A stretch of DNA of 64,000 bases from Candidatus Bathyarchaeota archaeon (GTDB lineage Archaea; Thermoproteota; Bathyarchaeia; Bathyarchaeales; Bathycorpusculaceae), in the NCBI GenBank assembly GCA_963739305.1, contig CAVTZU010000018.1:85682-149681 (forward strand). The letters run 5' to 3'. This document shows, in pieces, positions 1-64,000 of this stretch. The notes below the pieces were generated by a model. It made no database searches and had not been told where the DNA came from. It saw only the letters and a list, made by a program, of their open reading frames with translations. Position 1 is the stretch's first letter. Each line of letters begins with the position of its first letter. The position numbers were made by a program, and so were the translations under genes.

Positions 1-654
1 ATCGCTTTCTGGGCTCACTTGTTTGCTTCCTTGGACGTGTGTTGGAAGGAATGGTCCTTTTAGAAATCCATGAAGAACCACTGCGAATACATCGTTTCGT
101 ATTGCTTTTTCATCAGAATCCATGATTTCCAAGTCAGTGATTTGTGCTTGTCCTCGGGAACAGGCTAGAACTACTTCAACAGCATCTAAGGGGTTCACGG
201 CAAAGATGCCGCTGTACATCTTCACGCCTGAAGGAACGCCGATCACAGGAAGTTGACCGCTTTTCTGCATTACGTCATAAATGTCCCTGGCAGTGCCGTC
301 ACCACCTACGAAGACTATCAAATCGACTTTGGCTGCAGTCAGAAGAACCACCGCGGTCTTCGTGTCGCTTGCGGTTGTCTCTTCTTTAGTTTTCATCGGC
401 AGAACCTTGACTGGAAAGCCAGACTGTGCTGCCTCTTCTTCACCCATTTTTCCTGGGCAAGTGAGTATTTCAATAGTTTCGTTCGTAATGTTCCGCTTCA
501 AGCCCCTTAGGAATTCTACTGCCCTGTTTGGGGCCACGGGTTGGGCTCCTCTGGCTATTGCTTCTTTCAGCACGTTGTCCGTTCCCTTCAAGCCGACTTT
601 GCCGCCCATACCCGCGATTGGGTTGACGATGAAGCCGATAATCATTGTTTTCAC
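1..654 (-). CDS. ATP-NAD kinase / AcoX-like family protein (3' end outside window)
   Basis: Not in ORF track. Manual translation from GTG 654 gives GFIVNPIAGMGGKVGLKGTD...FVGGDGTARD...GVPSGVKMYSG, open to position 1. Confidence 0.85.
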   Translation of the reverse strand, partial: MKTMIIGFIVNPIAGMGGKVGLKGTDNVLKEAIARGAQPVAPNRAVEFLRGLKRNITNETIEILTCPGKMGEEEAAQSGFPVKVLPMKTKEETTASDTKTAVVLLTAAKVDLIVFVGGDGTARDIYDVMQKSGQLPVIGVPSGVKMYSGIFAVNPLDAVEVVLACSRGQAQITDLEIMDSDEKAIRNDVFAVVLHGFLKGPFLPTHVQGSKQVSPESD

Positions 655-806
655 TAGCAAGATTTGCTGGGTAAGCTATAAACCATTTTTGAAGCTGATC
701 CAAAGGAGAACAACATAAGATTCGTTTCCAAACCTGAAAAATCTTATATTCCGAATTCTCAGACCCATGCCTAAATAGGAGATGATGATTGGTGCCTCCG
801 AAAAAG

Positions 807-1769
807 ATGGGCAAAATTCTTGTAACTGGCTCCACTGGCCAGATTGGTTCCGAACTCACGTTGGCTTTGCGGAAAAAGTATGGCGGTGACAATGTCGTCG
901 CGGTTGGGCATCAGAGAAAGCCCAGCGATAAACTGTTGAATTCCGGGCCTTTTGAAACCGTTGACGTCGGCAAAAAAGAAAGCATTGCGCGGGTTATCGA
1001 GAAACATGGCATCGACACGATTTATCATTTGGCGGCTCTTCTTTCCGCAACTGGAGAGCAGAACCCTCAGCTTGCCTGGAATCTCAACATGGGGAGCCTT
1101 TACAACGTTCTTGAACTCGCAAGGGAACGTGGGTTGACTCGAGTTTTCTGGCCGAGCTCAATCGCAGTCTTTGGACCCACCACTCCTCGGGACAAGACCC
1201 CACAGGAGACAGTCATGCTGCCTGGAACGATGTACGGAGTAACGAAAGTGGCTGGTGAGCTTCTTTGCAACTATTACTCGGTCAAATATGGTGTCGATGT
1301 GCGTGGTCTAAGATATCCTGGCATTATTAGCAGTGAGACTCCTCCTGGCGGGGGCACGACGGATTATGCCGTTGAGATATATTATGAAGCTATCAGGAAA
1401 AAGCGGTACACGTGTTTTGTAAGAGAAGACACGGTGTTACCGATGATGTATATGCCCGATTGTCTCAAATCTACGATAGATTTGATGGAAGCTGACCCAT
1501 CGAAAGTCAAGAGGCACGACAGCTATAACGTTGCAGGAATGAGCTTTTCAGCGGGAGAACTCGCTGCAGAAATCAGGAAACATATTCCGGAGTTCAAGTG
1601 CGACTACAAACCCGATTTCAGGCAGAAGATTGCAGATTCATGGCCCATGTCGATCGATGACACTCAAGCGCGCAAGGACTGGGATTGGAAGCCCACTTAT
1701 GATTTGGCCGCGATGACAAAGGACATGATTCAGAAACTGTCGAAGAGATTTGCTGAGGGAAAGCTCTAG
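807..1769 (+). CDS. tdh: L-threonine 3-dehydrogenase (extended SDR / epimerase type)
   Basis: GSTGQIG, YGVTK and GGGTTDYA motifs; adjacent to kbl. Confidence 0.88.
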   Translation: MGKILVTGSTGQIGSELTLALRKKYGGDNVVAVGHQRKPSDKLLNSGPFETVDVGKKESIARVIEKHGIDTIYHLAALLSATGEQNPQLAWNLNMGSLYNVLELARERGLTRVFWPSSIAVFGPTTPRDKTPQETVMLPGTMYGVTKVAGELLCNYYSVKYGVDVRGLRYPGIISSETPPGGGTTDYAVEIYYEAIRKKRYTCFVREDTVLPMMYMPDCLKSTIDLMEADPSKVKRHDSYNVAGMSFSAGELAAEIRKHIPEFKCDYKPDFRQKIADSWPMSIDDTQARKDWDWKPTYDLAAMTKDMIQKLSKRFAEGKL

Positions 1770-1839
1770 AATCAAGCTAAGGAGCAAGAAAGAGTTAAGA
1801 GAAAGGGCGTAAGAATAGAGCCAAAAGGAGTATGGCAAA

Positions 1840-3033
1840 GTGAGAAACCCCACTTCATTCTTGCGAGAAGAATACGAAGCCTTAGTGAAGAGCGAGCTTG
1901 ACTGGAGAATCCGCGTGTTGCAGGGTCCGAGCACTCCCTGGTGCAACGTTGACGGCAAGAAGGTCTTGATGTTCTGCTCGAACAATTACCTAAGCCTCAG
2001 CAACCATCCGAAATTGAAAGAAGCGGCGATCAAAGCCGTTCAGACCCACGGTGCAGGTTCAGGTTCAGTTCGTCCCATCGCCGGAACAATGGACATCCAC
2101 ATTGAACTTGAGAAACGACTTGCAAAGTTCAAGCATGCAGAGGCTTCACTGGTTTATCAAACAGGCTTTGCGGCGAACGCAGGACTCATCCCTCAACTTG
2201 TGGGAAAAGAGGACCTGATCATAAGCGATGAGCTTAACCACGGCAGCATCATCGACGGCGTACGGCTAGCTCACGGTGAACGAGCGGTCTACAAACACTC
2301 AGACATGGCAGATTTGGATCGCGTCTTGAAAGAAGCAGAAAAGCACAACCCGCCTTATAGGCGAATTCTGATAATCACTGATGGTGTTTTCTCGATGGAC
2401 GGAGACATTGCTCCGCTTGATCAAGTAGCAAAACTCGGCGCTGAACACGGATGCATGGTGTACGTTGACGATGCTCACGGCGAGGGAGTCCTCGGCGAGG
2501 GCGGAAGAGGCATCGTTTCACACTTCAAGCTCACACGAGACAAAGTGCAAGTTGAAATGGGCACTTTTTCGAAAGCCTTCGGAGTCGTGGGAGGCCACGT
2601 TTCAGGCTCCAAAGATCTGGTCAACTTTGCTTATAACAAGTCGCGCACTTGGCTTCTGAGTGGGTCACACCCCCCTGCAGTTGCCGCGGCTTGCACGGCA
2701 GCCATAGACGTTCTGGAAAATGAACCTCAACACGTGAAGACGCTGTGGGATCACACTCGCTACTTCAAGAAAGTAATGAAAGACTTAGGCTTCAACATCG
2801 GCAACAGCGAAACCCCAATCACACCCGTAATCGTGGGTGAAAGCGGCATAGCCAAGAAACTGAGCGCAAGACTCTTCGAGGAAGGAGTGTTCGCGTTACC
2901 GATCGTGTTTCCAATGGTAGCCAGGGACAAGGCCAGAATCAGAACGATAATGAACGCTGCCTTAACCAGAAAAGACTTGGACTTCGCCATAAGCGCTTTC
3001 GAAAAGATTGGAAAAGAGCTACACATAATCTAG
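1840..3033 (+). CDS. kbl: Glycine C-acetyltransferase (2-amino-3-ketobutyrate CoA ligase)
   Basis: FCSNNYL, DELNHGSIIDG, DGVFSMDGD, DDAHG and GTFSKA (PLP lysine). Confidence 0.9.
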   Translation: MRNPTSFLREEYEALVKSELDWRIRVLQGPSTPWCNVDGKKVLMFCSNNYLSLSNHPKLKEAAIKAVQTHGAGSGSVRPIAGTMDIHIELEKRLAKFKHAEASLVYQTGFAANAGLIPQLVGKEDLIISDELNHGSIIDGVRLAHGERAVYKHSDMADLDRVLKEAEKHNPPYRRILIITDGVFSMDGDIAPLDQVAKLGAEHGCMVYVDDAHGEGVLGEGGRGIVSHFKLTRDKVQVEMGTFSKAFGVVGGHVSGSKDLVNFAYNKSRTWLLSGSHPPAVAAACTAAIDVLENEPQHVKTLWDHTRYFKKVMKDLGFNIGNSETPITPVIVGESGIAKKLSARLFEEGVFALPIVFPMVARDKARIRTIMNAALTRKDLDFAISAFEKIGKELHII

Positions 3034-3173
3034 ACTGAAATCCAATCCTCTTAGCTTTTCTACCAATCTCAGCTGTCATTTGATGCTTCAAAAGGATCCC
3101 AGAAACAAGACGAAACAATGGTGAAGAAACTACCGGCCGAGTTCAAAGCTTCACTTCCCATATGAGACACAAA

Positions 3174-3289
3174 GAGTCAACATGGCTTTCAGCAACTTTT
3201 CCACCTAAAGAACTGGCTTCACCGCCGTTCAAAGCCATTCCAAAGGTACTCCGCACGAAAAAAAGGTAGGGGGGTAGGGTGTTTTAGAG
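3174..3289 (+). repeat. 116-bp dispersed repeat, copy A (inverted relative to 24002..24117)
   Basis: Ungapped match to the reverse complement of 24002..24117; 11 mismatches counted by hand. Confidence 0.92.
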
Positions 3290-3332
3290 CTGTTTATCAC
3301 TCATAATCCATGTTGAGTAGGCCCTTTTTAGC

Positions 3333-5207
3333 TTAAGCCTGTCTCTTCCTCACTTTTTCCAACGCTTTATCAACGTCTCTTAACCCTAGCTTCACCAGCA
3401 TCTCCGAAGACGGCACACCGTTCCTGTCCCAACCCACAGCTCTATAGTACCTGTGCTTGTACTTCTCCACCGCCTTCCTGTCCGTCGTCTTACCCTTCTC
3501 AGGCCCAGAAGGCAAGGGCTCATAAAACCTCGGCGGGTTAACATCATCAACCCTCGAATCCCACGTGACATCCGGACCGCCCAGCAGCAACAACGCTCTC
3601 TGAAGCTGCAGCGTCTTCAACCCCCTCATATTGCACCACTCCTTCCGAGTCAACCTCACCCCGGTCACGGCAAAATAGAAATCAAAAATCGCGTTCCTCG
3701 AACCCGAAAAACTGTTGAAGCTACAGAAAACACCCGAATCATTCAATATCTCCATCAACTCGCTCCTGTCCAAGGGCAACCCGGTTAACGACGTGTGATC
3801 CCCACCCTGCACTCCGCACGCGTAAGAAACTATCTCAGGAAAATCCTTCCCGCTCCGCGTCCCATGCGCACCGATGCTTATCCCCTTAGAATGCACGACG
3901 TACGGCAACAAATTCATCTTCTTCATCTCCCCAAGCTTCAGTGCCGCACGATACGTTCCCTCAGCCAACACGTCCCCTATACCTTGCCTGAAAGCGATCT
4001 TCTTCGCCAGGGCAGCAAACGCATCAGTATTGCCCCACTCAAGCCTCAACCCATCAACGTCTTTCTCCTTCAATATTCCCCGTTGAAAAAGCTCAGCTGC
4101 AAACCCCATCACACTGCCCGTTTGAATACCACACAGCCCCAGGTCATCAACCAGAGACGTCAAATACACGTTGTCCTCAGGAACAAAAATGCCCAAGTTA
4201 GCCCCCAAATACGCCTGCATCTCATAATCCGGGTTATCCGTTATCGCACCCTTGTACTTCCCACTGTTTACAACAGCAAGCTTCAAACAAGTGGTCGGAC
4301 AACCAAAATCCCCCCAGTACTGCTTCATCCAAAAGCGATTCTCAAACTTGTCAACTCCATAACCCCTCTCATCATGCCACTCCTCTTGCCAATTCCGCAC
4401 CGGCTCCGAACTGCTATTAGCCCCAAAAGAATAACCGCCGCCACCTGTTCCCCAACGCCTCCACATCTCACTCTCATACACTCCCCTGCACACGCTCTTG
4501 ATCAACCTCTTAACCTTCCCCATGTCCGCCGCTTCAGGCAAAGGACCCGTCCCCTTAACCACCACAGCCTTCAATCGTTTAGAACCCATAACCGCCCCAT
4601 AACCACCGTAACCCGCAGCATGCGACCACTTCGTCATAACGACAGCCGTACGCACCTTGTTCTCACCCGCAGGACCAACGTAAAGCATCGCCGGTTCCTT
4701 CCACTCTCCAAATCGCTTGTACCGCTCGTTCAGAAGCCCCCTGCACTCCTTCGTCAAGACGGCAACGGTCTGCTTCCCATCGTTCCCCCAAACATGACTC
4801 GCATCCCGAAGCTCAACGTCAGAATCCTTAACCATCAAATAAACAGGCTTTTCCGACTCACCGCTAACGATCACGCCGTCATAACCAGCACACCTCAACT
4901 CAACACCAAACTCGCCGGAAAGAGTGGAACCAACAACACCATTGCTCTGCGGAGACTTACCAGACACGCAGGTTCTACCGCCAGGGAAGTAACCCGTGAG
5001 CGGCCCAGTCAAGAATAGTAGAACATTCTCAGGCCCAAGAGGGTCCACTTTCTCCCATCTACTACCCAACCTGTCCCACAGGATCTTTGTGGCTAACCCT
5101 CTGCCCCCAACATAATCCCTCAAGACCTCGTCCTTAAACCTCGTCTCCTTAATCGCTCCATAAGCAAGGTCCACATCAAGAAACTTGCCAGCATAACCAC
5201 GAATCAC
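3333..5207 (-). CDS. Tungsten-dependent aldehyde:ferredoxin oxidoreductase family protein
   Basis: YVGGRGL, GPAGEN, GAVMGSKRLKA, GCPTTC, PDYE and YYRAVGWD..GVP motifs. Confidence 0.9.
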   Translation of the reverse strand: MIRGYAGKFLDVDLAYGAIKETRFKDEVLRDYVGGRGLATKILWDRLGSRWEKVDPLGPENVLLFLTGPLTGYFPGGRTCVSGKSPQSNGVVGSTLSGEFGVELRCAGYDGVIVSGESEKPVYLMVKDSDVELRDASHVWGNDGKQTVAVLTKECRGLLNERYKRFGEWKEPAMLYVGPAGENKVRTAVVMTKWSHAAGYGGYGAVMGSKRLKAVVVKGTGPLPEAADMGKVKRLIKSVCRGVYESEMWRRWGTGGGGYSFGANSSSEPVRNWQEEWHDERGYGVDKFENRFWMKQYWGDFGCPTTCLKLAVVNSGKYKGAITDNPDYEMQAYLGANLGIFVPEDNVYLTSLVDDLGLCGIQTGSVMGFAAELFQRGILKEKDVDGLRLEWGNTDAFAALAKKIAFRQGIGDVLAEGTYRAALKLGEMKKMNLLPYVVHSKGISIGAHGTRSGKDFPEIVSYACGVQGGDHTSLTGLPLDRSELMEILNDSGVFCSFNSFSGSRNAIFDFYFAVTGVRLTRKEWCNMRGLKTLQLQRALLLLGGPDVTWDSRVDDVNPPRFYEPLPSGPEKGKTTDRKAVEKYKHRYYRAVGWDRNGVPSSEMLVKLGLRDVDKALEKVRKRQA

Positions 5208-5734
5208 AGATACTCCTCCCCCTGATCGCCGTAGAACCTCGCAGCCAAATCCCTCGTCACCTCATCCGGCTTACGAGCATACAGCCGATACGACGTCTCA
5301 TCCCGTCTTTCCACGACTCGTAACACGTTCCAACTGCCCTCTCGACAAACTTTTACACACTGCGGATCACCACCACAAAGATCACATATGACAATATGCT
5401 TCTCCTTCGGATGCATATGCGGAATCCTGCCAGGACAAGCATCAATACACTTGCCACAGGCAATACACTTTTCATTATTCACCAGCACGGCAGCCGTCCT
5501 CTTGCTAACAGACAAGGCCTCAACAGGACACGACTTCACACACGGATAATCTTCACACTGCGTACAAAAGTGAGGAAACTCAAGCCCCGGAACCAACATG
5601 AAAACCCTTATCATCGACGCGTCAGGCCACACACGGTTCTCATGATACAACGAACAAGCTATCTCGCACTTTCTGCAGCCGCTGCACCTGGCCAACTCTC
5701 TCGCTATCCAAATGGCCTCTCTCTTCGCCGTCAA
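5204..5734 (-). CDS. 4Fe-4S dicluster (polyferredoxin) partner of AOR
   Basis: Several CxxCxxC / CP clusters; overlaps the AOR start. Confidence 0.88.
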   Translation of the reverse strand: MTAKREAIWIARELARCSGCRKCEIACSLYHENRVWPDASMIRVFMLVPGLEFPHFCTQCEDYPCVKSCPVEALSVSKRTAAVLVNNEKCIACGKCIDACPGRIPHMHPKEKHIVICDLCGGDPQCVKVCREGSWNVLRVVERRDETSYRLYARKPDEVTRDLAARFYGDQGEEYL

Positions 5735-5858
5735 CGCTCAAACCCCCGAACGTTCAGCTTTTTCTAACATACCCTCTGATTTAAGTTTGATGCCCACGAA
5801 TTCATTCTGAAGAGTTTCTAGCTGAAGAGACGTTACCTAAACGATTCGAGCTTATTAG

Positions 5859-6476
5859 TTGGGTTTGTTAACAAAAGGTTCGGGGCGCACCGGACTGGAG
5901 TACATTCTCGAAGTTCTAACCATTCTCACAACGTCCTTCTTACTCAACATAATACCTTTTGCCGGACCATCAAACCTCTTCATAGCCTCAAGCGCAGCTG
6001 CCGTAACCAACGCTGAACCCTTCACAATCGGATTGGCTGTGGCGTTCGGATCAGCCTCAGCAAAGTTCATTCATTACATCGTAACATTCTTTGCGGGAAA
6101 ATACATCGGTAAAGAACGAAGAAAACGATTGGACGCAGCAGCCCTAAAACTAAGAAAATGGGCTATGCCTGCTCTCTTCATAGTTGCTGCAACGCCCCTC
6201 CCAGATGAACCTGTGATCATACCGCTTGGTCTTCTGAGATACAACCCTGGGAAACTCTTCTTGGCCTATTTCGCGGGCAAACTGCTCGTAGGAGTCGTCG
6301 GTGCCTACCTCGGAAAATTTGCACACGAAATGTTCAGGCCAATCATAAGCGATGAAGCCTTAATAATCATCTCCATCGCAGCCACAATCATAGTGACAAT
6401 CATACTGCTAAAGATCGACGTCACAAAACTGGCTGAAAGGATACTTAAAAGGAAAATAGAAACAATACCAGAATAG
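5859..6476 (+). CDS. VTT/DedA-like membrane protein
   Basis: Hydrophobic; AATPLPDE..IPLG motif. Start uncertain. Confidence 0.7.
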   Translation: MGLLTKGSGRTGLEYILEVLTILTTSFLLNIIPFAGPSNLFIASSAAAVTNAEPFTIGLAVAFGSASAKFIHYIVTFFAGKYIGKERRKRLDAAALKLRKWAMPALFIVAATPLPDEPVIIPLGLLRYNPGKLFLAYFAGKLLVGVVGAYLGKFAHEMFRPIISDEALIIISIAATIIVTIILLKIDVTKLAERILKRKIETIPE

Positions 6477-6485
6477 GTGGGATAA

Positions 6486-7775
6486 ATGAGAATAATAGCT
6501 GATCTGCACATACACGGACCCTACAGTCGAGGTACCAGTGAACGAATGTGCCTCGAAGAAATCGCTCGATTCGCCAGAATCAAGGGCTTGTCTATCATTG
6601 GAACAGGAGACTTCACTCACCCTAAATGGTATAATGAACTGAAAAACAAGCTTGTCCTGGACCCCGAAACAAGTCTCTACAGACTCAGCGTTGACCCTGC
6701 AACGCCCATCCGCTTCATGATAACAACAGAAGTCAACACGGCCTTCTCCCATAACAACGAACTAAAAAAAGTCCACCACGTCATCCTCACGCCAAACCTT
6801 GAAACCGCAGATCAAATCAACTACAGACTGTCCAAATACGGAAATCTACAGGCAGACGGACGGCCAACACTGAACGTTACGCCGCCTACGCTGGTTGAAG
6901 AAGTCATGGAAACGTCAAAGGACAACATGATATTTCCAGCTCACGCATGGACCCCCTGGTTCAGCATATTCGGTGCCTTCAGCGGGTTCGACGGCGTTGA
7001 AGATTGCTATGAAGACATGACCAAACACATCCACGCTTTGGAGACTGGTCTCTCGTCAGATCCACCTATGAACTGGCGTGTCAGCAAACTCGATAAGTTC
7101 ACTCTTGTCTCAAACAGCGACAGTCACAGTTTCTGGCCTTGGCGCATCGGCAGAGAGGCTAACGTGTTCGAACTGAAAAAACCCACATACGGGGAAATCA
7201 TTGAGTCCATTCGAATGAAGGACAGTAGCCGCTTCAAATTCACGATAGAAACAGATCCGGCTTATGGCAAGTACCATTGGACTGGACACAGAAACTGCAA
7301 TGTCGCCCTTTCAGCCAAAGATGCAATGAAGTTCGCCAACATTTGTCCCGTCTGCCGCAGAAGGCTCACAAAAGGCGTCGAACAGCGAGTCGAAGAACTC
7401 GCTGATCGCCCCAACGACTACAGACCCAACAACACGATTGGTTGCATGCATCTCCTGCCGCTATCGGAGATCATTGCAGCAGTTCAGGGAAGCGATTCTC
7501 CCTCAACTCAAAAAATCTGGAACTTATATAATTCGCTGATCCAAAAGTTTGGTGACGAATATAGGGTCCTGATTGACGCGCCAAAAGAAGCAATAAGCTC
7601 CATTGTAGACGAGTGTATCGCCGAGACAATCCTCAGGGTTCGACAACGAACAGCCGAGGTTATCCCGGGGTATGATGGCGTCTACGGAAAACTTGTCGTT
7701 CCATCGCAATTCGCTCAACCCAAAACTGTTTCCCGAAGAGTACAACAGTTAAACCTTACCGACTTCGCTTCGTAG
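6486..7775 (+). CDS. Endonuclease Q family (PHP domain + Zn ribbon)
   Basis: DLHIH, GTGDFTHP, PAHAWTPW, ETGLSSD, SNSDSHS, GKYH, CPVC and PGYDGVYG motifs. Confidence 0.88.
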   Translation: MRIIADLHIHGPYSRGTSERMCLEEIARFARIKGLSIIGTGDFTHPKWYNELKNKLVLDPETSLYRLSVDPATPIRFMITTEVNTAFSHNNELKKVHHVILTPNLETADQINYRLSKYGNLQADGRPTLNVTPPTLVEEVMETSKDNMIFPAHAWTPWFSIFGAFSGFDGVEDCYEDMTKHIHALETGLSSDPPMNWRVSKLDKFTLVSNSDSHSFWPWRIGREANVFELKKPTYGEIIESIRMKDSSRFKFTIETDPAYGKYHWTGHRNCNVALSAKDAMKFANICPVCRRRLTKGVEQRVEELADRPNDYRPNNTIGCMHLLPLSEIIAAVQGSDSPSTQKIWNLYNSLIQKFGDEYRVLIDAPKEAISSIVDECIAETILRVRQRTAEVIPGYDGVYGKLVVPSQFAQPKTVSRRVQQLNLTDFAS

Positions 7776-7866
7776 CCTCTTCATCATGCCTTTTCTGTAT
7801 ACCTGCTATGCAAGTGTACAAGAACGCTTATTAAGTCGTGATAAACCAGATAGTCTCGGTAATCCG

Positions 7867-8193
7867 ATGCAGCAATCAAAAGCCACAGACGACAAAGTCA
7901 CGAAAATCATCGATCACGTTCTAACCCAGATATTTGGAAAAGAAGCTTCGGCTCTCATCTACAAACACCTCGAGCGCAAATACTCGGTCAAGCGTTCCGA
8001 AGTCGGAGACAAACTCGAACTCTTCGCAGAAGGTCTTGAGGATTTTCTGAAGTCCGGTGCCTACGTCATTGAGAGGAAAATACTAGAAGACATCTGGTCA
8101 AACTATGGTGCCGTTCAGAGACTTCAAATGGAAAAACCGAGACGTGAAGGAAGTTTTGCAAGTGAAGTTAAAGTTCTTTTGAGGGAAGCATAA
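7867..8193 (+). CDS. Small archaeal hypothetical protein (DUF3227-like)
   Basis: LTQIFG..A..IY..L and F..GL...L.SGA.VIE..I pattern. Confidence 0.6.
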   Translation: MQQSKATDDKVTKIIDHVLTQIFGKEASALIYKHLERKYSVKRSEVGDKLELFAEGLEDFLKSGAYVIERKILEDIWSNYGAVQRLQMEKPRREGSFASEVKVLLREA

Positions 8194-8348
8194 CTAAACC
8201 TCTCGTTTTACGAGACAAGTTACATCAACATTATGTCTTCCTAGTTTTCATTTGCACAATGAACTTCCCGACAGACTACTCATTGGATAGTGATTGCAGA
8301 AAACCTTAAACTTATCGGAAAACAAATAACTCGGGCCTTTATTACAGC

Positions 8349-9308
8349 ATGGAGAAGGCGCAAAGCTTGGGTGCGAAAGGAATCAAGGAAGCATTGCTGA
8401 AGTACAATACACCTCGGAGAATAGTCCAACTGCTATCATTCATCTTATTCAGCGCAATTATCTTCAATCTCGGCGTGTTACCACTTCTGTTTCCTGTCCT
8501 TTGGACGTGGGGTCTCAGGACGAACACAGTTGGAGATGCCTTCACGGCAATTCAATTCATGTTCAGCGGATGGAACTCTGCCTTCGTTTTGTTTCCTTGG
8601 ATAGCACTCGCTTCATTTCTAATAGTCGGCGTACTTGTCGGCAAGTCACTCTGTGGGTGGGTGTGCCCTTTCGGTTTTGTTCAAGATTTAGTCGGCTATG
8701 TCCGTCGGAAGCAGACTGACCTGTCAGCTCGTACACACGACACTTTAGTCTATGGGAAATATGTTGTTTTAGCCATCGCCCTGTTTATCAGTGTGACTTA
8801 CTCGGCTGCAAGGTCAATCGGTGAAGACGCCGGATACGGACAGGCAATAGGCATTTTCGCTCAGGCTCCATTTACGGCTTTGAGCCCATCAGAAGTTCTA
8901 TTCTCAACTCTGCCAAAAATGGCTCAAGGCTTTCGTTTTTCAGGGTGGGAGAACTTGGGATCAGACCTGTTGTATGGAGTTTCGATTTTGCCACCGCTCT
9001 TCTGGGTTCAGTTCGCGATAATGGTAATCGTGCTGGTTTTTGCAGTTTATGTTCCTAGAAGTTGGTGCAGGTATCTATGCCCACACGGAGCTTTTATGGC
9101 GATAATGAACAGGTTCAGCTTCGTGGGTTTGCGTCGAGAGCCATTCAAGTGTGAGAAGGGCGCATGCCGTTCGTGTGTTCAGGTGTGCCCGACTCGCGTT
9201 CCAATTCTCGATCTTCCATGGGAAAAATTCAGTCACCCGGAATGCATCTACTGCATGAAATGCGCGGACGCATGCCCTCACAGCGCAATCAAGCCAACGT
9301 ATCCTTGA
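8349..9308 (+). CDS. Membrane 4Fe-4S binding protein (NapH/MauN-like)
   Basis: CGWVCPFG, WCRYLCPHG and C-terminal 2x[4Fe-4S] motifs. Confidence 0.85.
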   Translation: MEKAQSLGAKGIKEALLKYNTPRRIVQLLSFILFSAIIFNLGVLPLLFPVLWTWGLRTNTVGDAFTAIQFMFSGWNSAFVLFPWIALASFLIVGVLVGKSLCGWVCPFGFVQDLVGYVRRKQTDLSARTHDTLVYGKYVVLAIALFISVTYSAARSIGEDAGYGQAIGIFAQAPFTALSPSEVLFSTLPKMAQGFRFSGWENLGSDLLYGVSILPPLFWVQFAIMVIVLVFAVYVPRSWCRYLCPHGAFMAIMNRFSFVGLRREPFKCEKGACRSCVQVCPTRVPILDLPWEKFSHPECIYCMKCADACPHSAIKPTYP

Positions 9309-9324
9309 CTTTTTGGCACTTTTT

Positions 9325-10569
9325 TCAACCCCTCTTTGGAGCCCAGAAACTTTTTGAATATTCAGTGAGGACAGCTGTGTAAATGTCTTCAGTTTGTTGG
9401 GCGATCTTGACCCAGTTATATTTTTCCTGGATTTTCTTGTAGGCGTTGTCTCTCAAACGGTTCGCGTTTTTCTCATCGGTCAATACTCGAATTATTCCCC
9501 ATGCCAGTGAATCAGGATTACCAGTGTAAACTTTCACGCCGTCTACGTCGTGGTCCACTATCTCTGCCAGACCACCCGTGTCGGAAACTACGACGGGACT
9601 TCGTCCTGCCATTGCTTCGAGTGCAACAATGCCGAAGGGCTCAAAGAGAGAGGGCACGACAGAGACGTTGGCACATGTCTGAAGTCTTCTAAGCGTATCA
9701 TCATCAACGAACCCAGTGAATAAGACCTTCTGAGATATTCCCAGATTCTTGACGAGGCCTGAAAGCTGTTCTTTCATGTAGCCATTGCCCACGATTATGA
9801 ATTTGGCGTCTATTTTATCCAGAACTTTTGGAATCGCATTGACCAGCACCTGGACTCCTTTTTCGTAGACCAGTCTGCCCACAAATAGGACGATCTCTTC
9901 ACTGGGTAGTGCAAATTTGCTTCTGAACGGACCTAAGTCTTCATTTTGGATTTGTGCGTAAACATCGGTGTTAACACCGTTTGGTATCATGACTTGCTTG
10001 TCTCCGGGGAGGCCAAAAGCCCAACGAACGTGTGAAACCATGTAGTCACTGCAGCATATCACCTTCCATGCTTCATAGGTTAGCCATGCTTCTGTTTCAT
10101 GGATCATTCTTTCATAGTCAAAATGAATTCCATTCCTCCGTCCGATCTCAGTAGAATGCATCGTCACGAAGAGTGGTTTCCTGAAAACATGTTTTAGCCC
10201 AATTCCTGCGGTTGCAACAAGCCAGTCATGAGCATGCACAACGTCAACATCTCCACCTAAATTCGCGATTATAGCTGCAGCTTCTTTCTGCATGTTTACG
10301 TTCATTAGATAAACCCAAGTAGCGAAGTCAGGCGACGGATTCTTGTAAGAATCTATTCGGAACACCTCAACTCCGTCCAGAATTTCATGTGGCGGTGCTC
10401 CTGGAAAATCACAGGTCACTACGTAGACTTTGACCCCTTTTCGTACTAGACTTCTCGACAAGTAGTAAACATGCGGAGATATCCCTCCGATAATTCTCGG
10501 GGGAAACTCCCACGTGAGCATCATCACGCTCAAATCATTGTGAATCATGTGTTTTGCCCTCCGCGACAT
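9325..10569 (-). CDS. Glycosyltransferase family 4
   Basis: WEFPPRIIGG, HAHDW, FVGRLVYEKG and EPFGIVALE motifs. True start may be slightly downstream. Confidence 0.88.
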   Translation of the reverse strand: MSRRAKHMIHNDLSVMMLTWEFPPRIIGGISPHVYYLSRSLVRKGVKVYVVTCDFPGAPPHEILDGVEVFRIDSYKNPSPDFATWVYLMNVNMQKEAAAIIANLGGDVDVVHAHDWLVATAGIGLKHVFRKPLFVTMHSTEIGRRNGIHFDYERMIHETEAWLTYEAWKVICCSDYMVSHVRWAFGLPGDKQVMIPNGVNTDVYAQIQNEDLGPFRSKFALPSEEIVLFVGRLVYEKGVQVLVNAIPKVLDKIDAKFIIVGNGYMKEQLSGLVKNLGISQKVLFTGFVDDDTLRRLQTCANVSVVPSLFEPFGIVALEAMAGRSPVVVSDTGGLAEIVDHDVDGVKVYTGNPDSLAWGIIRVLTDEKNANRLRDNAYKKIQEKYNWVKIAQQTEDIYTAVLTEYSKSFWAPKRG

Positions 10570-11170
10570 TCTTGTAGGCTCTCAGGATTTCTCTCGACCA
10601 ACTCGCGGAACCGGGTGAAATCAGGTTGATTTTGTCTGAGGGAACTTTGTACGCCCGAACTATTTCATCATTCATCCAACGCGATTTGACGAGAATCAGG
10701 TCTGCTTCATATGCGCCAAGCCATTCAATGCTCTTAATAGCCATGTTAAACGGGTTGTTTGCACCATGAGATCGATGATCTTCCAAGCTTTCAACGGAGT
10801 AAAGAAACGGGATTTTCAAACCCTTCTTAAGGGTTACTGCGGCAGGAATGAAGTGCCAATCATGAACATCTATAAGGTCGACTTTCTGTTTTTTGTCGTA
10901 GTAGATGTTGGCCGTCACCCTTTCGACCTCCTGGTTCAAGGTTAGCACCCACGTAAGAACGCCAATGTGAGTGCGAACAGGGTTCGTTACTCTGAAAGTC
11001 TTGGTGCCTTCAGGCTCATCGTACTCTCCCGTTAGATAGTCATGATAAGTAACTACATAGGGTTGTATCTGATTCTTGGTGAGTTGGATCGCGAGCGTTT
11101 TCACATAATTGGCAAGCTGTCCTACGATGCGAGGCGGGTACTCCCAAGAGAAGATGGCGGCAATCATCAA
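10535..11170 (-). CDS. GT4 N-terminal-domain-only protein
   Basis: WEYPPRIVG and VHDW motifs; lacks the nucleotide-sugar-binding C-terminal domain. Confidence 0.75.
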   Translation of the reverse strand: MMIAAIFSWEYPPRIVGQLANYVKTLAIQLTKNQIQPYVVTYHDYLTGEYDEPEGTKTFRVTNPVRTHIGVLTWVLTLNQEVERVTANIYYDKKQKVDLIDVHDWHFIPAAVTLKKGLKIPFLYSVESLEDHRSHGANNPFNMAIKSIEWLGAYEADLILVKSRWMNDEIVRAYKVPSDKINLISPGSASWSREILRAYKNVAEGKTHDSQ

Positions 11171-11176
11171 TTTTAC

Positions 11177-11428
11177 CTACGTGAAAAGCGCACAGACTTT
11201 TATTATCCCGCTTCCTGTCAGGTAATAACGATTCTTTCCCTCATTGTCCGTGAAGCTTTGTGCAAAACCTTCTGCTTTATAACCGTCTAGAATTCTTTCC
11301 AACTCGGTGATATCAATCTGCATTACCTGAGCAAGCTCCTCACTCCTCCTCGCCAAGTCCGGCGCAGTGGCACACAGGTTATGCAGAGTTTGTAGGATCT
11401 TTTCCGAAAGGGGAAGTTCCTCCCTCAT
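11177..11428 (-). CDS. Small winged-helix-like protein
   Basis: 83 aa, YYLTGSG wing pattern; lies within the operon. Confidence 0.6.
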   Translation of the reverse strand: MREELPLSEKILQTLHNLCATAPDLARRSEELAQVMQIDITELERILDGYKAEGFAQSFTDNEGKNRYYLTGSGIIKVCALFT

Positions 11429-11501
11429 TTTTTCATCCTCTATTCTGCTGCAACGAATATTCTTGAGTCGTTTTCTTATAAAACCATGTGTGCAAGTTTG
11501 T

Positions 11502-13049
11502 TCAGAAATATTGGGTATCTGACTCTGTTTCGGCTAGCAAAGAGTCTAGCCTTTTTTTGAAGATTCTGGACACGCTCTTTCTAAGTTGCTCTCCTTTCAG
11601 CTTGTTCAGATTTGCGTTTATGAGCTCTTTTGTCAAGATCTTGTCGTGAAGAGAGTTTTCGGCCCATCTTTCAATGTCGCCGCGTCGAGCATGAAATTCG
11701 ATTGAGGCTAGACTGATTTTGTCGATAGTTTTTGCGAAACCCTTTAGGCTCCATGCCATTCGGCCCGTGAAATATTCTTCGCCTGTGCCAGTATTGAACA
11801 AAAATGGTTCATCAGCGGCTATAGCAGTGAGTCTCACCCGATTTTCAAAATCAAGTATAGCCGCTTGCGCGGTGACGAACGCGTCTGCAGGCGTGTTGTA
11901 AGGGCTGAAGTAGGAATGAACATCGCCAGGTCCACCGCCGGCCGTGAACATGTAATAGAGGTGGTCACTTGTTTGGAAGTACCTCCAGGTTTTGAGGAAG
12001 GTCTTGTCTTCCGTTTCCTTGACGAGCGGTTCCAACTTCCTTAGACTCGTGTAGTAAGCCCATTGCATCGTGTTTCCCAGCCAGCAACTCGCGTCTCTCT
12101 CGAGGTCTGCCCAAGAAACTGTTGGGCCAGTCTCGGGAACGTCTATTTCTCCTGCGCTTGCGCGTTTCTCTGCAACCTCTGAGGGGGTTGACAAGTGGAG
12201 GTTCCACCATTTCAATATCTCAGCTGGCAAGTGTCGAAGAAAGTCGTGAATGCCTGTTTCTGGCCAGTGGTGTTCACCAAACGTTTCATAATCCGGGAAT
12301 ATGTTTATGCAGTCTCCAGGCGAGGATGCTAACCAGCTTGCGTATTTGTCGGCTTTTAGTGGCCATTCGCTCCACCATCTTGCTGAAAACCTAAAACCTA
12401 TGTCATCTGTCAACTTGTAGTTTCGGAGGAAAATCTTGATCTTCTTCGCACCTTTTGGCGAGTATAGATAATTCGGTGATTTCTCCTGTAGTATCCTTTC
12501 AACGCCTTCAGTGAAGATTCCTTTGTAGCCCAAGTTTTCAACAGTTCTTGCGACGGCGTTATTGTAGAGTAGCTCAGTGTTTTCGAAAATCCACGGTGCG
12601 TAACCCAGAAGGTCTCTCACTATCTGTTGATGCATTTTCACCTGTTCAATGAACTCTTGCTTTTCAGGGTAGAGACTTGCGAGTGAGTGGTAATATGTTT
12701 GACTTAGAAATTCAACACAATTTGTCTCTGCAAGTTGTTTGAAAGATGCGAGCAGGTCTTTATCATACATTTCGCATTGTTCTAAGAAAACTCCAGAGAT
12801 ACTGAAGGACACTTTGACCTTTTTTCTTTCGTTTTTGTATTTGTCGATGAGATCGAGCAGAATACTGTTTGATGGGAAATAGCACTTTCTGCTTGCTCTG
12901 TCAAATATCTCTTTGTTCAAGGCATTGTCAAAATAGTAGTCGAACAGTTCCTTCTTCTTTACGTGTTTGAAGATCTTGTCTTCCCAGAAGAAGTTTTTCT
13001 TTATCCGGTATGGTTGATGAACTTCAAAGACTAACACAACGTCTGTCAT
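11502..13049 (-). CDS. Glycoside hydrolase family 57 (alpha-amylase) with C-terminal DUF5752-like domain
   Basis: FEVHQPYR, TYYHSL, NTELLY, DYETFGEH and QTSDHLYYM motifs. Confidence 0.88.
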   Translation of the reverse strand: MTDVVLVFEVHQPYRIKKNFFWEDKIFKHVKKKELFDYYFDNALNKEIFDRASRKCYFPSNSILLDLIDKYKNERKKVKVSFSISGVFLEQCEMYDKDLLASFKQLAETNCVEFLSQTYYHSLASLYPEKQEFIEQVKMHQQIVRDLLGYAPWIFENTELLYNNAVARTVENLGYKGIFTEGVERILQEKSPNYLYSPKGAKKIKIFLRNYKLTDDIGFRFSARWWSEWPLKADKYASWLASSPGDCINIFPDYETFGEHHWPETGIHDFLRHLPAEILKWWNLHLSTPSEVAEKRASAGEIDVPETGPTVSWADLERDASCWLGNTMQWAYYTSLRKLEPLVKETEDKTFLKTWRYFQTSDHLYYMFTAGGGPGDVHSYFSPYNTPADAFVTAQAAILDFENRVRLTAIAADEPFLFNTGTGEEYFTGRMAWSLKGFAKTIDKISLASIEFHARRGDIERWAENSLHDKILTKELINANLNKLKGEQLRKSVSRIFKKRLDSLLAETESDTQYF

Positions 13050-13084
13050 AGCTTCTGTCCTCTCGACTGCTACTATGAATTGGT

Positions 13085-14350
13085 TTATTTTTGGCTTGCT
13101 ATAGAACTAGAGAGAACGAGACTTCTGGTTTTCTTGGCGGCAGCTTTTTCAAGGGCTGTGACTCCGGGCAATTTCTTTCCCATAAGGAACTCGATAAGTG
13201 CTCCGCCGGCGGTGCTGATGTATGAGAATTTGTTGGTCAACTTGAACTGTTCTATCGCAGCTATCGTGTGTCCTCCCCCGGCCAAGGAGAATGCTTTTGA
13301 CTCGCCGATCTCTTCCAGGACGGCTTTTGTTCCGTAGCTGAACTTCTCATCTTCATATTTTCCCATTGGTCCGCTGATTACGATGGTTTTTGCTTTGTTT
13401 AGAATCTGCGAGTAGCTTTCCACTGTTCTCTTTCCTATGTCAAGAATAGGGTAGCTTGTAGGCAGTTCTTTCACGGGCATTTCCTTTCTTTTCTGGTCTG
13501 CATCAACGGCCACGTCGTCAGGAGTCATTATGGCTTCTTCGTGTTTCTGGATGAGTTTCCTTATTCCCGGGAGTAACGTCATCAATTCCTTGTTTTTCAA
13601 AAGCTCCGTGTTGGGTCTCCCCAAGTCATATCCTTTTGCTGAAAGAAAGACTTGGCCTACAACTCCGCCTGTTAACACTTGGTTTGCAATCCCTTTGTCT
13701 AGAATGTATTTAGAGATCTCAAGCGAATCATCTGCTTTCGCTCCTCCTAAGACGAAGACACAGGGTTTTCTCGGGTTTTCGAGCACCTTGCTTAGTGATT
13801 TCAGTTCCTTTTCCATAATGCGTCCAGCAACGCTTGGCAAAACGGATGTGAAACCAACTATAGATGCGTGTGCTCGATGAGCAGATGCAAAAGCATCGTT
13901 GACAAACAGGTCTGCTAAAGGAGCAAGATTCTTGACTAATTCTGATTTTGCATGCTCTTTAGGAGTTCCGTCTTTGGTTTCCAAGGGGAACGTCCTAACG
14001 TTTTTCAAGACGGTTATTTGGCCGTCTTGCATGTTTTTTATGGTATTTTTTGCTTTTTTCCCGTAAAGATCATTAACGTACTTCACCGGTCTCTTCAGGA
14101 TGTTAGATAGGATTTCGGCATGCTGTTTGAGGGGGATGAAGTCAGGGTCGCCTTTTCGTCCCTGATGGGCGAGGATCACTGTTTTTGCGCCGTTGTCGCT
14201 AAGCTCTTTTAACGTAGTTTCGCCGTGAGCACGGATCCTGACGTCTTCAAGAACCTTGTGAGTCTTAGGATCTATCGGGGAATTGAAGTCAACGCGAACA
14301 AGCACCACTTTGCCTTTGACCTTGACGTCATCTAGAGTGAGAAACTTCAA
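13085..14350 (-). CDS. pgk: Phosphoglycerate kinase
   Basis: VRVDFNSP, AHQGR, NDAFASAHRAH, GGAKADD and STAGGA motifs. Confidence 0.95.
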   Translation of the reverse strand: MKFLTLDDVKVKGKVVLVRVDFNSPIDPKTHKVLEDVRIRAHGETTLKELSDNGAKTVILAHQGRKGDPDFIPLKQHAEILSNILKRPVKYVNDLYGKKAKNTIKNMQDGQITVLKNVRTFPLETKDGTPKEHAKSELVKNLAPLADLFVNDAFASAHRAHASIVGFTSVLPSVAGRIMEKELKSLSKVLENPRKPCVFVLGGAKADDSLEISKYILDKGIANQVLTGGVVGQVFLSAKGYDLGRPNTELLKNKELMTLLPGIRKLIQKHEEAIMTPDDVAVDADQKRKEMPVKELPTSYPILDIGKRTVESYSQILNKAKTIVISGPMGKYEDEKFSYGTKAVLEEIGESKAFSLAGGGHTIAAIEQFKLTNKFSYISTAGGALIEFLMGKKLPGVTALEKAAAKKTRSLVLSSSIASQK

Positions 14351-14424
14351 TTTCTCTTCACTTTCTATGGAAAGAAAAATAGTGAAAAAGGGTATTTTAG
14401 ATTTTGGATGGAAAGTGGGGAGAA

Positions 14425-15465
<1,041 letters not shown>

Positions 15466-15527
15466 TTATATTGAGAATGAGGCTGTTCTAATTAGTTTTC
15501 CGCATGCTACGAAAGGGTGGAGTATGG

Positions 15528-16889
15528 TTATCGCAGTTTTAGCAGAACCATTTCTGCTGCGAGAACCATTGGTTCCCACGTTTCGCAGACGGGGGGTGCA
15601 TAAGCCGTATCTGCTTTTGACAGGTCTTTTGCAGTCATTCCTCTTTGTATTGCTAGGGATATTGCGTTGATGCGTTGGGTGACTTCTTCTCCACCGATTA
15701 TTTGGGCTCCAATTATCCGCTGTGTTTCTTTTTCGACGACGAGTTTGACTTTTATCGGAAGGGCTCCTGGGTAGTAGTCCGCTTTAGTCTTCGAGGTGAT
15801 TGTGCCCGTGACGACTTCGATTCTGTTCTTCCTTGCTGCAGCCTCGGTTAGTCCTGTCCATCCACAGTCTGTGTCAAAAAGCCTTGAGACTGCGGATCCT
15901 AGGGCGCCCGTGAAGAGTGAGTATCCTCCTGCGGCGTTTATGCCTGCGATTTTTCCGGTTCTCACTGCCACTGTGCCGAGTTGTGGGAGAGATGGTCTTT
16001 GGGTGACTATGTTTGTTACCTCTGCGCAGTCGCCTACTGCGTAGGTGTCTCTGATGTTTGTCTCCATGCGTGCGTTTGTTCTTATTGCTTTGGTTTCGCC
16101 TAGTAAGATGCCGGCGTTGACTGCGAGTTCTGTGTTTGCTCTTACACCGAAGGCGCTTAGGAATAGGTCAGCTTCGATTTTCTCTCCGCTTGCCATGATG
16201 CCTGTTACCTTGGTGGTTCCGAGGAATTCTTCGACGCATCTGTTGGTGAGTACAGTTATTCCCTTTTCCTCAAGTAAGTCTTGTACCATTTTCGCCATTT
16301 CAACGTCAAGTGGCAGGGGCAGTATCTGCGGCAGCATTTCGACGACCGTTACCTTTAGTCCTCTTTCGTGAAACGCTATGGCTGTTTCAAGTCCGATTAG
16401 TCCAGCTCCCATGACCACGGCGGTTTTCGCGCCTTTTCTTATCGCTTGATCTATCTTCTGTCCGTCTTCTAGGGTTCTGACTGAATAGACATCTTGTTTT
16501 TCTTTGCCTTTGATCGGTGGCGTGAAGGAGCTTGCTCCCGTGGCAATAATGAGGCTGTCATAGGGTAATGTTTCTGTCTTGTCGTCTTTTTCTGTTATTT
16601 GGAGTGTTTTCTTTGCGGAGTCAATTGCTGTGACCTTTGTTTCAGTTTTGAGGTTGATCTTCATCATTTGAAAGTATGGTGGCGCGAAGACTATGAGGTC
16701 GTTGAACCTTGGTATTTGGCCGCCTAGAACGAAGGGAAGGCCGCAGCGTGAGTATCCGGGGTGTTTCTCTTGGGTGATTATGGTTATCTCCGCTTGGCGG
16801 TCTGTCTTTCTTGCTGCTGCAGCGGCGTCTACGCCGGCTGCGTGGGCGCCGATGATGACTATCCGCCTTTGCGTTGACGTGGTTTTCAC
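15528..16889 (-). CDS. NADH oxidase / CoA-disulfide reductase family flavoprotein
   Basis: YSRCGLP single redox Cys, ATG, GAGLIGLE, YAVGDC and AYAPP motifs. Confidence 0.85.
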   Translation of the reverse strand: MKTTSTQRRIVIIGAHAAGVDAAAAARKTDRQAEITIITQEKHPGYSRCGLPFVLGGQIPRFNDLIVFAPPYFQMMKINLKTETKVTAIDSAKKTLQITEKDDKTETLPYDSLIIATGASSFTPPIKGKEKQDVYSVRTLEDGQKIDQAIRKGAKTAVVMGAGLIGLETAIAFHERGLKVTVVEMLPQILPLPLDVEMAKMVQDLLEEKGITVLTNRCVEEFLGTTKVTGIMASGEKIEADLFLSAFGVRANTELAVNAGILLGETKAIRTNARMETNIRDTYAVGDCAEVTNIVTQRPSLPQLGTVAVRTGKIAGINAAGGYSLFTGALGSAVSRLFDTDCGWTGLTEAAARKNRIEVVTGTITSKTKADYYPGALPIKVKLVVEKETQRIIGAQIIGGEEVTQRINAISLAIQRGMTAKDLSKADTAYAPPVCETWEPMVLAAEMVLLKLR

Positions 16890-17296
16890 TTCTTGAGGGT
16901 TTTGTGATATTCAACTGCTTTATTGAAATCCATCGTGTTTGTTAGTTCTTGGTTGAGGTTTGTTGGTCTTATTATTAGGAGCCAGCCTTTGATGTAGGGG
17001 TCTTCGTTTAGTAGCTCGGGTTTTGATTGTACTTCTGTGTTTACTTCTTCAATTGTTCCGGTTATAGGTGCGACTAGATCTGATACTGCTTTGACTGATT
17101 CGACCGTGCCGTAGGGTTCGTTCTGTTTTATTTCGGATCCTGGGTTTGGTAGTTCTGCGTACACTATTTCTCTGAGTTGTTTCTGGGCGTAGTCGGTGAT
17201 GCCGACGCGGACTTTGTCGCCTTCTATTTTGAGCCACTCAAATTCCTTCGTGTAATATAATCCGTCGGGTACTTCGTTTCCTTCTACTTTCACCAT
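16886..17296 (-). CDS. gcvH: Glycine cleavage system H protein
   Basis: VGITDYAQ, ESVKAV (lipoyl Lys) and NEDPY..GW motifs. Confidence 0.92.
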   Translation of the reverse strand: MVKVEGNEVPDGLYYTKEFEWLKIEGDKVRVGITDYAQKQLREIVYAELPNPGSEIKQNEPYGTVESVKAVSDLVAPITGTIEEVNTEVQSKPELLNEDPYIKGWLLIIRPTNLNQELTNTMDFNKAVEYHKTLKK

Positions 17297-17533
17297 GTTT
17301 TGTACACCTCTTGAATGTGCTGTTATTGTTTCGCATCTAACCCTTTAAGATTAACTGTCATTTTGTCAGGGGGTTTCATCTTACCTACCCCCTCCTAGGT
17401 TTCAATGTATCATGGATATTTGGATCCAAATAGGGAAGGCTGTCTGAGTTTTTAGATGACAAAGCACGGGAGAGTTACCGTGCAGAGTGAATCACGAGAA
17501 AGAATTGTGGGCATGTTAGGATGAAAGATGGTG

Positions 17534-18610
17534 TTATCGTTCTCTTTTCCCTTGTATGAAATCCTCGACTGCTTGTTTTGCTACAGGATCTGGGACTTGG
17601 ATCGGTGGGTGCTTGAAGGCGTATGATGATATGCTGAGTAAGGCGCCTCCAATTTTACGGTCCAAAGCTATCTTGACTGCTCGTATTAGGTCGATGACGA
17701 CGCCGGCGCTGTTCGGTGAGTCTTCAACTTCGAGTTTTGCTGAGATCGTTAGTGGTCGATCGCCGAATTTTCTTCCTTTAAGCCATAGGTAGCAGATCTT
17801 CTTGTTTCCCAAGAATGGGACATAGTCTGAGGGGCCGATTCGGGTGGGAAGGTCATAAGGAACAAGGCTTGTTACGGCCTCGGTCTTGCTGATTCGCTTT
17901 GTCTTCAGTCGTTCCTCAACTGTCATGTTCAGGAAGTCGGTGTCTCCTCCAAGGTTCAGTTGGTATGTTTCCTCTATGATGACTCCTCGGTCCACTGCTA
18001 GTTTTGCGATTGCTCTGTGTAGGATTGTTGCTCCGAGTTGACTCTTGATGTCGTCTCCTGCGATCGGGAGTCCTTTTTCTTCAAATTTCTTGCTCCATGT
18101 CGCGTTTGATGCTATGAATTCGGGCATGCAGTTGATCATGGCGCAGCCGGCGTCTAGGGCCGCTTGAGCGTAGAATCTTGTGGCGTTTCTGCTTCCGACG
18201 GGTAGGTAGTTTATCAATATGTCTGCTCTTGTTTCTTTCAAGACTTTAGGAACGTGGGATGGGTCGACCTCTTTCTGGTAGACGTTGAAGACCTGTTTCA
18301 TGTGGTCTGCTACGCCATCAAGGATGGGCCCTCCTGTGACTTCAACGCCTAAGTTCGGAACGTCCGCAAACTTTTCACAACAGTTAGGTGCTGTGAAGAT
18401 GGCCTTCGACAGGTCTTTTCCTATTTTGTCTTTGTTCACTTCGAAGGCTGCGACGAATTTGACGTCTCTTACGTGATACGGTCCGAACTTCACATGCATG
18501 AGACCTGGCACGTTCGTGTCTTCCTTTGCGTCCTTGTAATATTGGACGCCTTGGACCAACGCTGATGCAGAATTGCCTACTCCTACGAGCGCTACTCGGA
18601 TCTCTGACAA
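17534..18610 (-). CDS. ino1: Myo-inositol-1-phosphate synthase
   Basis: GVGNSAS, NYLPVGS, GDDIKSQLGAT, LNLGGDTDF and EDSPNSAG motifs. Confidence 0.92.
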   Translation of the reverse strand: MSEIRVALVGVGNSASALVQGVQYYKDAKEDTNVPGLMHVKFGPYHVRDVKFVAAFEVNKDKIGKDLSKAIFTAPNCCEKFADVPNLGVEVTGGPILDGVADHMKQVFNVYQKEVDPSHVPKVLKETRADILINYLPVGSRNATRFYAQAALDAGCAMINCMPEFIASNATWSKKFEEKGLPIAGDDIKSQLGATILHRAIAKLAVDRGVIIEETYQLNLGGDTDFLNMTVEERLKTKRISKTEAVTSLVPYDLPTRIGPSDYVPFLGNKKICYLWLKGRKFGDRPLTISAKLEVEDSPNSAGVVIDLIRAVKIALDRKIGGALLSISSYAFKHPPIQVPDPVAKQAVEDFIQGKRER

Positions 18611-18744
18611 GTTGATGGTTGCTCCTTGAGTATAGTTCAGCTTAAGGCTTTAGTGAGCGTCTGCTGTATAACTTTTTCTGGAAAGATGGCAAGATTAAAA
18701 GGGACCTTGGGCTAGTTAGACGATATGCGAAAGCGGTGTGTTTC

Positions 18745-19113
18745 ATGAGTTCTGAAGATGTTGTCGTTACGTATGAACCGTTCAAAGAAGTCGTTATCAT
18801 GGAGAAGGATTATTTCACTTCGGCTGACGAGATGGCGAGGTTTGCTTCGATTATCGCTGGAGGAAAAGCTGCTGGTCTATACTGGGCTGAAGGTGTCGTG
18901 TTTCTTTACTTTCCACTTCCTGCGTCTACAGAAACAACAGCCAAACTTCTCGTTGAAAAAGGAAGGGTTTATTGGACTTTCGTCGGCTATTCCCTTATGC
19001 CGAAGTATCAACCTGTGATTGAAACTCGAGAAAGAATGATTGTCCCAGTCGTTGACATGACCGCCAATGCGCTTATCAAGAAAGTCGCACTCTGGTTGAA
19101 AGAACAGAAATAA
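18745..19113 (+). CDS. Conserved archaeal hypothetical protein
   Basis: Clean ORF in the gap, protein-like composition. Confidence 0.65.
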   Translation: MSSEDVVVTYEPFKEVVIMEKDYFTSADEMARFASIIAGGKAAGLYWAEGVVFLYFPLPASTETTAKLLVEKGRVYWTFVGYSLMPKYQPVIETRERMIVPVVDMTANALIKKVALWLKEQK

Positions 19114-19178
19114 CTTGTCTTCTTTTCCGTTTCGATTTTTCTCCCGTCATCAAATATGGAATAGCTGGTTCTGATTAT

Positions 19179-19565
19179 TTGAGGACCCTTTGCTTGAAGG
19201 GGCAAGTCTTCTCTGGAAAAGGTGAAGGAACTACTTTCGTCAACCTCCCGTGGGCGAAGAGGCAGATGGAAGAAAAGCTGGGGTTCACCCTCTTTCCTGG
19301 CACGCTGAACATAGAGTTGACGCCGGAAGATACTAGGATGAGAGAGACGTTGAAAGGCGAAGGCGGGTTTGCCATCCTACCCGCGTCTGGATACTGCCCC
19401 GCGAGACTTTTCAGAGCTAAACTTAGCGGCGTGGAGTGCGGCGTGGTTTTTCCTCAAATCAACGGTTATCCTGTAGATGTTGTAGAACTTGTTTCATCCG
19501 TAAATCTGAGGGAGAAATTGTGCCTTTTCGATGGTAGCCAGGTCGAGGTTGAGGTCACTTTTTGA
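19179..19565 (+). CDS. ribK: CTP-dependent riboflavin kinase
   Basis: G.V.SG.GEG, FPGTLN and VELVS..NLRE motifs. Confidence 0.85.
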   Translation: MRTLCLKGQVFSGKGEGTTFVNLPWAKRQMEEKLGFTLFPGTLNIELTPEDTRMRETLKGEGGFAILPASGYCPARLFRAKLSGVECGVVFPQINGYPVDVVELVSSVNLREKLCLFDGSQVEVEVTF

Positions 19566-21060
19566 CTTGTCTTTTTCGGTGTCCGTTGAAGCTTTTGATG
19601 TAATCATGGACAAGATTCTTTTTCTGTAGGTATGACCCGTATCTGGCGAGGGCGCTCATTGCTCTTGCGGCGTCTTCTGGTGATGAGTATGCTGGAACGC
19701 CTAGTCTGTCGAACCTTAGCCGTGTGCTGATTGCCATTTCTGTTTCGCCTATGTCGCAGGCTACCATAGGTTTCTCGTACTTGCCTGCAACTGCTGCAAC
19801 CTTGTCGATGTAGTCCTCTTTGATTGCTGGAGTGTGATGGAGACCCAGCATTATTACCCCGTTTATCTCGGGTTCTTCAAATACGATTTCAGTAGCAAGT
19901 TCGAACATTTCAGACGTGCCTGAACCCGTTATGTCCACAGGGTTCATGTTCGTGGCAAACTTTGGCAGTCTGCCTTCAGCTTTAAGTTCCTCGAACTTGG
20001 CGATTGTCTTTTCAGAGAATCGTTTGACGTTCAATCCTTTCGACTCACACTCGTCAACGGCCATTATGCCGGGTCCCCCAGCATCCGTGACTATTCCGAC
20101 GTTTTTACCCAAGGTGGGAATCTGCATTGACAATGCCTTTCCTGCGTGGAAGAATTCGTCCATGTCTTGTGCCCTTAGAATCCCTGTTTGTTCGAAAACA
20201 GCATCATATATTCGGTCGGATCCGGCCAATGCACCTGTGTGCGAAGCAGCAGCTCGAGCTCCCGCTTCTGTCCTTCCGGACTTCAAGGCTACAACGGGCT
20301 TCTTCTCGGTGATCTTATCGGCAGCTTCCATGAATCTTCTTCCAGATCTTATGTCTTCAACGTAAAGCAGTATTACACTCGTTTCGGTATCATAGTAGAG
20401 GTAGCGGAGCATTTCTGCCTCGTCTACGTCGATTTTGTTGCCGAAACTGACGAATTTGCTGACCCCAGTGTGTAAACCTGCAAGATAGTCAAGTGCTGCC
20501 ACGCCGAAGGCTCCACTCTGCGTAACTATTGCTATGTTTCCAGGCATCGGGCGAGGTGTAGCAACAACTTCGTCTCCTGTCGTGAGAACTTTTGTTTCAG
20601 GAAGGAACAGCATGTCGACGCCTGTTCTGGAATCATAGACACCCAGGCAGTTTGGCCCTAGGACCCGTATTCCCGCTTCTCGGGCAATTGTCGCTACTTG
20701 ATTTTCGAGATCGTGGTTTCCGACCTCGCCGAAACCTGCGCTGATTATGACGACGTCCTTGACTTTTTTCACGACAGCATCCATCATTATCTGTGGGACG
20801 ATGTCTGCAGGGACGACGATGACTGCTAGCTCGAGTTCTCCTGGAATCTTCGTGATGGTTGGGTAACACTTGATGCCCAGGATTGAATCTTCATTCGGGT
20901 TGACCGCGAATATTTCACCCTTGAAAACCTGCCGCCGCTTGTTTTCGACGAAGTTTTTGAAGATGACCTGTCCTGCTTTTTCGACTTTTTTTGTTGCTCC
21001 GACGATCGCCACTGAACGTGGATTAAAGAAGGCGTTCAGCGCTTGCACTTTTTCTTCCAT
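19555..21060 (-). CDS. acdA: Acetate/acyl-CoA ligase (ADP-forming) alpha subunit
   Basis: FNPRSVAIVGA, GPNCLG, QSGA, SHTGALAG (phospho-His) and NPVD motifs. Confidence 0.88.
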   Translation of the reverse strand: MEEKVQALNAFFNPRSVAIVGATKKVEKAGQVIFKNFVENKRRQVFKGEIFAVNPNEDSILGIKCYPTITKIPGELELAVIVVPADIVPQIMMDAVVKKVKDVVIISAGFGEVGNHDLENQVATIAREAGIRVLGPNCLGVYDSRTGVDMLFLPETKVLTTGDEVVATPRPMPGNIAIVTQSGAFGVAALDYLAGLHTGVSKFVSFGNKIDVDEAEMLRYLYYDTETSVILLYVEDIRSGRRFMEAADKITEKKPVVALKSGRTEAGARAAASHTGALAGSDRIYDAVFEQTGILRAQDMDEFFHAGKALSMQIPTLGKNVGIVTDAGGPGIMAVDECESKGLNVKRFSEKTIAKFEELKAEGRLPKFATNMNPVDITGSGTSEMFELATEIVFEEPEINGVIMLGLHHTPAIKEDYIDKVAAVAGKYEKPMVACDIGETEMAISTRLRFDRLGVPAYSSPEDAARAMSALARYGSYLQKKNLVHDYIKSFNGHRKRQVKK

Positions 21061-21911
21061 CGCGGTTTTCCTCGTTGCTTCTTACAAGAACTATGGGTTT
21101 ATGTTTTGCTCCATCTAGCATTTCCCAGCTTACCTCGGTGAAGCCGACTTTGAACTTTTCCGCCATCTCCCAGACTGTTCGCCCTGTGCCAAAACCTCTG
21201 GAACGATTGGCAATCTCAGCGATCCTCAAGGATTGCTCAGCGTTAAGACTGCATCCTGCGACGGCTAGGGGAGTGGCTCTTTTTCTAAGCCTGAGAACTC
21301 GTCCGATGACGTATGTAACGAAGCCTCCGCCTGATTGAATTCCTCTGGTAGTTGTTGGGCGGGGTGTGAAGTGGAAGTTTCTGAGCGAGTAGGTCTTGTC
21401 GGTGTCGACGATCATCACTGAGACTCTTTTTCCTAAGCGCGAAAGGATTTCTTTTCTGATCGTTTCAGCGATTTCTCCGGGATTTTTCAAGGGTAGACTG
21501 ACGTATGAGTAGGGCAGGTTGCTTCCATCGATGGCGCCTTCGGATCCGAACATGAGCGTTTGGAGCAGCCCAGCTTGTTGCAGGGCGACTTGTTTGTGGC
21601 GGCTTCCTTCTATCGGATGGGTATTCTCGTATCTGTTTGAGTAGTCTGGCTTTGAGGTGGCAGGCTGGGCCTAGCACGTAGCCCCAGACTGTCCGCATCC
21701 AGATCGTGGCGACGAGTTTTGCTGTGAGTGTCGGCGCGGTTTGGTTTTCGTCTACTATGTTGTTTGTCGCGGTTGAGATGGCTTTTTCTGACAGGACGAT
21801 TATGTCGTTGTTGGCTACTCTTCCATTTATGGCCTGGATGATTTGTTTGATGTAGTCTTGTCCTGGTCTCCAGTACTTTGTTTTGATTGGGAGAACTTTG
21901 TATTTGGTCAT
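21023..21911 (-). CDS. CofE (F420-0:gamma-glutamyl ligase)-like protein, split by one frameshift near 21612
   Basis: ORFs 21465..21911 (TKYWRPG, SEKAIS) and 21023..21553 (SEGAID.SNLP, IVDTD) join via EGSRHKQVAL in the shifted frame. Confidence 0.7.
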
Positions 21912-21961
21912 TGGTTATCGCGTTGTTGTTTGAAAATCTGCTTGTACTACGCGCGTGTGCG

Positions 21962-22660
21962 TCAGAGTTTTTGGAATTTTTCTTTGATTTCTGTGATGTT
22001 GCAGTCTTCGGGTTTCATTTTTCCCTCTGTGCAGTAGCCGAGTTCGACGCATGTTGGTCCGCAGTTTTCGAAAAGTGTGGGTGTGGCTTTTTTTGCTTGT
22101 TTCAGCATTTCTTCGGCGGTTTGTCTGATTTCCCATTGTGCGCGGCGGCAGCATCTTAGGTTGAAGAAGTGGCGGAGTTCTCTTGCGTTCATTGTTACGA
22201 TTATGTTGGTTTTTGCGGCGTTTGGAAGGATGAATCTTGAGTCTTCTTTTGGTATTCCTAGTTTGAGGAGTTTTTGGTAGGTTTCGGATATTTTCTCGAG
22301 TGTCTCGGTGAAGACTTTGTTTGCTTCGTTGTTGGCCGTGATGCTTGGTGGTGTCACGTATTTTTCGAGCGTGTCGTAGGTGACGTAGCGTTGGCTTTGT
22401 TGGGTGTATGAGGCGATGCGGTGTCTGACGAGTTGGTGTGTCATGGCTCTTGAGACGTCTTCGATGCTGAACGTGAACGATGCGTGTTCTATGATTGAGG
22501 TGTGTCCGTAGCCAGTTACTTTTTTGATTTTTTGTTTGGCTGTTTCGGCGTCTATTTTTTCTAGGATTTCTGTGGGTTTTCCGGCTTTTATGGTGGTTTG
22601 GGCTGCTGTGCCGCATAGTAGTTCTGCGTCTGCGGTGTAGCGGAGCAGTTTGATTTTCAT
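21962..22660 (-). CDS. thyX: FAD-dependent thymidylate synthase
   Basis: GHTSIIEH and RHRIASYTQQSQRY ThyX motif. Confidence 0.95.
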   Translation of the reverse strand: MKIKLLRYTADAELLCGTAAQTTIKAGKPTEILEKIDAETAKQKIKKVTGYGHTSIIEHASFTFSIEDVSRAMTHQLVRHRIASYTQQSQRYVTYDTLEKYVTPPSITANNEANKVFTETLEKISETYQKLLKLGIPKEDSRFILPNAAKTNIIVTMNARELRHFFNLRCCRRAQWEIRQTAEEMLKQAKKATPTLFENCGPTCVELGYCTEGKMKPEDCNITEIKEKFQKL

Positions 22661-22765
22661 TTTCTAGTCTCCTATCTTTCAATGTGTGGGGGCTCGGCTT
22701 TTGTTGAAATAACAATTGCTTCTGAGAGGATATAAAACAGTTTCAATCGGGCTTTTCGGGTTGGT

Positions 22766-23830
22766 TTAGACGTGCGTGTACATGCGGTCGGCTGTGTATT
22801 TTCCTGTCTGCATTTCTTGTTCTATTTCGCGCAGGAGCATTATTCGTCTGAAGGTTGGTGGGTGGGTTGAGAACCAGCTGTTTATGGTTTTCCAGCTGGA
22901 TTTTGCTTCTTTTTCCATTGCGAGTTCGAGTTCTCGTTCGTCGAGGACTCCGTCGTGGTTAAGGTCGTATTCGTCCTTCTTTTCCATTATTTCGGCTATT
23001 TCTTGTTTTGCTAGTGAGGGGTCGCCTATGTAGAAGGCTCTGACGCCTGTTGGTGCTTTAGGGGAGAGTGAGAGTCCGTAGGTTATTTTTGCCAAGGCGC
23101 TTTCGAGGCTGTTTGGGTCGTTTGTTACGTAGGCTGAGTAGGCGTCGGCGTAATGTTCTCGGAGTCGGCTGAGTCTCATTACGGCTAGTAGTGAGATGAT
23201 GTAGACGACGTACGAGAGTATGCCGATGATGAAGAGGGCTGCGCCTATGTCGCCTTCGTTTCTTTGTCTTGATGATCTTCCTGAGAGCCATGCTGTTTGC
23301 CATGTTCCTCTTGCGACGAGGTAGGCGATGAGTGGCAGCGCGGAGATCACGGTCATGACTGCGTAGTCTTTGTGTTTTAGGTGTCCGAGTTCGTGGCCGA
23401 TGACGCCTTTGACTTCGTTTTCGTTGAGGTTTCTGAGTAGTCCTTCGTGGACTGCGAGTGTTGCTGAGTGGATTGTTCTGCCGAAGACGAAGGCGTTCGG
23501 GGTGTTGTCGGGGACGATTGCGAGTCTTGGCGGTGGTATGTTGCTTTTGTCGGCGAGTTCTTTCACGGTTGATTCGAGCCATGGGTTTTGTCCTGGTTTG
23601 AGGTATTGAAGGTGGGTGGACATTCTTACAACGGCGGGTCCGATGAGGTATTGGAAGAGGATGAAGATTGTTGGAAGGGCGACGATGAGGAGTATCCAGT
23701 AGTCTAGGCTGATGGGTGCGACGAATTGTTGGACGATGAGGAGGATTATGAAGAGGAAAGCGACGAAGATTAGGGATACGAGAAGGATGCTGGCGCTCAT
23801 TGCGAGCTTTAGTTGTCCGAGTCTTGGCAA
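22766..23830 (-). CDS. htpX: Zinc metalloprotease HtpX (M48)
   Basis: PNAF, GHELGH, SRLREHYAD and STHPP motifs. Confidence 0.88.
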   Translation of the reverse strand: MPRLGQLKLAMSASILLVSLIFVAFLFIILLIVQQFVAPISLDYWILLIVALPTIFILFQYLIGPAVVRMSTHLQYLKPGQNPWLESTVKELADKSNIPPPRLAIVPDNTPNAFVFGRTIHSATLAVHEGLLRNLNENEVKGVIGHELGHLKHKDYAVMTVISALPLIAYLVARGTWQTAWLSGRSSRQRNEGDIGAALFIIGILSYVVYIISLLAVMRLSRLREHYADAYSAYVTNDPNSLESALAKITYGLSLSPKAPTGVRAFYIGDPSLAKQEIAEIMEKKDEYDLNHDGVLDERELELAMEKEAKSSWKTINSWFSTHPPTFRRIMLLREIEQEMQTGKYTADRMYTHV

Positions 23831-24001
23831 GGTTTTTCCTCTGTTCCTATGAGTTGAAATCGTGCTGGAATTAAACTTTTCTTACCAACATCTGGGTCCT
23901 CTGGGTCGAGGGTTGTGATGCTTACTGGTTCGTTGCGTATGCCGCGGATATGTGTGGACCAAGGTGAAGGACTGGTCAACATTCCTTTTGAGTTGAAAGC
24001 T

Positions 24002-24117
24002 CTCTAAAACACCCTACCCCCCTACCTTTTTTTCGTGCGCAGTACCTTTGGAATGGCTTTGAATGGCGGTGGAGCTGGCTATTTGGAAGGAAAAGTTACT
24101 GAAAGCCATGTTGACTC
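24002..24117 (-). repeat. 116-bp dispersed repeat, copy B
   Basis: Reverse complement of 3174..3289 (about 90% identity by hand). Confidence 0.92.
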
Positions 24118-24598
24118 AGGGGTTCTTGCATAAGTTTGAACGCGTACGGTGTCCAGAAGTGAGTGTCTTCTTTTGATACGTTTGCCAACGCTTGCTCGTG
24201 TGCGCTGAACGAGGATTAGCGGAAAGGCATGGACTTGTTTAACAATTTCGCTGTAACAATCTGTCACAACCAGTTTTTCTTCTGGTTCACGAATTCCCAA
24301 TATATATAACATCGATTTTGAGTAACTTTTCAACTTCTGTAGCAGAGAACAATTCTCGGAGGAATGAGCTTCTTTTCTAGGACAAAGGATAAACTATTCC
24401 GAGAATACAGTACAAGTTCAGTGTCAGGGAATTTGTGAGAGCTGTTGGCTAGTTCGCGGTAGAGACAGGGAACAGCAAAAGGAACAAAGCTGGGAAAGGT
24501 TAGGCGATTCTTTTTTTGTTCAGACATCAACAAGCAACCTACCTGCCACTTAGTACTCCAGCGCGCATGCTAACCGATTTTACTCATAGTGAAGGCTA

Positions 24599-25441
24599 CT
24601 AGTAGTCTGCTAAGCGCGCGATTGCACGAAAAGCAACTTGACGCACCCGCACGCTGTTATCGTGGTAGATGATGTCTCGACGTTGGTCCTTTAGGCTTGC
24701 ACTGAACAAGGGGGGTCCCCGGTTCCAGTCTCTATTATTGTATTTCTTTTGGTACAAACTAATCGCTGTACGCAATTCATTTGCAGTCAGGCTTCCCTTT
24801 ATAAGGTTTACACGATACGTCTTTTCGTAGCCTTTTCTAATAGCATTCTTCGTTTCTTCCATGGTAATGCTTTCCAGAATTTCAGACAGGTTCACCAAGA
24901 TAGTGTGGGGGTTTTGGATCTTAAGAGCGCGTCCTAAAGTGCTAAAGTCAACGTTTACCATCAAGGTGCCGTGATGAAGGATAGCATCATACAGTCTGTG
25001 TTGAGCGCTCCCAGAGATTTTCTTTCTCTCTACTACTATGTTTCCGTTATTGTTGCGAGCTTGAACGCTCAGCATCCCAAGTCCTTCGACGACTCCCCCG
25101 CAAAAGAAGCTGTAAGACCTTTCTACATTCTCGATACCAACGGCCAGAGAGGGCTTCCTGACAATTATCGAATAATTCACATTACCATAGTCATGATAAA
25201 CAGCCCCACCTCCGGAGACTCTTCTGAAGATTCTGATCCCCAGCTTTTCGCAGTCAACAATGCTAGTAACAGACTTGGGATCTTGGAAATGTCCAATGAC
25301 GACGGCTGGCGGATTCTGCCACAGACGCAGAGTGTTGGGACCATTATTCTCCAGAACGGATCTTAAAATCGCTTCATCAATTGCCAGATTCATCGCAGGA
25401 TCTTCGGAACTGTAGTCGATCATTCGCCAGTTATCAGTCAT
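24599..25441 (-). CDS. Lipoate-protein ligase A catalytic domain
   Basis: NLAIDEA, RRVSGGGAVYHD, KKISGSAQ and HHGTL motifs. Confidence 0.88.
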   Translation of the reverse strand: MTDNWRMIDYSSEDPAMNLAIDEAILRSVLENNGPNTLRLWQNPPAVVIGHFQDPKSVTSIVDCEKLGIRIFRRVSGGGAVYHDYGNVNYSIIVRKPSLAVGIENVERSYSFFCGGVVEGLGMLSVQARNNNGNIVVERKKISGSAQHRLYDAILHHGTLMVNVDFSTLGRALKIQNPHTILVNLSEILESITMEETKNAIRKGYEKTYRVNLIKGSLTANELRTAISLYQKKYNNRDWNRGPPLFSASLKDQRRDIIYHDNSVRVRQVAFRAIARLADY

Positions 25442-25476
25442 ATCTTGGGCACCTGTAATGAGTTTGGTGGAAGATC

Positions 25477-26559
25477 CTATTTTCCGGGCAATGCGGCCAC
25501 AACTGCGTTTCTCAGGCATTCCCTAGTGGGCAGGGTCTTATCAAATTTCAATTCTCCATTGATGATTATTGCAGGAATTCTGCTGCATTTTTCAGCATCT
25601 ATAAGGGCTGAGGACAACTCTGGATAGACTCCATGCTGATTTATCCCCTTTCCTCTCATCCAGACTCTCACTGTGATGTCATCTTGCAAGCCCGACGTGA
25701 CATCGTTGACAAGATTGATGAGCTTACGGCACATTGAAGTCGGAGGATAAGCAACAAAAACTTCAAGCGACGCTTTTCCCATCCCGACGAAGAAGGGTTC
25801 TATCCCGTGCACGTTCCATTTCTCAAGGTTATATTTGGCTCTGTACAGCAAATTAGTCGATTTCTGTTCGTCTTCTGTTAATTTCTTTTTCAATTCGAAG
25901 ACTATTCCCAACTTCTTCTCAAAGCCGTCTATAAGAGCTGTCTTTGCTTCTTCCATCGAAACGTCTTTTCTTAGTTGGCGTTTCAGCGATGTTATCATCA
26001 GCTTCTGTTCCGTTGGCTTTTCAGTTTTGATCATTTTGTTGTAAGCGTTCACGTCAGTATTAACGAGCAGAGTTCCTTGAAATAGAAGGAAATCGTGAAA
26101 CCATTTTGGCAAAATCCCAGTCATTCTTCGTTCGCCAATATGAATTCCATCGGCATTCGCCTCAAGTTTGTCACTGAATTTTCGGAGCCCTTCAACGATT
26201 GCTGCGTTCAAAATAAAATACTCTGACAGGACAGGCGGGTAATCCGTAGTTCGCGTGTTGAAAAGTGCGGCATTCGCTGTAACAGCAAAATTCAAACTCC
26301 CCATATCCATGTAGAAAGGGTCGGCTGTGACTGATATTGCTCTGATGACTTCAACACCGTGTTTCCTGCATTCCTTTTGGTTGACGTCATCCTTGTATGA
26401 ACTGCCCGATCCAATAATCACAGAGGCTGGGCCTCGCCATAGCCGCAGTGTGTTCGGAGTCAAATTCTCTCTTCTGCTTCTAAAAATGGCCTCATTAATT
26501 GCCAGATCCATTCTCGGGTCGGCTGAACCGAAGTCAAGTAATCTCCATGTCTCAGCCAA
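25477..26559 (-). CDS. Degenerate LplA-like protein with C-terminal thioredoxin-like domain
   Basis: LplA scaffold (TWRLLD, LAINEA, TLRLW, QGTLLV) with altered active-site motifs. C-terminus PPTSMC...IPAIIINGE. Confidence 0.72.
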   Translation of the reverse strand: MAETWRLLDFGSADPRMDLAINEAIFRSRRENLTPNTLRLWRGPASVIIGSGSSYKDDVNQKECRKHGVEVIRAISVTADPFYMDMGSLNFAVTANAALFNTRTTDYPPVLSEYFILNAAIVEGLRKFSDKLEANADGIHIGERRMTGILPKWFHDFLLFQGTLLVNTDVNAYNKMIKTEKPTEQKLMITSLKRQLRKDVSMEEAKTALIDGFEKKLGIVFELKKKLTEDEQKSTNLLYRAKYNLEKWNVHGIEPFFVGMGKASLEVFVAYPPTSMCRKLINLVNDVTSGLQDDITVRVWMRGKGINQHGVYPELSSALIDAEKCSRIPAIIINGELKFDKTLPTRECLRNAVVAALPGK

Positions 26560-27283
26560 GATTGTTCACCCCAAAGTAGGGACACTTGTTTCCTAAACAT
26601 TCTTTGTTGAGGTTTCTGAAATAGCAAGGGCGTGGATCTATCGAGTTGAGGGGTCTTATGTTAAATTCTCGTTCGAGGATCTCTGTTGCCTTCTGTACCG
26701 CTGAAAAAGTGCTTGCTTTGCAGCAACGCGGACCGCCAATCTTTGCGATCATGTGAAGGGATTCAGATACAGCTTCCATTGAAAGCGTCCGTTCTTTGTC
26801 TGATAGCATGTTGGCTTTGGTTGCAATGCTCAGGGCTATGCCTACTCCCGCGGCAGCCCCACAGACACCCCAAAGTCCACACGATGCAAGAAGTACTTTT
26901 CTTCCTCTTCTTATCGCTTCGTCAAATGCTGAATCGTTGATCCCAAATGTGCCCAAGTTTCTCCAAGCAGCTAGTAAGGCGCAGCTTACGACGTAGTGGT
27001 GCTCAGGGCCATGCATTTGGACTGCAGGATGCTTCATCAAGAGGAGAACAACTTTCATGGGATCCGTTTCTTTCGTGGCTCCGCAGACTTTGTGGACAAG
27101 CGTTTCAGGAGTGGCTAGCCTGCAGCTTTCACAAATGTAGTGTCCTTCTTCACAGACGTAGTCTGCTTTCTCAGTTTTTCCGCAAAAGGAACATTTCGTT
27201 GCTTCCGAGGTCGATCGCAAGGGCTTTCCACAGACCACACAATGGAATTCTTCCAGTTCTTCTGGAGACTGTTTCTTCTTCAG
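26552..27283 (-). CDS. DUF5714-like Cys-rich protein (probable CTG start at 27283)
   Basis: CVVC, CSFC, CEEGHYICESC, MHGPEHH, CGLWGVCGAA and GPRCCK motifs. Confidence 0.75.
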   Translation of the reverse strand: MKKKQSPEELEEFHCVVCGKPLRSTSEATKCSFCGKTEKADYVCEEGHYICESCRLATPETLVHKVCGATKETDPMKVVLLLMKHPAVQMHGPEHHYVVSCALLAAWRNLGTFGINDSAFDEAIRRGRKVLLASCGLWGVCGAAAGVGIALSIATKANMLSDKERTLSMEAVSESLHMIAKIGGPRCCKASTFSAVQKATEILEREFNIRPLNSIDPRPCYFRNLNKECLGNKCPYFGVNNLG

Positions 27284-27307
27284 TGTCTTTCCCTCCGCGC
27301 GCGATGC

Positions 27308-29235
27308 TCATCCCTTAATCTTGGCTAGAGGCTTTGGCTTACTCAGCAACAGTAAAGCGGAATTGATTACCACCGATATGCATCCGGCTTCTGCAAGAAC
27401 AACTGCTAGGACTGGATTCAGGATGCCAAAAGCGGCTAAACTCAATGCAACTATGTTCCAAATGAAGGCGTAAACTATGTTCCCCTTCATTCTGTTAAAT
27501 GCCTTCCGACTCAGGCTAATCGCATACTCAACCTTTGTCAAGTCGTCTCCAAGGAGAGCTACGTCAGCAGTCTCCACGCCACATCGCTGCCAGCCGCACC
27601 CATAGCAAACCCAACATCCGAATTAGCCAACGCAGGAGCATCATTCACGCCGTCACCAACCATCGCGACTATACTGCCTTTTCTCAGCTCCCCAATGGCC
27701 TCAACTTTCTGTTCTGGTAAAAGCTCAGCGCGGTACTCATCGACCCCGATCTGTTCAGCGATGGATTTGGCAGTCCTTGCGTTGTCGCCAGTTATCATGG
27801 CAGTTTTGACTCCTAAACGCTTAAGCCTTAGTATAGCTTCCAAGGAATTCTCCCTGACCGTGTCAGCCACCACGATGACGCCAATTACATTTTTGTCAAG
27901 TGCCACGGGAATAGCTGTTTTTCCCTCGCTTTCAACTTTACTCATCAATTGACTCGCTTCTTCTGAAATCATCCGTTCCCATCATCTTGGTTCCAATCAG
28001 GATGTGCTTGTTTCCGTAATGAGCATCCACGCCGTGCCCTGGAACAGTTTTGAAGTCTGTAGGATCAGGAATTTTCATGCCTCATCTCAGTTGCCTTAGC
28101 GATGATGGCTTTGGACAGGGGATGCTCTGAGAATTTCTCGGCAATTGCTGCATACTTGATCGTGTCCGCTTCAGAGTAATTTCCGAAGGTTTTTATCTCA
28201 ACAACCTTAGGTTCGCCTAGGGTTAACGTGCCAGTTTTGTCGAAGGCCACCAGCTTAATGTCCTTTAGCTTCTCGATGTGTGTGCCGCCCTTGATTATTA
28301 TGCCGTTCATGCTGGCATTACCGATAGTGCCCGCAACAGCGACTGGAACAGCTATGGAAAGCGCGCAAGGGCATGCGACTAAGAGAACAGTCACGGTTCT
28401 GGCCAATGCCACGTCAAAACCAAGTGCGAAGTAACTCACCGCAAAGACAGAAGATGCCAAAACTGCCATGATTGGCAAGAAGTAAGTGGTAAACCGATCT
28501 GCAATGTTCTGTATCGGTGCTTTTTTCTCTTGAGCTTCTTCAACAAGTTGAATGAGATGAGCAAGCGTAGTGTCCTCAGCGATTTTTTCAACTTTGATTT
28601 CCAGTGCTCCACGTTCATTGAGTGTTCCAGCAAATGTGCGGTCTCCCACCGTCTTTTCTACAGGAATCGACTCGCCAGTTATAGTTGCCTGATTAACCGT
28701 GCTGTGTCCGGAAATCACTGTTCCGTCAACGGGTATTTTGTCGCCTGGTTTGACTAAGAACGATTTCGTCCATCTTGACCTCGTCTACGGGTATTTCAAC
28801 TTCGGTGCCGTCTCGACGTATTCGAGCAGTGGTGGGGCTCATTTTAATGAGCTTCTCAAGTGCGCCTCTTGTTCTATGGATGATGTAGTCTTCAAGCGTC
28901 ATACCTGCAAGTATTATGAACGCCACTATCGCTGATGCCGTGAGGTAACCAACTGCTTCTGCCGTGCCAGTGGCCGATGCCGAAGGCAGTACGAGACCAG
29001 CTATTACTGAAATGAAGATGGCGATAGTTGCAAACAATTGAGCGGTAACGTTCCCATGCCGCAGGGATCGAATGCCATGCAAATAGATGCGGTAGCCCAA
29101 GGCAACGGCGATCAAAGTTAAAGCAATGCTAATTTCATGCGCATAAGCTACTTGAGTCCCAGATATTAGGGCCCCTGCTAGAATGAATAGCCCAAGTGAA
29201 GCGACAAGAAGTACGCCTTTAAAATGCTCTCTCAT
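27308..29235 (-). pseudogene. Heavy-metal P1B-type ATPase interrupted by four frameshifts (pseudogene or sequencing errors)
   Basis: TGES, CPC, DKTGT, SEHP, TGDN and GDGVNDAP motifs spread over four ORFs; shifts near 28757, 28080, 27972 and 27577. Confidence 0.85.
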
Positions 29236-29492
29236 TGGATTTCCTCTCTCGATACTATCTCGACTTGGTAGCCTAACTTTTCAATGCGCTCAGTGATCTT
29301 GGAGAAGCCAATTTTCTGTGTGTCGTATTCTATGCTGACTTTGCCGGTTATCTCGTCAACTTTGACTTTCGATACTCCGCTTAACCTTGCAAGTGCGTGC
29401 CTGAGGTTTTCTGCTGCAAAGTCTGAAGCACATGCTTTGCACCCTGTGCAGTCTATTTTCGCGGTATTCAAGATCATTTTTTCAACAGTCAC
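29232..29492 (-). CDS. Heavy-metal-associated (HMA) domain chaperone
   Basis: IDCTGCKAC and L.GV..V.V..I..LGY pattern; abuts the ATPase. Confidence 0.78.
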   Translation of the reverse strand: MTVEKMILNTAKIDCTGCKACASDFAAENLRHALARLSGVSKVKVDEITGKVSIEYDTQKIGFSKITERIEKLGYQVEIVSREEIQ

Positions 29493-29543
29493 GTTAAATC
29501 ACCTTCAGTTTGAGATTTTGCGTTGTCAAATTGCTCAACCCAT

Positions 29544-29873
29544 TTAACGGCATGTCACATGCTCAATAGCTTCCTTTGTCAAAGTGCCGACAACCTCAGG
29601 AGTCAAGCTATCGATAACATTGAAAACTCTCTTATCAACAATCGAATACATTCTTTTAGTTCCATCCTTTCGGCACCTAACTATCCCCACATCTTTCAGA
29701 ATTTTCAGATGCCGAGACACGACTGGCTGCATCAATCCAACATACGGTATTATTTCACACACGCACTTCTCCTTTGTGCGCAGGAATTCGAGTATTTCAA
29801 GTCTCGTCTGGTCAGAGAGGGCATTGAAGATTCTTGCCTTCAACCTAATTTGCCTGTCAGTTTCGTGATGCAT
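29544..29873 (-). CDS. ArsR/SmtB family repressor 1
   Basis: FNALSDQTRLEIL, EKCVCEI and VSRHLKIL motifs. Confidence 0.92.
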   Translation of the reverse strand: MHHETDRQIRLKARIFNALSDQTRLEILEFLRTKEKCVCEIIPYVGLMQPVVSRHLKILKDVGIVRCRKDGTKRMYSIVDKRVFNVIDSLTPEVVGTLTKEAIEHVTCR

Positions 29874-29894
29874 GTTTATGGTAGTAATAATAAG

Positions 29895-29913
29895 AATATT
29901 TAAATATTGCTAT
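29895..29913. promoter_or_regulatory. Palindromic bidirectional TATA box / putative ArsR operator AATATTTAAATATT(GCTAT)
   Basis: Identical 19-mer at 36302-36320, at the same distance from the second ArsR start. Confidence 0.75.
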
Positions 29914-29946
29914 TAATCTACTTTCATTCACTCGAGGTAACAATCA

Positions 29947-30321
29947 ATGTCTGACATCAAGGTCACCGAAAAAGGGCAAAAGATCCTGGCCGTTTGGCAT
30001 GGAGTTCCACGCAAAGAAATCGAGTGGCATCCCACGGTTGAAAAAGAGCTATGCATAGGATGCGGGTTATGTGTGCTTGGTTGCGGAGCCAATGTTTATG
30101 CGTTCGATTTCAGTGACAACAAACCAGTCGTCGTCGCACCTCTCAACTGTAAAGTAGGCTGCGTAACCTGCGCAAACACTTGCCCAGTGCATGCGATAAG
30201 CTTCCCGCCGCTTTCATACTTGCATAAAATAATCAAGGAAAAAAAGGTTCTCACCACCAGCAGAGACGAACTCAAGAAGAGTGCAGACAGAATAGGTTAC
30301 ACCTACAAGGACGTGGAATGA
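29947..30321 (+). CDS. 2x[4Fe-4S] ferredoxin family protein
   Basis: CIGCGLC, C.VGCVTCANTCP and N-terminal WHGVPR..I.W.P motifs. Confidence 0.85.
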   Translation: MSDIKVTEKGQKILAVWHGVPRKEIEWHPTVEKELCIGCGLCVLGCGANVYAFDFSDNKPVVVAPLNCKVGCVTCANTCPVHAISFPPLSYLHKIIKEKKVLTTSRDELKKSADRIGYTYKDVE

Positions 30322-30325
30322 TACG

Positions 30326-31081
30326 TTGAAAGGAGAATCAGACGTGCCTCAAACATCAAACTTCCAATATTCTCTTTCGCTCAAGGAAACACTTGGACTG
30401 AAGTGGTCACCAGTCGCGGTCAAACTGGTCAAACCTGATGAACCCATCAACGAAATCCCTCCAAAGTCTCCCAAGAGGCTACGGTACTGTCAACTTCTGA
30501 TGGAAGGAAAAAGGGGAAAAAGCGCGACTCTAACAAACGAAAACATTGCTTGTCCTGCTGCCGCGGCAGCTTTAGGGCTTATGCCTCTTCCTGAGAAGAT
30601 CAGCAGTGGGAAGATGCTTAAAACACTCGGCCTGTTTGAGTCTGAAGAGGCTGCAGCAAAGACGATGGCGCAAATGTCAAGAATAAAACTGGGAGATGTC
30701 AAAGCAATCGCTGCTGCTCCACTTGAAAATGCGACATTCAGACCAGACGTCGTCATAATTGAGGACAACCCCGAAAGAATAATGTGGGTAAATCTGGCCG
30801 CAATTCACGAAACCGGAGGACGTCTTTCTTTCAGCTCTGCCGTTTTTCAAGCTTGCTGCGTAGATGTGACGGTCATTCCATATCTTACCAAGAATGTCAA
30901 CGTTAGCCTAGGCTGTTATGGCTGCAGAGATGCCACCGACATAGCAGACGATGAATGTCTTGTTGGAATACCAATGGAAAAACTGGACGAAATAATCACA
31001 TCGCTTAAAGCCCTAGCCCAGAAAGCCATGCCCGAAGCCCGAAACAAAGGAGTCTACAACCAGTTCGTCAAGGTTCAATAG
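30326..31081 (+). CDS. DUF169 family protein
   Basis: PVAVK, RYCQ, ACP, PDVV and SLGCYGCR motifs. Confidence 0.8.
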   Translation: MKGESDVPQTSNFQYSLSLKETLGLKWSPVAVKLVKPDEPINEIPPKSPKRLRYCQLLMEGKRGKSATLTNENIACPAAAAALGLMPLPEKISSGKMLKTLGLFESEEAAAKTMAQMSRIKLGDVKAIAAAPLENATFRPDVVIIEDNPERIMWVNLAAIHETGGRLSFSSAVFQACCVDVTVIPYLTKNVNVSLGCYGCRDATDIADDECLVGIPMEKLDEIITSLKALAQKAMPEARNKGVYNQFVKVQ

Positions 31082-31112
31082 ACGCAGCTTATACACAAAA
31101 GAAGGTTTGAGC

Positions 31113-31484
31113 ATGGAAAAAGTCAAGGTAAGACTGGAAATCTATGAGGACGACCCGTTTGGAAGCACTTGCTGCGGCCCTGGTCCCCGAGTGACTTCTC
31201 TTGCAGCAGTAGAAAAGCTGCGGAGAATGTTGGAAGAACGGAGCGAAATAATGAACAGACTTTCAGAAGAATACAAAGACAGCGTCACCATAAAAAGAGA
31301 TACCATTAACCAGAAACGATGGGATTACCCAGAGTACGTAATGAGGCTAATGTTAGACAGCAAACCAACACCTTACATATTCATCGACGGGGAACCCGTC
31401 ATAGTCGGCAAATTTCCATCCTACGAAGAATTCATAGCGTTGCTGAAAGCAAGTTTGAGAAATGAGCAAAAACAAGGCCAATAG
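31113..31484 (+). CDS. ArsD-like / thioredoxin-fold protein with vicinal cysteines
   Basis: EIYE...TCCGPG and P.IFIDGE...GKFPS motifs. Confidence 0.6.
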   Translation: MEKVKVRLEIYEDDPFGSTCCGPGPRVTSLAAVEKLRRMLEERSEIMNRLSEEYKDSVTIKRDTINQKRWDYPEYVMRLMLDSKPTPYIFIDGEPVIVGKFPSYEEFIALLKASLRNEQKQGQ

Positions 31485-31833
31485 GCAAGACTTGATGGAT
31501 AGAGTTATCAGAATCAGAAGCTGGCAAGAATTCAAGCGCTTAGCTATCAATCTCAAACCTGAGTCCGTGGTTTACAACATAGAACAGAACGGTCTTTCTC
31601 CAGAAAGAGAGCTGACCTGTTTGAGGTTGATCATGCCGACTCAAGAAGTAGCGCGCGCGCTCTACTACATTTTCCTTGACTTCCCAAGAGAGGACGACTG
31701 CGGGAAACAGGCCATTCCAATACGAAAGGATAGAAAAGGGAACGGATGCCTGGAGGACAAAGATATAATAGATTTTCTCAAAACCCAACTAGAAATAAAG
31801 GATTTGACCGTCTGTTCGTACTGGACTATCTAG
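31462..31833 (+). CDS. Hypothetical protein (contains an internal CG-run motif)
   Basis: Protein-like ORF. An alternative-frame segment LRETG near 31695 hints at compensating indels. Confidence 0.55.
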   Translation: MSKNKANRQDLMDRVIRIRSWQEFKRLAINLKPESVVYNIEQNGLSPERELTCLRLIMPTQEVARALYYIFLDFPREDDCGKQAIPIRKDRKGNGCLEDKDIIDFLKTQLEIKDLTVCSYWTI

Positions 31834-31934
31834 TGGTCACACTTCAGAAGATGGCGCGCGCTATGCTTCTAGGGAAAATGTGCGTGCTAAATCTTAAATT
31901 CTGTCTGACTAATAGTGGGATTTGGTAATTTAGT

Positions 31935-32714
31935 TTGAGCAAAAACGTGATGAAGTGCTATGACATTGAAGGACAGACTGCAATCGTCACGGGTGCTTCT
32001 AGTGGATTAGGCGTGTGTTTTGCTGAAGCCTTGGCTGAGTGCGGAGTAAACCTTGTAATTGCCGCAAGAAGAAACGAAAAGCTAGTGAAAGTGGCTGAAG
32101 GTCTGACTCGTGAATATGATGTCAAAGTGATTCCTGTTCAAACGGATGTGGTCCAAGAAGATCAAGTTATAAAGATGGTGAAAACCGCTGTGGACAGATT
32201 TGGCTCGCTGCAAATCATAGTCAACAATGCCGGGATCGGAGCCCTGAACCCTTCTACAGACATGCCACTTGAAGAATGGAAGAAAGTGATAGATGTTAAC
32301 CTCACAGGCGTCTTCCTGTGCGCACGAACTGCAGCCTGTGAAATGATCAAGAACAAATACGGAAAAATAGTGAATATCGCTTCAATTTATGGTGCAGTAG
32401 GGGATATTTTTCCGACGGCATCGTACTACGCCTCTAAGGGGGCAGTGATAAACTTGACGAGAGCTCTGGCTATAGAATGGGCTGCATATAAGATAAATGT
32501 TAACGCGATTGCACCTGGGTTTTTCCCGAGCGAAATGACTGCATCGGTTTTCCAAGACGAAAAAGCCATGCAACACATTCTATCCCGAACACCGCTGGGC
32601 AGAACAGGTGAACCCTTGGATTTGAAGGCGGCACTAACTTACTTGTCGTCTCCAGCCTCGAACTACGTGACAGGTCAAACAATCTTCGTGGACGGCGGAT
32701 GGACGGCACTATAG
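31935..32714 (+). CDS. Short-chain dehydrogenase/reductase
   Basis: TGASSGLG, NNAG, YYASK and VDGG motifs. Confidence 0.9.
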   Translation: MSKNVMKCYDIEGQTAIVTGASSGLGVCFAEALAECGVNLVIAARRNEKLVKVAEGLTREYDVKVIPVQTDVVQEDQVIKMVKTAVDRFGSLQIIVNNAGIGALNPSTDMPLEEWKKVIDVNLTGVFLCARTAACEMIKNKYGKIVNIASIYGAVGDIFPTASYYASKGAVINLTRALAIEWAAYKINVNAIAPGFFPSEMTASVFQDEKAMQHILSRTPLGRTGEPLDLKAALTYLSSPASNYVTGQTIFVDGGWTAL

Positions 32715-32817
32715 CACCGCGAGCTATCGCCTTCCCTTTGGATCAAAAGAAGCCTATAAGGAGGGAAATAGCGCTCGCGACAGTAAGGGTATTCGCTCCA
32801 CAAATCAAGGTAGGAAT

Positions 32818-33441
32818 TTATGTGTTTCTCCAAACCTCCACCATGGATTGATCGCCTCGGTAACCGATGACCTTGTGAAGAGCTGATACCTCGAACCAGT
32901 TCTTTCGGGGGTTTACATCCAAGGGATTGTTAAAGTACATGAATTTGTCATCCATCCCAGTCACTGCAACCCAGTGCGGCAGGTTTTCTCCACTGTACAA
33001 GGACGCGTTTGTTACAATTAATGGAACATGGTCTGAAAGAAGCGAATTATAGATAATCTCGCCTGTGATTTTTTCCTTCCTTTCTTCGACTCCTAGTTTT
33101 CTGCATCTTGCTCTTCTTTCGTAAAAATGGAGCTCAAGCACCTGCATGTTCAGGTCCCTAACTGGGGGAACAAACCTATCGACAAAATCGATTCTATCAG
33201 TATTACTGGTAACTCTTGCACAGAAACCACGAACAGCTGCAGAATAGGCCAGACCGTACCTGCTCGTTCCATACACTTCCAACATGTTTCCCTCCCTCCA
33301 TATGTCAATCTCCAAATCCTTCGTGAGATGTACATGTTCATCAAGATGTTTCATAGCCATCATCAACGAGGCGGGACCGCATGTGAAGTCGTAATGCTGC
33401 CTGTAAAATGGGACGTTGAGATGAATCGACGCCTTGTCCAT
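32818..33441 (-). CDS. Peptidase C39-like protein
   Basis: VPFYRQ..FTCGPA and PHWVAVTG motifs. Confidence 0.8.
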   Translation of the reverse strand: MDKASIHLNVPFYRQHYDFTCGPASLMMAMKHLDEHVHLTKDLEIDIWREGNMLEVYGTSRYGLAYSAAVRGFCARVTSNTDRIDFVDRFVPPVRDLNMQVLELHFYERRARCRKLGVEERKEKITGEIIYNSLLSDHVPLIVTNASLYSGENLPHWVAVTGMDDKFMYFNNPLDVNPRKNWFEVSALHKVIGYRGDQSMVEVWRNT

Positions 33442-33496
33442 GCTTCATCCTCATTCTACTAGTCTTGAGTTGGCACCCTCACTTTAAGCTTGAAGA

Positions 33497-35911
33497 TTAA
33501 TCCTCAAGCGTTTTGAATTTGCGTGTTAGGTACACCTTGATTGGATCGTTGATTAGAAAAGTCGTTAACAGCGCGTAGCCCAAGATTGCAAGCAGAGGCA
33601 TGTAGCCGAGTGGGGCAAGCTCTAAGACGCCGAAGCTGGAGATAGCGATCACGAACAGGATTTCTGCTAAGACTGTAATGCCAAGCAACCTGCTGGGTCT
33701 TGACTTCCAGAAGTGGTTCCGCTCACGAACGATCATTAGCGTGGATATGCCTGCAAGGTTCAGGTAGGCAAACCCGAAAGTGTAGATTTTCTCAACATTC
33801 CCAATTAGCCCAAAGTATGATAGAGCAGGCACTGCAAAGAGTGCACTTTCAACCGTCATTAGTGCGCCTAGTGAGCCGCTGACTCCGAATAGCCGTCGCA
33901 TGTCGAAGGTGTCAGGCTTGAGAGAAGAGCGCACATTGTCTGTTGATATGGACATGGAGACAAAGTCGCCGAGGAAAAGTATCAGCACCGTGCCCGTTAT
34001 TGATAGCATTAATGAGTGGGTGAGGAAAAGCATCAAAACGATGAATCCAGCGATGTGCAGTTTGCGGGCGACCATCATTAAAGCCCAGCTATAGATTCTC
34101 TGATAAATCGTCCGCGAAGTCTTAATCATGGGTATTATTCCTCCAAGACCCTCAGCGGTGAGTACAGCGCTGGCGGAGTCTTTGGCGATGTCTGTTGCGT
34201 TCTTTACGGCGATTCCCACTTCCGCCTGCCCCAAAGCTGGAGCGTCGTTCACGCCATCTCCAGTCATCCCAACCACATGTCCTATGCGTTGCAGAGTCTT
34301 GACTATGCTGAATTTGTCTTCGGGGTAAATCTGGGCTATGCCGTGGCTGTCTTCAATCGTTGAGTCAATAGGTGTTGCCTTGGTTTCATCTTCCTGAATC
34401 TTCGACATCGTGGTGACCCTGCTGCCTAATCCTACCTGCTGCGCGATGTTTTTAGCAATGGGAAGCGAGTCGCCCGTAAGCATCTTCACTTCTACACCTA
34501 ACGCATGAATCTGCTCTATTATCTCGCGTGAATCTTCTCTAATCCTGTCAGCGATGCCTGCAAGACCAACAAACTCCAGTCTGCTCCGTTCAGCTCCCTT
34601 GGCGACAGCGATCACTCTTAACCCTTTTGCGGAGAGTTGCTCAGCAATCGTGACCATAGCCTTTGCTTCCTCTTCCCGAGCGTTGCAGACAGCGCATATT
34701 ACGTCAAAAGAGCCCTTTCCGACAAAGAATTTTTCGCCAGCTTTGTCGATTGTGGCTTCTGTCATTCTAGTTTTAGGGTCGAAGGGTATGAATTCCTTTT
34801 GTATGCAAGTATTCAAGGGTATACGTGCCTCTGCAGCAGCTGTTAAGAAAGCTATGTCGATTGGGTCCTGATTGGCTTCATTCGATGAAAGTGCCCCATA
34901 AAGCAACACGTCGCCTTCGCCAAATCCGTTAAGAGGAACTTCTTCTTCAACGAAGAGTTTGTTCATCGTAATTGTGCCCGTTTTGTCTGCACACAGAACA
35001 TCCATCGTGGCTGCGTCCTCGCTCGCGCTCAGTCTTGTGACTAGGACGCTTTGTTTTGCAAGCATTGCTGAGCCGAGTGCCATGTTTATGGTAAACATCG
35101 TGGGCATGGCGATCGGCACGGAGGCTACGAGCAACACGCCGGCAAGTGGCAACAATACGGCAAGGTCGAAACCAGTCAATACAGCGTAGACAAAGACTAT
35201 CAAGAGAGATGCAAGCACGATGATGGCGAGTCGGCGTGCTACGTTGACTGTGACTTCTTCCATGTGAAGTTTTGGTTTAGCCAGTTCGAGCAGGGAAATG
35301 GTTTTTCCAAAGTAGGTTTTCGTTCCTGTGGCGGCAACTGTACCTGTGGCTTCGCCGCGTTTTACAGCCGATCCCGAATAGGCTATCTCTCCAACACTCT
35401 TATCCACGATTCCAGACTCGCCAGTGAGCACGGATTGGTCCAAACCGAGAGAACCATCAACAATCTTTACATCCGCAGGCAAAAGATCGCCAATTCTGAC
35501 TCTAACGAGATCGCCGGGAACAAGCTCCCTAGCCGCGATGACGGCCCATTTTCCTTCTCTCTTGACTCTGCTCTGAATCCTTAGTCGCTGTTTTAGAGTT
35601 GCCATTGCAGCTTTTGCCCTTTTCTCCCGCCACAGCGACATTCCAGCGTTGAAAAGAAGAAGACCTATGATTACGGCTGCTTGCACATACTTACCTAACA
35701 CCAATGTGACGATTGCAGTAGCTTCAAGCATCCAAGGTACGATGCCCCAGAAACGTTTTCCAAGTCTATTCCAAAAACTGACTTTCTTCTCAGAAACCTC
35801 ATTGTACCCATACTTCGCAAGTCTCTTCTGGACTTCTTGTGCATCCAACCCATTTTCCAGATTTGTTCCTTTCAATTCTTGTTCTTTGTCGGAATCGTCC
35901 AAAATCTTCAC
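33497..35911 (-). CDS. Plasma-membrane proton-efflux P-type ATPase (P3A)
   Basis: TGES, SVPIAMP, DKTGT, PFDP, TGD and GDGVNDAP motifs. Confidence 0.85.
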   Translation of the reverse strand: MKILDDSDKEQELKGTNLENGLDAQEVQKRLAKYGYNEVSEKKVSFWNRLGKRFWGIVPWMLEATAIVTLVLGKYVQAAVIIGLLLFNAGMSLWREKRAKAAMATLKQRLRIQSRVKREGKWAVIAARELVPGDLVRVRIGDLLPADVKIVDGSLGLDQSVLTGESGIVDKSVGEIAYSGSAVKRGEATGTVAATGTKTYFGKTISLLELAKPKLHMEEVTVNVARRLAIIVLASLLIVFVYAVLTGFDLAVLLPLAGVLLVASVPIAMPTMFTINMALGSAMLAKQSVLVTRLSASEDAATMDVLCADKTGTITMNKLFVEEEVPLNGFGEGDVLLYGALSSNEANQDPIDIAFLTAAAEARIPLNTCIQKEFIPFDPKTRMTEATIDKAGEKFFVGKGSFDVICAVCNAREEEAKAMVTIAEQLSAKGLRVIAVAKGAERSRLEFVGLAGIADRIREDSREIIEQIHALGVEVKMLTGDSLPIAKNIAQQVGLGSRVTTMSKIQEDETKATPIDSTIEDSHGIAQIYPEDKFSIVKTLQRIGHVVGMTGDGVNDAPALGQAEVGIAVKNATDIAKDSASAVLTAEGLGGIIPMIKTSRTIYQRIYSWALMMVARKLHIAGFIVLMLFLTHSLMLSITGTVLILFLGDFVSMSISTDNVRSSLKPDTFDMRRLFGVSGSLGALMTVESALFAVPALSYFGLIGNVEKIYTFGFAYLNLAGISTLMIVRERNHFWKSRPSRLLGITVLAEILFVIAISSFGVLELAPLGYMPLLAILGYALLTTFLINDPIKVYLTRKFKTLED

Positions 35912-35956
35912 CCGAGTGCCTCTGTCTCACTTAATGAAAAAGCCAATATTGCCCCC

Positions 35957-36280
35957 TCAAACCAATTGTTCAACGATACGTTTTGAAAGAGTGCCTATCA
36001 GCTCCGGGGTCACCGCATCGATTATCTCTAATACTCTGCGATCTGTAATTGAGTAGAGTCTTCTGTTCGCGTTTTTTCTGTCCCTCACTAGCCCAGAGTC
36101 TTTGAGAATTTTCAAATGGCGGGACACCATGGGCTGGATAAGTCCAACATGTGGGATTATCTCGTACACGCATTTCTCGCCAGTGCGTAGGAATTCCAGG
36201 ATTTCAAGCCTCGTCGAGTCCGAAAGGGCATCGAAAACTTTAGTCTTGAACTTGACCAGTTTATCTGTCTGGGGGTGCAT
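35957..36280 (-). CDS. ArsR/SmtB family repressor 2 (paralogue of 29544..29873)
   Basis: FDALSDSTRLEIL, EKCVYEI and VSRHLKIL motifs. Confidence 0.92.
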   Translation of the reverse strand: MHPQTDKLVKFKTKVFDALSDSTRLEILEFLRTGEKCVYEIIPHVGLIQPMVSRHLKILKDSGLVRDRKNANRRLYSITDRRVLEIIDAVTPELIGTLSKRIVEQLV

Positions 36281-36300
36281 GTTTAAGGAAATATTGATGA

Positions 36301-36320
36301 CAATATTTAAATATTGCTAT
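36301..36320. promoter_or_regulatory. Palindromic bidirectional TATA box / putative ArsR operator CAATATTTAAATATTG
   Basis: Perfect 16-bp palindrome between divergent genes; the core matches 29895-29913. Confidence 0.75.
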
Positions 36321-36370
36321 GGATTACTCTATCTGCCAACGTGCGAAAGAACAAGAGAGCATGAAAAGAG

Positions 36371-36748
36371 GTGCAAATCGTGGAGAAAAAAAAGGCAAGT
36401 TTCATATTCTGTGTGTGCACGGGAAAGTGTAGTGGATTCAAGGATCTAGACATGTGGGACTTCGTTAACATCGTAAGAGCCGAGTATCCGGTCGAATATG
36501 CGTTCATACATCCCATGCTCTGTGATGAAGACGGGGAACGCTTCTTTGCAGACTTCCTCCGAAAAGATAGGGTATATTTCATCGCTGGCTGTGCTGCAGT
36601 GATGCAGAAAAAGCTCTTTCGAGACGCGTTTGAGAAAGCTGGACTTGACATAAACAAGGATCTAGTTCCTCTAGACGTCAGGAACATGACTACAGAAAAA
36701 GCATTGGAAACCGTGAAGAAAGCCTTGGAGGCTACAACCCAAACATGA
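36371..36748 (+). CDS. Stand-alone protein resembling the HdrA N-terminal Fe-S domain
   Basis: FCVC..C, MLC..DG, IAGC and F...EKAGL pattern. Confidence 0.6.
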   Translation: MQIVEKKKASFIFCVCTGKCSGFKDLDMWDFVNIVRAEYPVEYAFIHPMLCDEDGERFFADFLRKDRVYFIAGCAAVMQKKLFRDAFEKAGLDINKDLVPLDVRNMTTEKALETVKKALEATTQT

Positions 36749-37036
36749 CAGAAGAAACATACATGGGAGTTCCACGAAGCAAAATCCCTTGGTGCCCAAA
36801 GATCGATACAGCAAAATGTAACCAGTGCGAGGGCGACCCGCAATGCCTCAGATTCTGCCCCCATGGAGTGTTCGAATACAACAAGGAAAAGAAGGAATTC
36901 ATCGTCAAAAACCCAGAACAACTGCGTCGTGTTCTGCAGGGCATGCTCCAAAGTCTGCGCCGCGGACGCACTCAGTTTTCCAGAGAAGAAGGAAATTCTG
37001 AAGCTGATAAAAAATGTCCGAGAAGAAAAAAAGTAA
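36745..37036 (+). CDS. 2x[4Fe-4S] ferredoxin, frameshifted near 36915
   Basis: CNQC..QCLRFCP, then in the shifted frame NNCVVFCRACSKVCAADALSFP, ending at TAA 37036. Confidence 0.75.
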
Positions 37037-37418
37037 GTACATAATCATCCCGTGTAGCGGGATCGGAAAGGCACTCGGAACGATAACGCGTAGAGCCACG
37101 TACATCGTGACCGAAGAACTGTTGCCGAATGATACCGATTCTATTTGTCTTCCTTTGCTCACAATCGAAGACGAGGAGACTGTGCGGAAAATAAGAGAGA
37201 ACCCTTGCATAACCCTAGATGGCTGCGTTGCTCAATGTGCCAAGAAAAATGTTGAACACCATCACGGAGAACTCAAAGGAAGCATCAGGATCCTGGACGT
37301 GATCAAGGAGAATCCTAAGCTTAAGCCTGGAACGGTACTGGACATCGGACCTGACGGTGAGAAACTGGCAAGAAAAACAGCCGAAAAAGCCGTCAAAATC
37401 ATAGGAGATAAAAATTGA
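37014..37418 (+). CDS. DGC-domain putative zinc-binding protein
   Basis: PCSG...CL...DGC..QCA pattern. Confidence 0.8.
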   Translation: MSEKKKSKYIIIPCSGIGKALGTITRRATYIVTEELLPNDTDSICLPLLTIEDEETVRKIRENPCITLDGCVAQCAKKNVEHHHGELKGSIRILDVIKENPKLKPGTVLDIGPDGEKLARKTAEKAVKIIGDKN

Positions 37419-37822
37419 AGATCAAACGCAAAATCGGCTTAATCTCCTGCAGCGGAGAAGGGCTTCCTGAAGGAATGATATCCCGCGTAGCAACTCGAAG
37501 AATACTAGAAGAACGCGACGACGTCGTAACAATCTGCCTTCCTCTCTTTCTCGCAGGCGGACAAGAAGAGAGAGACTTCGCCAAGGACAATCCTTGCATA
37601 ACCGTTGACGGCTGCGACAAGATGTGTGCCGCCAAAGGCGTCCAAATGTACGGCAAAGTGCATCCCAAATCGTCAATAGTCATATCAGACATTGCAGAAA
37701 AACATAAACATCTTAAACCCAAATCAAAAAGCAGAATAGAACCTCAAGACGAGAAGCTTGTTAAAGAAACCATGAAACGCATTACTGAGGAGATAGACAG
37801 AGTAGAGGAGGAAGAAGAGTAG
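37415..37822 (+). CDS. DGC-domain putative zinc-binding protein
   Basis: SCSG...CL...DGCDKMCA pattern. Confidence 0.8.
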   Translation: MKIKRKIGLISCSGEGLPEGMISRVATRRILEERDDVVTICLPLFLAGGQEERDFAKDNPCITVDGCDKMCAAKGVQMYGKVHPKSSIVISDIAEKHKHLKPKSKSRIEPQDEKLVKETMKRITEEIDRVEEEEE

Positions 37823-37823
37823 C

Positions 37824-38630
37824 ATGTCAATAGAAAAGAAAGTTGCCGTTGCTGTTTGCACAGGCATGGACCGACCGCTTGCCACAGTGTCCAGATACGC
37901 AGGATACCATGTTCTAGAAAAACTGAGGCCAGACAAGACTGTCTTGCTTTGCACTCCAGCCCTAATAAGTGGCGTTAAAGAGGACGTGACCTTTGCCAAA
38001 GAGAACCCTATATTGGTCATCGATGGCTGTGAAGAGAGATGCTGCGAAAAGATAGTCAATGAAGCGAAAGGACAGATCAAAGCCATCATAAACGTTGAAG
38101 ACGTCCTGAAAGAACACGAGGACTTGCAGCCTGAGTCGAGAGCTAAGCTTGGGCCGAAAGGAATGAAACTTGCGGAAATAGTCGGAGAACTGGCCGCGAA
38201 GAAGGTCGATGAAATACTCGCAGGGGTGAAAGAGATGGAAGATAAGAAAGTCGCTATCGTAGCCTGCACTGGCATGGGAAAAGCACTTGGGACAGTAGCT
38301 CGACAGGTCGCCTTCAAGGTCGTGGATGAACTGCGACCTGGAAAAGCAGTGCTGATATGTATTCCATCTCTCACCGCAGGAGTCGGAGAATACAAGAACC
38401 TGTTGCAGAAGTATCCTTCCATCGTACTGGATGGTTGCGTGGAAAGGTGTGCCACTAAAATCATTTTCAAGAACAAAGGCATTATGAGGGCTAAAGTTTT
38501 CATGCCTCAAATGGTCGCAAAGTATGGCTTAAAGCCCCTGTCCCGAACTGACCTCGGTGAAGAAGGGGAGAAACTTGTTACGAAAATAGCTGAAGAAGTA
38601 GCCGCGTTAGTTGACCAGCTTTCAAGGTGA
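37824..38630 (+). CDS. Tandem double DGC-domain protein
   Basis: Two CTG...C...DGC.ERC repeats. Confidence 0.8.
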   Translation: MSIEKKVAVAVCTGMDRPLATVSRYAGYHVLEKLRPDKTVLLCTPALISGVKEDVTFAKENPILVIDGCEERCCEKIVNEAKGQIKAIINVEDVLKEHEDLQPESRAKLGPKGMKLAEIVGELAAKKVDEILAGVKEMEDKKVAIVACTGMGKALGTVARQVAFKVVDELRPGKAVLICIPSLTAGVGEYKNLLQKYPSIVLDGCVERCATKIIFKNKGIMRAKVFMPQMVAKYGLKPLSRTDLGEEGEKLVTKIAEEVAALVDQLSR

Positions 38631-38634
38631 AAAG

Positions 38635-39108
38635 ATGGAACAATTAGAACTGAAAGTTGACAAATATACGTTCATCGTTCCTAAAGGTCTCTACTACAAC
38701 GAGAATGATTTTTGGGCCAGAATTGAGGGCAAGATAGCAACCGTCGGCATAACGTCCTATCTGCAAAATCATTTGAGTGACATAGTCTTCGTCTCTCTCC
38801 CACAAATCGGCACCAAAATTGAACAATTCGGTGAAGCCGGATCCTTTGAATCAGTGAAGGCTGCTCTGGACGTTATATCACCTGTTTCAGGCTCAATAGT
38901 TGAAGTCAACAATGAATTAGTGAATTCGCCTGAACTTGCAAATTCAGATCCATATGGCAGAGGCTGGTTCGTGAAGATCGAGCTGACAGATTTTGAGTCA
39001 GACAAAGAGAATCTCATAGACGCAGAAGGCTACTTTGAGGTCATGAAGAAAAAAGTGGAAAAAGAACACGAGCAACTGAAACAAAAGCGAGCTGTAAACA
39101 CGACTTAG
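38635..39108 (+). CDS. Second GcvH-like lipoyl-carrier protein
   Basis: VGIT.YLQ, ESVKAA (lipoyl Lys) and NSDPYGRGW motifs. Confidence 0.88.
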   Translation: MEQLELKVDKYTFIVPKGLYYNENDFWARIEGKIATVGITSYLQNHLSDIVFVSLPQIGTKIEQFGEAGSFESVKAALDVISPVSGSIVEVNNELVNSPELANSDPYGRGWFVKIELTDFESDKENLIDAEGYFEVMKKKVEKEHEQLKQKRAVNTT

Positions 39109-39126
39109 AAAGAGGGCAGGCGAGTC

Positions 39127-39357
39127 GTGGAAACAAGTTTCAAGGAAATACGCGAGAAATATCGTTCTGTCAAGACCGGAAAGTCCAGCATTGACGTTTT
39201 CTCTCTGAAATCAGAAATTGAGACCTATGTGAAGAGTCAGCAAGGTTCGAAAACAAGAAACAGCAATTCTTTGGCGGAGGCAGAGGACATGTTGATTGAT
39301 GTGACACAGATGATTGAAGAGGGCCACTGCAACCCTCTAAGAAATAAGAAGCTGTAA
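39127..39357 (+). CDS. Small hypothetical protein
   Basis: ORF in the operon with a purine-rich leader. Confidence 0.5.
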   Translation: METSFKEIREKYRSVKTGKSSIDVFSLKSEIETYVKSQQGSKTRNSNSLAEAEDMLIDVTQMIEEGHCNPLRNKKL

Positions 39358-39441
39358 GTCATACTTCTGTCTGAGTTGGAACTATGAAGAAAATTCCGTT
39401 TGTCGCCCGCGCTAGTACTGAAATGAGGCTGTGATTAAGAC

Positions 39442-39876
39442 TTGGAAAAGACTAAAGTCATTTTTCTATGTGTAGGAAATTCGGCACGGAGCCAAATGGC
39501 TGAAGCATTCCTAAGAAAATATGCAGGTAATCATTTCGAGGTCTACAGTGCAGGCTTCGAACCCCGACCCATCCACCCTTACACCATCAAGGTGATGAGA
39601 GAACTGGGATATGACTTGAGTGGCCAGCATCCAAAGGAGTTGAAACAGTATCTTGGAAAGATACATTTCGGGATAGTCATAACAGTATGTGAAAAAGCAG
39701 AAAAGACGTGCCCTATGATACCAGGGGCATCCACTAGATTGTATTGGCCATTCGAAGACCCAGCAGCATTTCAAGGAACTGAAGAGGAGAAATTAGCCAA
39801 ATTCCGAGAAGTTCGAGATAAAATCAACGAAAAGATAAAAACATGGCTGAAAGACAGAGGCATCGCGGAAAACTGA
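39442..39876 (+). CDS. arsC: Arsenate reductase, LMW-PTP / thioredoxin-coupled type
   Basis: CVGNSARS, TVCEKAEKTCP and EDP motifs. Confidence 0.88.
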   Translation: MEKTKVIFLCVGNSARSQMAEAFLRKYAGNHFEVYSAGFEPRPIHPYTIKVMRELGYDLSGQHPKELKQYLGKIHFGIVITVCEKAEKTCPMIPGASTRLYWPFEDPAAFQGTEEEKLAKFREVRDKINEKIKTWLKDRGIAEN

Positions 39877-39991
39877 AAACCTCAAGATAATCGCGCGTCC
39901 AATATAGGCGATGAGGTTACGGTTAGTTTTCCAAGCGAAAAAAGTTATGTATTCGCATATGCAAGTGGATGGTTAAGGGAGGAATTAGCTG

Positions 39992-40654
39992 TTGAGTGAT
40001 CTCCTCTTGAAGTGGTTTGAGAAACGCAGAGAATCAAAAGCTTTAGCTCCGATGCAACGCCATCTTGCGATAACAATGAGCTCAGTTGAAGACCTTGAAA
40101 GTGCAGTAAAAGCAGCAGTTGATCTCAACGAAAAAGAAGCCAAGGCTGCAATAGGAAGGGTCACAAGTTCTGAGAAGGAAGCCGATGGACTGAGGAGAGC
40201 CGTTATGACTGAACTGGCATGCGGGGAGTTGCCGCCCTCAGACAGAGAATACCTGATGAACTTAATGAAGTCCGTCGACATGGTCGCAGACTGTAGCCAA
40301 GAATCAAGCCGGCTCTTGAGTGCCATTCCAATGGAAGATGTGTCAGAAAACCTCAAAAAAGCGCTGGTCAAGATGGTGGAAGGCGCTAAAGAATGTGCCA
40401 TGGCGCTGCGAAAATGCATTAATAGCATACCGGAAAAACGCGAAGAAGCCTTAAAAGCAGCAGACGAAGTCGAACGATTAGAAGAGAAAGTCGACGACCT
40501 ATTTGAAAACTCCAGACGTTTGATCGCCAGAGAGGAGAAGATTCGGGTAGGAACCGCCATATTACTGAATGATCTCTTTGAAGCTATTGAAATGGTTGCC
40601 AATCGATGTGAAGACGCCTGTGACCAAGTGAGAGTGATTGTCTGCTGCCGATAA
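39992..40654 (+). CDS. DUF47 / PhoU-like phosphate transport regulator
   Basis: E.EAD..RR, DRE and LEEKVD repeats. Confidence 0.8.
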   Translation: MSDLLLKWFEKRRESKALAPMQRHLAITMSSVEDLESAVKAAVDLNEKEAKAAIGRVTSSEKEADGLRRAVMTELACGELPPSDREYLMNLMKSVDMVADCSQESSRLLSAIPMEDVSENLKKALVKMVEGAKECAMALRKCINSIPEKREEALKAADEVERLEEKVDDLFENSRRLIAREEKIRVGTAILLNDLFEAIEMVANRCEDACDQVRVIVCCR

Positions 40655-40735
40655 ATGTTTTAGAAGGTGGATGGACGACTATCGTCCACGGTAATTGTCG
40701 TAGCGCACGCCAGTAACGCGACAAGGTGTTTGTGA

Positions 40736-41230
40736 ATGGAAAAGATAAAAGTTCTTTTTTTGTGTGAACATAATTCCGCCCGATCGCAGATGGCTGAAGG
40801 TTTGCTTAGGCATCTGTACGGTGAAAAGTATGAAGTGTTCAGCGCGGGCGCAAATCCGACGCAAGTCAATCCTTTTGCCATTAAGGTTATGGCCGAGATA
40901 GGGATAGATATTTCCAAGCAGACTTCCAAGAGCATTGAAGAGTTCCGAAACAAGGAAATCGACTTAGTCGTATCAGTGTGCAGAAGCAGTGCCAAGCTAA
41001 TGTGTTCATTGTGTTCTTCACCGATAGTCATGGGTAGACCAGAGATAATCAACACGACAATACCCGGAGCAAAACACTATCTTCACCATGGATTCAACGA
41101 TCCTTCTGAGGTGGACGGGAGTGACGAGGAAAAAACCAAGGCCTTCCGACGCACAAGAGATGACATCAAACAGTGGATAATCGATAAATTTGCCGATCCA
41201 AAGACAGTAAACTCGGACAATGATTTATAG
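40736..41230 (+). CDS. arsC: Second ArsC-like protein with an inserted Cys-containing loop
   Basis: CEHNSARS, SVCRSSAKLMCSLC and NDP motifs. Confidence 0.8.
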   Translation: MEKIKVLFLCEHNSARSQMAEGLLRHLYGEKYEVFSAGANPTQVNPFAIKVMAEIGIDISKQTSKSIEEFRNKEIDLVVSVCRSSAKLMCSLCSSPIVMGRPEIINTTIPGAKHYLHHGFNDPSEVDGSDEEKTKAFRRTRDDIKQWIIDKFADPKTVNSDNDL

Positions 41231-41347
41231 GCGCGCTCTGCGCGATGTCAATTGAAAAATGTTATCACTCCTAGGGCGCCTTACTAGTCTGCGCGTTGAT
41301 TGAGTACGGAGAATGTTTATTTGTCCGTCTTGCATCCTAAAGTTTGT

Positions 41348-41411
41348 TAGGCGATGAAGCTCGCCTTTAACCGCCTTTGCTTCAAAAGATGCAGAGGCTG
41401 ATAGCTTCTAC
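41348..41411 (+). ncRNA. Fluoride riboswitch (crcB motif)
   Basis: GGCGAUG-AAGC-UCGCC P1 stem, UAACCGCC linker, an internal hairpin, and 3' GCUGAUAGCUUCUAC whose GCUUC pairs with loop GAAGC (pseudoknot). Confidence 0.85.
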
Positions 41412-41584
41412 CAGCATTTAATATAAATGAGTAGGTGCCAGGTTGCGTGAAGCAATGCGGTTCACTTCAAAGAGCACAGCTAATGTAATTCTGAACATAC
41501 AACCGATCGCAGACTCGTTATTGAGCAGACGACGAGTGAAGAATTTTGTGAACCGACAGAATGATGATGGAGGTTCAATGAAAC

Positions 41585-42841
41585 ATGAGTGAGGAATCAA
41601 CGAGTGGCCAAAACTCTCGAAAATGGCTGAACAGAAACGTTGCCGCAATGGGTTTTACCAGTCTGTTCAGCGACATGAACCATGAAATGGCTACGGCGGT
41701 TCTCCCATTCTTCCTCGCAACACTCGGGGCAGGACCTGAGATTTTGGGTCTGATCGAAGGGTTTTCCGACGTTTCTTCAAGCCTCGTAAAGTCTTTCGCG
41801 GGATATCTGAGCGACAAACTTGGACGAAGGAAGCCTCTGCTAAACATTGGTTACGCTTTAACAGGCATATTCACACCCCTAATAGCATTAGCTACCTCGT
41901 GGTATCAAGTGCTCGTCTTAAGGGTTGGTGCTTGGACTGGAAGAGGAGCCCGTGGACCACCCAGAGATGCTTTACTGGCGGATTCCGTTTCTCCAGAAGT
42001 CAGAGGAAAAGCGTTCGGTTTCCACAGGACCATGGACACATTAGGCGCTGTTATCGGACCCGCCTTAGCCCTGTTCTTTCTAACTTTCCTGAATTATCGC
42101 CAGATAATTGCAATATCGGCAATCCCCGGTCTAGCAGCGTTGCTAGTAGTCCTTCTATTTGTACGTGAAGTCCGAAAAAAACCATCGCCAGACACTCCGA
42201 TTGTCTCGGCTCATGGCGGCCTCGTCGTGAAGGACAAAGGATTTGTCACGTCGATCAAGACGCTTCCGAGGTCGTTTCAGCTCTTCCTTGTTGGCGTAGG
42301 CGTTTTTGGGCTGGGAAATTTCGCCAACAGTCTTTTCACTTTGAGAGCACAACAGGTTCTGGCTCCAAGTGTAGGCTCGCTAGAGGCTTCGGCCATTGCT
42401 GTGGGATTGTACACTTTACTAAATGTTGCCTACGCAGCTTCTTGTTTTCCCATAGGCGCATTGAGCGATAAAGTCGGCAGGAGGAGAATTCTTGCAATTG
42501 GCTATTTTGTCTCGGCTGTAACCTGTCTGGGTACGGCTCTTCTCACGGCTGACTTTTTGTTTTTGGTTCCGATTTTCCTTTTGGCAGGGTTTTTCACGGC
42601 AATCACGGACACTATTGAAGGAACTGCAGCAGCCGATTTATTGCCAGCTGAGTCTCGGGGAACTGGTTTTGGCGTGCTGCAGACGGTTAACGGCATTGGC
42701 GATTTTGCCTCTAGCGCAGTAGTCGGAGCCCTCTGGGCTCTCACTTCACCCCTAATGGCTTTTACATATGCAGCCATTCTTTCAGCCGCAGGAGGCATTA
42801 TTCTACTCTATCTTACTAGGGGAAATCACCCGCTAAAATAG
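41585..42841 (+). CDS. MFS transporter
   Basis: About 12 hydrophobic segments; GYLSDKLGRRK and GALSDKVGRRR motif A. Confidence 0.9.
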   Translation: MSEESTSGQNSRKWLNRNVAAMGFTSLFSDMNHEMATAVLPFFLATLGAGPEILGLIEGFSDVSSSLVKSFAGYLSDKLGRRKPLLNIGYALTGIFTPLIALATSWYQVLVLRVGAWTGRGARGPPRDALLADSVSPEVRGKAFGFHRTMDTLGAVIGPALALFFLTFLNYRQIIAISAIPGLAALLVVLLFVREVRKKPSPDTPIVSAHGGLVVKDKGFVTSIKTLPRSFQLFLVGVGVFGLGNFANSLFTLRAQQVLAPSVGSLEASAIAVGLYTLLNVAYAASCFPIGALSDKVGRRRILAIGYFVSAVTCLGTALLTADFLFLVPIFLLAGFFTAITDTIEGTAAADLLPAESRGTGFGVLQTVNGIGDFASSAVVGALWALTSPLMAFTYAAILSAAGGIILLYLTRGNHPLK

Positions 42842-42867
42842 CGTACGGCACCCTTCTAGCGCGCGCT

Positions 42868-43245
42868 CTAATCTTGGTGATGGTGTGCGTGATGGCAGCC
42901 TTCGGTGAGTTCTTGAAGCTTGTCATCATTGTATGCAGCAATTACTTCTTTGACGGTATCCGCGTTTGCTTTCAGCACCGCTACTCCTGCTTCTTGGAAG
43001 CCATCTAAACCTCTTGGACCCATGCCGTAGGCTATTATCGCGTTTGGGTTTCGCTGCAGAATATGGTCATGCATATGCCCTTCGCTCCCAAAATGCTCGC
43101 CTTTGTTTTCCATTGTCTCAACGCTCTCGACTTTTCCATCGTCGTCCAGCGTTACAACAGCATAGAAGGGCGCTCTTCCGAAATGCTCCGCTATTCCAGC
43201 GTTCAAACCATTCCTGTCCGAAACAGGAACAATAACTTTTTTCAT
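42868..43245 (-). CDS. NifB/NifX (FeMo-cofactor-binding) family protein
   Basis: HFGRAP and GMGPR motifs; His-rich tail. Confidence 0.85.
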   Translation of the reverse strand: MKKVIVPVSDRNGLNAGIAEHFGRAPFYAVVTLDDDGKVESVETMENKGEHFGSEGHMHDHILQRNPNAIIAYGMGPRGLDGFQEAGVAVLKANADTVKEVIAAYNDDKLQELTEGCHHAHHHQD

Positions 43246-43264
43246 TACGTCACCTCCATTTTCA

Positions 43265-44122
43265 CTATTTCTTCGCCTTCTGTTTCAGGAAATCTTCGAT
43301 TTTCTTGACGATTTCCATGAAGGACTTTGAAGCTGCAGAGTTGGGATGCTCGACGATGAATGGTTCCCCTCTGTCAGCATCCTCACAGATTTCTTGATCA
43401 ATTGGAATGCTTCCGAGAAATGGAATATTCAGTTCTGCAGCTATCTTCCGTCCCCCGCCAGACTCGAATATGTCAGATTTTTTCCCACAGTGAGGACAGA
43501 TGAAACCGCTCATGTTCTCGATGACGCCGATGATGGGCATTCCAAGCTGCCGAGCAAAAGTGACAGACTTCTTAACGACCACTTGCGAGACTTTAGATGG
43601 GATAGTTACAATCACGACGCCATCCATTTCCGGTAATAGCTGAGCAATGCTTAGCGGCTCATCGCCTGTCCCAGGAGGGAGATCGATTAGCAAGATGTCC
43701 AGATCTCCCCAGACTATCTCTGATAAAAACTGGCGAATCGCAGTCATCTTCAACGGTCCACGCCAAATCACCGGCGCATTTTCATCAGGCAGTAGGAAGT
43801 CCATTGAAACAACCTTTATCCCTAACGTGCCTGAGGGTGGAAAGGCTCCTGGTGGACCCATTTGGAGTCTTTGGCCTATCAGTCCTAGCATTCTTGGTAC
43901 GCTAGGGCCATGTATGTCTGCGTCAAGAATCCCAATATGGTCGGCATGCCCGTGCATTGCAAGGGCGACGGCCAAGTTCACTGCCACCGTGCTTTTGCCC
44001 ACCCCACCTTTGCCGCTTATCACGGCTATCTTGTGTCTGATCTTGCTCATTCTTGTCTTAAGCTTCTGCTCCTGTTCCGAAAACTGTTTTGCTCTATCTA
44101 CGACTTCTTGTGCGCTTGTCAA
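43265..44122 (-). CDS. Mrp/NBP35 Fe-S carrier ATPase
   Basis: SGKGGVGKST, DADIHGP, VIWRGP, DLPPGTGD and ENMS..CPHC motifs; AGGAG precedes a TTG at 44122. Confidence 0.88.
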   Translation of the reverse strand: MTSAQEVVDRAKQFSEQEQKLKTRMSKIRHKIAVISGKGGVGKSTVAVNLAVALAMHGHADHIGILDADIHGPSVPRMLGLIGQRLQMGPPGAFPPSGTLGIKVVSMDFLLPDENAPVIWRGPLKMTAIRQFLSEIVWGDLDILLIDLPPGTGDEPLSIAQLLPEMDGVVIVTIPSKVSQVVVKKSVTFARQLGMPIIGVIENMSGFICPHCGKKSDIFESGGGRKIAAELNIPFLGSIPIDQEICEDADRGEPFIVEHPNSAASKSFMEIVKKIEDFLKQKAKK

Positions 44123-44135
44123 TTCGAAAACTCCT

Positions 44136-44596
44136 TCATATTTCAAAATGGCCTCTTTGGCCTCTTCCAAGTCGAGCGTACCCTCTTTTTTGGGAGCCCT
44201 GTGTATGTTCTTGCTTCTGCACTTGGGACACGCATCAGGTCTTGCTTTTCCATGCGGTTCCTCCCACTCGTGGCCGCAATCTAGGCATTTGAATTTTCTA
44301 CTTGTGTCTGACGTGTGTTCTCCTCCTTCTATTCGTATAGCTTTGCCATTCACCAGCGCATCTGCCACTTTCTTTCTTGCCGCCTCTATCACTCTGTGAA
44401 ACGTTGGCTGCGATATGCGCATACTGTCAGCCGCCGCCGTCTGCTCCAATCCCTCGAGATCCTTCAACCGTATCGCTTCAAATTCATCTGCGCTCAGGCC
44501 AACGCTTTCCAAAGAAGTCATTGGAACGCCTCTAGGTTTGAAATAGTTCACGCCTGGTTCGCAGCATACTCGTCTGGAAATTCTGGGTCTAGCCAC
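44136..44596 (-). CDS. DUF134 HTH protein with Zn ribbon (appears fused to Mrp, probably through a 1-nt deletion near 44186)
   Basis: RPR..R.V, YFKPRG, EAIRL.D, SQPTF, CLDC and CPKC motifs. Confidence 0.8.
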
Positions 44597-44598
44597 GA

Positions 44599-44618
44599 TT
44601 ATGAATAAATATTCATAA
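44599..44618. promoter_or_regulatory. Inverted repeat TTATGAATA-AA-TATTCATAA, putative DUF134 operator
   Basis: Perfect 9-bp arms immediately upstream of the DUF134 start. Confidence 0.6.
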
Positions 44619-44740
44619 CTCTCTTAAAGGTTTCGTAGCGCAAGCTGGAAAAGCAATATTCCGAAAACATGAAATTAGCGCGCGCTAGCCTCCGAAAACA
44701 ATAAGGCGTACATTTCTATGCTGGATGATCGTGGAGAACA

Positions 44741-45190
44741 ATGTCTAAACCTGAGAAGAAAGTGGGCATCGTGATCTGTGACCGTTACCGCACTTGCGCC
44801 GGCGGCAAATGCTTAAGAGCATTGAAGAACAAGGAAGGAGCTTTCAGTTTATACGCCGATCAGGAGGTGAAGCTCGTAGGATACACCACTTGCGGAGGAT
44901 GCCCGGGGGGAAACGTTGAATACTGCATCGAAGAAATGAAGAAAAACGGCGCTGAAGTGGTTCACTTTGCCACAGGCATGGTCGTGGGTTATCCACCCTG
45001 CCCCTACATTGACCAGTTGTGCGACTTTGTAAAGAAGAAATACGATATAGACGTGGTTATCGGAACACATCCAATTCCACAGAAATACTACCTGACACAC
45101 GAAGCCCTCGGAACGTGGAAATCGCTTGAATGGAAAGAACGAATCAAGCATGTACTGACAGATGAGCAGACACGATCAAAATATAATTGA
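44741..45190 (+). CDS. CGGC domain protein
   Basis: CAGGKC, TCGGCPG, PCP and GTH motifs. Confidence 0.85.
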   Translation: MSKPEKKVGIVICDRYRTCAGGKCLRALKNKEGAFSLYADQEVKLVGYTTCGGCPGGNVEYCIEEMKKNGAEVVHFATGMVVGYPPCPYIDQLCDFVKKKYDIDVVIGTHPIPQKYYLTHEALGTWKSLEWKERIKHVLTDEQTRSKYN

Positions 45191-45273
45191 ATAGGAGTTT
45201 TCACTCTTGATTAAGAATAGACATCTTCTCTAGATAAAAAAAAGGATGGGTCAGTGTCCTTCTTTGGAAAGTA

Positions 45274-45558
45274 CTACATGGTTTTTGCGACTTCGCTGAA
45301 GGGTTGGACTGGTCTTACGTCAACTGCCATTTGACCAAAGAACTTCGAAACCGTTAAGGCACTGTCGGCGTCTATAATGAAGAAACCCTTATGATCAATA
45401 CTCTTGTCTTTTGGACAACTCATGTAGGCTCCGATTATTTTGAGACCCGATTTCCTAACGTTCTCATCTGAAAAGAGCATTTTAATCATTGCTTTTCCTT
45501 CAGGCGTTAGCAACGGACATTTTGCGGCTTGATGGGTATGGGTAGCGACAAACAGCAA
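45274..45558 (-). CDS. Small hypothetical protein (H.H....CP motif)
   Basis: GGAGGTGA RBS before TTG 45558. Confidence 0.6.
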   Translation of the reverse strand: MLFVATHTHQAAKCPLLTPEGKAMIKMLFSDENVRKSGLKIIGAYMSCPKDKSIDHKGFFIIDADSALTVSKFFGQMAVDVRPVQPFSEVAKTM

Positions 45559-45604
45559 ATACTCACCTCCTTTCTGCATTTCAGCTTGAAGCAGTCTGTT
45601 CTGG

Positions 45605-46021
45605 CTATTTGGGCACTACTTCGAATTCCACTTTCAAGGGAATTGGTTCTTTGAATATGGACAGGACTGGACAGTTTGCCTCAGTTCTCCGCCAAGCAGC
45701 TTCCAGCAGTTCTTTCCTCGCTATTGCACAGACTCTGGTCTTCACTGTCACTCCAGTCAATATGGGAGAGTCTGGGGATTTTTCTGCTTCCGCTACGGCC
45801 TCGACTTTGGTGATTTCGATTTTACTCTGCTTGCAGACATCCGCGAATATCGTCACGGCGCAGTCTGCTAGGGCCATCATGGCCAGTTCAATAGCAGTCG
45901 GACCTTTGTCGTCTCCACCCGCGGGGGTGGAAAGGTCGCAGACAACGCTGTGGGTTCTTGAATTGTCAACCACCGAACGAACATTCTCAATCCATTTGGC
46001 TGTAGTTTTGTATTTGGGCAT
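45605..46021 (-). CDS. OsmC family protein
   Basis: GGDDKGPT..EL...LADC and NCPV motifs. Confidence 0.85.
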   Translation of the reverse strand: MPKYKTTAKWIENVRSVVDNSRTHSVVCDLSTPAGGDDKGPTAIELAMMALADCAVTIFADVCKQSKIEITKVEAVAEAEKSPDSPILTGVTVKTRVCAIARKELLEAAWRRTEANCPVLSIFKEPIPLKVEFEVVPK

Positions 46022-46150
46022 TTTGTTCACCATCATGAACGGCATCTGAAAAAGAATTTAAGGCTTGTGCAATAGCGGGAGCAAGCTCTCATAAATCGCA
46101 TATTCGCGCGCGCTATAATCAAACTCGGCGTAATGGCTGCTTTTAAACTT

Positions 46151-46547
46151 TCAAGGTTTATCCATATGGACTAATGTAAAATTCCTTATTCTTTGCGCAG
46201 GGATTCTGCTGTAGCCTTTTGAACATCTTCTCTCTGAGCACTGCCTCGTAGCAGCCCATTTCAGGATCGGAATCACTGCATCTCTGAGCCCCTCTACGTC
46301 TTTCGTCAGTGAATATTCAACACGAGGCGGGATCTCCGAATGATTTCCTTACGAGAAGCCCCTCATGCTGAAGCTGCTTCAACGTGTCTGCAAGCCTCTT
46401 CGGGCTCACTCCCCGCGCGCTGGGCGCGCCCACATTCAAATCAAAGCTCACGTCAAATTGCTTCTCAAAAAGAACGATAGCGTCGCGAGGAGGCGGAGAA
46501 ACTGCTCCGGCAGAATACACCTTCAACCGCGGCTTAATGGAAGGCAT
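46151..46547 (-). pseudogene. Chimeric remnant: ModA-like substrate-binding N-terminus joined to HxlR C-terminal half
   Basis: LKVYSAGAVS..., then the junction at 46413-46430, then GVSPKRLADTLKQL and (shifted frame) EIPPRVEYSLT. Confidence 0.7.
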
Positions 46548-46676
46548 CTACCAACTCACCGAGTTTGGTTGGGCTGGAGACAAATAATAACTTTTTGGGC
46601 AGAACGGGTCGATTAACAAAATAAGAAAAAGACCGAGCTGCAGGATTAAGCGCGCGCACAAGCAGAGAAGCTGCAG

Positions 46677-49600
46677 TTATCTTTCTCCTTTGAGCCAGCC
46701 CTTGATTCCCAATTCTTTGACTGTTATGCTTATCGGTTCAGGCTCGTGTGATCTGTATTTGCCGTTTTCGTCCAAGTACAAGACCGTGGGTTCCAAAGAG
46801 AATTCGCCCTGAATATTCGGTCTGAGGGTAAGCTTCACTTCCTCAGTTTTCAATGAATCGATTCGTTTTCCCTTCATGTTCAAATAACTGTCTTCCACCC
46901 TGTAGAATTCAGGGCTTTCTGCCAGTTCGAAGCCTTTTGGAATAAGTTCAGTGATCTTGATCAGTTGTGCGGGACCCTTTCCAGCGTTGACGAGTTCTAT
47001 CTCCAGTTCTAGGTTTTCACCGACTTTCACGTGTCTCCGGCGGGCTATGAGGTTTGCCTGTATGTTAGCGTTCTCAAACTTCTCCAAACCCACTGACTTC
47101 TCCTGACTTGGTGTCGGAGTAGCGAAAGCAGACGTTGCGGAAACGACTGACGGCGTGTGCAGAACCTCGTTGAGGGATTGGGCCAGTTCTCGCTCTTCTT
47201 TGACTTTTTCAAGAAGCCTCAGAGTCTGTTCTCTCTTTTCTGGATGTTCGGCCTTCATGAAGTAGCCCGCTGAGGTTTGCAGGATCTTTTCAGCCACGGC
47301 AAGAAGCCTTGTTTTCTTATCGGGGTCAGCTTCTTTTTTGGCGGTGTTGATGTTTGAGTAAGCGTCTAGAAGCAGTCCCGTTGCTTCGGCGTATTCTGAG
47401 GCGCTTTGGTAGCCTGCTTTCACATAGTATTTGCCTGCGCTTTCCAGGTGCTGGATGGCAGTTGTGTGAAGTGTCTCATCTCCCGTGTCTGCGAACCTCA
47501 TTCCTGCCTCAAGTGCTCTGCAGAAACGGCTGTGGCCTAATGCCAGAGTCTTTGCTTTCTCGTTGGAGCTCAGTTCTTTGGCTTTTTCAAAGAGTTGTGA
47601 TGCTTCTACGTACGGGCTTGGGTTTTCTTCAGCTTCAGCAAGCGTCATTTTCGCCCATGCTTGGGATAGAGTTGTGAGGAGGTCGATTTCCCTCTTGTCT
47701 CGCTCAGACTCCACGCCTTCCGCCATTTTCTCCAGGGTTTCAGCGGCTGAACTGTATTTTTCCGAGCTGGAATGATGATCGCCTTTCTTGTCGAGGATTT
47801 TTGCTTCTTCAATTGAAATTCGCGCCATGCAGTATTCGTGCCTGAAATCTGTTGCCTTGAGAATGCCTTTTGCCATTTGTTTTTCTTCAAGGTCTTCTAT
47901 TTTTTCGAGTTGATTTTGAAGTGATTTTCTGGTTTCTTCAAAAAGCTCAGCAGCTCTTTGGAAAGCTTGGAGGGCTTCTTCGCTGTTCTCCTTTCGGCTC
48001 AACTCTTCTGCGTGGTCCGTTTGTGCCCAAGCCGCATAGTTCGGAGCCAGGTAATTCCACCTTTTCAACTGTTCATGCAGTTCGGAGGCTTTTCCAAAGT
48101 GTTCCTCTGCCAGACCATATTCCTGTTTTTCATGATGCTGTCGCGCTTTCTCAATTTGACTCCATGCATGCATGTAGACCGCTTGGTCACGATAGAGGTC
48201 TCTGAGCTGAGGGATTTTCTCCGAAGCAAATGCGTAATTGGCGCGCGCGTTCTCAAAACTCTGATAGGCAGAAACGTGCTCGCCTAGTTTGTCGTAGACT
48301 TGTGCCTTTTTCCAGTAGTCTTGAGCAATTGAAGCTACTAAATTGAGCTTATGCGCAGCTTCGATGGCGTCTTCATATGCTTTAAGAGCTTTCCTCAAGA
48401 GCTCTTTGTTGCCAGTCAACTCGTAAAGGCTGACAAGTAGGTTTCCGTAAGTATAATGCTGGCCCCCTACTGCGGTAAAAAGTGAGGTTGCCGAACCTTT
48501 TCTTTCAAGGAATGTCAGTTCTTTGATTTGAAGTGCAGTTCCCTCTTCCTTGTGTGTTATGGCTTCCTGGAGCAGAGCCTTCTTGCTTTCCGGTTCTTCA
48601 GCCAAGTTGGCAAGCTCAGATTTTATATTGCTCAGTATATTGCTCATAACACCGCGGTTCCAGTAAAGGAAAGGTTCAAGCTGCTCAGCAATCTTGATGC
48701 TTTCAATACAGTCTGCAAGGGCCTCTTCTAGATCTTTCTTTTTCTCCACCAGATTCGTCTCAGACTGGGCTCGTTGTAAACCAACACCTGCGCCGGTTAA
48801 GCAAAGGTACAATCTGATTTCCGGATAACCCGATTCTTCAGCTTGTTCCCTCATGCCCGGCAAAGCCTGTGAGGCTTTTTCAAACAAGTCGTGTTTTTTC
48901 TTCAAATCAGTCTCGAAGCCCGCCAACATCGACAAACGCATGAAATCAGTTGCTCCCAACCAAGCAGCATCGCCCCGCGGGCTTACAAAAGATCCAGGGG
49001 AAAACTGTCGTTGAGCTTCTTCAGCGTACTGCACCGCTTTCTCAAGTAAACGAGCACCCTCATCCGGGTCCTCACCTCCAATAATTTTCCAAGCAGTGTG
49101 ATAAGTCAACCAATCCAATGCGCAACCCATGACGAACTTGTCCTTCATCTTCCTGCCGTACTCCAGGGCCTTCTCATAATTTGCAAGAGCCTCATCCGTA
49201 CCCTCGAGGCCGAAGAAAGGTTGACCCCCGAACACTGGATACGGAAACTCGGTCATGGCTACCTCCTCAGAAGCCTCCTTGGCCCTGGCCCAATAGTTGA
49301 GACCCTTCTGTCTAGTCTTCTCCCTCTCATCCAAATCCTGAAAATAGTAACCAAACACTCCCAGACAAACAACACTCCTTGCACAGGCTCTCGCAAGCTC
49401 AGAGGAATCACCAGAATCAGAAAGGAACCGGATGGCTTTCTCGCCGAATTCCACGGCTTCCCGCATAATCTTCTCGCGAGACTTGAAATTCGATTCACGA
49501 GTGAACAAGAAGATGGCGCTGCTGGACAGCTGATTGTACGTCCTCCAATACTCCCCCTGATTCAACGGTTCCTCAGAAGCCTTCAAGCCCTCCTTCGTCA

Positions 49601-49988
49601 ACTCCCAACATTCCTCAAGCATCCTCTTCTTCTCAGAAACCCCAGACGCCAGCCAATGACCAACATACGCCGCCATCGCACTGCAACGAAGCATTCTCGG
49701 TTTCATTCTCCCGCCGCTCACTCTCTCATAAGACTCGCGGGCCTTCCGATAGTTCACGGCAGCGTTTTGCATTCTGTCCCTAAACTCGTTCACGTCCTCA
49801 GCCTGCATAGCCACCTTCAGAAACGCAAAGCCCAAGCGTTCGCAAACCTCTCCCAACGTCACGAAATCCTCGCTGGGTACGAGACTCAGTCCCTTCCTGT
49901 AGATCGCAACAGTTTCCACCCAATCGTACTCTCTCTCACGCTCACAAGCTTCACTCAGCATTGCATCAACGTGCGACGCATCCGACAT
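46677..49988 (-). CDS. Large TPR-like helical-repeat protein with C-terminal Ig-like domain
   Basis: About 1100 aa of A/E/K/L-rich helical repeats; beta-rich C-terminus (VNAGKGPA, IPKGF, LEPTVLY). Confidence 0.7.
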   Translation of the reverse strand: MSDASHVDAMLSEACEREREYDWVETVAIYRKGLSLVPSEDFVTLGEVCERLGFAFLKVAMQAEDVNEFRDRMQNAAVNYRKARESYERVSGGRMKPRMLRCSAMAAYVGHWLASGVSEKKRMLEECWELTKEGLKASEEPLNQGEYWRTYNQLSSSAIFLFTRESNFKSREKIMREAVEFGEKAIRFLSDSGDSSELARACARSVVCLGVFGYYFQDLDEREKTRQKGLNYWARAKEASEEVAMTEFPYPVFGGQPFFGLEGTDEALANYEKALEYGRKMKDKFVMGCALDWLTYHTAWKIIGGEDPDEGARLLEKAVQYAEEAQRQFSPGSFVSPRGDAAWLGATDFMRLSMLAGFETDLKKKHDLFEKASQALPGMREQAEESGYPEIRLYLCLTGAGVGLQRAQSETNLVEKKKDLEEALADCIESIKIAEQLEPFLYWNRGVMSNILSNIKSELANLAEEPESKKALLQEAITHKEEGTALQIKELTFLERKGSATSLFTAVGGQHYTYGNLLVSLYELTGNKELLRKALKAYEDAIEAAHKLNLVASIAQDYWKKAQVYDKLGEHVSAYQSFENARANYAFASEKIPQLRDLYRDQAVYMHAWSQIEKARQHHEKQEYGLAEEHFGKASELHEQLKRWNYLAPNYAAWAQTDHAEELSRKENSEEALQAFQRAAELFEETRKSLQNQLEKIEDLEEKQMAKGILKATDFRHEYCMARISIEEAKILDKKGDHHSSSEKYSSAAETLEKMAEGVESERDKREIDLLTTLSQAWAKMTLAEAEENPSPYVEASQLFEKAKELSSNEKAKTLALGHSRFCRALEAGMRFADTGDETLHTTAIQHLESAGKYYVKAGYQSASEYAEATGLLLDAYSNINTAKKEADPDKKTRLLAVAEKILQTSAGYFMKAEHPEKREQTLRLLEKVKEERELAQSLNEVLHTPSVVSATSAFATPTPSQEKSVGLEKFENANIQANLIARRRHVKVGENLELEIELVNAGKGPAQLIKITELIPKGFELAESPEFYRVEDSYLNMKGKRIDSLKTEEVKLTLRPNIQGEFSLEPTVLYLDENGKYRSHEPEPISITVKELGIKGWLKGER

Positions 49989-50624
49989 CGAACAAACCAC
50001 ATCAACGTACCATACGCATCTCAAAAAGGTTTTTGATAAACAACACACTGTAAGCCCAATTCTACTCCAAGAACCAAGAAACCGGCCCTAGAAGCCTTCA
50101 CAACACAACCGCAACACGATTCCAAGATTTACGCTTTTGCCTTCGAGCAAATTGAACCCCCAACCCACCTTCCCAAGTCGGTTCAGTTATGACTTTTCCG
50201 CAAGACCTCAAAGGCAGAAATCTCAAATCCATACTGCAACAAAGGATAAACTAGGGGTTCAAGAATGAATGATAAAGTTTGGATATTTCTTGTCTTCGGT
50301 ATCCTGCTGATGATGGGTGGAATAATCGGTTGCATATACTCGGTAACGCAACATACAGAAAACACGAACAGCAATCCCTTCCGTTATGATACCCATATCC
50401 GTACCAATATCTTGGTTTGGCACTCATCATCACGGGTTTGGTCATAATCGCGTTTGATTACATGTATGTTAAAAAGAGCGAAGAATCATCCGCTTCAAAA
50501 CAAGAAACGAATTAGAGATTCAAAAATGAGTGAAAAGAAAATCGTGAGAAGAAACCTTGCCACTGTGCCAAGAAGAATCATTCAAGTACTGATGACGTAC
50601 CCACGAGCGCGCGCTAAGAGGAAG

Positions 50625-50915
50625 TTAGGAAAATCTTTCAGCATTGGCTTTTGCTTCTTCCAACATCTTCACGGTTATTTTCTGCATGTATTTATCCACG
50701 TCTAAGTCATGTTTTCTGGCTATCTCTGCAAAGTCGTTGTAAAGTTCTGTTGGTATCAATACTTTTTTCGTCTTGGCTTGTTCTAGTTTGTCGTACTTCT
50801 CAGCTATCAATGCGCGGAGTATCTCTGTATTTCTTTTCATTCCATAGTATTTCTTGACAGCTCTGAATCGTTCTAGCATTTCTCCGGTAAGCTCTAGTCT
50901 TACAACATCTTTCAT
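50625..50915 (-). CDS. Small DNA-binding protein, tandem ribbon-helix-helix-like
   Basis: VRLEL..E....F..VK..YG....EILR.LI pattern. Confidence 0.55.
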   Translation of the reverse strand: MKDVVRLELTGEMLERFRAVKKYYGMKRNTEILRALIAEKYDKLEQAKTKKVLIPTELYNDFAEIARKHDLDVDKYMQKITVKMLEEAKANAERFS

Positions 50916-51259
50916 GCATACCACATGCATAGTATGTGCACGTTATGTGCATATAAGGTTTAGCTTAGGTTTCTCTGTCTAGATATTTCGTGTGTGTTCC
51001 ATGAATGTATTTTGTTAAGGTTCTAGCGCGCACTATCCTATGTATATCTGCGTAAGACGCTCTCTAGTAGACCACGTTCTGGCCTCTGTAGCCAATGCAA
51101 AGAAAAGGAAGACAACAAAAGTTGCACGACGTAAAGACCTGACTTCGCGCTAGATAGAGCAAGCGCGGCCCATTCGTGGAAACAGAACTCCTGTCACTAT
51201 CCGAAATTCATAACATTTTTACATTATCTTTTCTGGTTATCTAACAAGGGAATTTGAAG

Positions 51260-51415
51260 ATGGTTAATTGTCCAGAATGCGGGAAACCGTTGAAAAAGAG
51301 CGGGCGTAAGTCCAGGTACTGTTGCGAAAACAGCGTTTGCTCCGTTATATTTGTTCGTCACCCTGACAACCAGTCCATAATGGAGATAGCATACAAGGCC
51401 AAGGCTCGCTCTTGA
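51260..51415 (+). CDS. 51-aa zinc-finger microprotein (not in ORF track)
   Basis: MVNCPECGKPL...YCCENSVC. Confidence 0.6.
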   Translation: MVNCPECGKPLKKSGRKSRYCCENSVCSVIFVRHPDNQSIMEIAYKAKARS

Positions 51416-51618
51416 ATCTTGTAAATGGTGAAATAGATGGGTGGTAAGGGCAGAGACAAAAGGAAAAGAAGAGAAAAGAAAAGAGAAAGAAGGAATTTGT
51501 GATAGGCTATTCTCTGGTTTTTGTCAGTTCTTCCAGCTCATGGGTTGGCTCGAGCGCGCTCCAAGTTTCTGTTAAACAATGAAAGCGAAGGGGAAAATTC
51601 AAGTTGGCTTGGTGATTG

Positions 51619-52075
51619 CTATTGTTTCCGCGCATAGATGGACTCTGTCTTATAACCTATTCTTTGCCAATCATCGTATAAATACGCGTATATGGTGGAG
51701 TACCCCGTTTCCTTGGGTGTGAACTCAGCTGATTAACGGGCTTCCTCTCCAACGGGAAGATCCTTTACCTCTGTTGTGGCTTGCTTTTCAGACTTTCCTG
51801 AGGGGGGTTCCACCCAGAATTCCAGTTTCAGCCCCGTACTTTTTTGCAAGCCCTTGACTGTTGCCTCGACACTGATGGTCTTTCCAATCATCGTATACGG
51901 GTTTGAAAGCACCAGCAAGCTTCCGATTTCCGCTTTTTCCCCGCTTACTTTGATTTTCGTCCAACCGGATTCCCACCAGAAATATTTTTCCCACCAAACT
52001 TACGTCCTCTGATGGTGACGTATACATCGGCTGGTCCAAACGCGTTAACCCGGAAGACCACTTCCTTCTCTGGCA
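51619..52075 (-). pseudogene. C-terminal fragment of a beta-rich protein (frameshift plus internal TAA at 51733)
   Basis: The reading frame continues past the stop: ...GEEAR*SAEFTPKETGYSTIYAYLYDDWQRIG. Confidence 0.55.
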
Positions 52076-52081
52076 CGCGCA

Positions 52082-52465
52082 TCTCTCTTTAAGTCTCCAG
52101 CGTCTGATCAAATACTTGGCTATGCACAGCTGAACGCAATTCCAGCTGAAAAGTGCAACGAACGTGCTTGACAACAACGACACTGTCATAAATGCGTAGA
52201 CCTGAAACGCGATATTAGGAGGCGGGTTTAGGCTATTGATCATACTATGTATTATCTGAACGCCCCAAGGAATGGTTTCATCTGTTATAGACCACAGTGT
52301 CAAGGCTGCAACTACTGTCAGGGTCTTTCTTGTTCCCAGCAGATTGTCGAAGAAAGCGACCGCGAAAAGCCAAAGAACGCCCGCAAGAGTACCCGTACCT
52401 AACATTTGACCTAAAACTGTAATCATTAAGAAGTACGACGTAACGACGACGTGCAAAGACTTCAC
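52082..52465 (-). pseudogene. Membrane protein whose 3' end is replaced at a CG-run junction
   Basis: Hydrophobic ORF from GTG 52465 becomes non-protein-like after 52081. Confidence 0.45.
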
Positions 52466-52743
52466 TCTCCACCTTCCTTGCCTGTGCTTATTGGATAGAA
52501 GAGCTCCACAAAAAAGGTTGAAACACTTCGATTTCCTTCGTTTTCTAGTCAAAATCAACGAAAAACTCCGAAACAAAAAGCGAAATACAAAATTGAAGCT
52601 TTTATGGCAAAAACACCATTCGACACATTCCTAGCCCGCGCCTTGATGTTGCGAACAAGTTGTACAAAAATCCTTTCGAAACCTTCATAAACGCTAGAGG
52701 GTGTTCGAGAAACGCTGAAGAGCGCGGAAAGAGAACAACAAGG

Positions 52744-53976
52744 ATGGAAAGACGTAGACTTGCAGTATTCGATGTTGAAGGTGTGCTAATTCCTAAAAGG
52801 CGCTATCTACTCTTTGAGGTAGGCAGGAAACTTGGCTTTTCGCAGTTTGCAAGAATAGCTTTGTATGGAGTATTATACGAGCTGGGTCTAATTTCACTGA
52901 AATCCGCAATGAAGCATGTGTTCAAGTTTTTCGAAGGTTTCCCGGCCGATGAGCTTCTTCAGATTTTTAGGCAGATTCCATTGTTGCCTGGTGTAAAAGA
53001 GGTTTTTAGGAAACTGAGCAGCGCAGGCTGGAAGACCGCGTTGATAAGCTCTGGGTTGCCAACTTTTGTCGTTCGGGATTTGGCGTCAAGGCTTGGCGCT
53101 GACTATGCTTTCGGTTTTGAGTTGGGAACGAAAGACGCTGTTGTGACAGGAGAGATATGGGGAGACACTATTGAGCATGAAGGAAAGCTTACGATTTTGA
53201 GAAGGATCTTGGAAACCGAGGGATTAACCCCAGAAGACTGCGTTGTGGTTGTAGACGACCGAAATAACGCTCCAATAATGCTTCCAAAGATGCTGAAGAT
53301 AGGCTACAACCCTGATTTTATGGTCCGTATGAAAGCGGATTATGTAGTGACTGGGTATCCAATCAAAATCCTTTCCATGATTGAAGGTCAACCGAAAAGC
53401 CGAAGTTTGCCAACTAAGAATGATGTCCTTCGAGAGATCATTCATGCGTCCGGCTTCACAGTACCCGTTCTTTCGAGTCTGATAGGTGTCTACACCATTG
53501 CTTACCTCATCTTGTTCGTAACCGCCTTCTACGTTATCTCCGAGTTAACAATGATGGAGAAAAGGAGCTTGCCAGTAATCTCGTCAATAACTCGCCATGC
53601 CGCCACACCAGAAGAACTCTATGAATTCCGTGCCGCACCCGTATTCTTTGCTTTCGGAATACTGCTCACTCTACTCCTCTTTCCACGTCCTGCAAGCAGC
53701 GCCGCCATTGTGATATTCGCGCTCGGAGACAGCACAGCTTCAATCTTCGGAAAAATGTTTGGAAAGAAAATACTCTTTTTTAACAAAGGAAAAACATTAG
53801 AGGGTTCACTCATTGGTTTCGCTTTTGCCTTCTCGGCCGCCGCATTCTTCGTGACCCCGTTGACGGCGGCATCAGGAGCAGCTGTAGCCATGTTGATTGA
53901 AAGTCTGCCATTGCCAATAAACGACAACCTGGCTGTCCCATTAATCACAGGAGCTTTGCTGACTTTAATTCGTTAG
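52744..53976 (+). CDS. HAD (phosphoserine phosphatase-like) domain fused to a CTP-dependent dolichol/phytol kinase-like membrane domain
   Basis: AVFDVEGVL, LISSG, VDDRNN; then REIIH, ALGDSTASIFG, KTLEGS and DNLAVP motifs. Confidence 0.8.
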   Translation: MERRRLAVFDVEGVLIPKRRYLLFEVGRKLGFSQFARIALYGVLYELGLISLKSAMKHVFKFFEGFPADELLQIFRQIPLLPGVKEVFRKLSSAGWKTALISSGLPTFVVRDLASRLGADYAFGFELGTKDAVVTGEIWGDTIEHEGKLTILRRILETEGLTPEDCVVVVDDRNNAPIMLPKMLKIGYNPDFMVRMKADYVVTGYPIKILSMIEGQPKSRSLPTKNDVLREIIHASGFTVPVLSSLIGVYTIAYLILFVTAFYVISELTMMEKRSLPVISSITRHAATPEELYEFRAAPVFFAFGILLTLLLFPRPASSAAIVIFALGDSTASIFGKMFGKKILFFNKGKTLEGSLIGFAFAFSAAAFFVTPLTAASGAAVAMLIESLPLPINDNLAVPLITGALLTLIR

Positions 53977-54000
53977 CGCGCGACAACTAGCTCGCGCTGT

Positions 54001-54126
54001 GCCACGCGCGCGCAATTTAAGGTGTTACACTTTCCCATTCTGACAACATTGCTCAAAAGTCGCTCTCTTTCTAACACTGTTACAAAAAGGTCGTGTACGA
54101 AAAATTTCTAATACAGACGCGCGTTA
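54001..54126 (-). repeat. Spaced-motif element A (TGTTACA..CAACATTGC..TGTTACAAAAA), flanked by CG runs
   Basis: Inverted counterpart at 56087-56206. Confidence 0.65.
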
Positions 54127-54178
54127 TTGTGGCAAGTTTATTATATTCTTATTATCCTATCGGATGTAGTGATTTATT

Positions 54179-54982
54179 ATGGAAAGCGTAGCAAGCATGT
54201 TGAACCTCTCTGGCAAGACTGCTATCGTTACGGGAGGTGCCGCTGGAATAGGATACGGCATAGCCTATCGCCTCGCCGAGGCAGGCACGAATGTCGTTAT
54301 TGCGAACAGGGCAAGGGCGGACGGACTTCACGCGGCTAGTGAACTATCGAGCAAAGGATGGAAGGTTACAGCCATACCAACAGACGTGTCTGTCGAAGAA
54401 AGCGTGAAGAAAATGGTTGATGAAACAGTGAAGAGGTATGGGGCAGTAGACATACTTGTCAATAATGCTGGTGTATATCCGGAAATCCCTCTGCGACAGA
54501 TGTCGCTATCAGACTTTGAGAAAGTGATCGCAATCAACCTGCAGGGAGTGTTTCTCTGCACAAAATATGTCTCGGAGCAGATGATTAAGCAGCGGAAAGG
54601 AGGGAAAATCATCAATATTACCTCGATAGATGCGCTGCATCCTTCTTCGGTCGGACTTGCCCATTACGACGCGTCAAAACATGGAGTGTGGGGTTTTACG
54701 AAGAACGTTGCGTTGGAACTTGCCCCCTATAAGATATGGGTGAACGCGATTGCTCCAGGAGGAATTCTGACGCCAGGCGTACAAAAACTTCAACAATCAA
54801 TACCTGCTTTTGGGGGCGCAGATGTGCAAAAAATGCTTGAGTCGTTGTTAGAAAGGATACCTATGAAAAGGCTAGGTGAACCGGATGACATCGGCAAAGT
54901 CGCCCTGTTTCTGGCCTCAGATATGTCTTCATACATGACAGGAGAACAGATTATTGTTGACGGCGGAGTCCTCTTAACGTGA
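54179..54982 (+). CDS. Short-chain dehydrogenase/reductase
   Basis: TGGAAGIG, NNAG, YDASK and VDGG motifs. Confidence 0.9.
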   Translation: MESVASMLNLSGKTAIVTGGAAGIGYGIAYRLAEAGTNVVIANRARADGLHAASELSSKGWKVTAIPTDVSVEESVKKMVDETVKRYGAVDILVNNAGVYPEIPLRQMSLSDFEKVIAINLQGVFLCTKYVSEQMIKQRKGGKIINITSIDALHPSSVGLAHYDASKHGVWGFTKNVALELAPYKIWVNAIAPGGILTPGVQKLQQSIPAFGGADVQKMLESLLERIPMKRLGEPDDIGKVALFLASDMSSYMTGEQIIVDGGVLLT

Positions 54983-55491
54983 AGAAGTAACAACTGCCAG
55001 ATATTTCCTAGCAAGGATGAGGGTCAATACTAGCTCAACAAGTATTGAGGTTCCCAGAATAAGAGCGCGCGCTATTCTGCAATTGCGGAGGCAACGTACT
55101 AGAACTGTTTGTTAGGAACTAACACGAAAAGATGCTGCATTTTATCCAAAGTTTCACCTTTCATCCATCAAAAAACTCTAAAAAAGGGCCCGAAGCCACG
55201 CCAAACGCGACCCCACTCCGCGGTAGCTAGCGCGCGCGACTTTTGTAACAAAAAACTGCACAAACATGTAACAAATCAGATTTTCCTAGTTTTTCCAAAA
55301 GACAACAAACCCAGCATCTTTTTTACTGTTTTTTCTCTCACTGGTGACTTGTAACGCGCGCTACTCTAATGGTTGATTAGTTTCAAATGAGAGATTTTTT
55401 GCCTATAGAACTTACTTCCACAAAGCTCTTATTCTGACATTGTATTAGAAATCCAACTGCGTGAGCGAGGAGTCAGGAGGTGTGAAGAAAA

Positions 55492-55983
55492 GTGAAAAGT
55501 TTCGGCAATAGAGGCCGCATAGTTCTCATAATTCTATTTGCAGCAATTCTAGTTTTCTCGGCGACTTCTTCTTTTGGCAATGCGCGAAGTTCCGAAGACT
55601 ATGGCGTGCCCTTCAAAGCTACCGCCAAGGCATATGCAGTCGCCGTAAGTGGTCCACCGATCTTGGAAATATACATCTCTGGAAGCGGGCATGCGACGCA
55701 TATGGGCAAAATAAGCATCTGGCAGCACCACTTCGTCAACGTCATATCGATGACCTTCTATGACGGAAGATTCGTTTGGACCGCAGCAAACGGTGATACT
55801 ATTGAAGGAGGTTATTACGGTTCGATGGTTCCCACATCGGTTGGGTTCGAAATCCACGGGCATTTCACGATTGACGGCGGGACAGGAAGATTTGAAGACG
55901 CAGTAGGGGGAGGAATCGCTTCGGGCATGCAGTACTTTGACAATACCGCCGATCTTAGACTTGACGGGACAATAACGTATTAG
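55492..55983 (+). CDS. Secreted beta-rich hypothetical protein
   Basis: Signal peptide; G.ATHMG, AANGD and GGTGRF motifs; GGAGGTG RBS. Confidence 0.7.
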   Translation: MKSFGNRGRIVLIILFAAILVFSATSSFGNARSSEDYGVPFKATAKAYAVAVSGPPILEIYISGSGHATHMGKISIWQHHFVNVISMTFYDGRFVWTAANGDTIEGGYYGSMVPTSVGFEIHGHFTIDGGTGRFEDAVGGGIASGMQYFDNTADLRLDGTITY

Positions 55984-56086
55984 AGTCACGACAACAACAG
56001 CGCCAGACATTTCGCATCGCGAGTCGCAGCTGTGACGTTTCTAACTAGAAACGGACCAGTCTCAAATTTTCCCCATTTTTCTTCTC

Positions 56087-56206
56087 CGCGCTCTAATGAC
56101 AATTTCGTATTTTTTGATGACGTTTTTGTAACAATTTCCATTTTGAAGCCCCCTATGGCAATGTTGAAAGTCCATGAAATGTAACAAGTTATAATACGCG
56201 CGTGCC
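56087..56206 (+). repeat. Spaced-motif element B (TTTTTGTAACA..GCAATGTTG..TGTAACA..CGCGCGTG)
   Basis: Same motifs and near-identical spacing as the reverse complement of element A. Confidence 0.65.
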
Positions 56207-56331
56207 AGTTGCGTCAGGTTTCTAAACCCATGTTTAAACTGTTAACGGAAACATTTTTCAGTTAAGATTCTTGTTTCAAAAGCTCCGTAGCCATAACCGT
56301 GATTCTGAGGCCACGTCATTTCCCATTCTCC

Positions 56332-56619
56332 TTAACCTTCATAACGCGCTGCCCATTTATGAGAGTGTCGTATAGCCAAGATTCCAATGATCACGCTCAA
56401 AATACCCAGGAAGATAAGAACCAAACCAATTACATCCACTATGATATAGAAGTCAGGATTTATCGCAGAGTTCTTAAATACAAGTACTTCCAGGAATATT
56501 CTTCCTGACAAAAATGCCACACCCAATCCGACTCCAGCAGCACCCAACAACATAAAAAACCATCCAGTATAAGCTGAGCGCGTTGGGTTGCCCCAGAACA
56601 GACTAGCAGAATTTGACAG
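56332..56619 (-). CDS. Small two-TM membrane protein (possible CTG start)
   Basis: Two hydrophobic segments; the frame is open to CTG 56619, which follows AGGTGG. Confidence 0.5.
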   Translation of the reverse strand: MSNSASLFWGNPTRSAYTGWFFMLLGAAGVGLGVAFLSGRIFLEVLVFKNSAINPDFYIIVDVIGLVLIFLGILSVIIGILAIRHSHKWAARYEG

Positions 56620-57035
56620 GATTCGCCACCTTCATGAACACGTAAGCATAACAGGTTTAAGGTTTTTTCGCGCTAAATTACTTTAGGATGCTCACTGAGC
56701 CCTATTATGGAAAAATCTTCAAGAAAAACTGGTGCCTAAAACCCTTCACGGGATTAACTGAATTCAGAAGCACGGAGTCTCACTTAAAAATCGATTGAAG
56801 AGACTATGCCGATAGAACGTTGGAATATTGAAAGAGCAAACAGTATAGACGTCCCTAAACACGGCATTATCGCGCACTTTTTGGCCTAACGCAAAGACAA
56901 AAATCTCAAGTCTGCACGGCTTTCGTGTCTTTGGTAGTTTGATTTATGCTCTGTTGATAAAAAAAGAAAAAAAGTGAATGAACAGTATTCATGCTGCGCT
57001 GTGGTAAGTTACATAAAGGTCGAATGTATACAAGA

Positions 57036-57269
57036 TCAGGTTTCCTGACGGATTTGCATTGGGCCTCCAGATGGAGAAGTGATCAATGCCCTGTAGAATT
57101 TCATCTCCTGAAGAGAACGAAAAGGGTTTTCCTCGAATTCCCATCGCCATCTTTTAAGATCACACTTGTATCTCGGGAAAACATTATTCATTAACGCTAT
57201 GTAACCTTTTTCGTCGTCGTTCGCGTAGGATCTTATAGTCAAAGAATGTTGAGACACTATCCTCACCAA
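57036..57269 (-). pseudogene. N-terminal fragment of a GNAT-like acetyltransferase
   Basis: IRSY...DE....LMNNVF....W.WEF..NP, then the similarity breaks off. Confidence 0.5.
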
Positions 57270-57622
57270 ATGCCGTAGTGCTACACGCGCTCACTCGCGC
57301 GGGCTTCTATTTGACGAAGACTCCTTTGCTCTTTAGGTGTTCACTGATGCGCGCGTGTGTGATAACAACACATTCAACTTTCGCTTCAGTTTGAGCCTCA
57401 AAAAAATCACGCATTGAGTACTCAAACACAAGGACTCGAATCTCAACATGGAGCAGCCAGCGCCCCATGCTGTTTCTCGGGCGGCAAGCCTGAAACCGGA
57501 GGCGTCTCATCAAAAGGTTTATTCACAGGCACATAAAGTACAGTTGTAAACGTTCACACAATGCCCTAACGAGGCAAGCATCCGATGTGAACGCCACGAA
57601 TGATGAAGAGAAGGAAACCCCG

Positions 57623-58234
57623 ATGAATTCAAAACCTGGCGAACAGAGAACCGGTCAACTGGCCGTGCCCGGAGACCGTTTAGGCGTGATTGAAGAGTTC
57701 ATCCCCGACGCCGGAACATACGTGAAAGACGGCGTCATCTACTCCAAGGTCATCGGCCGCGTCCTCATCGACCTCGTTCACAGACGCGTCCAGGTCCACC
57801 AGCTCATCGGCCTCTCCAGAGTCCCCGCCGTGGGCAGCACCGTCCTCGCCCAGGTCTCAAACGCACAATCAGACACCGCTGGCGCGCGCATCTTCGAAAT
57901 CGGCGAAGAAGAGATCAACGGAGTCTTCACGGGCATCCTCCACGTTTCCGACGTGGCACTGAGGTACGTGGACTCGATGTACGACGTCTGCAAAGCCGGC
58001 GACATCATAAGGGCGCAAGTGGTCAGCGAAAAGAACAGAACCTACCACCTGTCCACAAAAGACAAGAACCTCGGCGTCGTGTACGCCTTCTGCTCGAACT
58101 GCGGCACACTGCTCGAGCCCAAACGGCAGGGCATGCACTGTCCAAAGTGCGGAAGAATCGAAAAACGCAAAACAGCGTCCGACTACGGAAAAGGACTGAT
58201 ACACCACAGGAAGGAGGACCTGGATGAAGGTTAA
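57623..58234 (+). CDS. csl4: Exosome complex RNA-binding protein Csl4
   Basis: VPGDRLGVIEEF, S1 domain, GDIIRA, LGVV and CSNC/CPKC motifs. Confidence 0.92.
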   Translation: MNSKPGEQRTGQLAVPGDRLGVIEEFIPDAGTYVKDGVIYSKVIGRVLIDLVHRRVQVHQLIGLSRVPAVGSTVLAQVSNAQSDTAGARIFEIGEEEINGVFTGILHVSDVALRYVDSMYDVCKAGDIIRAQVVSEKNRTYHLSTKDKNLGVVYAFCSNCGTLLEPKRQGMHCPKCGRIEKRKTASDYGKGLIHHRKEDLDEG

Positions 58235-58508
58235 CGTGCTCAAAAAAACTTCAAACGAACTCAAGATTGAAATCGAAGGAGCCGGCCACACGGTGTGCAA
58301 CCTCCTGCAGAAGAAAATATTGGAAGAGAAAAACGTGGACATGGCCGGCTACGACATACCCCACCCCATGACTCCCACCGCCGTAATCTACGTCCGCACG
58401 AAAGGCGCTGTCAAGCCCGAACAGGTTTTGCGAAGCGCCTTGGGAAACGCGCGCGAGATGAACAAGGAATTCAACAAAGAATTCACCAGAGCACTCAAGG
58501 AAAAGTAA
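58224..58508 (+). CDS. rpoL: DNA-directed RNA polymerase subunit L (Rpo11)
   Basis: IEGAGHTVCNLL and AGYDIPHP motifs. Confidence 0.92.
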   Translation: MKVNVLKKTSNELKIEIEGAGHTVCNLLQKKILEEKNVDMAGYDIPHPMTPTAVIYVRTKGAVKPEQVLRSALGNAREMNKEFNKEFTRALKEK

Positions 58509-58908
58509 CCCTTTTTTTCACCGTCGCCAACAGCGCGCTCAAACCCTCAACCGCGTCTCCAGCCTTCCCCATAACCGCCACACACTCGTCCAGAGTGACG
58601 TAACCGTTCAGCCAAGCATAAACAATCAACGCTTCCGCCGCGTCCGCAAGCGCGTGTCTCGTCATCCGCCCACCCAAACACTCCCTCAGCCCAGCCCTCC
58701 TCAAGCCTTCGGCGAGCACGCTTCCCTTAACTCTAACACCCAACGGCTTCCGCCTCCTGTTCGACAGCGCGAGCGAATACGCAAAGTTCACGAACGCATC
58801 TCCCAACGAAGCCAGATCACGATCAGCCAAAACCTCAGCAAGGCTTCCGCGAACAGTCTGAAAGGCAAACACGCCCTGCCTCTGCCCAAACCTCAAACCC
58901 CCGTCCAC
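58495..58908 (-). CDS. Archaeal ribonuclease III-like family protein
   Basis: LASLGDAFVNF.YSLALS and DAAEALI motifs. Confidence 0.7.
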   Translation of the reverse strand: MDGGLRFGQRQGVFAFQTVRGSLAEVLADRDLASLGDAFVNFAYSLALSNRRRKPLGVRVKGSVLAEGLRRAGLRECLGGRMTRHALADAAEALIVYAWLNGYVTLDECVAVMGKAGDAVEGLSALLATVKKRVTFP

Positions 58909-58975
58909 CGTTTCCGTTCATTAAGCTTATAATCGCTGCCCCTCACTGTAATGTTGAAGTCGCCGAGGAAATGTC

Positions 58976-59560
58976 TTGTCCGTGAAAAGGTTTCGCACAA
59001 TCAAACCTGAAATCCGCGTCCTAGGGGTTGACGATGGGCCATTCAGTCCTCATCATGGCTTCGCCTCCGTTGTCGGCGTCGTCTTCCGCGGCGGCTACTG
59101 GCTCGACGGTGTGCTGAGCACCAAGGTCAAGGTTGACGGTTTCGACGCAACAGACAGGATAGCCTCGATGATAGTTGATTCCCCGCACCACCGTCAGGTG
59201 AGAGTAATGATGCTCGACGGAGTGACGTTCGGCGGTTTCAACGTGGTCGACATCAAAAGGCTTAACGCCCTCACTGAGCTGCCCGTCATAGTTGTCACAC
59301 GCGACAAACCCAACTTCAAAGAGATTCACGCAGCGCTGAAGAACTTGCCGAACAGCGCAGGGCGCTGGAAAGCCGTTCGGAACGCCGGACAGGTTTTTGA
59401 AGTGCAGACCAGAAGCAGACGCGAGAAGGTTTACATGGAAATCTTCGGCATCCGCGAGAGCGACGCACGGAAGATTCTGCAGCTCACCTCCACGCGGAGC
59501 AACATCCCCGAAGCCCTTCGCGCGGCGCATCTAATCGCTTCAGGCATCAGTCAAGCTTAG
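58976..59560 (+). CDS. DUF99 family (endonuclease V-like) protein
   Basis: LGVDDGPF, DG.DAT, DGVTFGGFN and PEALRAAH motifs. Confidence 0.85.
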   Translation: MSVKRFRTIKPEIRVLGVDDGPFSPHHGFASVVGVVFRGGYWLDGVLSTKVKVDGFDATDRIASMIVDSPHHRQVRVMMLDGVTFGGFNVVDIKRLNALTELPVIVVTRDKPNFKEIHAALKNLPNSAGRWKAVRNAGQVFEVQTRSRREKVYMEIFGIRESDARKILQLTSTRSNIPEALRAAHLIASGISQA

Positions 59561-59639
59561 CCTGAATACTTGCCGAAACATGAAAAAGTTTAAAAGAGAC
59601 TTTGCTAAGGCTAAACAAACGAACGACGGAGAAAAGTTC

Positions 59640-59993
59640 ATGGAATTCTGCCCAAAATGCGGTTCCAGACTTGAACCCAAAAAAGGAAAAAGCGGCAAAG
59701 AAAAATCGTTAGTTCTGGCCTGCACAAAATGCGACTACAGGAAACCGGCTGCAAGCAAGAAGATCGAACCTAAAGTTGCCAAGATATTCCAGCACAAGCC
59801 AACACAACTCGTGGCGGTGATAGGTAAAGAAGAACAGAAACTGAGAACCCTACCAACAGTGAGAATGGAATGCCCAAAATGCGGGAACAACCTGGCATAC
59901 GTGTGGCAGGTGCAAACAAGAGGCGCGGACGAATCCTCAACACAGTTCCTGCGCTGCACGAAATGCAACTACACATTCAGAGAATACAGCTGA
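59640..59993 (+). CDS. tfs: Transcription factor S
   Basis: MEFCPKCG, CPKC, QTRGADE and CTKC motifs. Confidence 0.93.
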   Translation: MEFCPKCGSRLEPKKGKSGKEKSLVLACTKCDYRKPAASKKIEPKVAKIFQHKPTQLVAVIGKEEQKLRTLPTVRMECPKCGNNLAYVWQVQTRGADESSTQFLRCTKCNYTFREYS

Positions 59994-60501
59994 ACACTCC
60001 GATTTTGATGCACAAAGTGGAATTGCGAACGTCGTGCGCTGCTTACTAAGTGAGATTCAGAGACCTCGATATTGATCATGGCACGCGCTAATGTGCTTTT
60101 TTCGTATCTTTTGCTAAGACTCTTTGAGCAGATGATGGAAACTGTTGTCGCCAATTCTTCCTGACGGGACGTGTTTGCTTGGCTGTTTGAATCGTTTGAT
60201 TCGTAGAATCGGCACAGCCTACAGTGTTGATGTCATAGAACTAAGGTTCCATTAGTTTTTAATACAGTATTCTCGATAGTTGTTCTACCTGTTTTCAAGG
60301 ATTCAAGTGAGAAAGGAGGAAGGCGAAAGGGGCTAGCTGTGAGGCTATCTGCTGCTTGAATTTTTCGTATCCGCTTCCGGCAGGAGGGATTGGGCAGCGG
60401 GGGCGCTGCAGCGTGCGCTTGCAGCCAGCTTCAGAACACCTTCGTTCCTAGACAGAAGGTCACCAATCAACCTACGATAAGTCTGAGTTAGGTGCGCATG
60501 C

Positions 60502-60860
60502 ATGGCTAAGCATCGGGACAGAATCGGAATCATAGCGGACGTGTTGAAAGCCGCGGGAAAAGGTGTAAAAAAGACGAGATAATGCGCACGGCAAACTTGA
60601 GTTGCGGGATTCTGAAGAAGTACTTGGATGAGGCTGTGGGCTTAGGCTATCTGTCGCTCAACCAGGAAGAGTACAAAGTCACCGAAGACGGAGATGTCTT
60701 CCTAAAAAAGTACGTCGAGTATTCGAGCCGATACTCAAGCGTGGGAAGAGAATTGGAAAACATGAAACTGGAGAAAGGAGTTGACGAGAATGTGTATGAA
60801 CAACAGGAAGTTTGGATTGAAGTCTTCAGCCAACAAGGGGCAACTTGTTCAAGCCCCTGA
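60502..60860 (+). pseudogene. Archaeal winged-helix regulator, frameshifted near 60580
   Basis: MAKHRDRIGIIADVL...KKT, then IMRTANLS...YKVT..G in the shifted frame. Confidence 0.65.
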
Positions 60861-60949
60861 CTCAGGTTCAGAATCTGGCTAGGCGATTGGTCTTACGCGC
60901 ATTGGATAAACCCTAGTGTACGAGGAAGATCGCGGGATGGTTCGAGCGT

Positions 60950-62453
60950 ATGCATGATTCGAAGATTTCTATGGCAAGGCCTTCGTTTAGAAAGAGATGG
61001 AGAAAGCTGCAGTTGACGCTCTGTGGAATGAACATTTTGTCTCTGGAGAGAGTGTCGCAAAGTTTGAGGAGGAATTTGCGGATACTGCGGAGTTGACTGT
61101 GCCGTTTCCACAAGCTCAGGCACCGCCGCGTTGTCAATTGCTCTGACGGCCTTAGATGTCAAGAATGGAGCCTCTGTCATTACCACTCCCGCTTCGTTTG
61201 TGGCTACCGCGAATGCCGTTCTACACTCTGGCGGGACGCCAAAGTTTGTGGACATAGACATGCAAACATACAACATTGACCCTGAAAGCGTAAAAGCTGC
61301 AGTTGAAACTCGCACACGAGCAGTTATTCCCGTCCATCTTTACGGGTATCCAGCTGATATCGATGCAATGAAGCAAACGGGCGAGAAGAAGGGGTTTGCT
61401 GTTGTTGAGGATGCGTGTCAAGCTCATGGAGCATACTACAAAGGTCGAAAAGTCGGAGGGTTGGGCGATGTCGCTTGTTTCAGTTTCTATCCGTCTAAGA
61501 ACATGACTGTTGCCGGCGACGGTGGAATGCTTGTCACGAACAACGAAAAGATTGCTCGTAAAGCTTCTAAGCTTGGGGATTGTGGGAGAAAGAGCAAGTA
61601 TGTTCATGACTTAGTGGGCTACACGGCACGCTTGAACACTGTGAACGCTGCGATTGGCAGGGTTCAGCTCAAGTATCTTGACGAATGGAACGAGAAGAGG
61701 AGGAGGAATGCAGAAACCTACAATCGACTGCTTTCAGACGTTGAAGAGCTGTGTCTTCCTCCGGCTGGAGACAAGTCCACTCGTCCGGTCTATCATCTCT
61801 TGTTTGTATTTGCCGGCGCAGGTCTGCTGGCTGTGGCACTGGCGCTAGCGATTGTTCCGAACGCAAGTTCGCTTTTTGATTTGGATCGAACCATGCAAAT
61901 CACACTTCTGCCCTTTTCGATTTTCATTGCCATAGTTGTTCTTAAAATCTACAATACGAGACACTTTGGTAAACTACTTGCAATCTTCCTTGTAGTGTTA
62001 TTCCTACTGGAAACTCTCCAGTTGCCTATTCTGTACACCTCAGCCAGCAATCTCAGTCGAGAATCCTACATCTTCTCGTTTTCACACATCATCGCTTTTT
62101 ATGACGTTTCTGACTTCCAGTTTGCGAAGTGGGCCGACAGGTATACTTCAAATTCCTCTTTCTTTGCTTCAGACACAAAAGGACACAATCTCTGTTTGAT
62201 AACCAATCGCATGTGTGTCGAGCCACAGGGCGCGAATGTTTCTGATACCATTGCACTCCTAGAAAGTGGAAAAACTGACTACTTTTTAGTCCTTTCTTAT
62301 CTGAATAACTACATGTCATACTCTTCGAAGGATGGCGCTCACTTAGAGTTAAACTCAACAGAGATTTCAGGGCTACTGGATAACGGCTGCATGAATGGGA
62401 TCTACGATAATTCAAGGGTAATCAATTTCGCATATGTCAACCCTATTCCATGA
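60950..62453 (+). pseudogene. DegT/DnrJ sugar aminotransferase (frameshifted N-terminus, truncated near 61795) fused to the C-terminus of an unrelated membrane protein
   Basis: FEEEFA, SSGTAAL, PVHLYG, EDACQAHG, FSFYPSK and PVYHL motifs, then an abrupt hydrophobic unrelated sequence. Confidence 0.75.
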
Positions 62454-63005
62454 AAATAGGAATACAATCGAAAAGTTGGCTTTAGTATGGTATCGAAGGA
62501 AATTGATTGTCTGACAATAGGAGACGTTATGTTTGACGTCTATGTTGGAAACTTCGCAAACCCTATTCACCGCTCAGCTCGTCTCAACATACGACGGGCC
62601 ATCAATGCTGCTGATAGACTCAAGAAAACTGAAAACCGCAGCACTCACAATAGGAATACTCTTCCTGGCAACAGTGGCCATACACATATACACGAAAAGT
62701 CAACGTGAAACATCAGCCGCGCTCATCTTTTCCCACTTAAACTATAACCTGAACCTGTCGACAGTTTTTCTGCCATCCTCTGCCACGGCGGCTGCTCGAT
62801 ACCCAGCGGTAGCATTGTCGTCTTCACTATTGAACAAGCACACGCGCTCCGACAGCAGGTTCGCCCAAAATCGGCTGTATGTTTATATTCTATTCTTCGA
62901 GAACACTAGGTTGCAGAGGAACTGGTACGTAGCGCGCATGCCTGTTCCGAAATTCGTCTTTTGATTCTATTAGGTGAGTCCCGTATCTCTCTCGTGAGGT
63001 GAATA

Positions 63006-63992
63006 ATGAGGAGATACGAGACTCTTGAGACCTTGTTTGGCAAGGTCGATTTATGCTTTGTTGGAAGAGTGCTTAATGAGTCTTATCATATGAAGGGTTC
63101 CGTTGGGAGGCCACCGAGGAAACCGCTCGGCATTTTCAAGGCGCATTTGCTCAGGAGGCTGAGGCACGTTCCGAGTGACAGGATGCTTGTCAGACAGTTG
63201 TGGAAGGATCCAAGGTTGAGGCGAATCTGCGATATAGAGAAGAATGAGCCGCCATACGGGATAGCAGTGCTCTCTAGGTTCAGGAGTAGGGTTGGACCTG
63301 AACGTTTGATGCGAATCGTTGACGATGCGATAGGCGTGCTTGTGAAGAAGGGAAGGATCAAGGGAGAAACGTTGGCGTTGGATTCAACATTCATCAAGGC
63401 TCACAGCCGTCGAAGCCTCGACAACCGCACTGGCTACAGTGACCCTGAATCGAGGGTGGGAAGAGCGGTCAAGACGAGAGACTTGGGTTACAGGCTTCAT
63501 TTGGTGGTGGACGCTAAGAGCGAATTGCCCGTCGCCATGGCAGTGGCTCCGGCAAACGAGAACGAGAAGAAACATTCCTTAGCGCTGCTTGAGAAGGCAT
63601 CATTCTACATGAAGCCTAAGAGGCTTGTGGCTGACCCGCAGTACAGTTCACAGAGCCTGAGAGATGCAGCCCTCAAGCAAGGAACAGTACCAGTCATTCC
63701 GTACCCGAGAAACCAGCAGCGAGGCATCAAAGGCATCCTCAGAATCGACAGGAAATTCAAGAGCCACGGACCACAACAGCTCAGAAGAGCCTACAGAAAA
63801 CGTGTCGCAGTGGAACGAGTGTTCAGCAGACTCAAGAACCTCGCAGGCTTGACCCTGCACAACCTTAGAGGACTGGCCAAAATAACGTTCCACGCTCAAC
63901 TCTGCCTACTCATCATGCTCTTCACAGCCCAAGCCGCCATAAACACTCACAAACCAGGCAAATCCAGAAGCATAAGGTACTTCGCAAACTAA
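63006..63992 (+). mobile_element. IS transposase, DDE type (IS5/IS1182-like); element ends not resolved
   Basis: SDR.L...L N-terminal domain, ALDST, GYRLH.VVD, N.NE, VAD..Y and R..VERVFSRLK motifs. Confidence 0.88.
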
Positions 63993-64000
63993 TTTAGGAA

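Follow-up and report, generated by a model that had tools for sequence, protein, structure and literature searches.

For eukaryotic transposons, excision scars are textbook knowledge: in the Tc1/mariner, P element and Ac/Ds systems, end joining leaves a footprint consisting of a short palindrome of the last bases of both repeats, with the target dinucleotide flanking it. In prokaryotes such scars have hardly been considered, on the assumption that the donor site either disappears or is restored from a sister copy, and to our knowledge they are no habit of IS5-like elements. The archaeal palindrome described here, TAGCGCGCGCTA in its perfect form, resembles the eukaryotic footprints in that variants, adjacent deletions and filler DNA accompany it. 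It differs from them in its archaeal host, in the IS5/IS1182-like nature of the transposase, in its hundreds of copies per 2.3 Mb, in its preferred 4+4 form and in that excision is here something we infer. The associated elements are comparable to the IS5 and IS1182 families in combining DUF772 with DDE_Tnp_1, in their length of about 1.1 kb, in their inverted repeats of 20-23 bp and in having non-autonomous 205-bp derivatives; we know of no case in which GCGCGC tips and abundant solo tip-junctions are a familiar feature of these families.

Other described repeats offer partial parallels. With the REP sequences of RAYT systems the motif shares hundreds of extragenic palindromic copies, a bias to 3' ends and convergent gaps, and a relationship to some insertion sequences, of which REPs are targets; unlike them, it spans 12 bp only, with no hairpin-sized (~20-40 nt) palindrome, GTAG head or accompanying Y1/RAYT gene. 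As in attC and pdif systems, single-gene modules are bounded by a repeated site and empty sites keep one copy; however, there is no structured 60-120-bp attC, no 28-bp Xer site and no linked integrase, the sites are of mixed orientation and dispersed rather than gathered in one array, and the motif arises where the parental sequences lack it. Further, HIP1 (GCGATCGC) of cyanobacteria, which is frequent inside genes too, is likewise a hyper-abundant 8-bp GC palindrome of lineage-specific frequency. Two reports tie HIP1 to methyltransferases (PMC4390886, PMC5861425). A search of the literature on the motif, archaeal palindromic repeats and prokaryotic excision footprints found no description of such a system.

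The window analyzed here is the whole 64,000-nucleotide stretch of Candidatus Bathyarchaeota archaeon DNA, for which an earlier note had proposed about 30 such palindromes as sites of a recombination or cassette system. Scanning it for TAGCGCGCGCTA with at most two mismatches, against a background of 100 dinucleotide-preserving shuffles, recovered 16 matches as compared with a shuffle mean of 1.21 and maximum of 5; none of the 100 shuffles reached 16, and the excess is about 13 times chance. All 16 lie within 31649-60090 and include a sole perfect copy (Table 1). Alternating-GC runs of at least 6 number 34, of which 32 lie after 24.5 kb and two (1668, 21950) in the first 24 kb, the part whose intergenic DNA had been described as nearly motif-free. 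On rough gene calls, the window sites are mostly intergenic, in keeping with the earlier description, with exceptions at 28361, 48241, 57882, 58448, 58533 and 59519; the contact with stop codons is likewise real at 41230, 42868 and 53976. Among the 36 positions originally given, about 25 carry a run of at least 6 and five are two-mismatch variants (32769, 39403, 40701, 53988, 60079), whereas about six (32718, 51146, 52073, 52632, 56087, 56669) are weak or were not recovered.

Table 1. Motif sites and the insertion sequence in the window (window coordinates).
Feature	Position	Strand	Context
Perfect TAGCGCGCGCTA	44676..44687		Intergenic; right boundary of a conserved block, at which the three relatives sharing the block have no motif
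TAGCGCGCGCTC	42857..42868		Final CTA reads, on the reverse strand, as the TAG stop of gene 42868-43245; block 42867-44674 has its left end here
TCGCGCGCGCTA	46104..46115		Junction of two blocks placed apart in G001/G008 and G002
CGCGCGC	46414..46420		Deletion junction with motif; the two joined fragments are 2.8 kb apart in G002
GCGCGCGC	46650..46657		Intergenic; 20 nt from stop of 1103-aa gene
GCGCGC	41231..41236		Immediately 3' of TAG stop of gene 40790-41230
TAGCGCGCGCGC variant	31649..31660		Window scan
TGGCGCGCGCTA	31852..31863		Intergenic
GAGCGCGCGCTA	50605..50616		Intergenic
TAGCGCGCACTA variant	51024..51035		Intergenic
TAGCGCGCGACA	53974..53985		Gene 52660-53976 terminates at the TAG within
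CGCGCGCGC	54005..54013		Intergenic; one flank common to C10:98279
GAGCGCGCGCTA	55063..55074		Intergenic
TAGCGCGCGCGA	55228..55239		Intergenic
TAACGCGCGCTA	55352..55363		Intergenic
CGCGCGCG	27296..27303		End of G002-shared block (27296-29459), beside P-type ATPase fragments
GCGCGCG	24614..24620		With GCGCGC at 24561-24566, first intergenic sites past the syntenic core
GCGCGCG	57349..57355		Intergenic
IS left end, TA|GCGCGC-ATGCCTGTTCCGAAAT	62930..62954	+	Terminal inverted repeat; tip is the half-motif
DDE transposase (DUF772 + DDE_Tnp_1), IS5/IS1182-like	63006..63992	+	Element cut by contig end

The framing of the motif as a feature of the accessory region proved too narrow, because it is found genome-wide: no 8-mer in the genome (G000) is more over-represented than GCGCGCGC, which has 359 copies observed against about 22 expected, and there are 29 perfect 12-mers. 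The copies are clustered, with an enrichment at contig ends, and the density of GCGCGCGC is 27 times higher in intergenic DNA, only 50 of the 359 copies being coding; in 11 cases the motif overlaps a TAG stop. Each of the 10 further genomes from the genus is rich in it, as are scattered genera within the order, and its distribution among genera is patchy. The over-represented 8-bp palindrome and its lineage-specific abundance might recall a HIP1-like iterated sequence maintained by methyltransferase and mismatch-repair bias, or a signal for DNA uptake. However, we regard this as highly improbable, given that the motif, unlike HIP1, is nearly absent from coding DNA, that G000 has no match to the C5 methylase domain (PF00145) and that the association with junctions discussed below would be left unexplained. 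The N4/N6 methylases were likewise set aside, as motif-free genomes carry them too.

Comparison of the flanks detected no palindromy or conservation beyond ±2 around the motif, with complementarity there at background and composition flat from position 3 outward; the conserved unit is 12 bp without arms. Clustering of the 60-nt flanks of 501 sites, in search of MITE or IS ends, yielded no multi-copy family, only pairs that mostly derive from duplicated contigs. With respect to genes, sites are broadly over-abundant close to stop codons (of 297 stop-side distances, 88 are no more than 30 nt), with no positional peak otherwise. The earlier note had held that a fixed distance to TATA boxes or transcript ends would count against its proposal; none was found to TATA-like boxes or T-runs, nor to start codons. 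These patterns bear on the idea that the palindrome binds a dimeric protein at gene boundaries (a regulator, insulator, terminator factor or nucleoid protein), its enrichment in accessory DNA being functional. A 12-bp intergenic palindrome with a 3'-end skew, some copies of which adjoin highly conserved genes (TBP, TFB, Alba, thermosome), would suit such a role, but the lack of fixed spacing, the presence of the motif in all types of intergenic region, the rarity of orthologous conservation, the patchy genus distribution and the exact match to transposon ends make it very unlikely.

That match emerges from the insertion sequence at 63006, which had been set apart from the motif as unrelated; contrary to this, its left end begins TA|GCGCGC at 62930-62937. 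The element at 62930-64000 matches PF01609 (DDE_Tnp_1, 7.2e-25) and, N-terminally, PF05598 (DUF772, 1.2e-10), while the NCBIfam IS-family models all score below their cut-offs (IS1182, 139 bits against 270; IS5_4, 103 bits against 140). Judged by these profile matches, it is related to the IS5/IS1182 families and lies outside any defined one. Terminal inverted repeats of 20-23 bp starting with GCGCGC are present in the copies of G001, G004, G007 and G163; the window copy shows the left end only. The G001 copy reads ...ACGTA|GCGCGCATGCGTGTTCCTAAATT ... AATTTCGGAACACACATGCGCGC|TATTT, and its left end recurs in the window copy, as aligned for the G000/G001 pair. Transposase subfamilies at 44-87% amino-acid identity (G004, G007, G002, G163) all abut GCGCGC, and a 205-bp MITE with about 25 copies in G001 has the same tips as the IS. 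GC runs always stand beside the element, TA usually but not always: it is found on both sides of the G001 IS and some MITEs and not on both sides of the G163, G004 and G007 copies, the right flank being CC in G163, AC in G004 and mixed in the MITEs. Despite its 359 core motif copies, G000 has one assembled IS and no MITE, and no partners were found for two solo GCACGC-tipped ends in G001.

Since the IS and MITE end in GCGCGC, usually beside TA, joining of their ends would leave TA+GCGC|GCGC+TA, and the motif TA-GCGC|GCGC-TA is indeed identical to what the two tips, once joined, would give for an element that this lineage carries. On balance, we think it probable that the palindrome is an excision scar of a cut-and-paste DDE transposon family comprising this IS, its relatives and the MITE; ends or footprints of a transposon, which the earlier note had listed as an alternative, thus give the best fit. 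The data show the match of motif and element ends, the distributions and the junctions; excision, the part played by end joining and the movement of motif-bounded cassettes are deduced from them. An element departing would leave a few tip bases on each flank, and Ku/LigD-type enzymes would rejoin the break into the full palindrome. Such scars would persist in intergenic DNA and at stop codons and accumulate in variable regions. Their tolerance at stop codons could be due to TA+G remaking a TAG stop, and their presence at rearrangement junctions to the same breaks giving rise to deletions, filler DNA and fragment capture. The intergenic bias, the lack of conserved flanks, the clustering at contig ends and the TAG-stop overlaps favor this account. 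Against it, many copies do not have TA on both sides (as in G163, G004 and the MITE right flanks), so that a TA duplication is at most putative, and assembled elements are scarce in G000 relative to its motif copies. Further, TA(GC)nTA occurs 3, 29 and 1 times for n = 3, 4 and 5, respectively, and this strong preference for the 8-base run suggests a tighter process than sloppy end joining predicts.

Five sites that contain the MITE in G001 and are empty in relatives help in weighing scar against target. Short putative GC scars mark four of the empty sites (TA-GCGGCGC-TA, GCGCG-TAC, GCGGCCGC and, in G002, GCGCACGC), and the fifth, in G008, is clean (GAATA|GTTCGC). The scarred sites could alternatively be decayed targets, which counts against excision. 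On the main rival reading, the motif would be a preferred insertion target with some other origin or function, as REP sequences are for IS1397 or IS621, the element entering at the center of GCGCGCGC and duplicating 4-8 bp so as to place GCGCGC on each flank. The filled GCGCGC...GCGCGC sites and the empty G002 site are explained equally well if an 8-bp target has 4 bp duplicated, a GC-rich palindrome-like string lies at four of the five empty sites, GC runs are constant beside the element where TA is not, complete 8-runs flanked by TA adjoin some of the ends (G001 1671430, 1535550 and 823106; G004:C22), and some motif-rich genomes have no transposase. Nevertheless, this reading appears rather improbable. 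In a relative, G029, the corresponding non-palindromic hexamer lies in inverted orientation (CGTGC...GCACG) within a 22-nt inverted repeat, and in this one case it therefore belongs to the tip of the repeat rather than being a directly duplicated target. Additionally, a GC run is wholly absent from one empty site, the other four are all imperfect although perfect copies abound, the motif arises de novo at junctions, and the data hold no other generator of it, be it a C5 methylase, RAYT or flanking conservation.

The motif is rarely conserved at orthologous positions: in comparison with G001, 11 of 242 intergenic regions with the motif are syntenic versus 709 of 1895 without it. Near-identical contigs differ by a 4.2-kb indel, with the insert in C2 lying between two TAGCGCGCGC copies and C3 having one copy at the empty site, and duplicated single-gene segments of 585, 307 and 953 bp in G001 have the motif at all four ends, at both loci. 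The contention that the motif bounds modules and lies at rearrangement junctions is thus upheld. Inter-genome homology blocks also end on it, yet 22 of 35 homology ends in one comparison lie away from motifs, and promoter-like repeats form the ends of two of the three C2/C3 indels; over 108 kb of alignment between near-identical contigs, four small indel events were found, none involving the motif. The motif occurs as new sequence at junctions for which relatives are uninterrupted, one case being a clean 9-bp insertion at C26:47462; the GC run at 46104..46115 is likewise new at its junction, and at the native or source loci in relatives the same block ends lack it. The counterpart of 41231..41236 has GC runs in G001 and G008 as well, with downstream DNA varying among genomes and, in G008, a 21-nt TIR-like remnant flanked by two GC runs. 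An X2 contig joins window 46077 to 44691 with CGCGCT between. The high-identity G000-G001 blocks were also considered as recent transfers, a view weakened by many of them being the conserved genes named above.

The motif-bounded indel and duplicated segments, the block ends and the X2 joint were in line with the original proposal of an integron- or pdif-like site at which a dedicated recombinase inserts, excises or inverts cassettes. However, we hold such a site to be unlikely. Besides the absence of arms, the motif-free source loci and the many ends away from motifs, searches found no serine recombinase/resolvase or IS110 transposase and, in G000 (97% complete), no Y1/RAYT match (PF01797), and tyrosine recombinases show no correlation with the motif, being equally common in motif-free genera. 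Cas1 was also considered as an integrase and rejected, with only broken fragments in G000 and G001. Identical duplicated segments with full motifs at both loci are, for their part, no direct consequence of simple excision and count against the scar too.

The rejoining step proposed for the scars would find a candidate machinery in G000, which has an end-joining operon of LigD Prim-Pol, Ku, and ligase plus phosphoesterase; Pol-Ku-ligase operons are rare in archaea. In a sample of the order comprising 12 genomes with at least 10 copies of AGCGCGCGCT and 189 others, Ku occurs in 7/12 versus 22/189 and the transposase in 5/12 versus 14/189. Both are present in the three genomes with the most copies (82, 91 and 121), of which two come from another family and have a 76%-identical IS. 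Motif-rich genomes in which Ku was not detected (G059, of 100% completeness, G151, G209, G045, G184) or which have no transposase (G138, G142, G151, G141 and others) also occur, and Ku-positive, motif-free genomes are common, all of which counts against the scar. A more doubtful extension is that transposase and Ku/LigD may together form a natural cut-and-ligate machine that moves promoter-bearing cassettes bounded by full motifs without a site-specific recombinase. Self-complementary GC ends would be common to all breaks at tips, and perhaps to those at old scars as well, such that DNA between two breaks could be set free, turned around, lost or joined into a further break; if true, archaea would have a novel way of forming and exchanging cassettes. 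If the scar interpretation itself is true, several archaeal lineages hold hundreds of datable scars recording past transposon activity, along with indirect evidence of Ku/LigD end joining working in living archaea and a simple origin for the deletions, replacements and small mobile segments by which the accessory genome is shaped.

Among the contig ends listed for short contigs of relatives, a few are loose ends at motif sites. In these genomes the motif provides a cheap marker of variable regions and assembly breaks.

On balance, the motif, an alternating-GC palindrome with the 8-base core GCGCGCGC, is probably the excision scar of a transposon family with GCGCGC tips, sealed by end joining. 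The transposase near the window's end, which belongs to a DDE transposon cut by the contig end, is preceded at 62930 by TA and GCGCGC-ATGCCTGTTCCGAAAT, and both ends of the element are visible in the copy of the complete same-genus genome G001, where TA borders GCGCGCATGCGTGTTCC...GGAACACACATGCGCGC on each side. GCGCGC adjoins all of the copies compared, i.e., those of G004, G007 and G002 (44-87% identity) and of G163 from another genus (74%), while the inner repeat sequences differ among them. A 205-bp non-autonomous relative (MITE) with the same tips occurs in about 25 copies in G001, 27 in G002 and 16 in G008, with no copies found in the host genome. Since these tips usually lie beside TA, the motif can be decomposed into TA, four tip bases, four further tip bases and TA.

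The main rival to an excision scar is that the motif represents the target site of the transposon, which we consider unlikely. In G029 the hexamer is non-palindromic and inverted (CGTGC / GCACG) inside a 22-nt inverted repeat; it is hence to be regarded as the repeat tip, because a target duplication would be direct. Further, five sites were compared at which G001 carries the MITE and relatives lack it. The empty site of G008 is clean, with no GC run, those of G010 read TA-GCGGCGC-TA, GCGCG-TAC and GCGGCCGC with small flank losses, and that of G002 reads GCGCACGC. At two of the five, the loci of further relatives vary: there are deletions, unrelated stretches of 150 nt to 7 kb, and the canonical TA-GCGCGCGC-TA junction. 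Together with the G029 tip, these alleles would favour scars, although some may instead be decayed targets.

The window corresponds to C18:85682-149681 of the host genome, an assembly of 36 contigs and 2.317 Mb. The core is the most over-represented 8-mer of the host genome, with 359 copies as compared with about 22 expected under an order-2 Markov model, although some genomic counts are inflated by near-identical contig pairs. These pairs (C2/C3, C7/C31, C13/C17, C16/C22, C12/C21 and C29/C35; 95-100% identity over 2-11 kb) reflect strain variation or repeats that the assembly failed to resolve, the stated contamination being 7.8%. The 12-mer with TA flanks, TAGCGCGCGCTA, has 16 window matches at two or fewer mismatches, spanning 31649 to 60090 (shuffles averaged 1.21 and 0 of 100 reached 16), and only 2 of the 34 alternating-GC runs of at least 6 fall within the first 24 kb. 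The sites listed in the earlier note are mostly correct, with about 6 of 36 positions weak, and the excess over background that it proposed to look for is clear, but the motif extends genome-wide, beyond the window's accessory region. Information around the core is confined to ±1 and ±2 (A/T 46-50%, T/A 43-45%), past which the host-genome copies show neither conservation nor self-complementarity; GC runs of length 6, 7, 8, 9 and 10 number 398, 150, 202, 96 and 48, with an abrupt stop above 10.

In a rough gene annotation of our own (2331 genes, coding fraction 82%), 309 of the 359 copies of the core lie between genes, where their density is 27 times higher, as against ratios of 0.7-1.2 for six control GC palindromes. 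Density is 1.1 per kb in convergent, 0.65 in tandem and 0.58 in divergent gaps. Stop codons tend to lie close by: of 297 stop-side distances, 88 are 30 nt or less, and the TAG of the motif is itself the gene's stop codon in 11 cases. Sites are clustered (216 bins of 10 kb, mean 1.44, variance 3.46), with many of the motif-rich bins at contig ends. TATA-like boxes, T-runs and A-runs within 200 nt bear no positional relation to the motif, and the flanks are of even composition from position 3 on; thus, the fixed spacing to promoter or transcript-end signals that would have refuted the earlier note's reading in favour of a regulatory site was not observed.

The expectation that synteny breaks fall on the motif is supported by alignment to G001: 11 of 242 intergenic regions with a run of at least 8 are syntenic versus 709 of 1895 lacking the motif, and among gaps of at least 100 bp the figures are 10/205 and 182/795 (Fisher p = 1.4e-10). 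Between C2 and C3 (96-98% identical, one of the near-identical pairs), a 4.2-kb stretch with two genes lies between two TAGCGCGCGC copies in C2, and the empty site in C3 holds a single copy; the two other indels of this pair end at promoter-like repeats, off the motif. Among 35 internal homology ends of duplicates of at least 90% identity, the motif is present at 13, in both copies at 4 of these and in one copy at 9, and is absent from the other 22. Window blocks ending on motif sites (see table) continue in G001, G002 and G008 into conserved flanks without it. The GC run is new junction sequence at 46105 and likewise at 46414, where the window lacks 2.8 kb that G002 retains; at C26:47462 it is a clean 9-bp insertion. 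In G001, which has few repeats and no multi-copy insertion sequence, single-gene segments of 585 bp (100% identity), 307 bp (93%) and 953 bp (93%), each present at two loci, bear the motif at all four ends and encode no transposase. Fragments freed between two element breaks could have been ligated into a third break, which would yield segments bounded by full motifs.

The earlier note's reading, cassette recombination at dedicated sites, fits this junction pattern, but its mechanism was not borne out, no dedicated recombinase having been found, and we give it a slim chance. Searches of the host genome for a resolvase, Y1/RAYT transposase, C5 methylase and IS110 transposase found none; 12 tyrosine recombinases exceed the family cut-off, and the suggested correlation with the motif fails, as they are equally numerous in motif-free genera.

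Coordinates of blocks, segments and genes (bare positions, window; G000, host genome; C, contig)
Position	Feature	Remark
39001-41235	window block	ends on motif site
42867-44674	window block	ends on motif sites
45237-46105	window block	ends on motif site
46114-46416	window block	ends on motif sites
46418-46620	window block	ends on motif site
51189-51412	multi-copy segment, ~225 bp	promoter-like box, 53-aa zinc-ribbon ORF (51254-51415)
51570-52071	second multi-copy segment	
27559-29235	P-type heavy-metal ATPase in separate ORFs	E1-E2_ATPase and hydrolase pieces
33497-35911	intact 804-aa ATPase paralogue	
63006-63992	transposase	DUF772 + DDE_Tnp_1
G000:C32:49491-53027	end-joining operon (L151)	outside window
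G163:C10:68167-69135	related transposase (L152)	another genus
G124:C11:54557-55537	related transposase (L153)	another family
G001:2026633-2026794 and 2258379-2259247; G000:C18:9381-9596	Cas1	scattered fragments only
C2:12100-12800; C3:5640-5730; C8:6376 and 9042; C30:1984-2010	repeated promoter-like string GGGGTAAAGTTTTATCC	at several non-motif indel/homology ends
C11:77.9-79.2 kb; C8:38.2-40.9 kb; C14:49.5-50.1 kb; C13:73.5-75.1 kb	paralogous TBP, TFB, Alba, SSB-like OB-fold protein	motif-dense stretches
G001: 865-873 kb; 1415-1419 kb; 1662-1681 kb	counterparts of these clusters	

One Cas1 fragment stops exactly at a motif, with about 50 bp of its paralogue replaced by AGCGCGCGCGT. The zinc-ribbon segment is multi-copy in G000, G001, G002, G005 and G008 at 78-86% identity and frequently motif-bounded. 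The split ATPase appears to be a disrupted gene; an HMA-domain protein and an ArsR regulator are encoded beside it.

With respect to sealing, the operon on C32 encodes a LigD-type primase-polymerase, Ku and an ATP ligase fused to a 3'-phosphoesterase. A preprint (10.1101/2023.09.30.560322) describes Ku as missing from most archaea and archaeal end-joining genes as unclustered; such a compact clustered set is unusual in an archaeon. Every one of the 10 further genomes of the genus shows enrichment of AGCGCGCGCT (7-114 copies versus 0-3 for a control pattern), as do scattered genera of the order, sampled by 201 genomes. Ku was found in 7 of the 12 with at least 10 copies and 22 of the 189 others, and the transposase (one query, E <= 1e-15) in 5/12 and 14/189, tallies that take in related and hence non-independent genomes. 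The seven genomes with both have motif counts of 82, 1, 6, 10, 0, 91 and 121; Ku was not detected in G059 (100% complete, 30 copies), nor either gene in G151 (40 copies). Each is thus neither sufficient nor necessary for motif richness. G108 and G124, the two richest motif genomes, from another family, carry a 76%-identical element, and the 74-76% identity of transposases outside the genus, which we judge too close for the taxonomic distance, suggests that the element may have been transferred horizontally.

Follow-up and report, generated by a model that had tools for sequence, protein, structure and literature searches.

The window, a stretch of 64 kb (64,000 nucleotides) from a Candidatus Bathyarchaeota contig, contains two divergent gene groups, each with its own arsR gene (table 1). 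Around arsR1 lie genes for metal-related proteins and two LplA-family proteins on one side, and for ferredoxin-like, DUF169 and small Cys-Cys proteins on the other. Divergent from arsR2 is an operon encoding a small HdrA-like protein, a ferredoxin, four DGC domains and GcvH2, a second GcvH-like lipoyl carrier. ORF calls and Pfam scans, which covered 29 ORFs of the featured region and 71 ORFs window-wide, recovered every gene named in an earlier sequence-only reading of this DNA at the position given there. For comparison, we used six related loci from Bathyarchaeia MAGs (L001 to L006), of which L001 to L004 span the whole core and L005 and L006 start inside the operon.

Table 1. Positions of the genes and elements discussed in the text, with the matches on which their naming is based
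Feature	Position	Strand	Evidence or remark
Second gcvH (GcvH1)	16886-17296		beside CoA-disulfide-reductase-like gene
LplA-type lipoate-protein ligase, catalytic subunit	24599-25441	-	PF21948 1e-48
LplA-like paralogue with C-terminal thioredoxin-like domain	25477-26559	-	PF21948 2e-21
DUF5714 Cys-rich protein	26552-27238	-	PF18978 2e-56
P1B-type heavy-metal ATPase, broken	27308-29235	-	E1-E2_ATPase and Hydrolase fragments in four ORFs
HMA metal-binding protein	29232-29492	-	PF00403 4.8e-9
ArsR1, ArsR/SmtB repressor, CVC intact	29544-29873	-	PF01022 1.3e-16; NF033788 above cut-off; alignment
19-nt element copy 1, candidate ArsR operator	29895-29913		14-nt perfect palindrome inside
4Fe-4S dicluster ferredoxin-like protein, divergent from arsR1	29947-30321	+	several Fer4 families, best 6.5e-8
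DUF169 protein	30326-31081	+	PF02596 1.9e-63
125-aa protein, Cys-Cys pair	31107-31484	+	Thioredoxin_3 0.0045; TIGR00412 0.0088 (weak thioredoxin-like)
P-type ATPase, plasma-membrane H+ (IIIA) type	33497-35911	-	TIGR01647, 681 bits, above cut-off
ArsR2, ArsR1 paralogue (62% identical)	35957-36280	-	Pfam, NCBIfam, alignment
19-nt element copy 2, candidate ArsR operator	36302-36320		14-nt core exact, same place, L001-L004
Small Cys-rich 125-aa protein (HdrA-like)	36371-36748	+	Atlas look-alikes "heterodisulfide reductase subunit A-like protein", score 0.96
Ferredoxin of DGC operon	36745-37036	+	1-nt insertion near 36915
DGC1	37014-37418	+	PF08859 3.3e-16
DGC2	37415-37822	+	PF08859 1.2e-16
DGC3-DGC4 double protein	37824-38630	+	Pfam; fused by 1-nt deletion
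GcvH2, lipoyl-carrier H-protein, DGC-linked clade	38635-39108	+	PF01597 5e-37
Conserved 76-aa ORF	39127-39357	+	59-71% identical in L001, L002, L005, L006
ArsC1, LMWP-family (thioredoxin-type) arsenate reductase	39442-39876	+	PF01451; TIGR02691 2.9e-39, under cut-off
DUF47/PhoU-like protein	39992-40654	+	PF01865 2.9e-25; same place in L002
ArsC2, second LMWP-family arsenate reductase-like protein	40736-41230	+	Pfam, NCBIfam

The As(III)-binding motif CVC is intact in ArsR1 and in all four arsR orthologues adjoining the operon. ArsR2 is present as previously described, but it has lost this site, with CVY in place of CVC and Ser replacing the second conserved Cys. Both divergons had been said to share one palindrome, and indeed the 19-mer AATATTTAAATATTGCTAT matches exactly at one site in each and nowhere else in the 64 kb (chance expectation 0.01; observed count reached in none of 100 shuffles). 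At its core, 14 nt form a perfect palindrome, exact in all four loci L001 to L004 amid variable intergenic DNA, and that of copy 1 overlaps a bidirectional TATA-like box. Judging from these motifs, ArsR1 and ArsR2 would bind the palindrome over the TATA-like box and close both divergent promoter pairs, and As(III) at the CVC site would lift the repression.

The arrangement of arsR divergent from the HdrA-like, ferredoxin, DGC1 to DGC4 and GcvH2 genes is kept in all four spanning loci, a neighbourhood comparison in which DGC, GcvH and ArsR co-occur across Bathyarchaeia loci. From the HdrA-like gene to GcvH2, the genes overlap or are separated by 1-5 nt. The HdrA-like protein, 86-91% identical in L001 to L004, is probably an Fe-S protein, with no sequence match in Pfam, NCBIfam or the PDB. 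Directly downstream of arsR2 lies the type-IIIA H+-ATPase-like gene, absent from the earlier description; L001 and L002 have orthologues (77% identical) at this position, and in L003 acr3 is found there, adjoining arsR in the same divergon.

Several genes of the window are disrupted. The operon ferredoxin is present, as claimed, but the insertion, seen relative to four of four relatives, puts its second Cys motif in another frame. The four DGC domains were also confirmed, although their count as three proteins reflects the deletion that joins DGC3 and DGC4, which are separate overlapping ORFs in five of five relatives. The P1B ATPase lies where it had been reported, but three-frame translation showed its reading frame shifting through at least four frames; it is either a pseudogene or the product of assembly errors. 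The indels in these three genes could be genuine, or they could have arisen in assembly. Likewise, the frameshifted ferredoxin and the ArsR2 devoid of CVC may indicate that this copy of the operon is partly decayed, or that the assembly contains indels.

DGC domains carry three near-invariant Cys and a fourth common one, and DGC1 has four conserved Cys. The AF2 model of DGC1 is of high confidence (pLDDT 95.2), and Foldseek returned no matches for the DGC model at E<=0.001; because there is no close solved relative, the fold offers no functional hint. The four Cys could hold Zn or As(III) instead of an Fe-S cluster.

The lipoyl Lys of GcvH2, described as intact, is found in an ESVKA motif and is kept without exception in an alignment of 33 sequences. 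All 94 GcvH2 homologues longer than 275 aa are DGC-GcvH fusions (PF08859 plus PF01597), and their hosts are anaerobic Bacillota and Bacteroidales. In the six sequences that we read, DGC forms the N-terminal part and GcvH the C-terminal part, matching the archaeal gene order, and in 75 of the 94 the fused DGC domain is nearest to DGC4, encoded just before GcvH2. Among 59 aligned proteins, the lipoyl Lys and three to four Cys are invariant or almost so. The AF2 model of a fusion shows two well-folded domains joined by a disordered linker, a predicted architecture that fits a tethered carrier arm. Moreover, a branch with 100% support splits the DGC-linked H-proteins from gcvT/P-linked GcvH and GcvH1.

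These data bear directly on whether GcvH2 is an ordinary glycine-cleavage H-protein beside unrelated genes. It scores 132.7 bits with the gcvH equivalog model, above the cut-off of 115.85, and its closest solved relatives are true H-proteins. Nevertheless, the separate clade, the DGC fusions and the missing gcvT/gcvP nearby largely refute this explanation, which we regard as very improbable. Consistent with the earlier claim, GcvT, GcvP and 2-oxoacid dehydrogenase domains are absent from the 71 window ORFs scanned with Pfam. Pfam scans of parts of L001 to L006 also gave no gcvT or gcvP, and tblastn of the Bathyarchaeia loci with the window's own proteins named no further gene. On the other hand, the distant GcvH loci that this tblastn scan also recovered are glycine-cleavage operons of the usual gcvT-H-P kind and lack DGC; gcvT/gcvP was adjacent in six of the nine examined with Pfam. 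The gcvH gene regarded as housekeeping does lie at 16886, but its neighbor is not gcvPT (table 1). Because of the fusions and the separate clade of DGC-linked H-proteins, DGC and its lipoyl carrier are, as far as sequences tell, a conserved, undescribed module.

Downstream of GcvH2, the window and five of the six loci have an ArsC-type gene, with three LMWP subtypes represented; the exception is L004, with no ArsC on its 9.7-kb contig. ArsC1 aligns with B. subtilis ArsC (1jl3, 3e-32) at all three Cys, and ArsC2 has orthologues 94-95% identical in L001 and L002. The metalloid context is thus upheld by the CVC of the arsR orthologues, the Cys triad of thioredoxin-type ArsC and the acr3 gene beside arsR in L003. 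It is likely that DGC and GcvH2 cooperate, with ArsR in control, and that they do so in an arsenic context. This arsenic-regulated archaeal operon and the bacterial fusions of carrier and partner suggest that lipoic acid has a use not yet described.

The dedicated ligase previously proposed is linked to the carrier in the window and in L004, where the DUF5714, LplA-like and LplA genes come directly after GcvH2 on the same strand, but the trio is not within 10 kb of GcvH2 in L001 to L003. LplA (likely start 25441, in an ORF extending to 25519) matches PDB LplA structures (from 3e-25), its KK(I/F)xGxAQ lysine motif lines up with theirs, and its L004 orthologue is 83% identical. Both domains of the adjacent paralogue were detected, the thioredoxin-like one by a weak match only (HUIPC, residues 277-353, 2.9e-4), but the active site is degenerate: another sequence takes the place of the GGGAVYHD loop in the window and L004 alike, and at the catalytic Lys position the window has Arg, whereas L004 keeps Lys. 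The DUF5714 protein, 92% identical in L004, where it lies upstream of the LplA pair, is related to the N-terminal half of the "MbdU" metal-binding family (NF045648 4.6e-47, under cut-off).

These three proteins, together with DGC, might strip As(III) from the H-protein lipoyl arm or remake it, GcvH2 being the protected substrate or a decoy. The degenerate fusion could attach to a lipoylated H-protein yet carry out no ligation, and the window has the trio under ArsR1, whereas L004 has it after GcvH2. Such protection or repair is improbable, however, since the window has no lipoyl-dependent dehydrogenase or gcvT/gcvP needing it, the trio is missing near GcvH2 in three loci, and the bacterial fusion suggests a permanent module in which DGC acts on GcvH2 itself.

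We tentatively favor a relay from ferredoxin through DGC and lipoyl-GcvH2 to ArsC, which is plausible as a whole. The linked LplA would lipoylate GcvH2, given its Lys and the ligase motifs. The HdrA-like protein and ferredoxin would pass low-potential electrons to a four-Cys metal or Fe-S center of DGC, which in turn would reduce the lipoyl disulfide on the GcvH2 swinging arm. Dihydrolipoyl-GcvH2 would then re-reduce the Cys82-Cys89-type disulfide of the adjacent ArsC, replacing thioredoxin, and may also hold the As(III) product before export. The operon encodes no thioredoxin or thioredoxin reductase, against two Fe-S-type proteins. Weighing against this relay, four DGC paralogues exceed the needs of a simple reductase, ArsC could rely on the cell's ordinary thioredoxin, the L004 contig is without ArsC, the trio is near GcvH2 only there and in the window, the DGC Cys could hold Zn or As(III), and the window copy has the frameshifted ferredoxin and the ArsR2 devoid of CVC. 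Overall, the sequence-only interpretation is supported in the linkage of DGC and carrier, the lack of a gcvPT tie, the metalloid context and the ligase link, but not in several gene details.

Vicinal dithiols such as dihydrolipoate are tight ligands of As(III), which favors coordination by three sulfur atoms. In the main rival explanation, which we consider possible but rather unlikely, dihydrolipoyl-GcvH2 and the Cys of DGC bind As(III), or a trivalent organoarsenical that ArsC produces, and shield it from other targets or pass it on for export by Acr3 or another pump, in the way that ArsD serves ArsA; the Fe-S proteins would merely keep the arm reduced. That dithiol affinity, the DGC Cys, the suitability of four DGC domains per carrier for stoichiometric binding and the acr3 gene within the L003 divergon agree with such a buffer or chaperone. 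Additionally, P. mercurii has a DGC gene within an arsenic-induced ars operon, with ArsP and ArsE and, in the accessible part of that report, without GcvH (10.1101/2022.10.17.512643); this gene equally supports the arsenic link of the favored relay. Conversely, the divergon has no exporter gene in the window, L001 or L002, where the pump is of the H+-ATPase type, a stoichiometric sink is expensive, and two electron-transfer proteins suit catalysis more than binding.

Alternatively, the operon might serve a general thiol-disulfide or sulfane-sulfur stress relay, comparable to mycobacterial Lpd-SucB-AhpD and to sHdr-LbpA, its ArsR-family repressor sensing a non-arsenic signal and the ArsC-like genes being co-regulated neighbors. 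With its HdrA-like protein, ferredoxin, lipoyl carrier and dedicated ligase, the system is reminiscent of sHdr-LbpA, which, according to the accessible part of one report, is also under ArsR-type repressors (PMC12423496). The spread of DGC-GcvH fusions among many anaerobes and the lack of CVC in ArsR2 point the same way. We nonetheless consider this unlikely, given the CVC of ArsR1 and its four orthologues, the ArsC-type genes of three subtypes that remain attached to GcvH2, acr3 in L003, and the absence of HdrB/CCG, HdrC-type, DsrE and TusA domains from the 71 window ORFs scanned.

Regarding the remaining genes, the ferredoxin-like protein beside arsR1 is about 32% identical to the DGC-operon ferredoxin of relatives, and none of L001 to L006 encodes an orthologue of the DUF169 protein within 10 kb of GcvH2. 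The protein encoded next to DUF169 had been called ArsD-like, a label that we do not retain: there is no PF06953 match, and an ArsD cluster first appears at Atlas rank 29 (score 0.83). The conserved 76-aa ORF matches no Pfam or NCBIfam family. A downstream MFS gene is preceded by a fluoride riboswitch.

The lipoyl-carrier H-protein GcvH2 and the DGC domain (PF08859), encoded side by side in the window, are joined in single bacterial proteins. In a collection of 5.8 billion proteins, 94 longer proteins matched GcvH2 (E<=0.001), and all 94 contained both PF01597 and PF08859. These fusions measure about 280-326 aa, share 48-60% identity with GcvH2 and come, where a source is named, from Desulfotomaculaceae, Dehalobacterium, Desulfitobacteriaceae, Bacteroidales and Paludibacteraceae. 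The six sequences that we read have the DGC domain at the N-terminus and the H-protein at the C-terminus, which is the order of the archaeal genes. The H-protein part retains two traits typical of GcvH2, an N-terminal extension and a C-terminal helix, and an alignment of 59 fusions showed three DGC cysteines and the lipoyl lysine to be invariant, with a fourth cysteine at least 90% conserved. Moreover, the fused DGC domain is nearest to DGC4, encoded immediately before GcvH2, in 75 of the 94 proteins (DGC1 in 18, DGC2 in one). The AF2 model of one fusion (P0295) consists of two confident domains and a disordered linker (pLDDT 88.9, pTM 0.54); it would suit a tethered carrier arm and fixes no interface, as none can be claimed at this pTM. 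Another candidate, the apparent reverse-order GcvH-DGC fusion P0198, was rejected: it arises by read-through from one gene into its neighbor across out-of-frame filler, and was therefore used as a case of adjacency only. On plasmids, tblastn with P0295 matched 154 records, by the ordinary gcvH part only and none covering 80% of the query, and DGC1 had no match.

GcvH2 belongs by family models to the H-proteins (PF01597, 4.9e-37; TIGR00527, 132.7 bits against a cut-off of 115.85), its lipoyl lysine is invariant in all 33 aligned sequences, and its best PDB relatives are all named GcvH; Streptococcus GcvH-L (PDB 5a35) is a remote relative (8e-4). These assignments would fit an ordinary role in glycine cleavage, which we nevertheless regard as very unlikely. 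In our trees, the GcvH2 proteins of Bathyarchaeia, the fused H-domains and P0198 fall on one side of a fully supported branch (100/100; 100 SH-aLRT), and nine gcvT/P-linked H-proteins fall on the other together with GcvH1, the product of the window's other gcvH gene. The phylogeny against true GcvH proposed in the sequence-only reading thus sets GcvH2 apart from the H-proteins linked to gcvT/P. P0198 sits on a long branch, and monophyly of the 31 DGC-linked rows without it was not rejected by the AU test (p 0.136).

A single scan of GTDB species genomes with GcvH2 returned 17 loci, six from Bathyarchaeia metagenome-assembled genomes (MAGs), which hold its nearest relatives, and 11 distant ones (39-49% identity to GcvH2). 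No DGC was found by tblastn in the 11 distant loci; nine were also scanned with Pfam (all except L010 and L012), and gcvT and/or gcvP were adjacent in six, SHMT was found in L011, and neither gcvT nor gcvP in L009 and L015. In the window, as the earlier reading had stated, no GCV_T or GDC-P domain occurs in the 71 ORFs scanned, and in the six Bathyarchaeia loci (L001-L006) tblastn with the window's own proteins named no further gene, Pfam scans of parts of the loci showing neither gcvT nor gcvP. As far as comparative genomics can show, the DGC domain and the GcvH2-type H-protein clade act together.

The window is archaeal, encoding an exosome subunit, RNA polymerase subunit L, TFS, a CTP-dependent riboflavin kinase and an F420 ligase fragment. 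Every gene named in the earlier reading was recovered in place by ORF listing and by Pfam and NCBIfam scans. Two arsR paralogues, whose products align at 62% identity, each lie in a divergent arrangement of their own, and from the small Cys-rich gene through GcvH2 neighboring genes overlap or are separated by gaps of 1-5 nt.

Features of the window and of related Bathyarchaeia loci
Locus	Feature	Position	Strand	Arrangement
Window	gcvH1	16886-17296	-	overlaps the start of a pyridine-nucleotide disulfide oxidoreductase gene
Window	gcvH1-oxidoreductase pair	15528-17296	-	
Window	LplA	24599-25441	-	
Window	LplA-like with thioredoxin-like tail	25477-26559	-	
Window	DUF5714	26552-27238	-	
Window	P1B ATPase	27308-29235		
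Window	ArsR1	29544-29873	-	then HMA, P1B ATPase, DUF5714, LplA-like with thioredoxin-like tail, LplA; opposite: ferredoxin, DUF169, 125-aa protein
Window	125-aa protein opposite ArsR1	31107-31484		
Window	plasma-membrane H+-ATPase-type (IIIA) P-type ATPase	33497-35911	-	
Window	ArsR2	35957-36280	-	then type-IIIA H+-ATPase-like pump; opposite: small Cys-rich protein, ferredoxin, DGC1, DGC2, DGC3-4, GcvH2, 76-aa ORF, ArsC1; beyond ArsC1: DUF47, then ArsC2
Window	DGC1	37014-37418	+	
Window	DGC2	37415-37822	+	
Window	DGC3-4 (double)	37824-38630	+	
Window	GcvH2	38635-39108	+	
Window	fluoride riboswitch RF01734	41341-41417	+	between ArsC2 and MFS gene
Window	MFS gene	41585-42841		
Window	NifX/FeMo-cofactor-binding-like protein; DUF134 + NUBPL/Mrp-type P-loop ATPase; CGGC-domain protein	42868-45190		
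Window	DDE transposase	63006-63992		
L001	IIIA P-type ATPase	4912-7293		behind arsR
L002	IIIA P-type ATPase	4910-7312		behind arsR
L003	Acr3/SBF-family gene	6272-7327		directly behind arsR, at the position of the IIIA ATPase
L003	phage-type integrase and Mrr-family restriction endonuclease	1088-5204		few kb from the acr3-arsR side of the module
L001	HxlR-type regulator	11466-11885	-	just downstream of ArsC, opposite strand
L003	HxlR-type regulator	11180-11593	-	just downstream of ArsC, opposite strand
L005	HxlR-type regulator	2758-3147	-	just downstream of ArsC, opposite strand

The palindrome that the sequence-only reading had seen in both divergons was borne out: each divergent intergenic region contains the 19-mer AATATTTAAATATTGCTAT exactly once, and the rest of the 64 kb has no copy (chance expectation 0.01; the count was reached by none of 100 shuffles). 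Its 14-nt core is a perfect palindrome lying about 21 nt upstream of both arsR start codons, and it recurs without change, a single time each, between arsR and the operon in L001-L004 (4/4), where the surrounding intergenic DNA differs. With a TTTAAATA-type sequence in the core, which we take to be the archaeal TATA consensus, the shared element may double as bidirectional promoter element and operator. In the alignment, the As(III)-binding CVC pair is present in ArsR1 and in all four orthologues beside the DGC operon; in ArsR2 of the window, CVY and Ser stand in place of the CVC and Cys seen in ArsR1 and/or the four orthologues. A role of the module in thiol or sulfur stress other than arsenic, to which a changed sensor such as ArsR2 could correspond, is possible; the intact CVC pairs elsewhere speak for arsenic.

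The module is kept in all six Bathyarchaeia loci (81-91% identity to GcvH2) as far as the contigs extend, L005 beginning within DGC1 and L006 within GcvH2. In L001-L004, arsR is divergent from genes for the small Fe-S protein, ferredoxin, DGC1-4 and GcvH2. A gene for LMWP-type ArsC lies 3' of GcvH2, with or without the 76-aa ORF between them, in the window, L001, L002, L003, L005 and L006, and the ArsC genes in this place are of three different subtypes. All three catalytic cysteines are aligned between ArsC1 of the window and B. subtilis ArsC (1jl3, 3e-32); the NCBIfam score of ArsC1, 134, is under the equivalog cut-off of 174. At the level of comparative genomics, these data show the DGC-GcvH2 module of Bathyarchaeia to be part of an ArsR-controlled arsenic locus.

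In L004, a CBS-pair gene, DUF5714, LplA-like/Trx and LplA come after GcvH2 on its strand, and then a different ArsR, HMA and P1B ATPase, so that the carrier operon of this genome runs on into the ligase trio. The window's LplA retains the catalytic domain with an intact GGGAVYHD loop and invariant lysine. Its LplA-like paralogue is probably not a ligase, because the loop is lost in both the window and L004. A lipoate ligase is present in both, and no radical-SAM gene was found in the window. Such a linkage would also suit a role in lipoyl repair, which we consider possible; in L001-L003 the trio does not occur within 10 kb of GcvH2.

The four DGC domains of the window were recognized by Pfam at 3e-16 to 4e-30, and phmmer recovered 350 family members at E<=0.001 among 1.84 billion representatives. 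Across 55 sequences, G70, C71 and C75 are invariant, C14 is near-invariant and C45 is common; the four conserved cysteines are retained by all four domains of the window. In the AF2 model of DGC1 (pLDDT 95.2, pTM 0.89) the cysteines lie after strands 1, 2 and 3 and at the start of the next helix, from which we infer a cluster at the C-terminal edge of the sheet. Foldseek gave no PDB match to this model at E<=0.001, the best being flavodoxin 2fz5 (7.5e-3, TM 0.35), so that the predicted fold is only generically flavodoxin-like, and a profile of the 55 sequences matched no PDB sequence at E<=1. Prediction of complexes between DGC1, DGC2 and DGC3-4 and GcvH2 gave ipSAE values of 0.01 and 0.00, which speak neither for nor against binding. 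A profile comparison gave no detectable relation between DGC and the window's CGGC-domain protein (probability 0.9%).

We favor a model in which ferredoxin would feed the reduction of the GcvH2 lipoyl arm at the DGC cysteine center, dihydrolipoyl-GcvH2 then being the dithiol donor for thioredoxin-type ArsC. This relay is preferred because the operon encodes electron carriers without a thioredoxin system, because the carrier gene keeps ArsC neighbors of several subtypes, and because lipoyl proteins elsewhere can feed thioredoxin-like acceptors, as in Lpd-SucB-AhpD. Its main rival is that the dithiol arm and the DGC cysteines bind As(III). In a wider form, which we put forward tentatively and with considerable doubt, DGC would be the catalytic partner of a separate H-protein clade and the two would jointly make up a ferredoxin-driven lipoyl-protein reductase, a low-potential lipoate dithiol relay of strict anaerobes among Bathyarchaeia, Bacillota and Bacteroidales that would replace thioredoxin in the arsenate reduction of Bathyarchaeia.

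Ars clusters with their own thioredoxin system exist. With these thioredoxin-coupled operons (ArsR-ArsC of the pI258 or B. subtilis type, Acr3) the module shares a CVC ArsR, a three-Cys LMWP-type ArsC, acr3 in one relative and, in outline, the principle of encoding a source of reductant alongside ArsC. In contrast, the DGC-GcvH2 operon encodes a lipoyl carrier, four DGC domains and two Fe-S proteins and neither thioredoxin nor thioredoxin reductase, and the window's divergon has no As(III) exporter, no Acr3, ArsB or ArsP being found in the 71 ORFs scanned. Lipoyl redox relays are known from Streptococcus, where GcvH-L works with LplA2 and SirTM (PDB 5a35), and from the Lpd-SucB-AhpD-AhpC system of Mycobacterium. 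Common to all would be a lipoylated carrier outside a classical complex in stress defence, with its own ligase in one case; here, however, the electron input appears ferredoxin-dependent, and genes for a sirtuin, macrodomain, Lpd or peroxiredoxin are absent.

Among known systems, sHdr-LbpA sulfur oxidation comes nearest in logic; there, a stand-alone GcvH-like lipoyl carrier functions without glycine-cleavage partners (Cao et al. 2018, PMC6067878; Tanabe et al. 2023, PMC10332631). The stand-alone carrier, Fe-S proteins of ferredoxin type and, putatively, of Hdr kinship, a lipoate ligase (here in the window and L004) and an ArsR-family repressor are common to both. The defining Hdr subunits are absent here, window scans having found no CCG (HdrB), full HdrA, HdrC, DsrE, TusA or radical-SAM LipS, and their only counterparts in the GcvH2 operon are a 125-aa HdrA look-alike and a ferredoxin. 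Additionally, the partner domain is a different one, DGC, the nearest PDB relatives of the carrier by sequence are GcvH proteins, and the context is arsR, arsC and acr3 in anaerobes instead of sulfur oxidation.

In a study of Pseudodesulfovibrio mercurii ND132, a DGC (PF08859) gene belongs to an ArsR5-ArsP-ArsE-DGC operon up-regulated by arsenic (10.1101/2022.10.17.512643). That operon shares with ours a PF08859 gene under ArsR and a thioredoxin-like partner; it differs in having one DGC domain, in organoarsenical efflux and in being without GcvH, HdrA-like protein and ferredoxin. Within the literature searched, PF08859 was named in this study only, and "DGC domain" with arsenic otherwise led to diguanylate cyclase work. 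The full text of papers open without subscription, supplements aside, described no DGC-GcvH pairing, no DUF5714 and no lipoate ligases or H-proteins of ars operons, and full-text searches found nothing on COG4273, on DUF169 with arsenic, or linking arsenate reductase of Bathyarchaeia with lipoate.

Lipoate attached to proteins has been described in a handful of enzyme complexes and, of late, in sHdr-LbpA sulfur metabolism. The conserved pair of DGC and an H-protein clade, fused in at least 94 bacterial protein clusters and sharing an operon in Bathyarchaeia with arsR and arsC (and with acr3 in one relative), would be one more way in which anaerobes use this cofactor. There is a real chance that the DGC-GcvH2 system is a new enzyme class. 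If the proposed reductase is true, it would be the third non-canonical role of protein-bound lipoate, after sHdr-LbpA and GcvH-L, and the first function assigned to the DGC domain. The pairing would also give a first functional handle on PF08859, DUF5714, the degenerate LplA-thioredoxin-like fusion and the small HdrA-like proteins, and show a possible electron supply of thioredoxin-type ArsC in ferredoxin-based metabolism. Since sediments and peat are rich in Bathyarchaeia, the module may matter for arsenic cycling there. The hypothesis is testable with recombinant proteins, since tractable bacteria such as Desulfitobacteriaceae carry the fusion.

Two labels of the earlier reading fared less well. 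The 125-aa first gene of the DGC operon had been called HdrA-N-like: its language-model look-alike clusters are named "heterodisulfide reductase subunit A-like protein" (score 0.96), which gives a lead only, and no Pfam, NCBIfam or PDB sequence match was obtained, PDB matches being at chance level. The label "ArsD-like" for the 125-aa protein opposite ArsR1 lacks support, with no PF06953 match at E<=0.01 and an ArsD cluster at Atlas rank 29 only (score 0.83). DUF5714 resembles the N-terminal half of the NCBI MbdU family ("metal-binding double selenoprotein MbdU"), and the LplA-like tail weakly matches "HUIPC motif thioredoxin-like (seleno)protein"; in other organisms the members of both reference families are selenoproteins, and the window genes, free of in-frame stops, are Cys versions.

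The window copy carries several indels. Single-base indels break the P1B ATPase gene in at least four places and spread it over at least four frames; a 1-nt insertion at about 36915, relative to four of four relatives, throws the second Cys motif of the DGC-operon ferredoxin out of frame; and a 1-nt deletion at about 38235 joins DGC3 and DGC4, separate overlapping ORFs in five of five relatives. A word-based search with the double DGC protein returned nine matches, few because relatives have two separate short genes. These indels may represent gene decay or long-read assembly errors.

The fluoride riboswitch (49.8 bits against a gathering score of 34) lies about 170 nt upstream of the first possible start of the MFS gene, an unusual gene class behind such a riboswitch; none was found in L001-L005. 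The MFS gene was rejected as an arsenical exporter because the riboswitch precedes it. The window holds no tRNA gene, and the HxlR-type regulator of L001, L003 and L005 is absent at the matching place. In the L003 MAG, the integrase and Mrr endonuclease hint that the locus is mobile there. L001 and L002 also have the NifX-like and Mrp-like genes, at 6-7 kb from GcvH2. Finally, no gcvP/gcvT lies beside gcvH1 in the window; the oxidoreductase that it overlaps is best matched by CoA-disulfide reductase (4e-113, below cut-off; lipoamide dehydrogenase, 2.6e-43), and the two genes could be a second stand-alone lipoyl-carrier pair.
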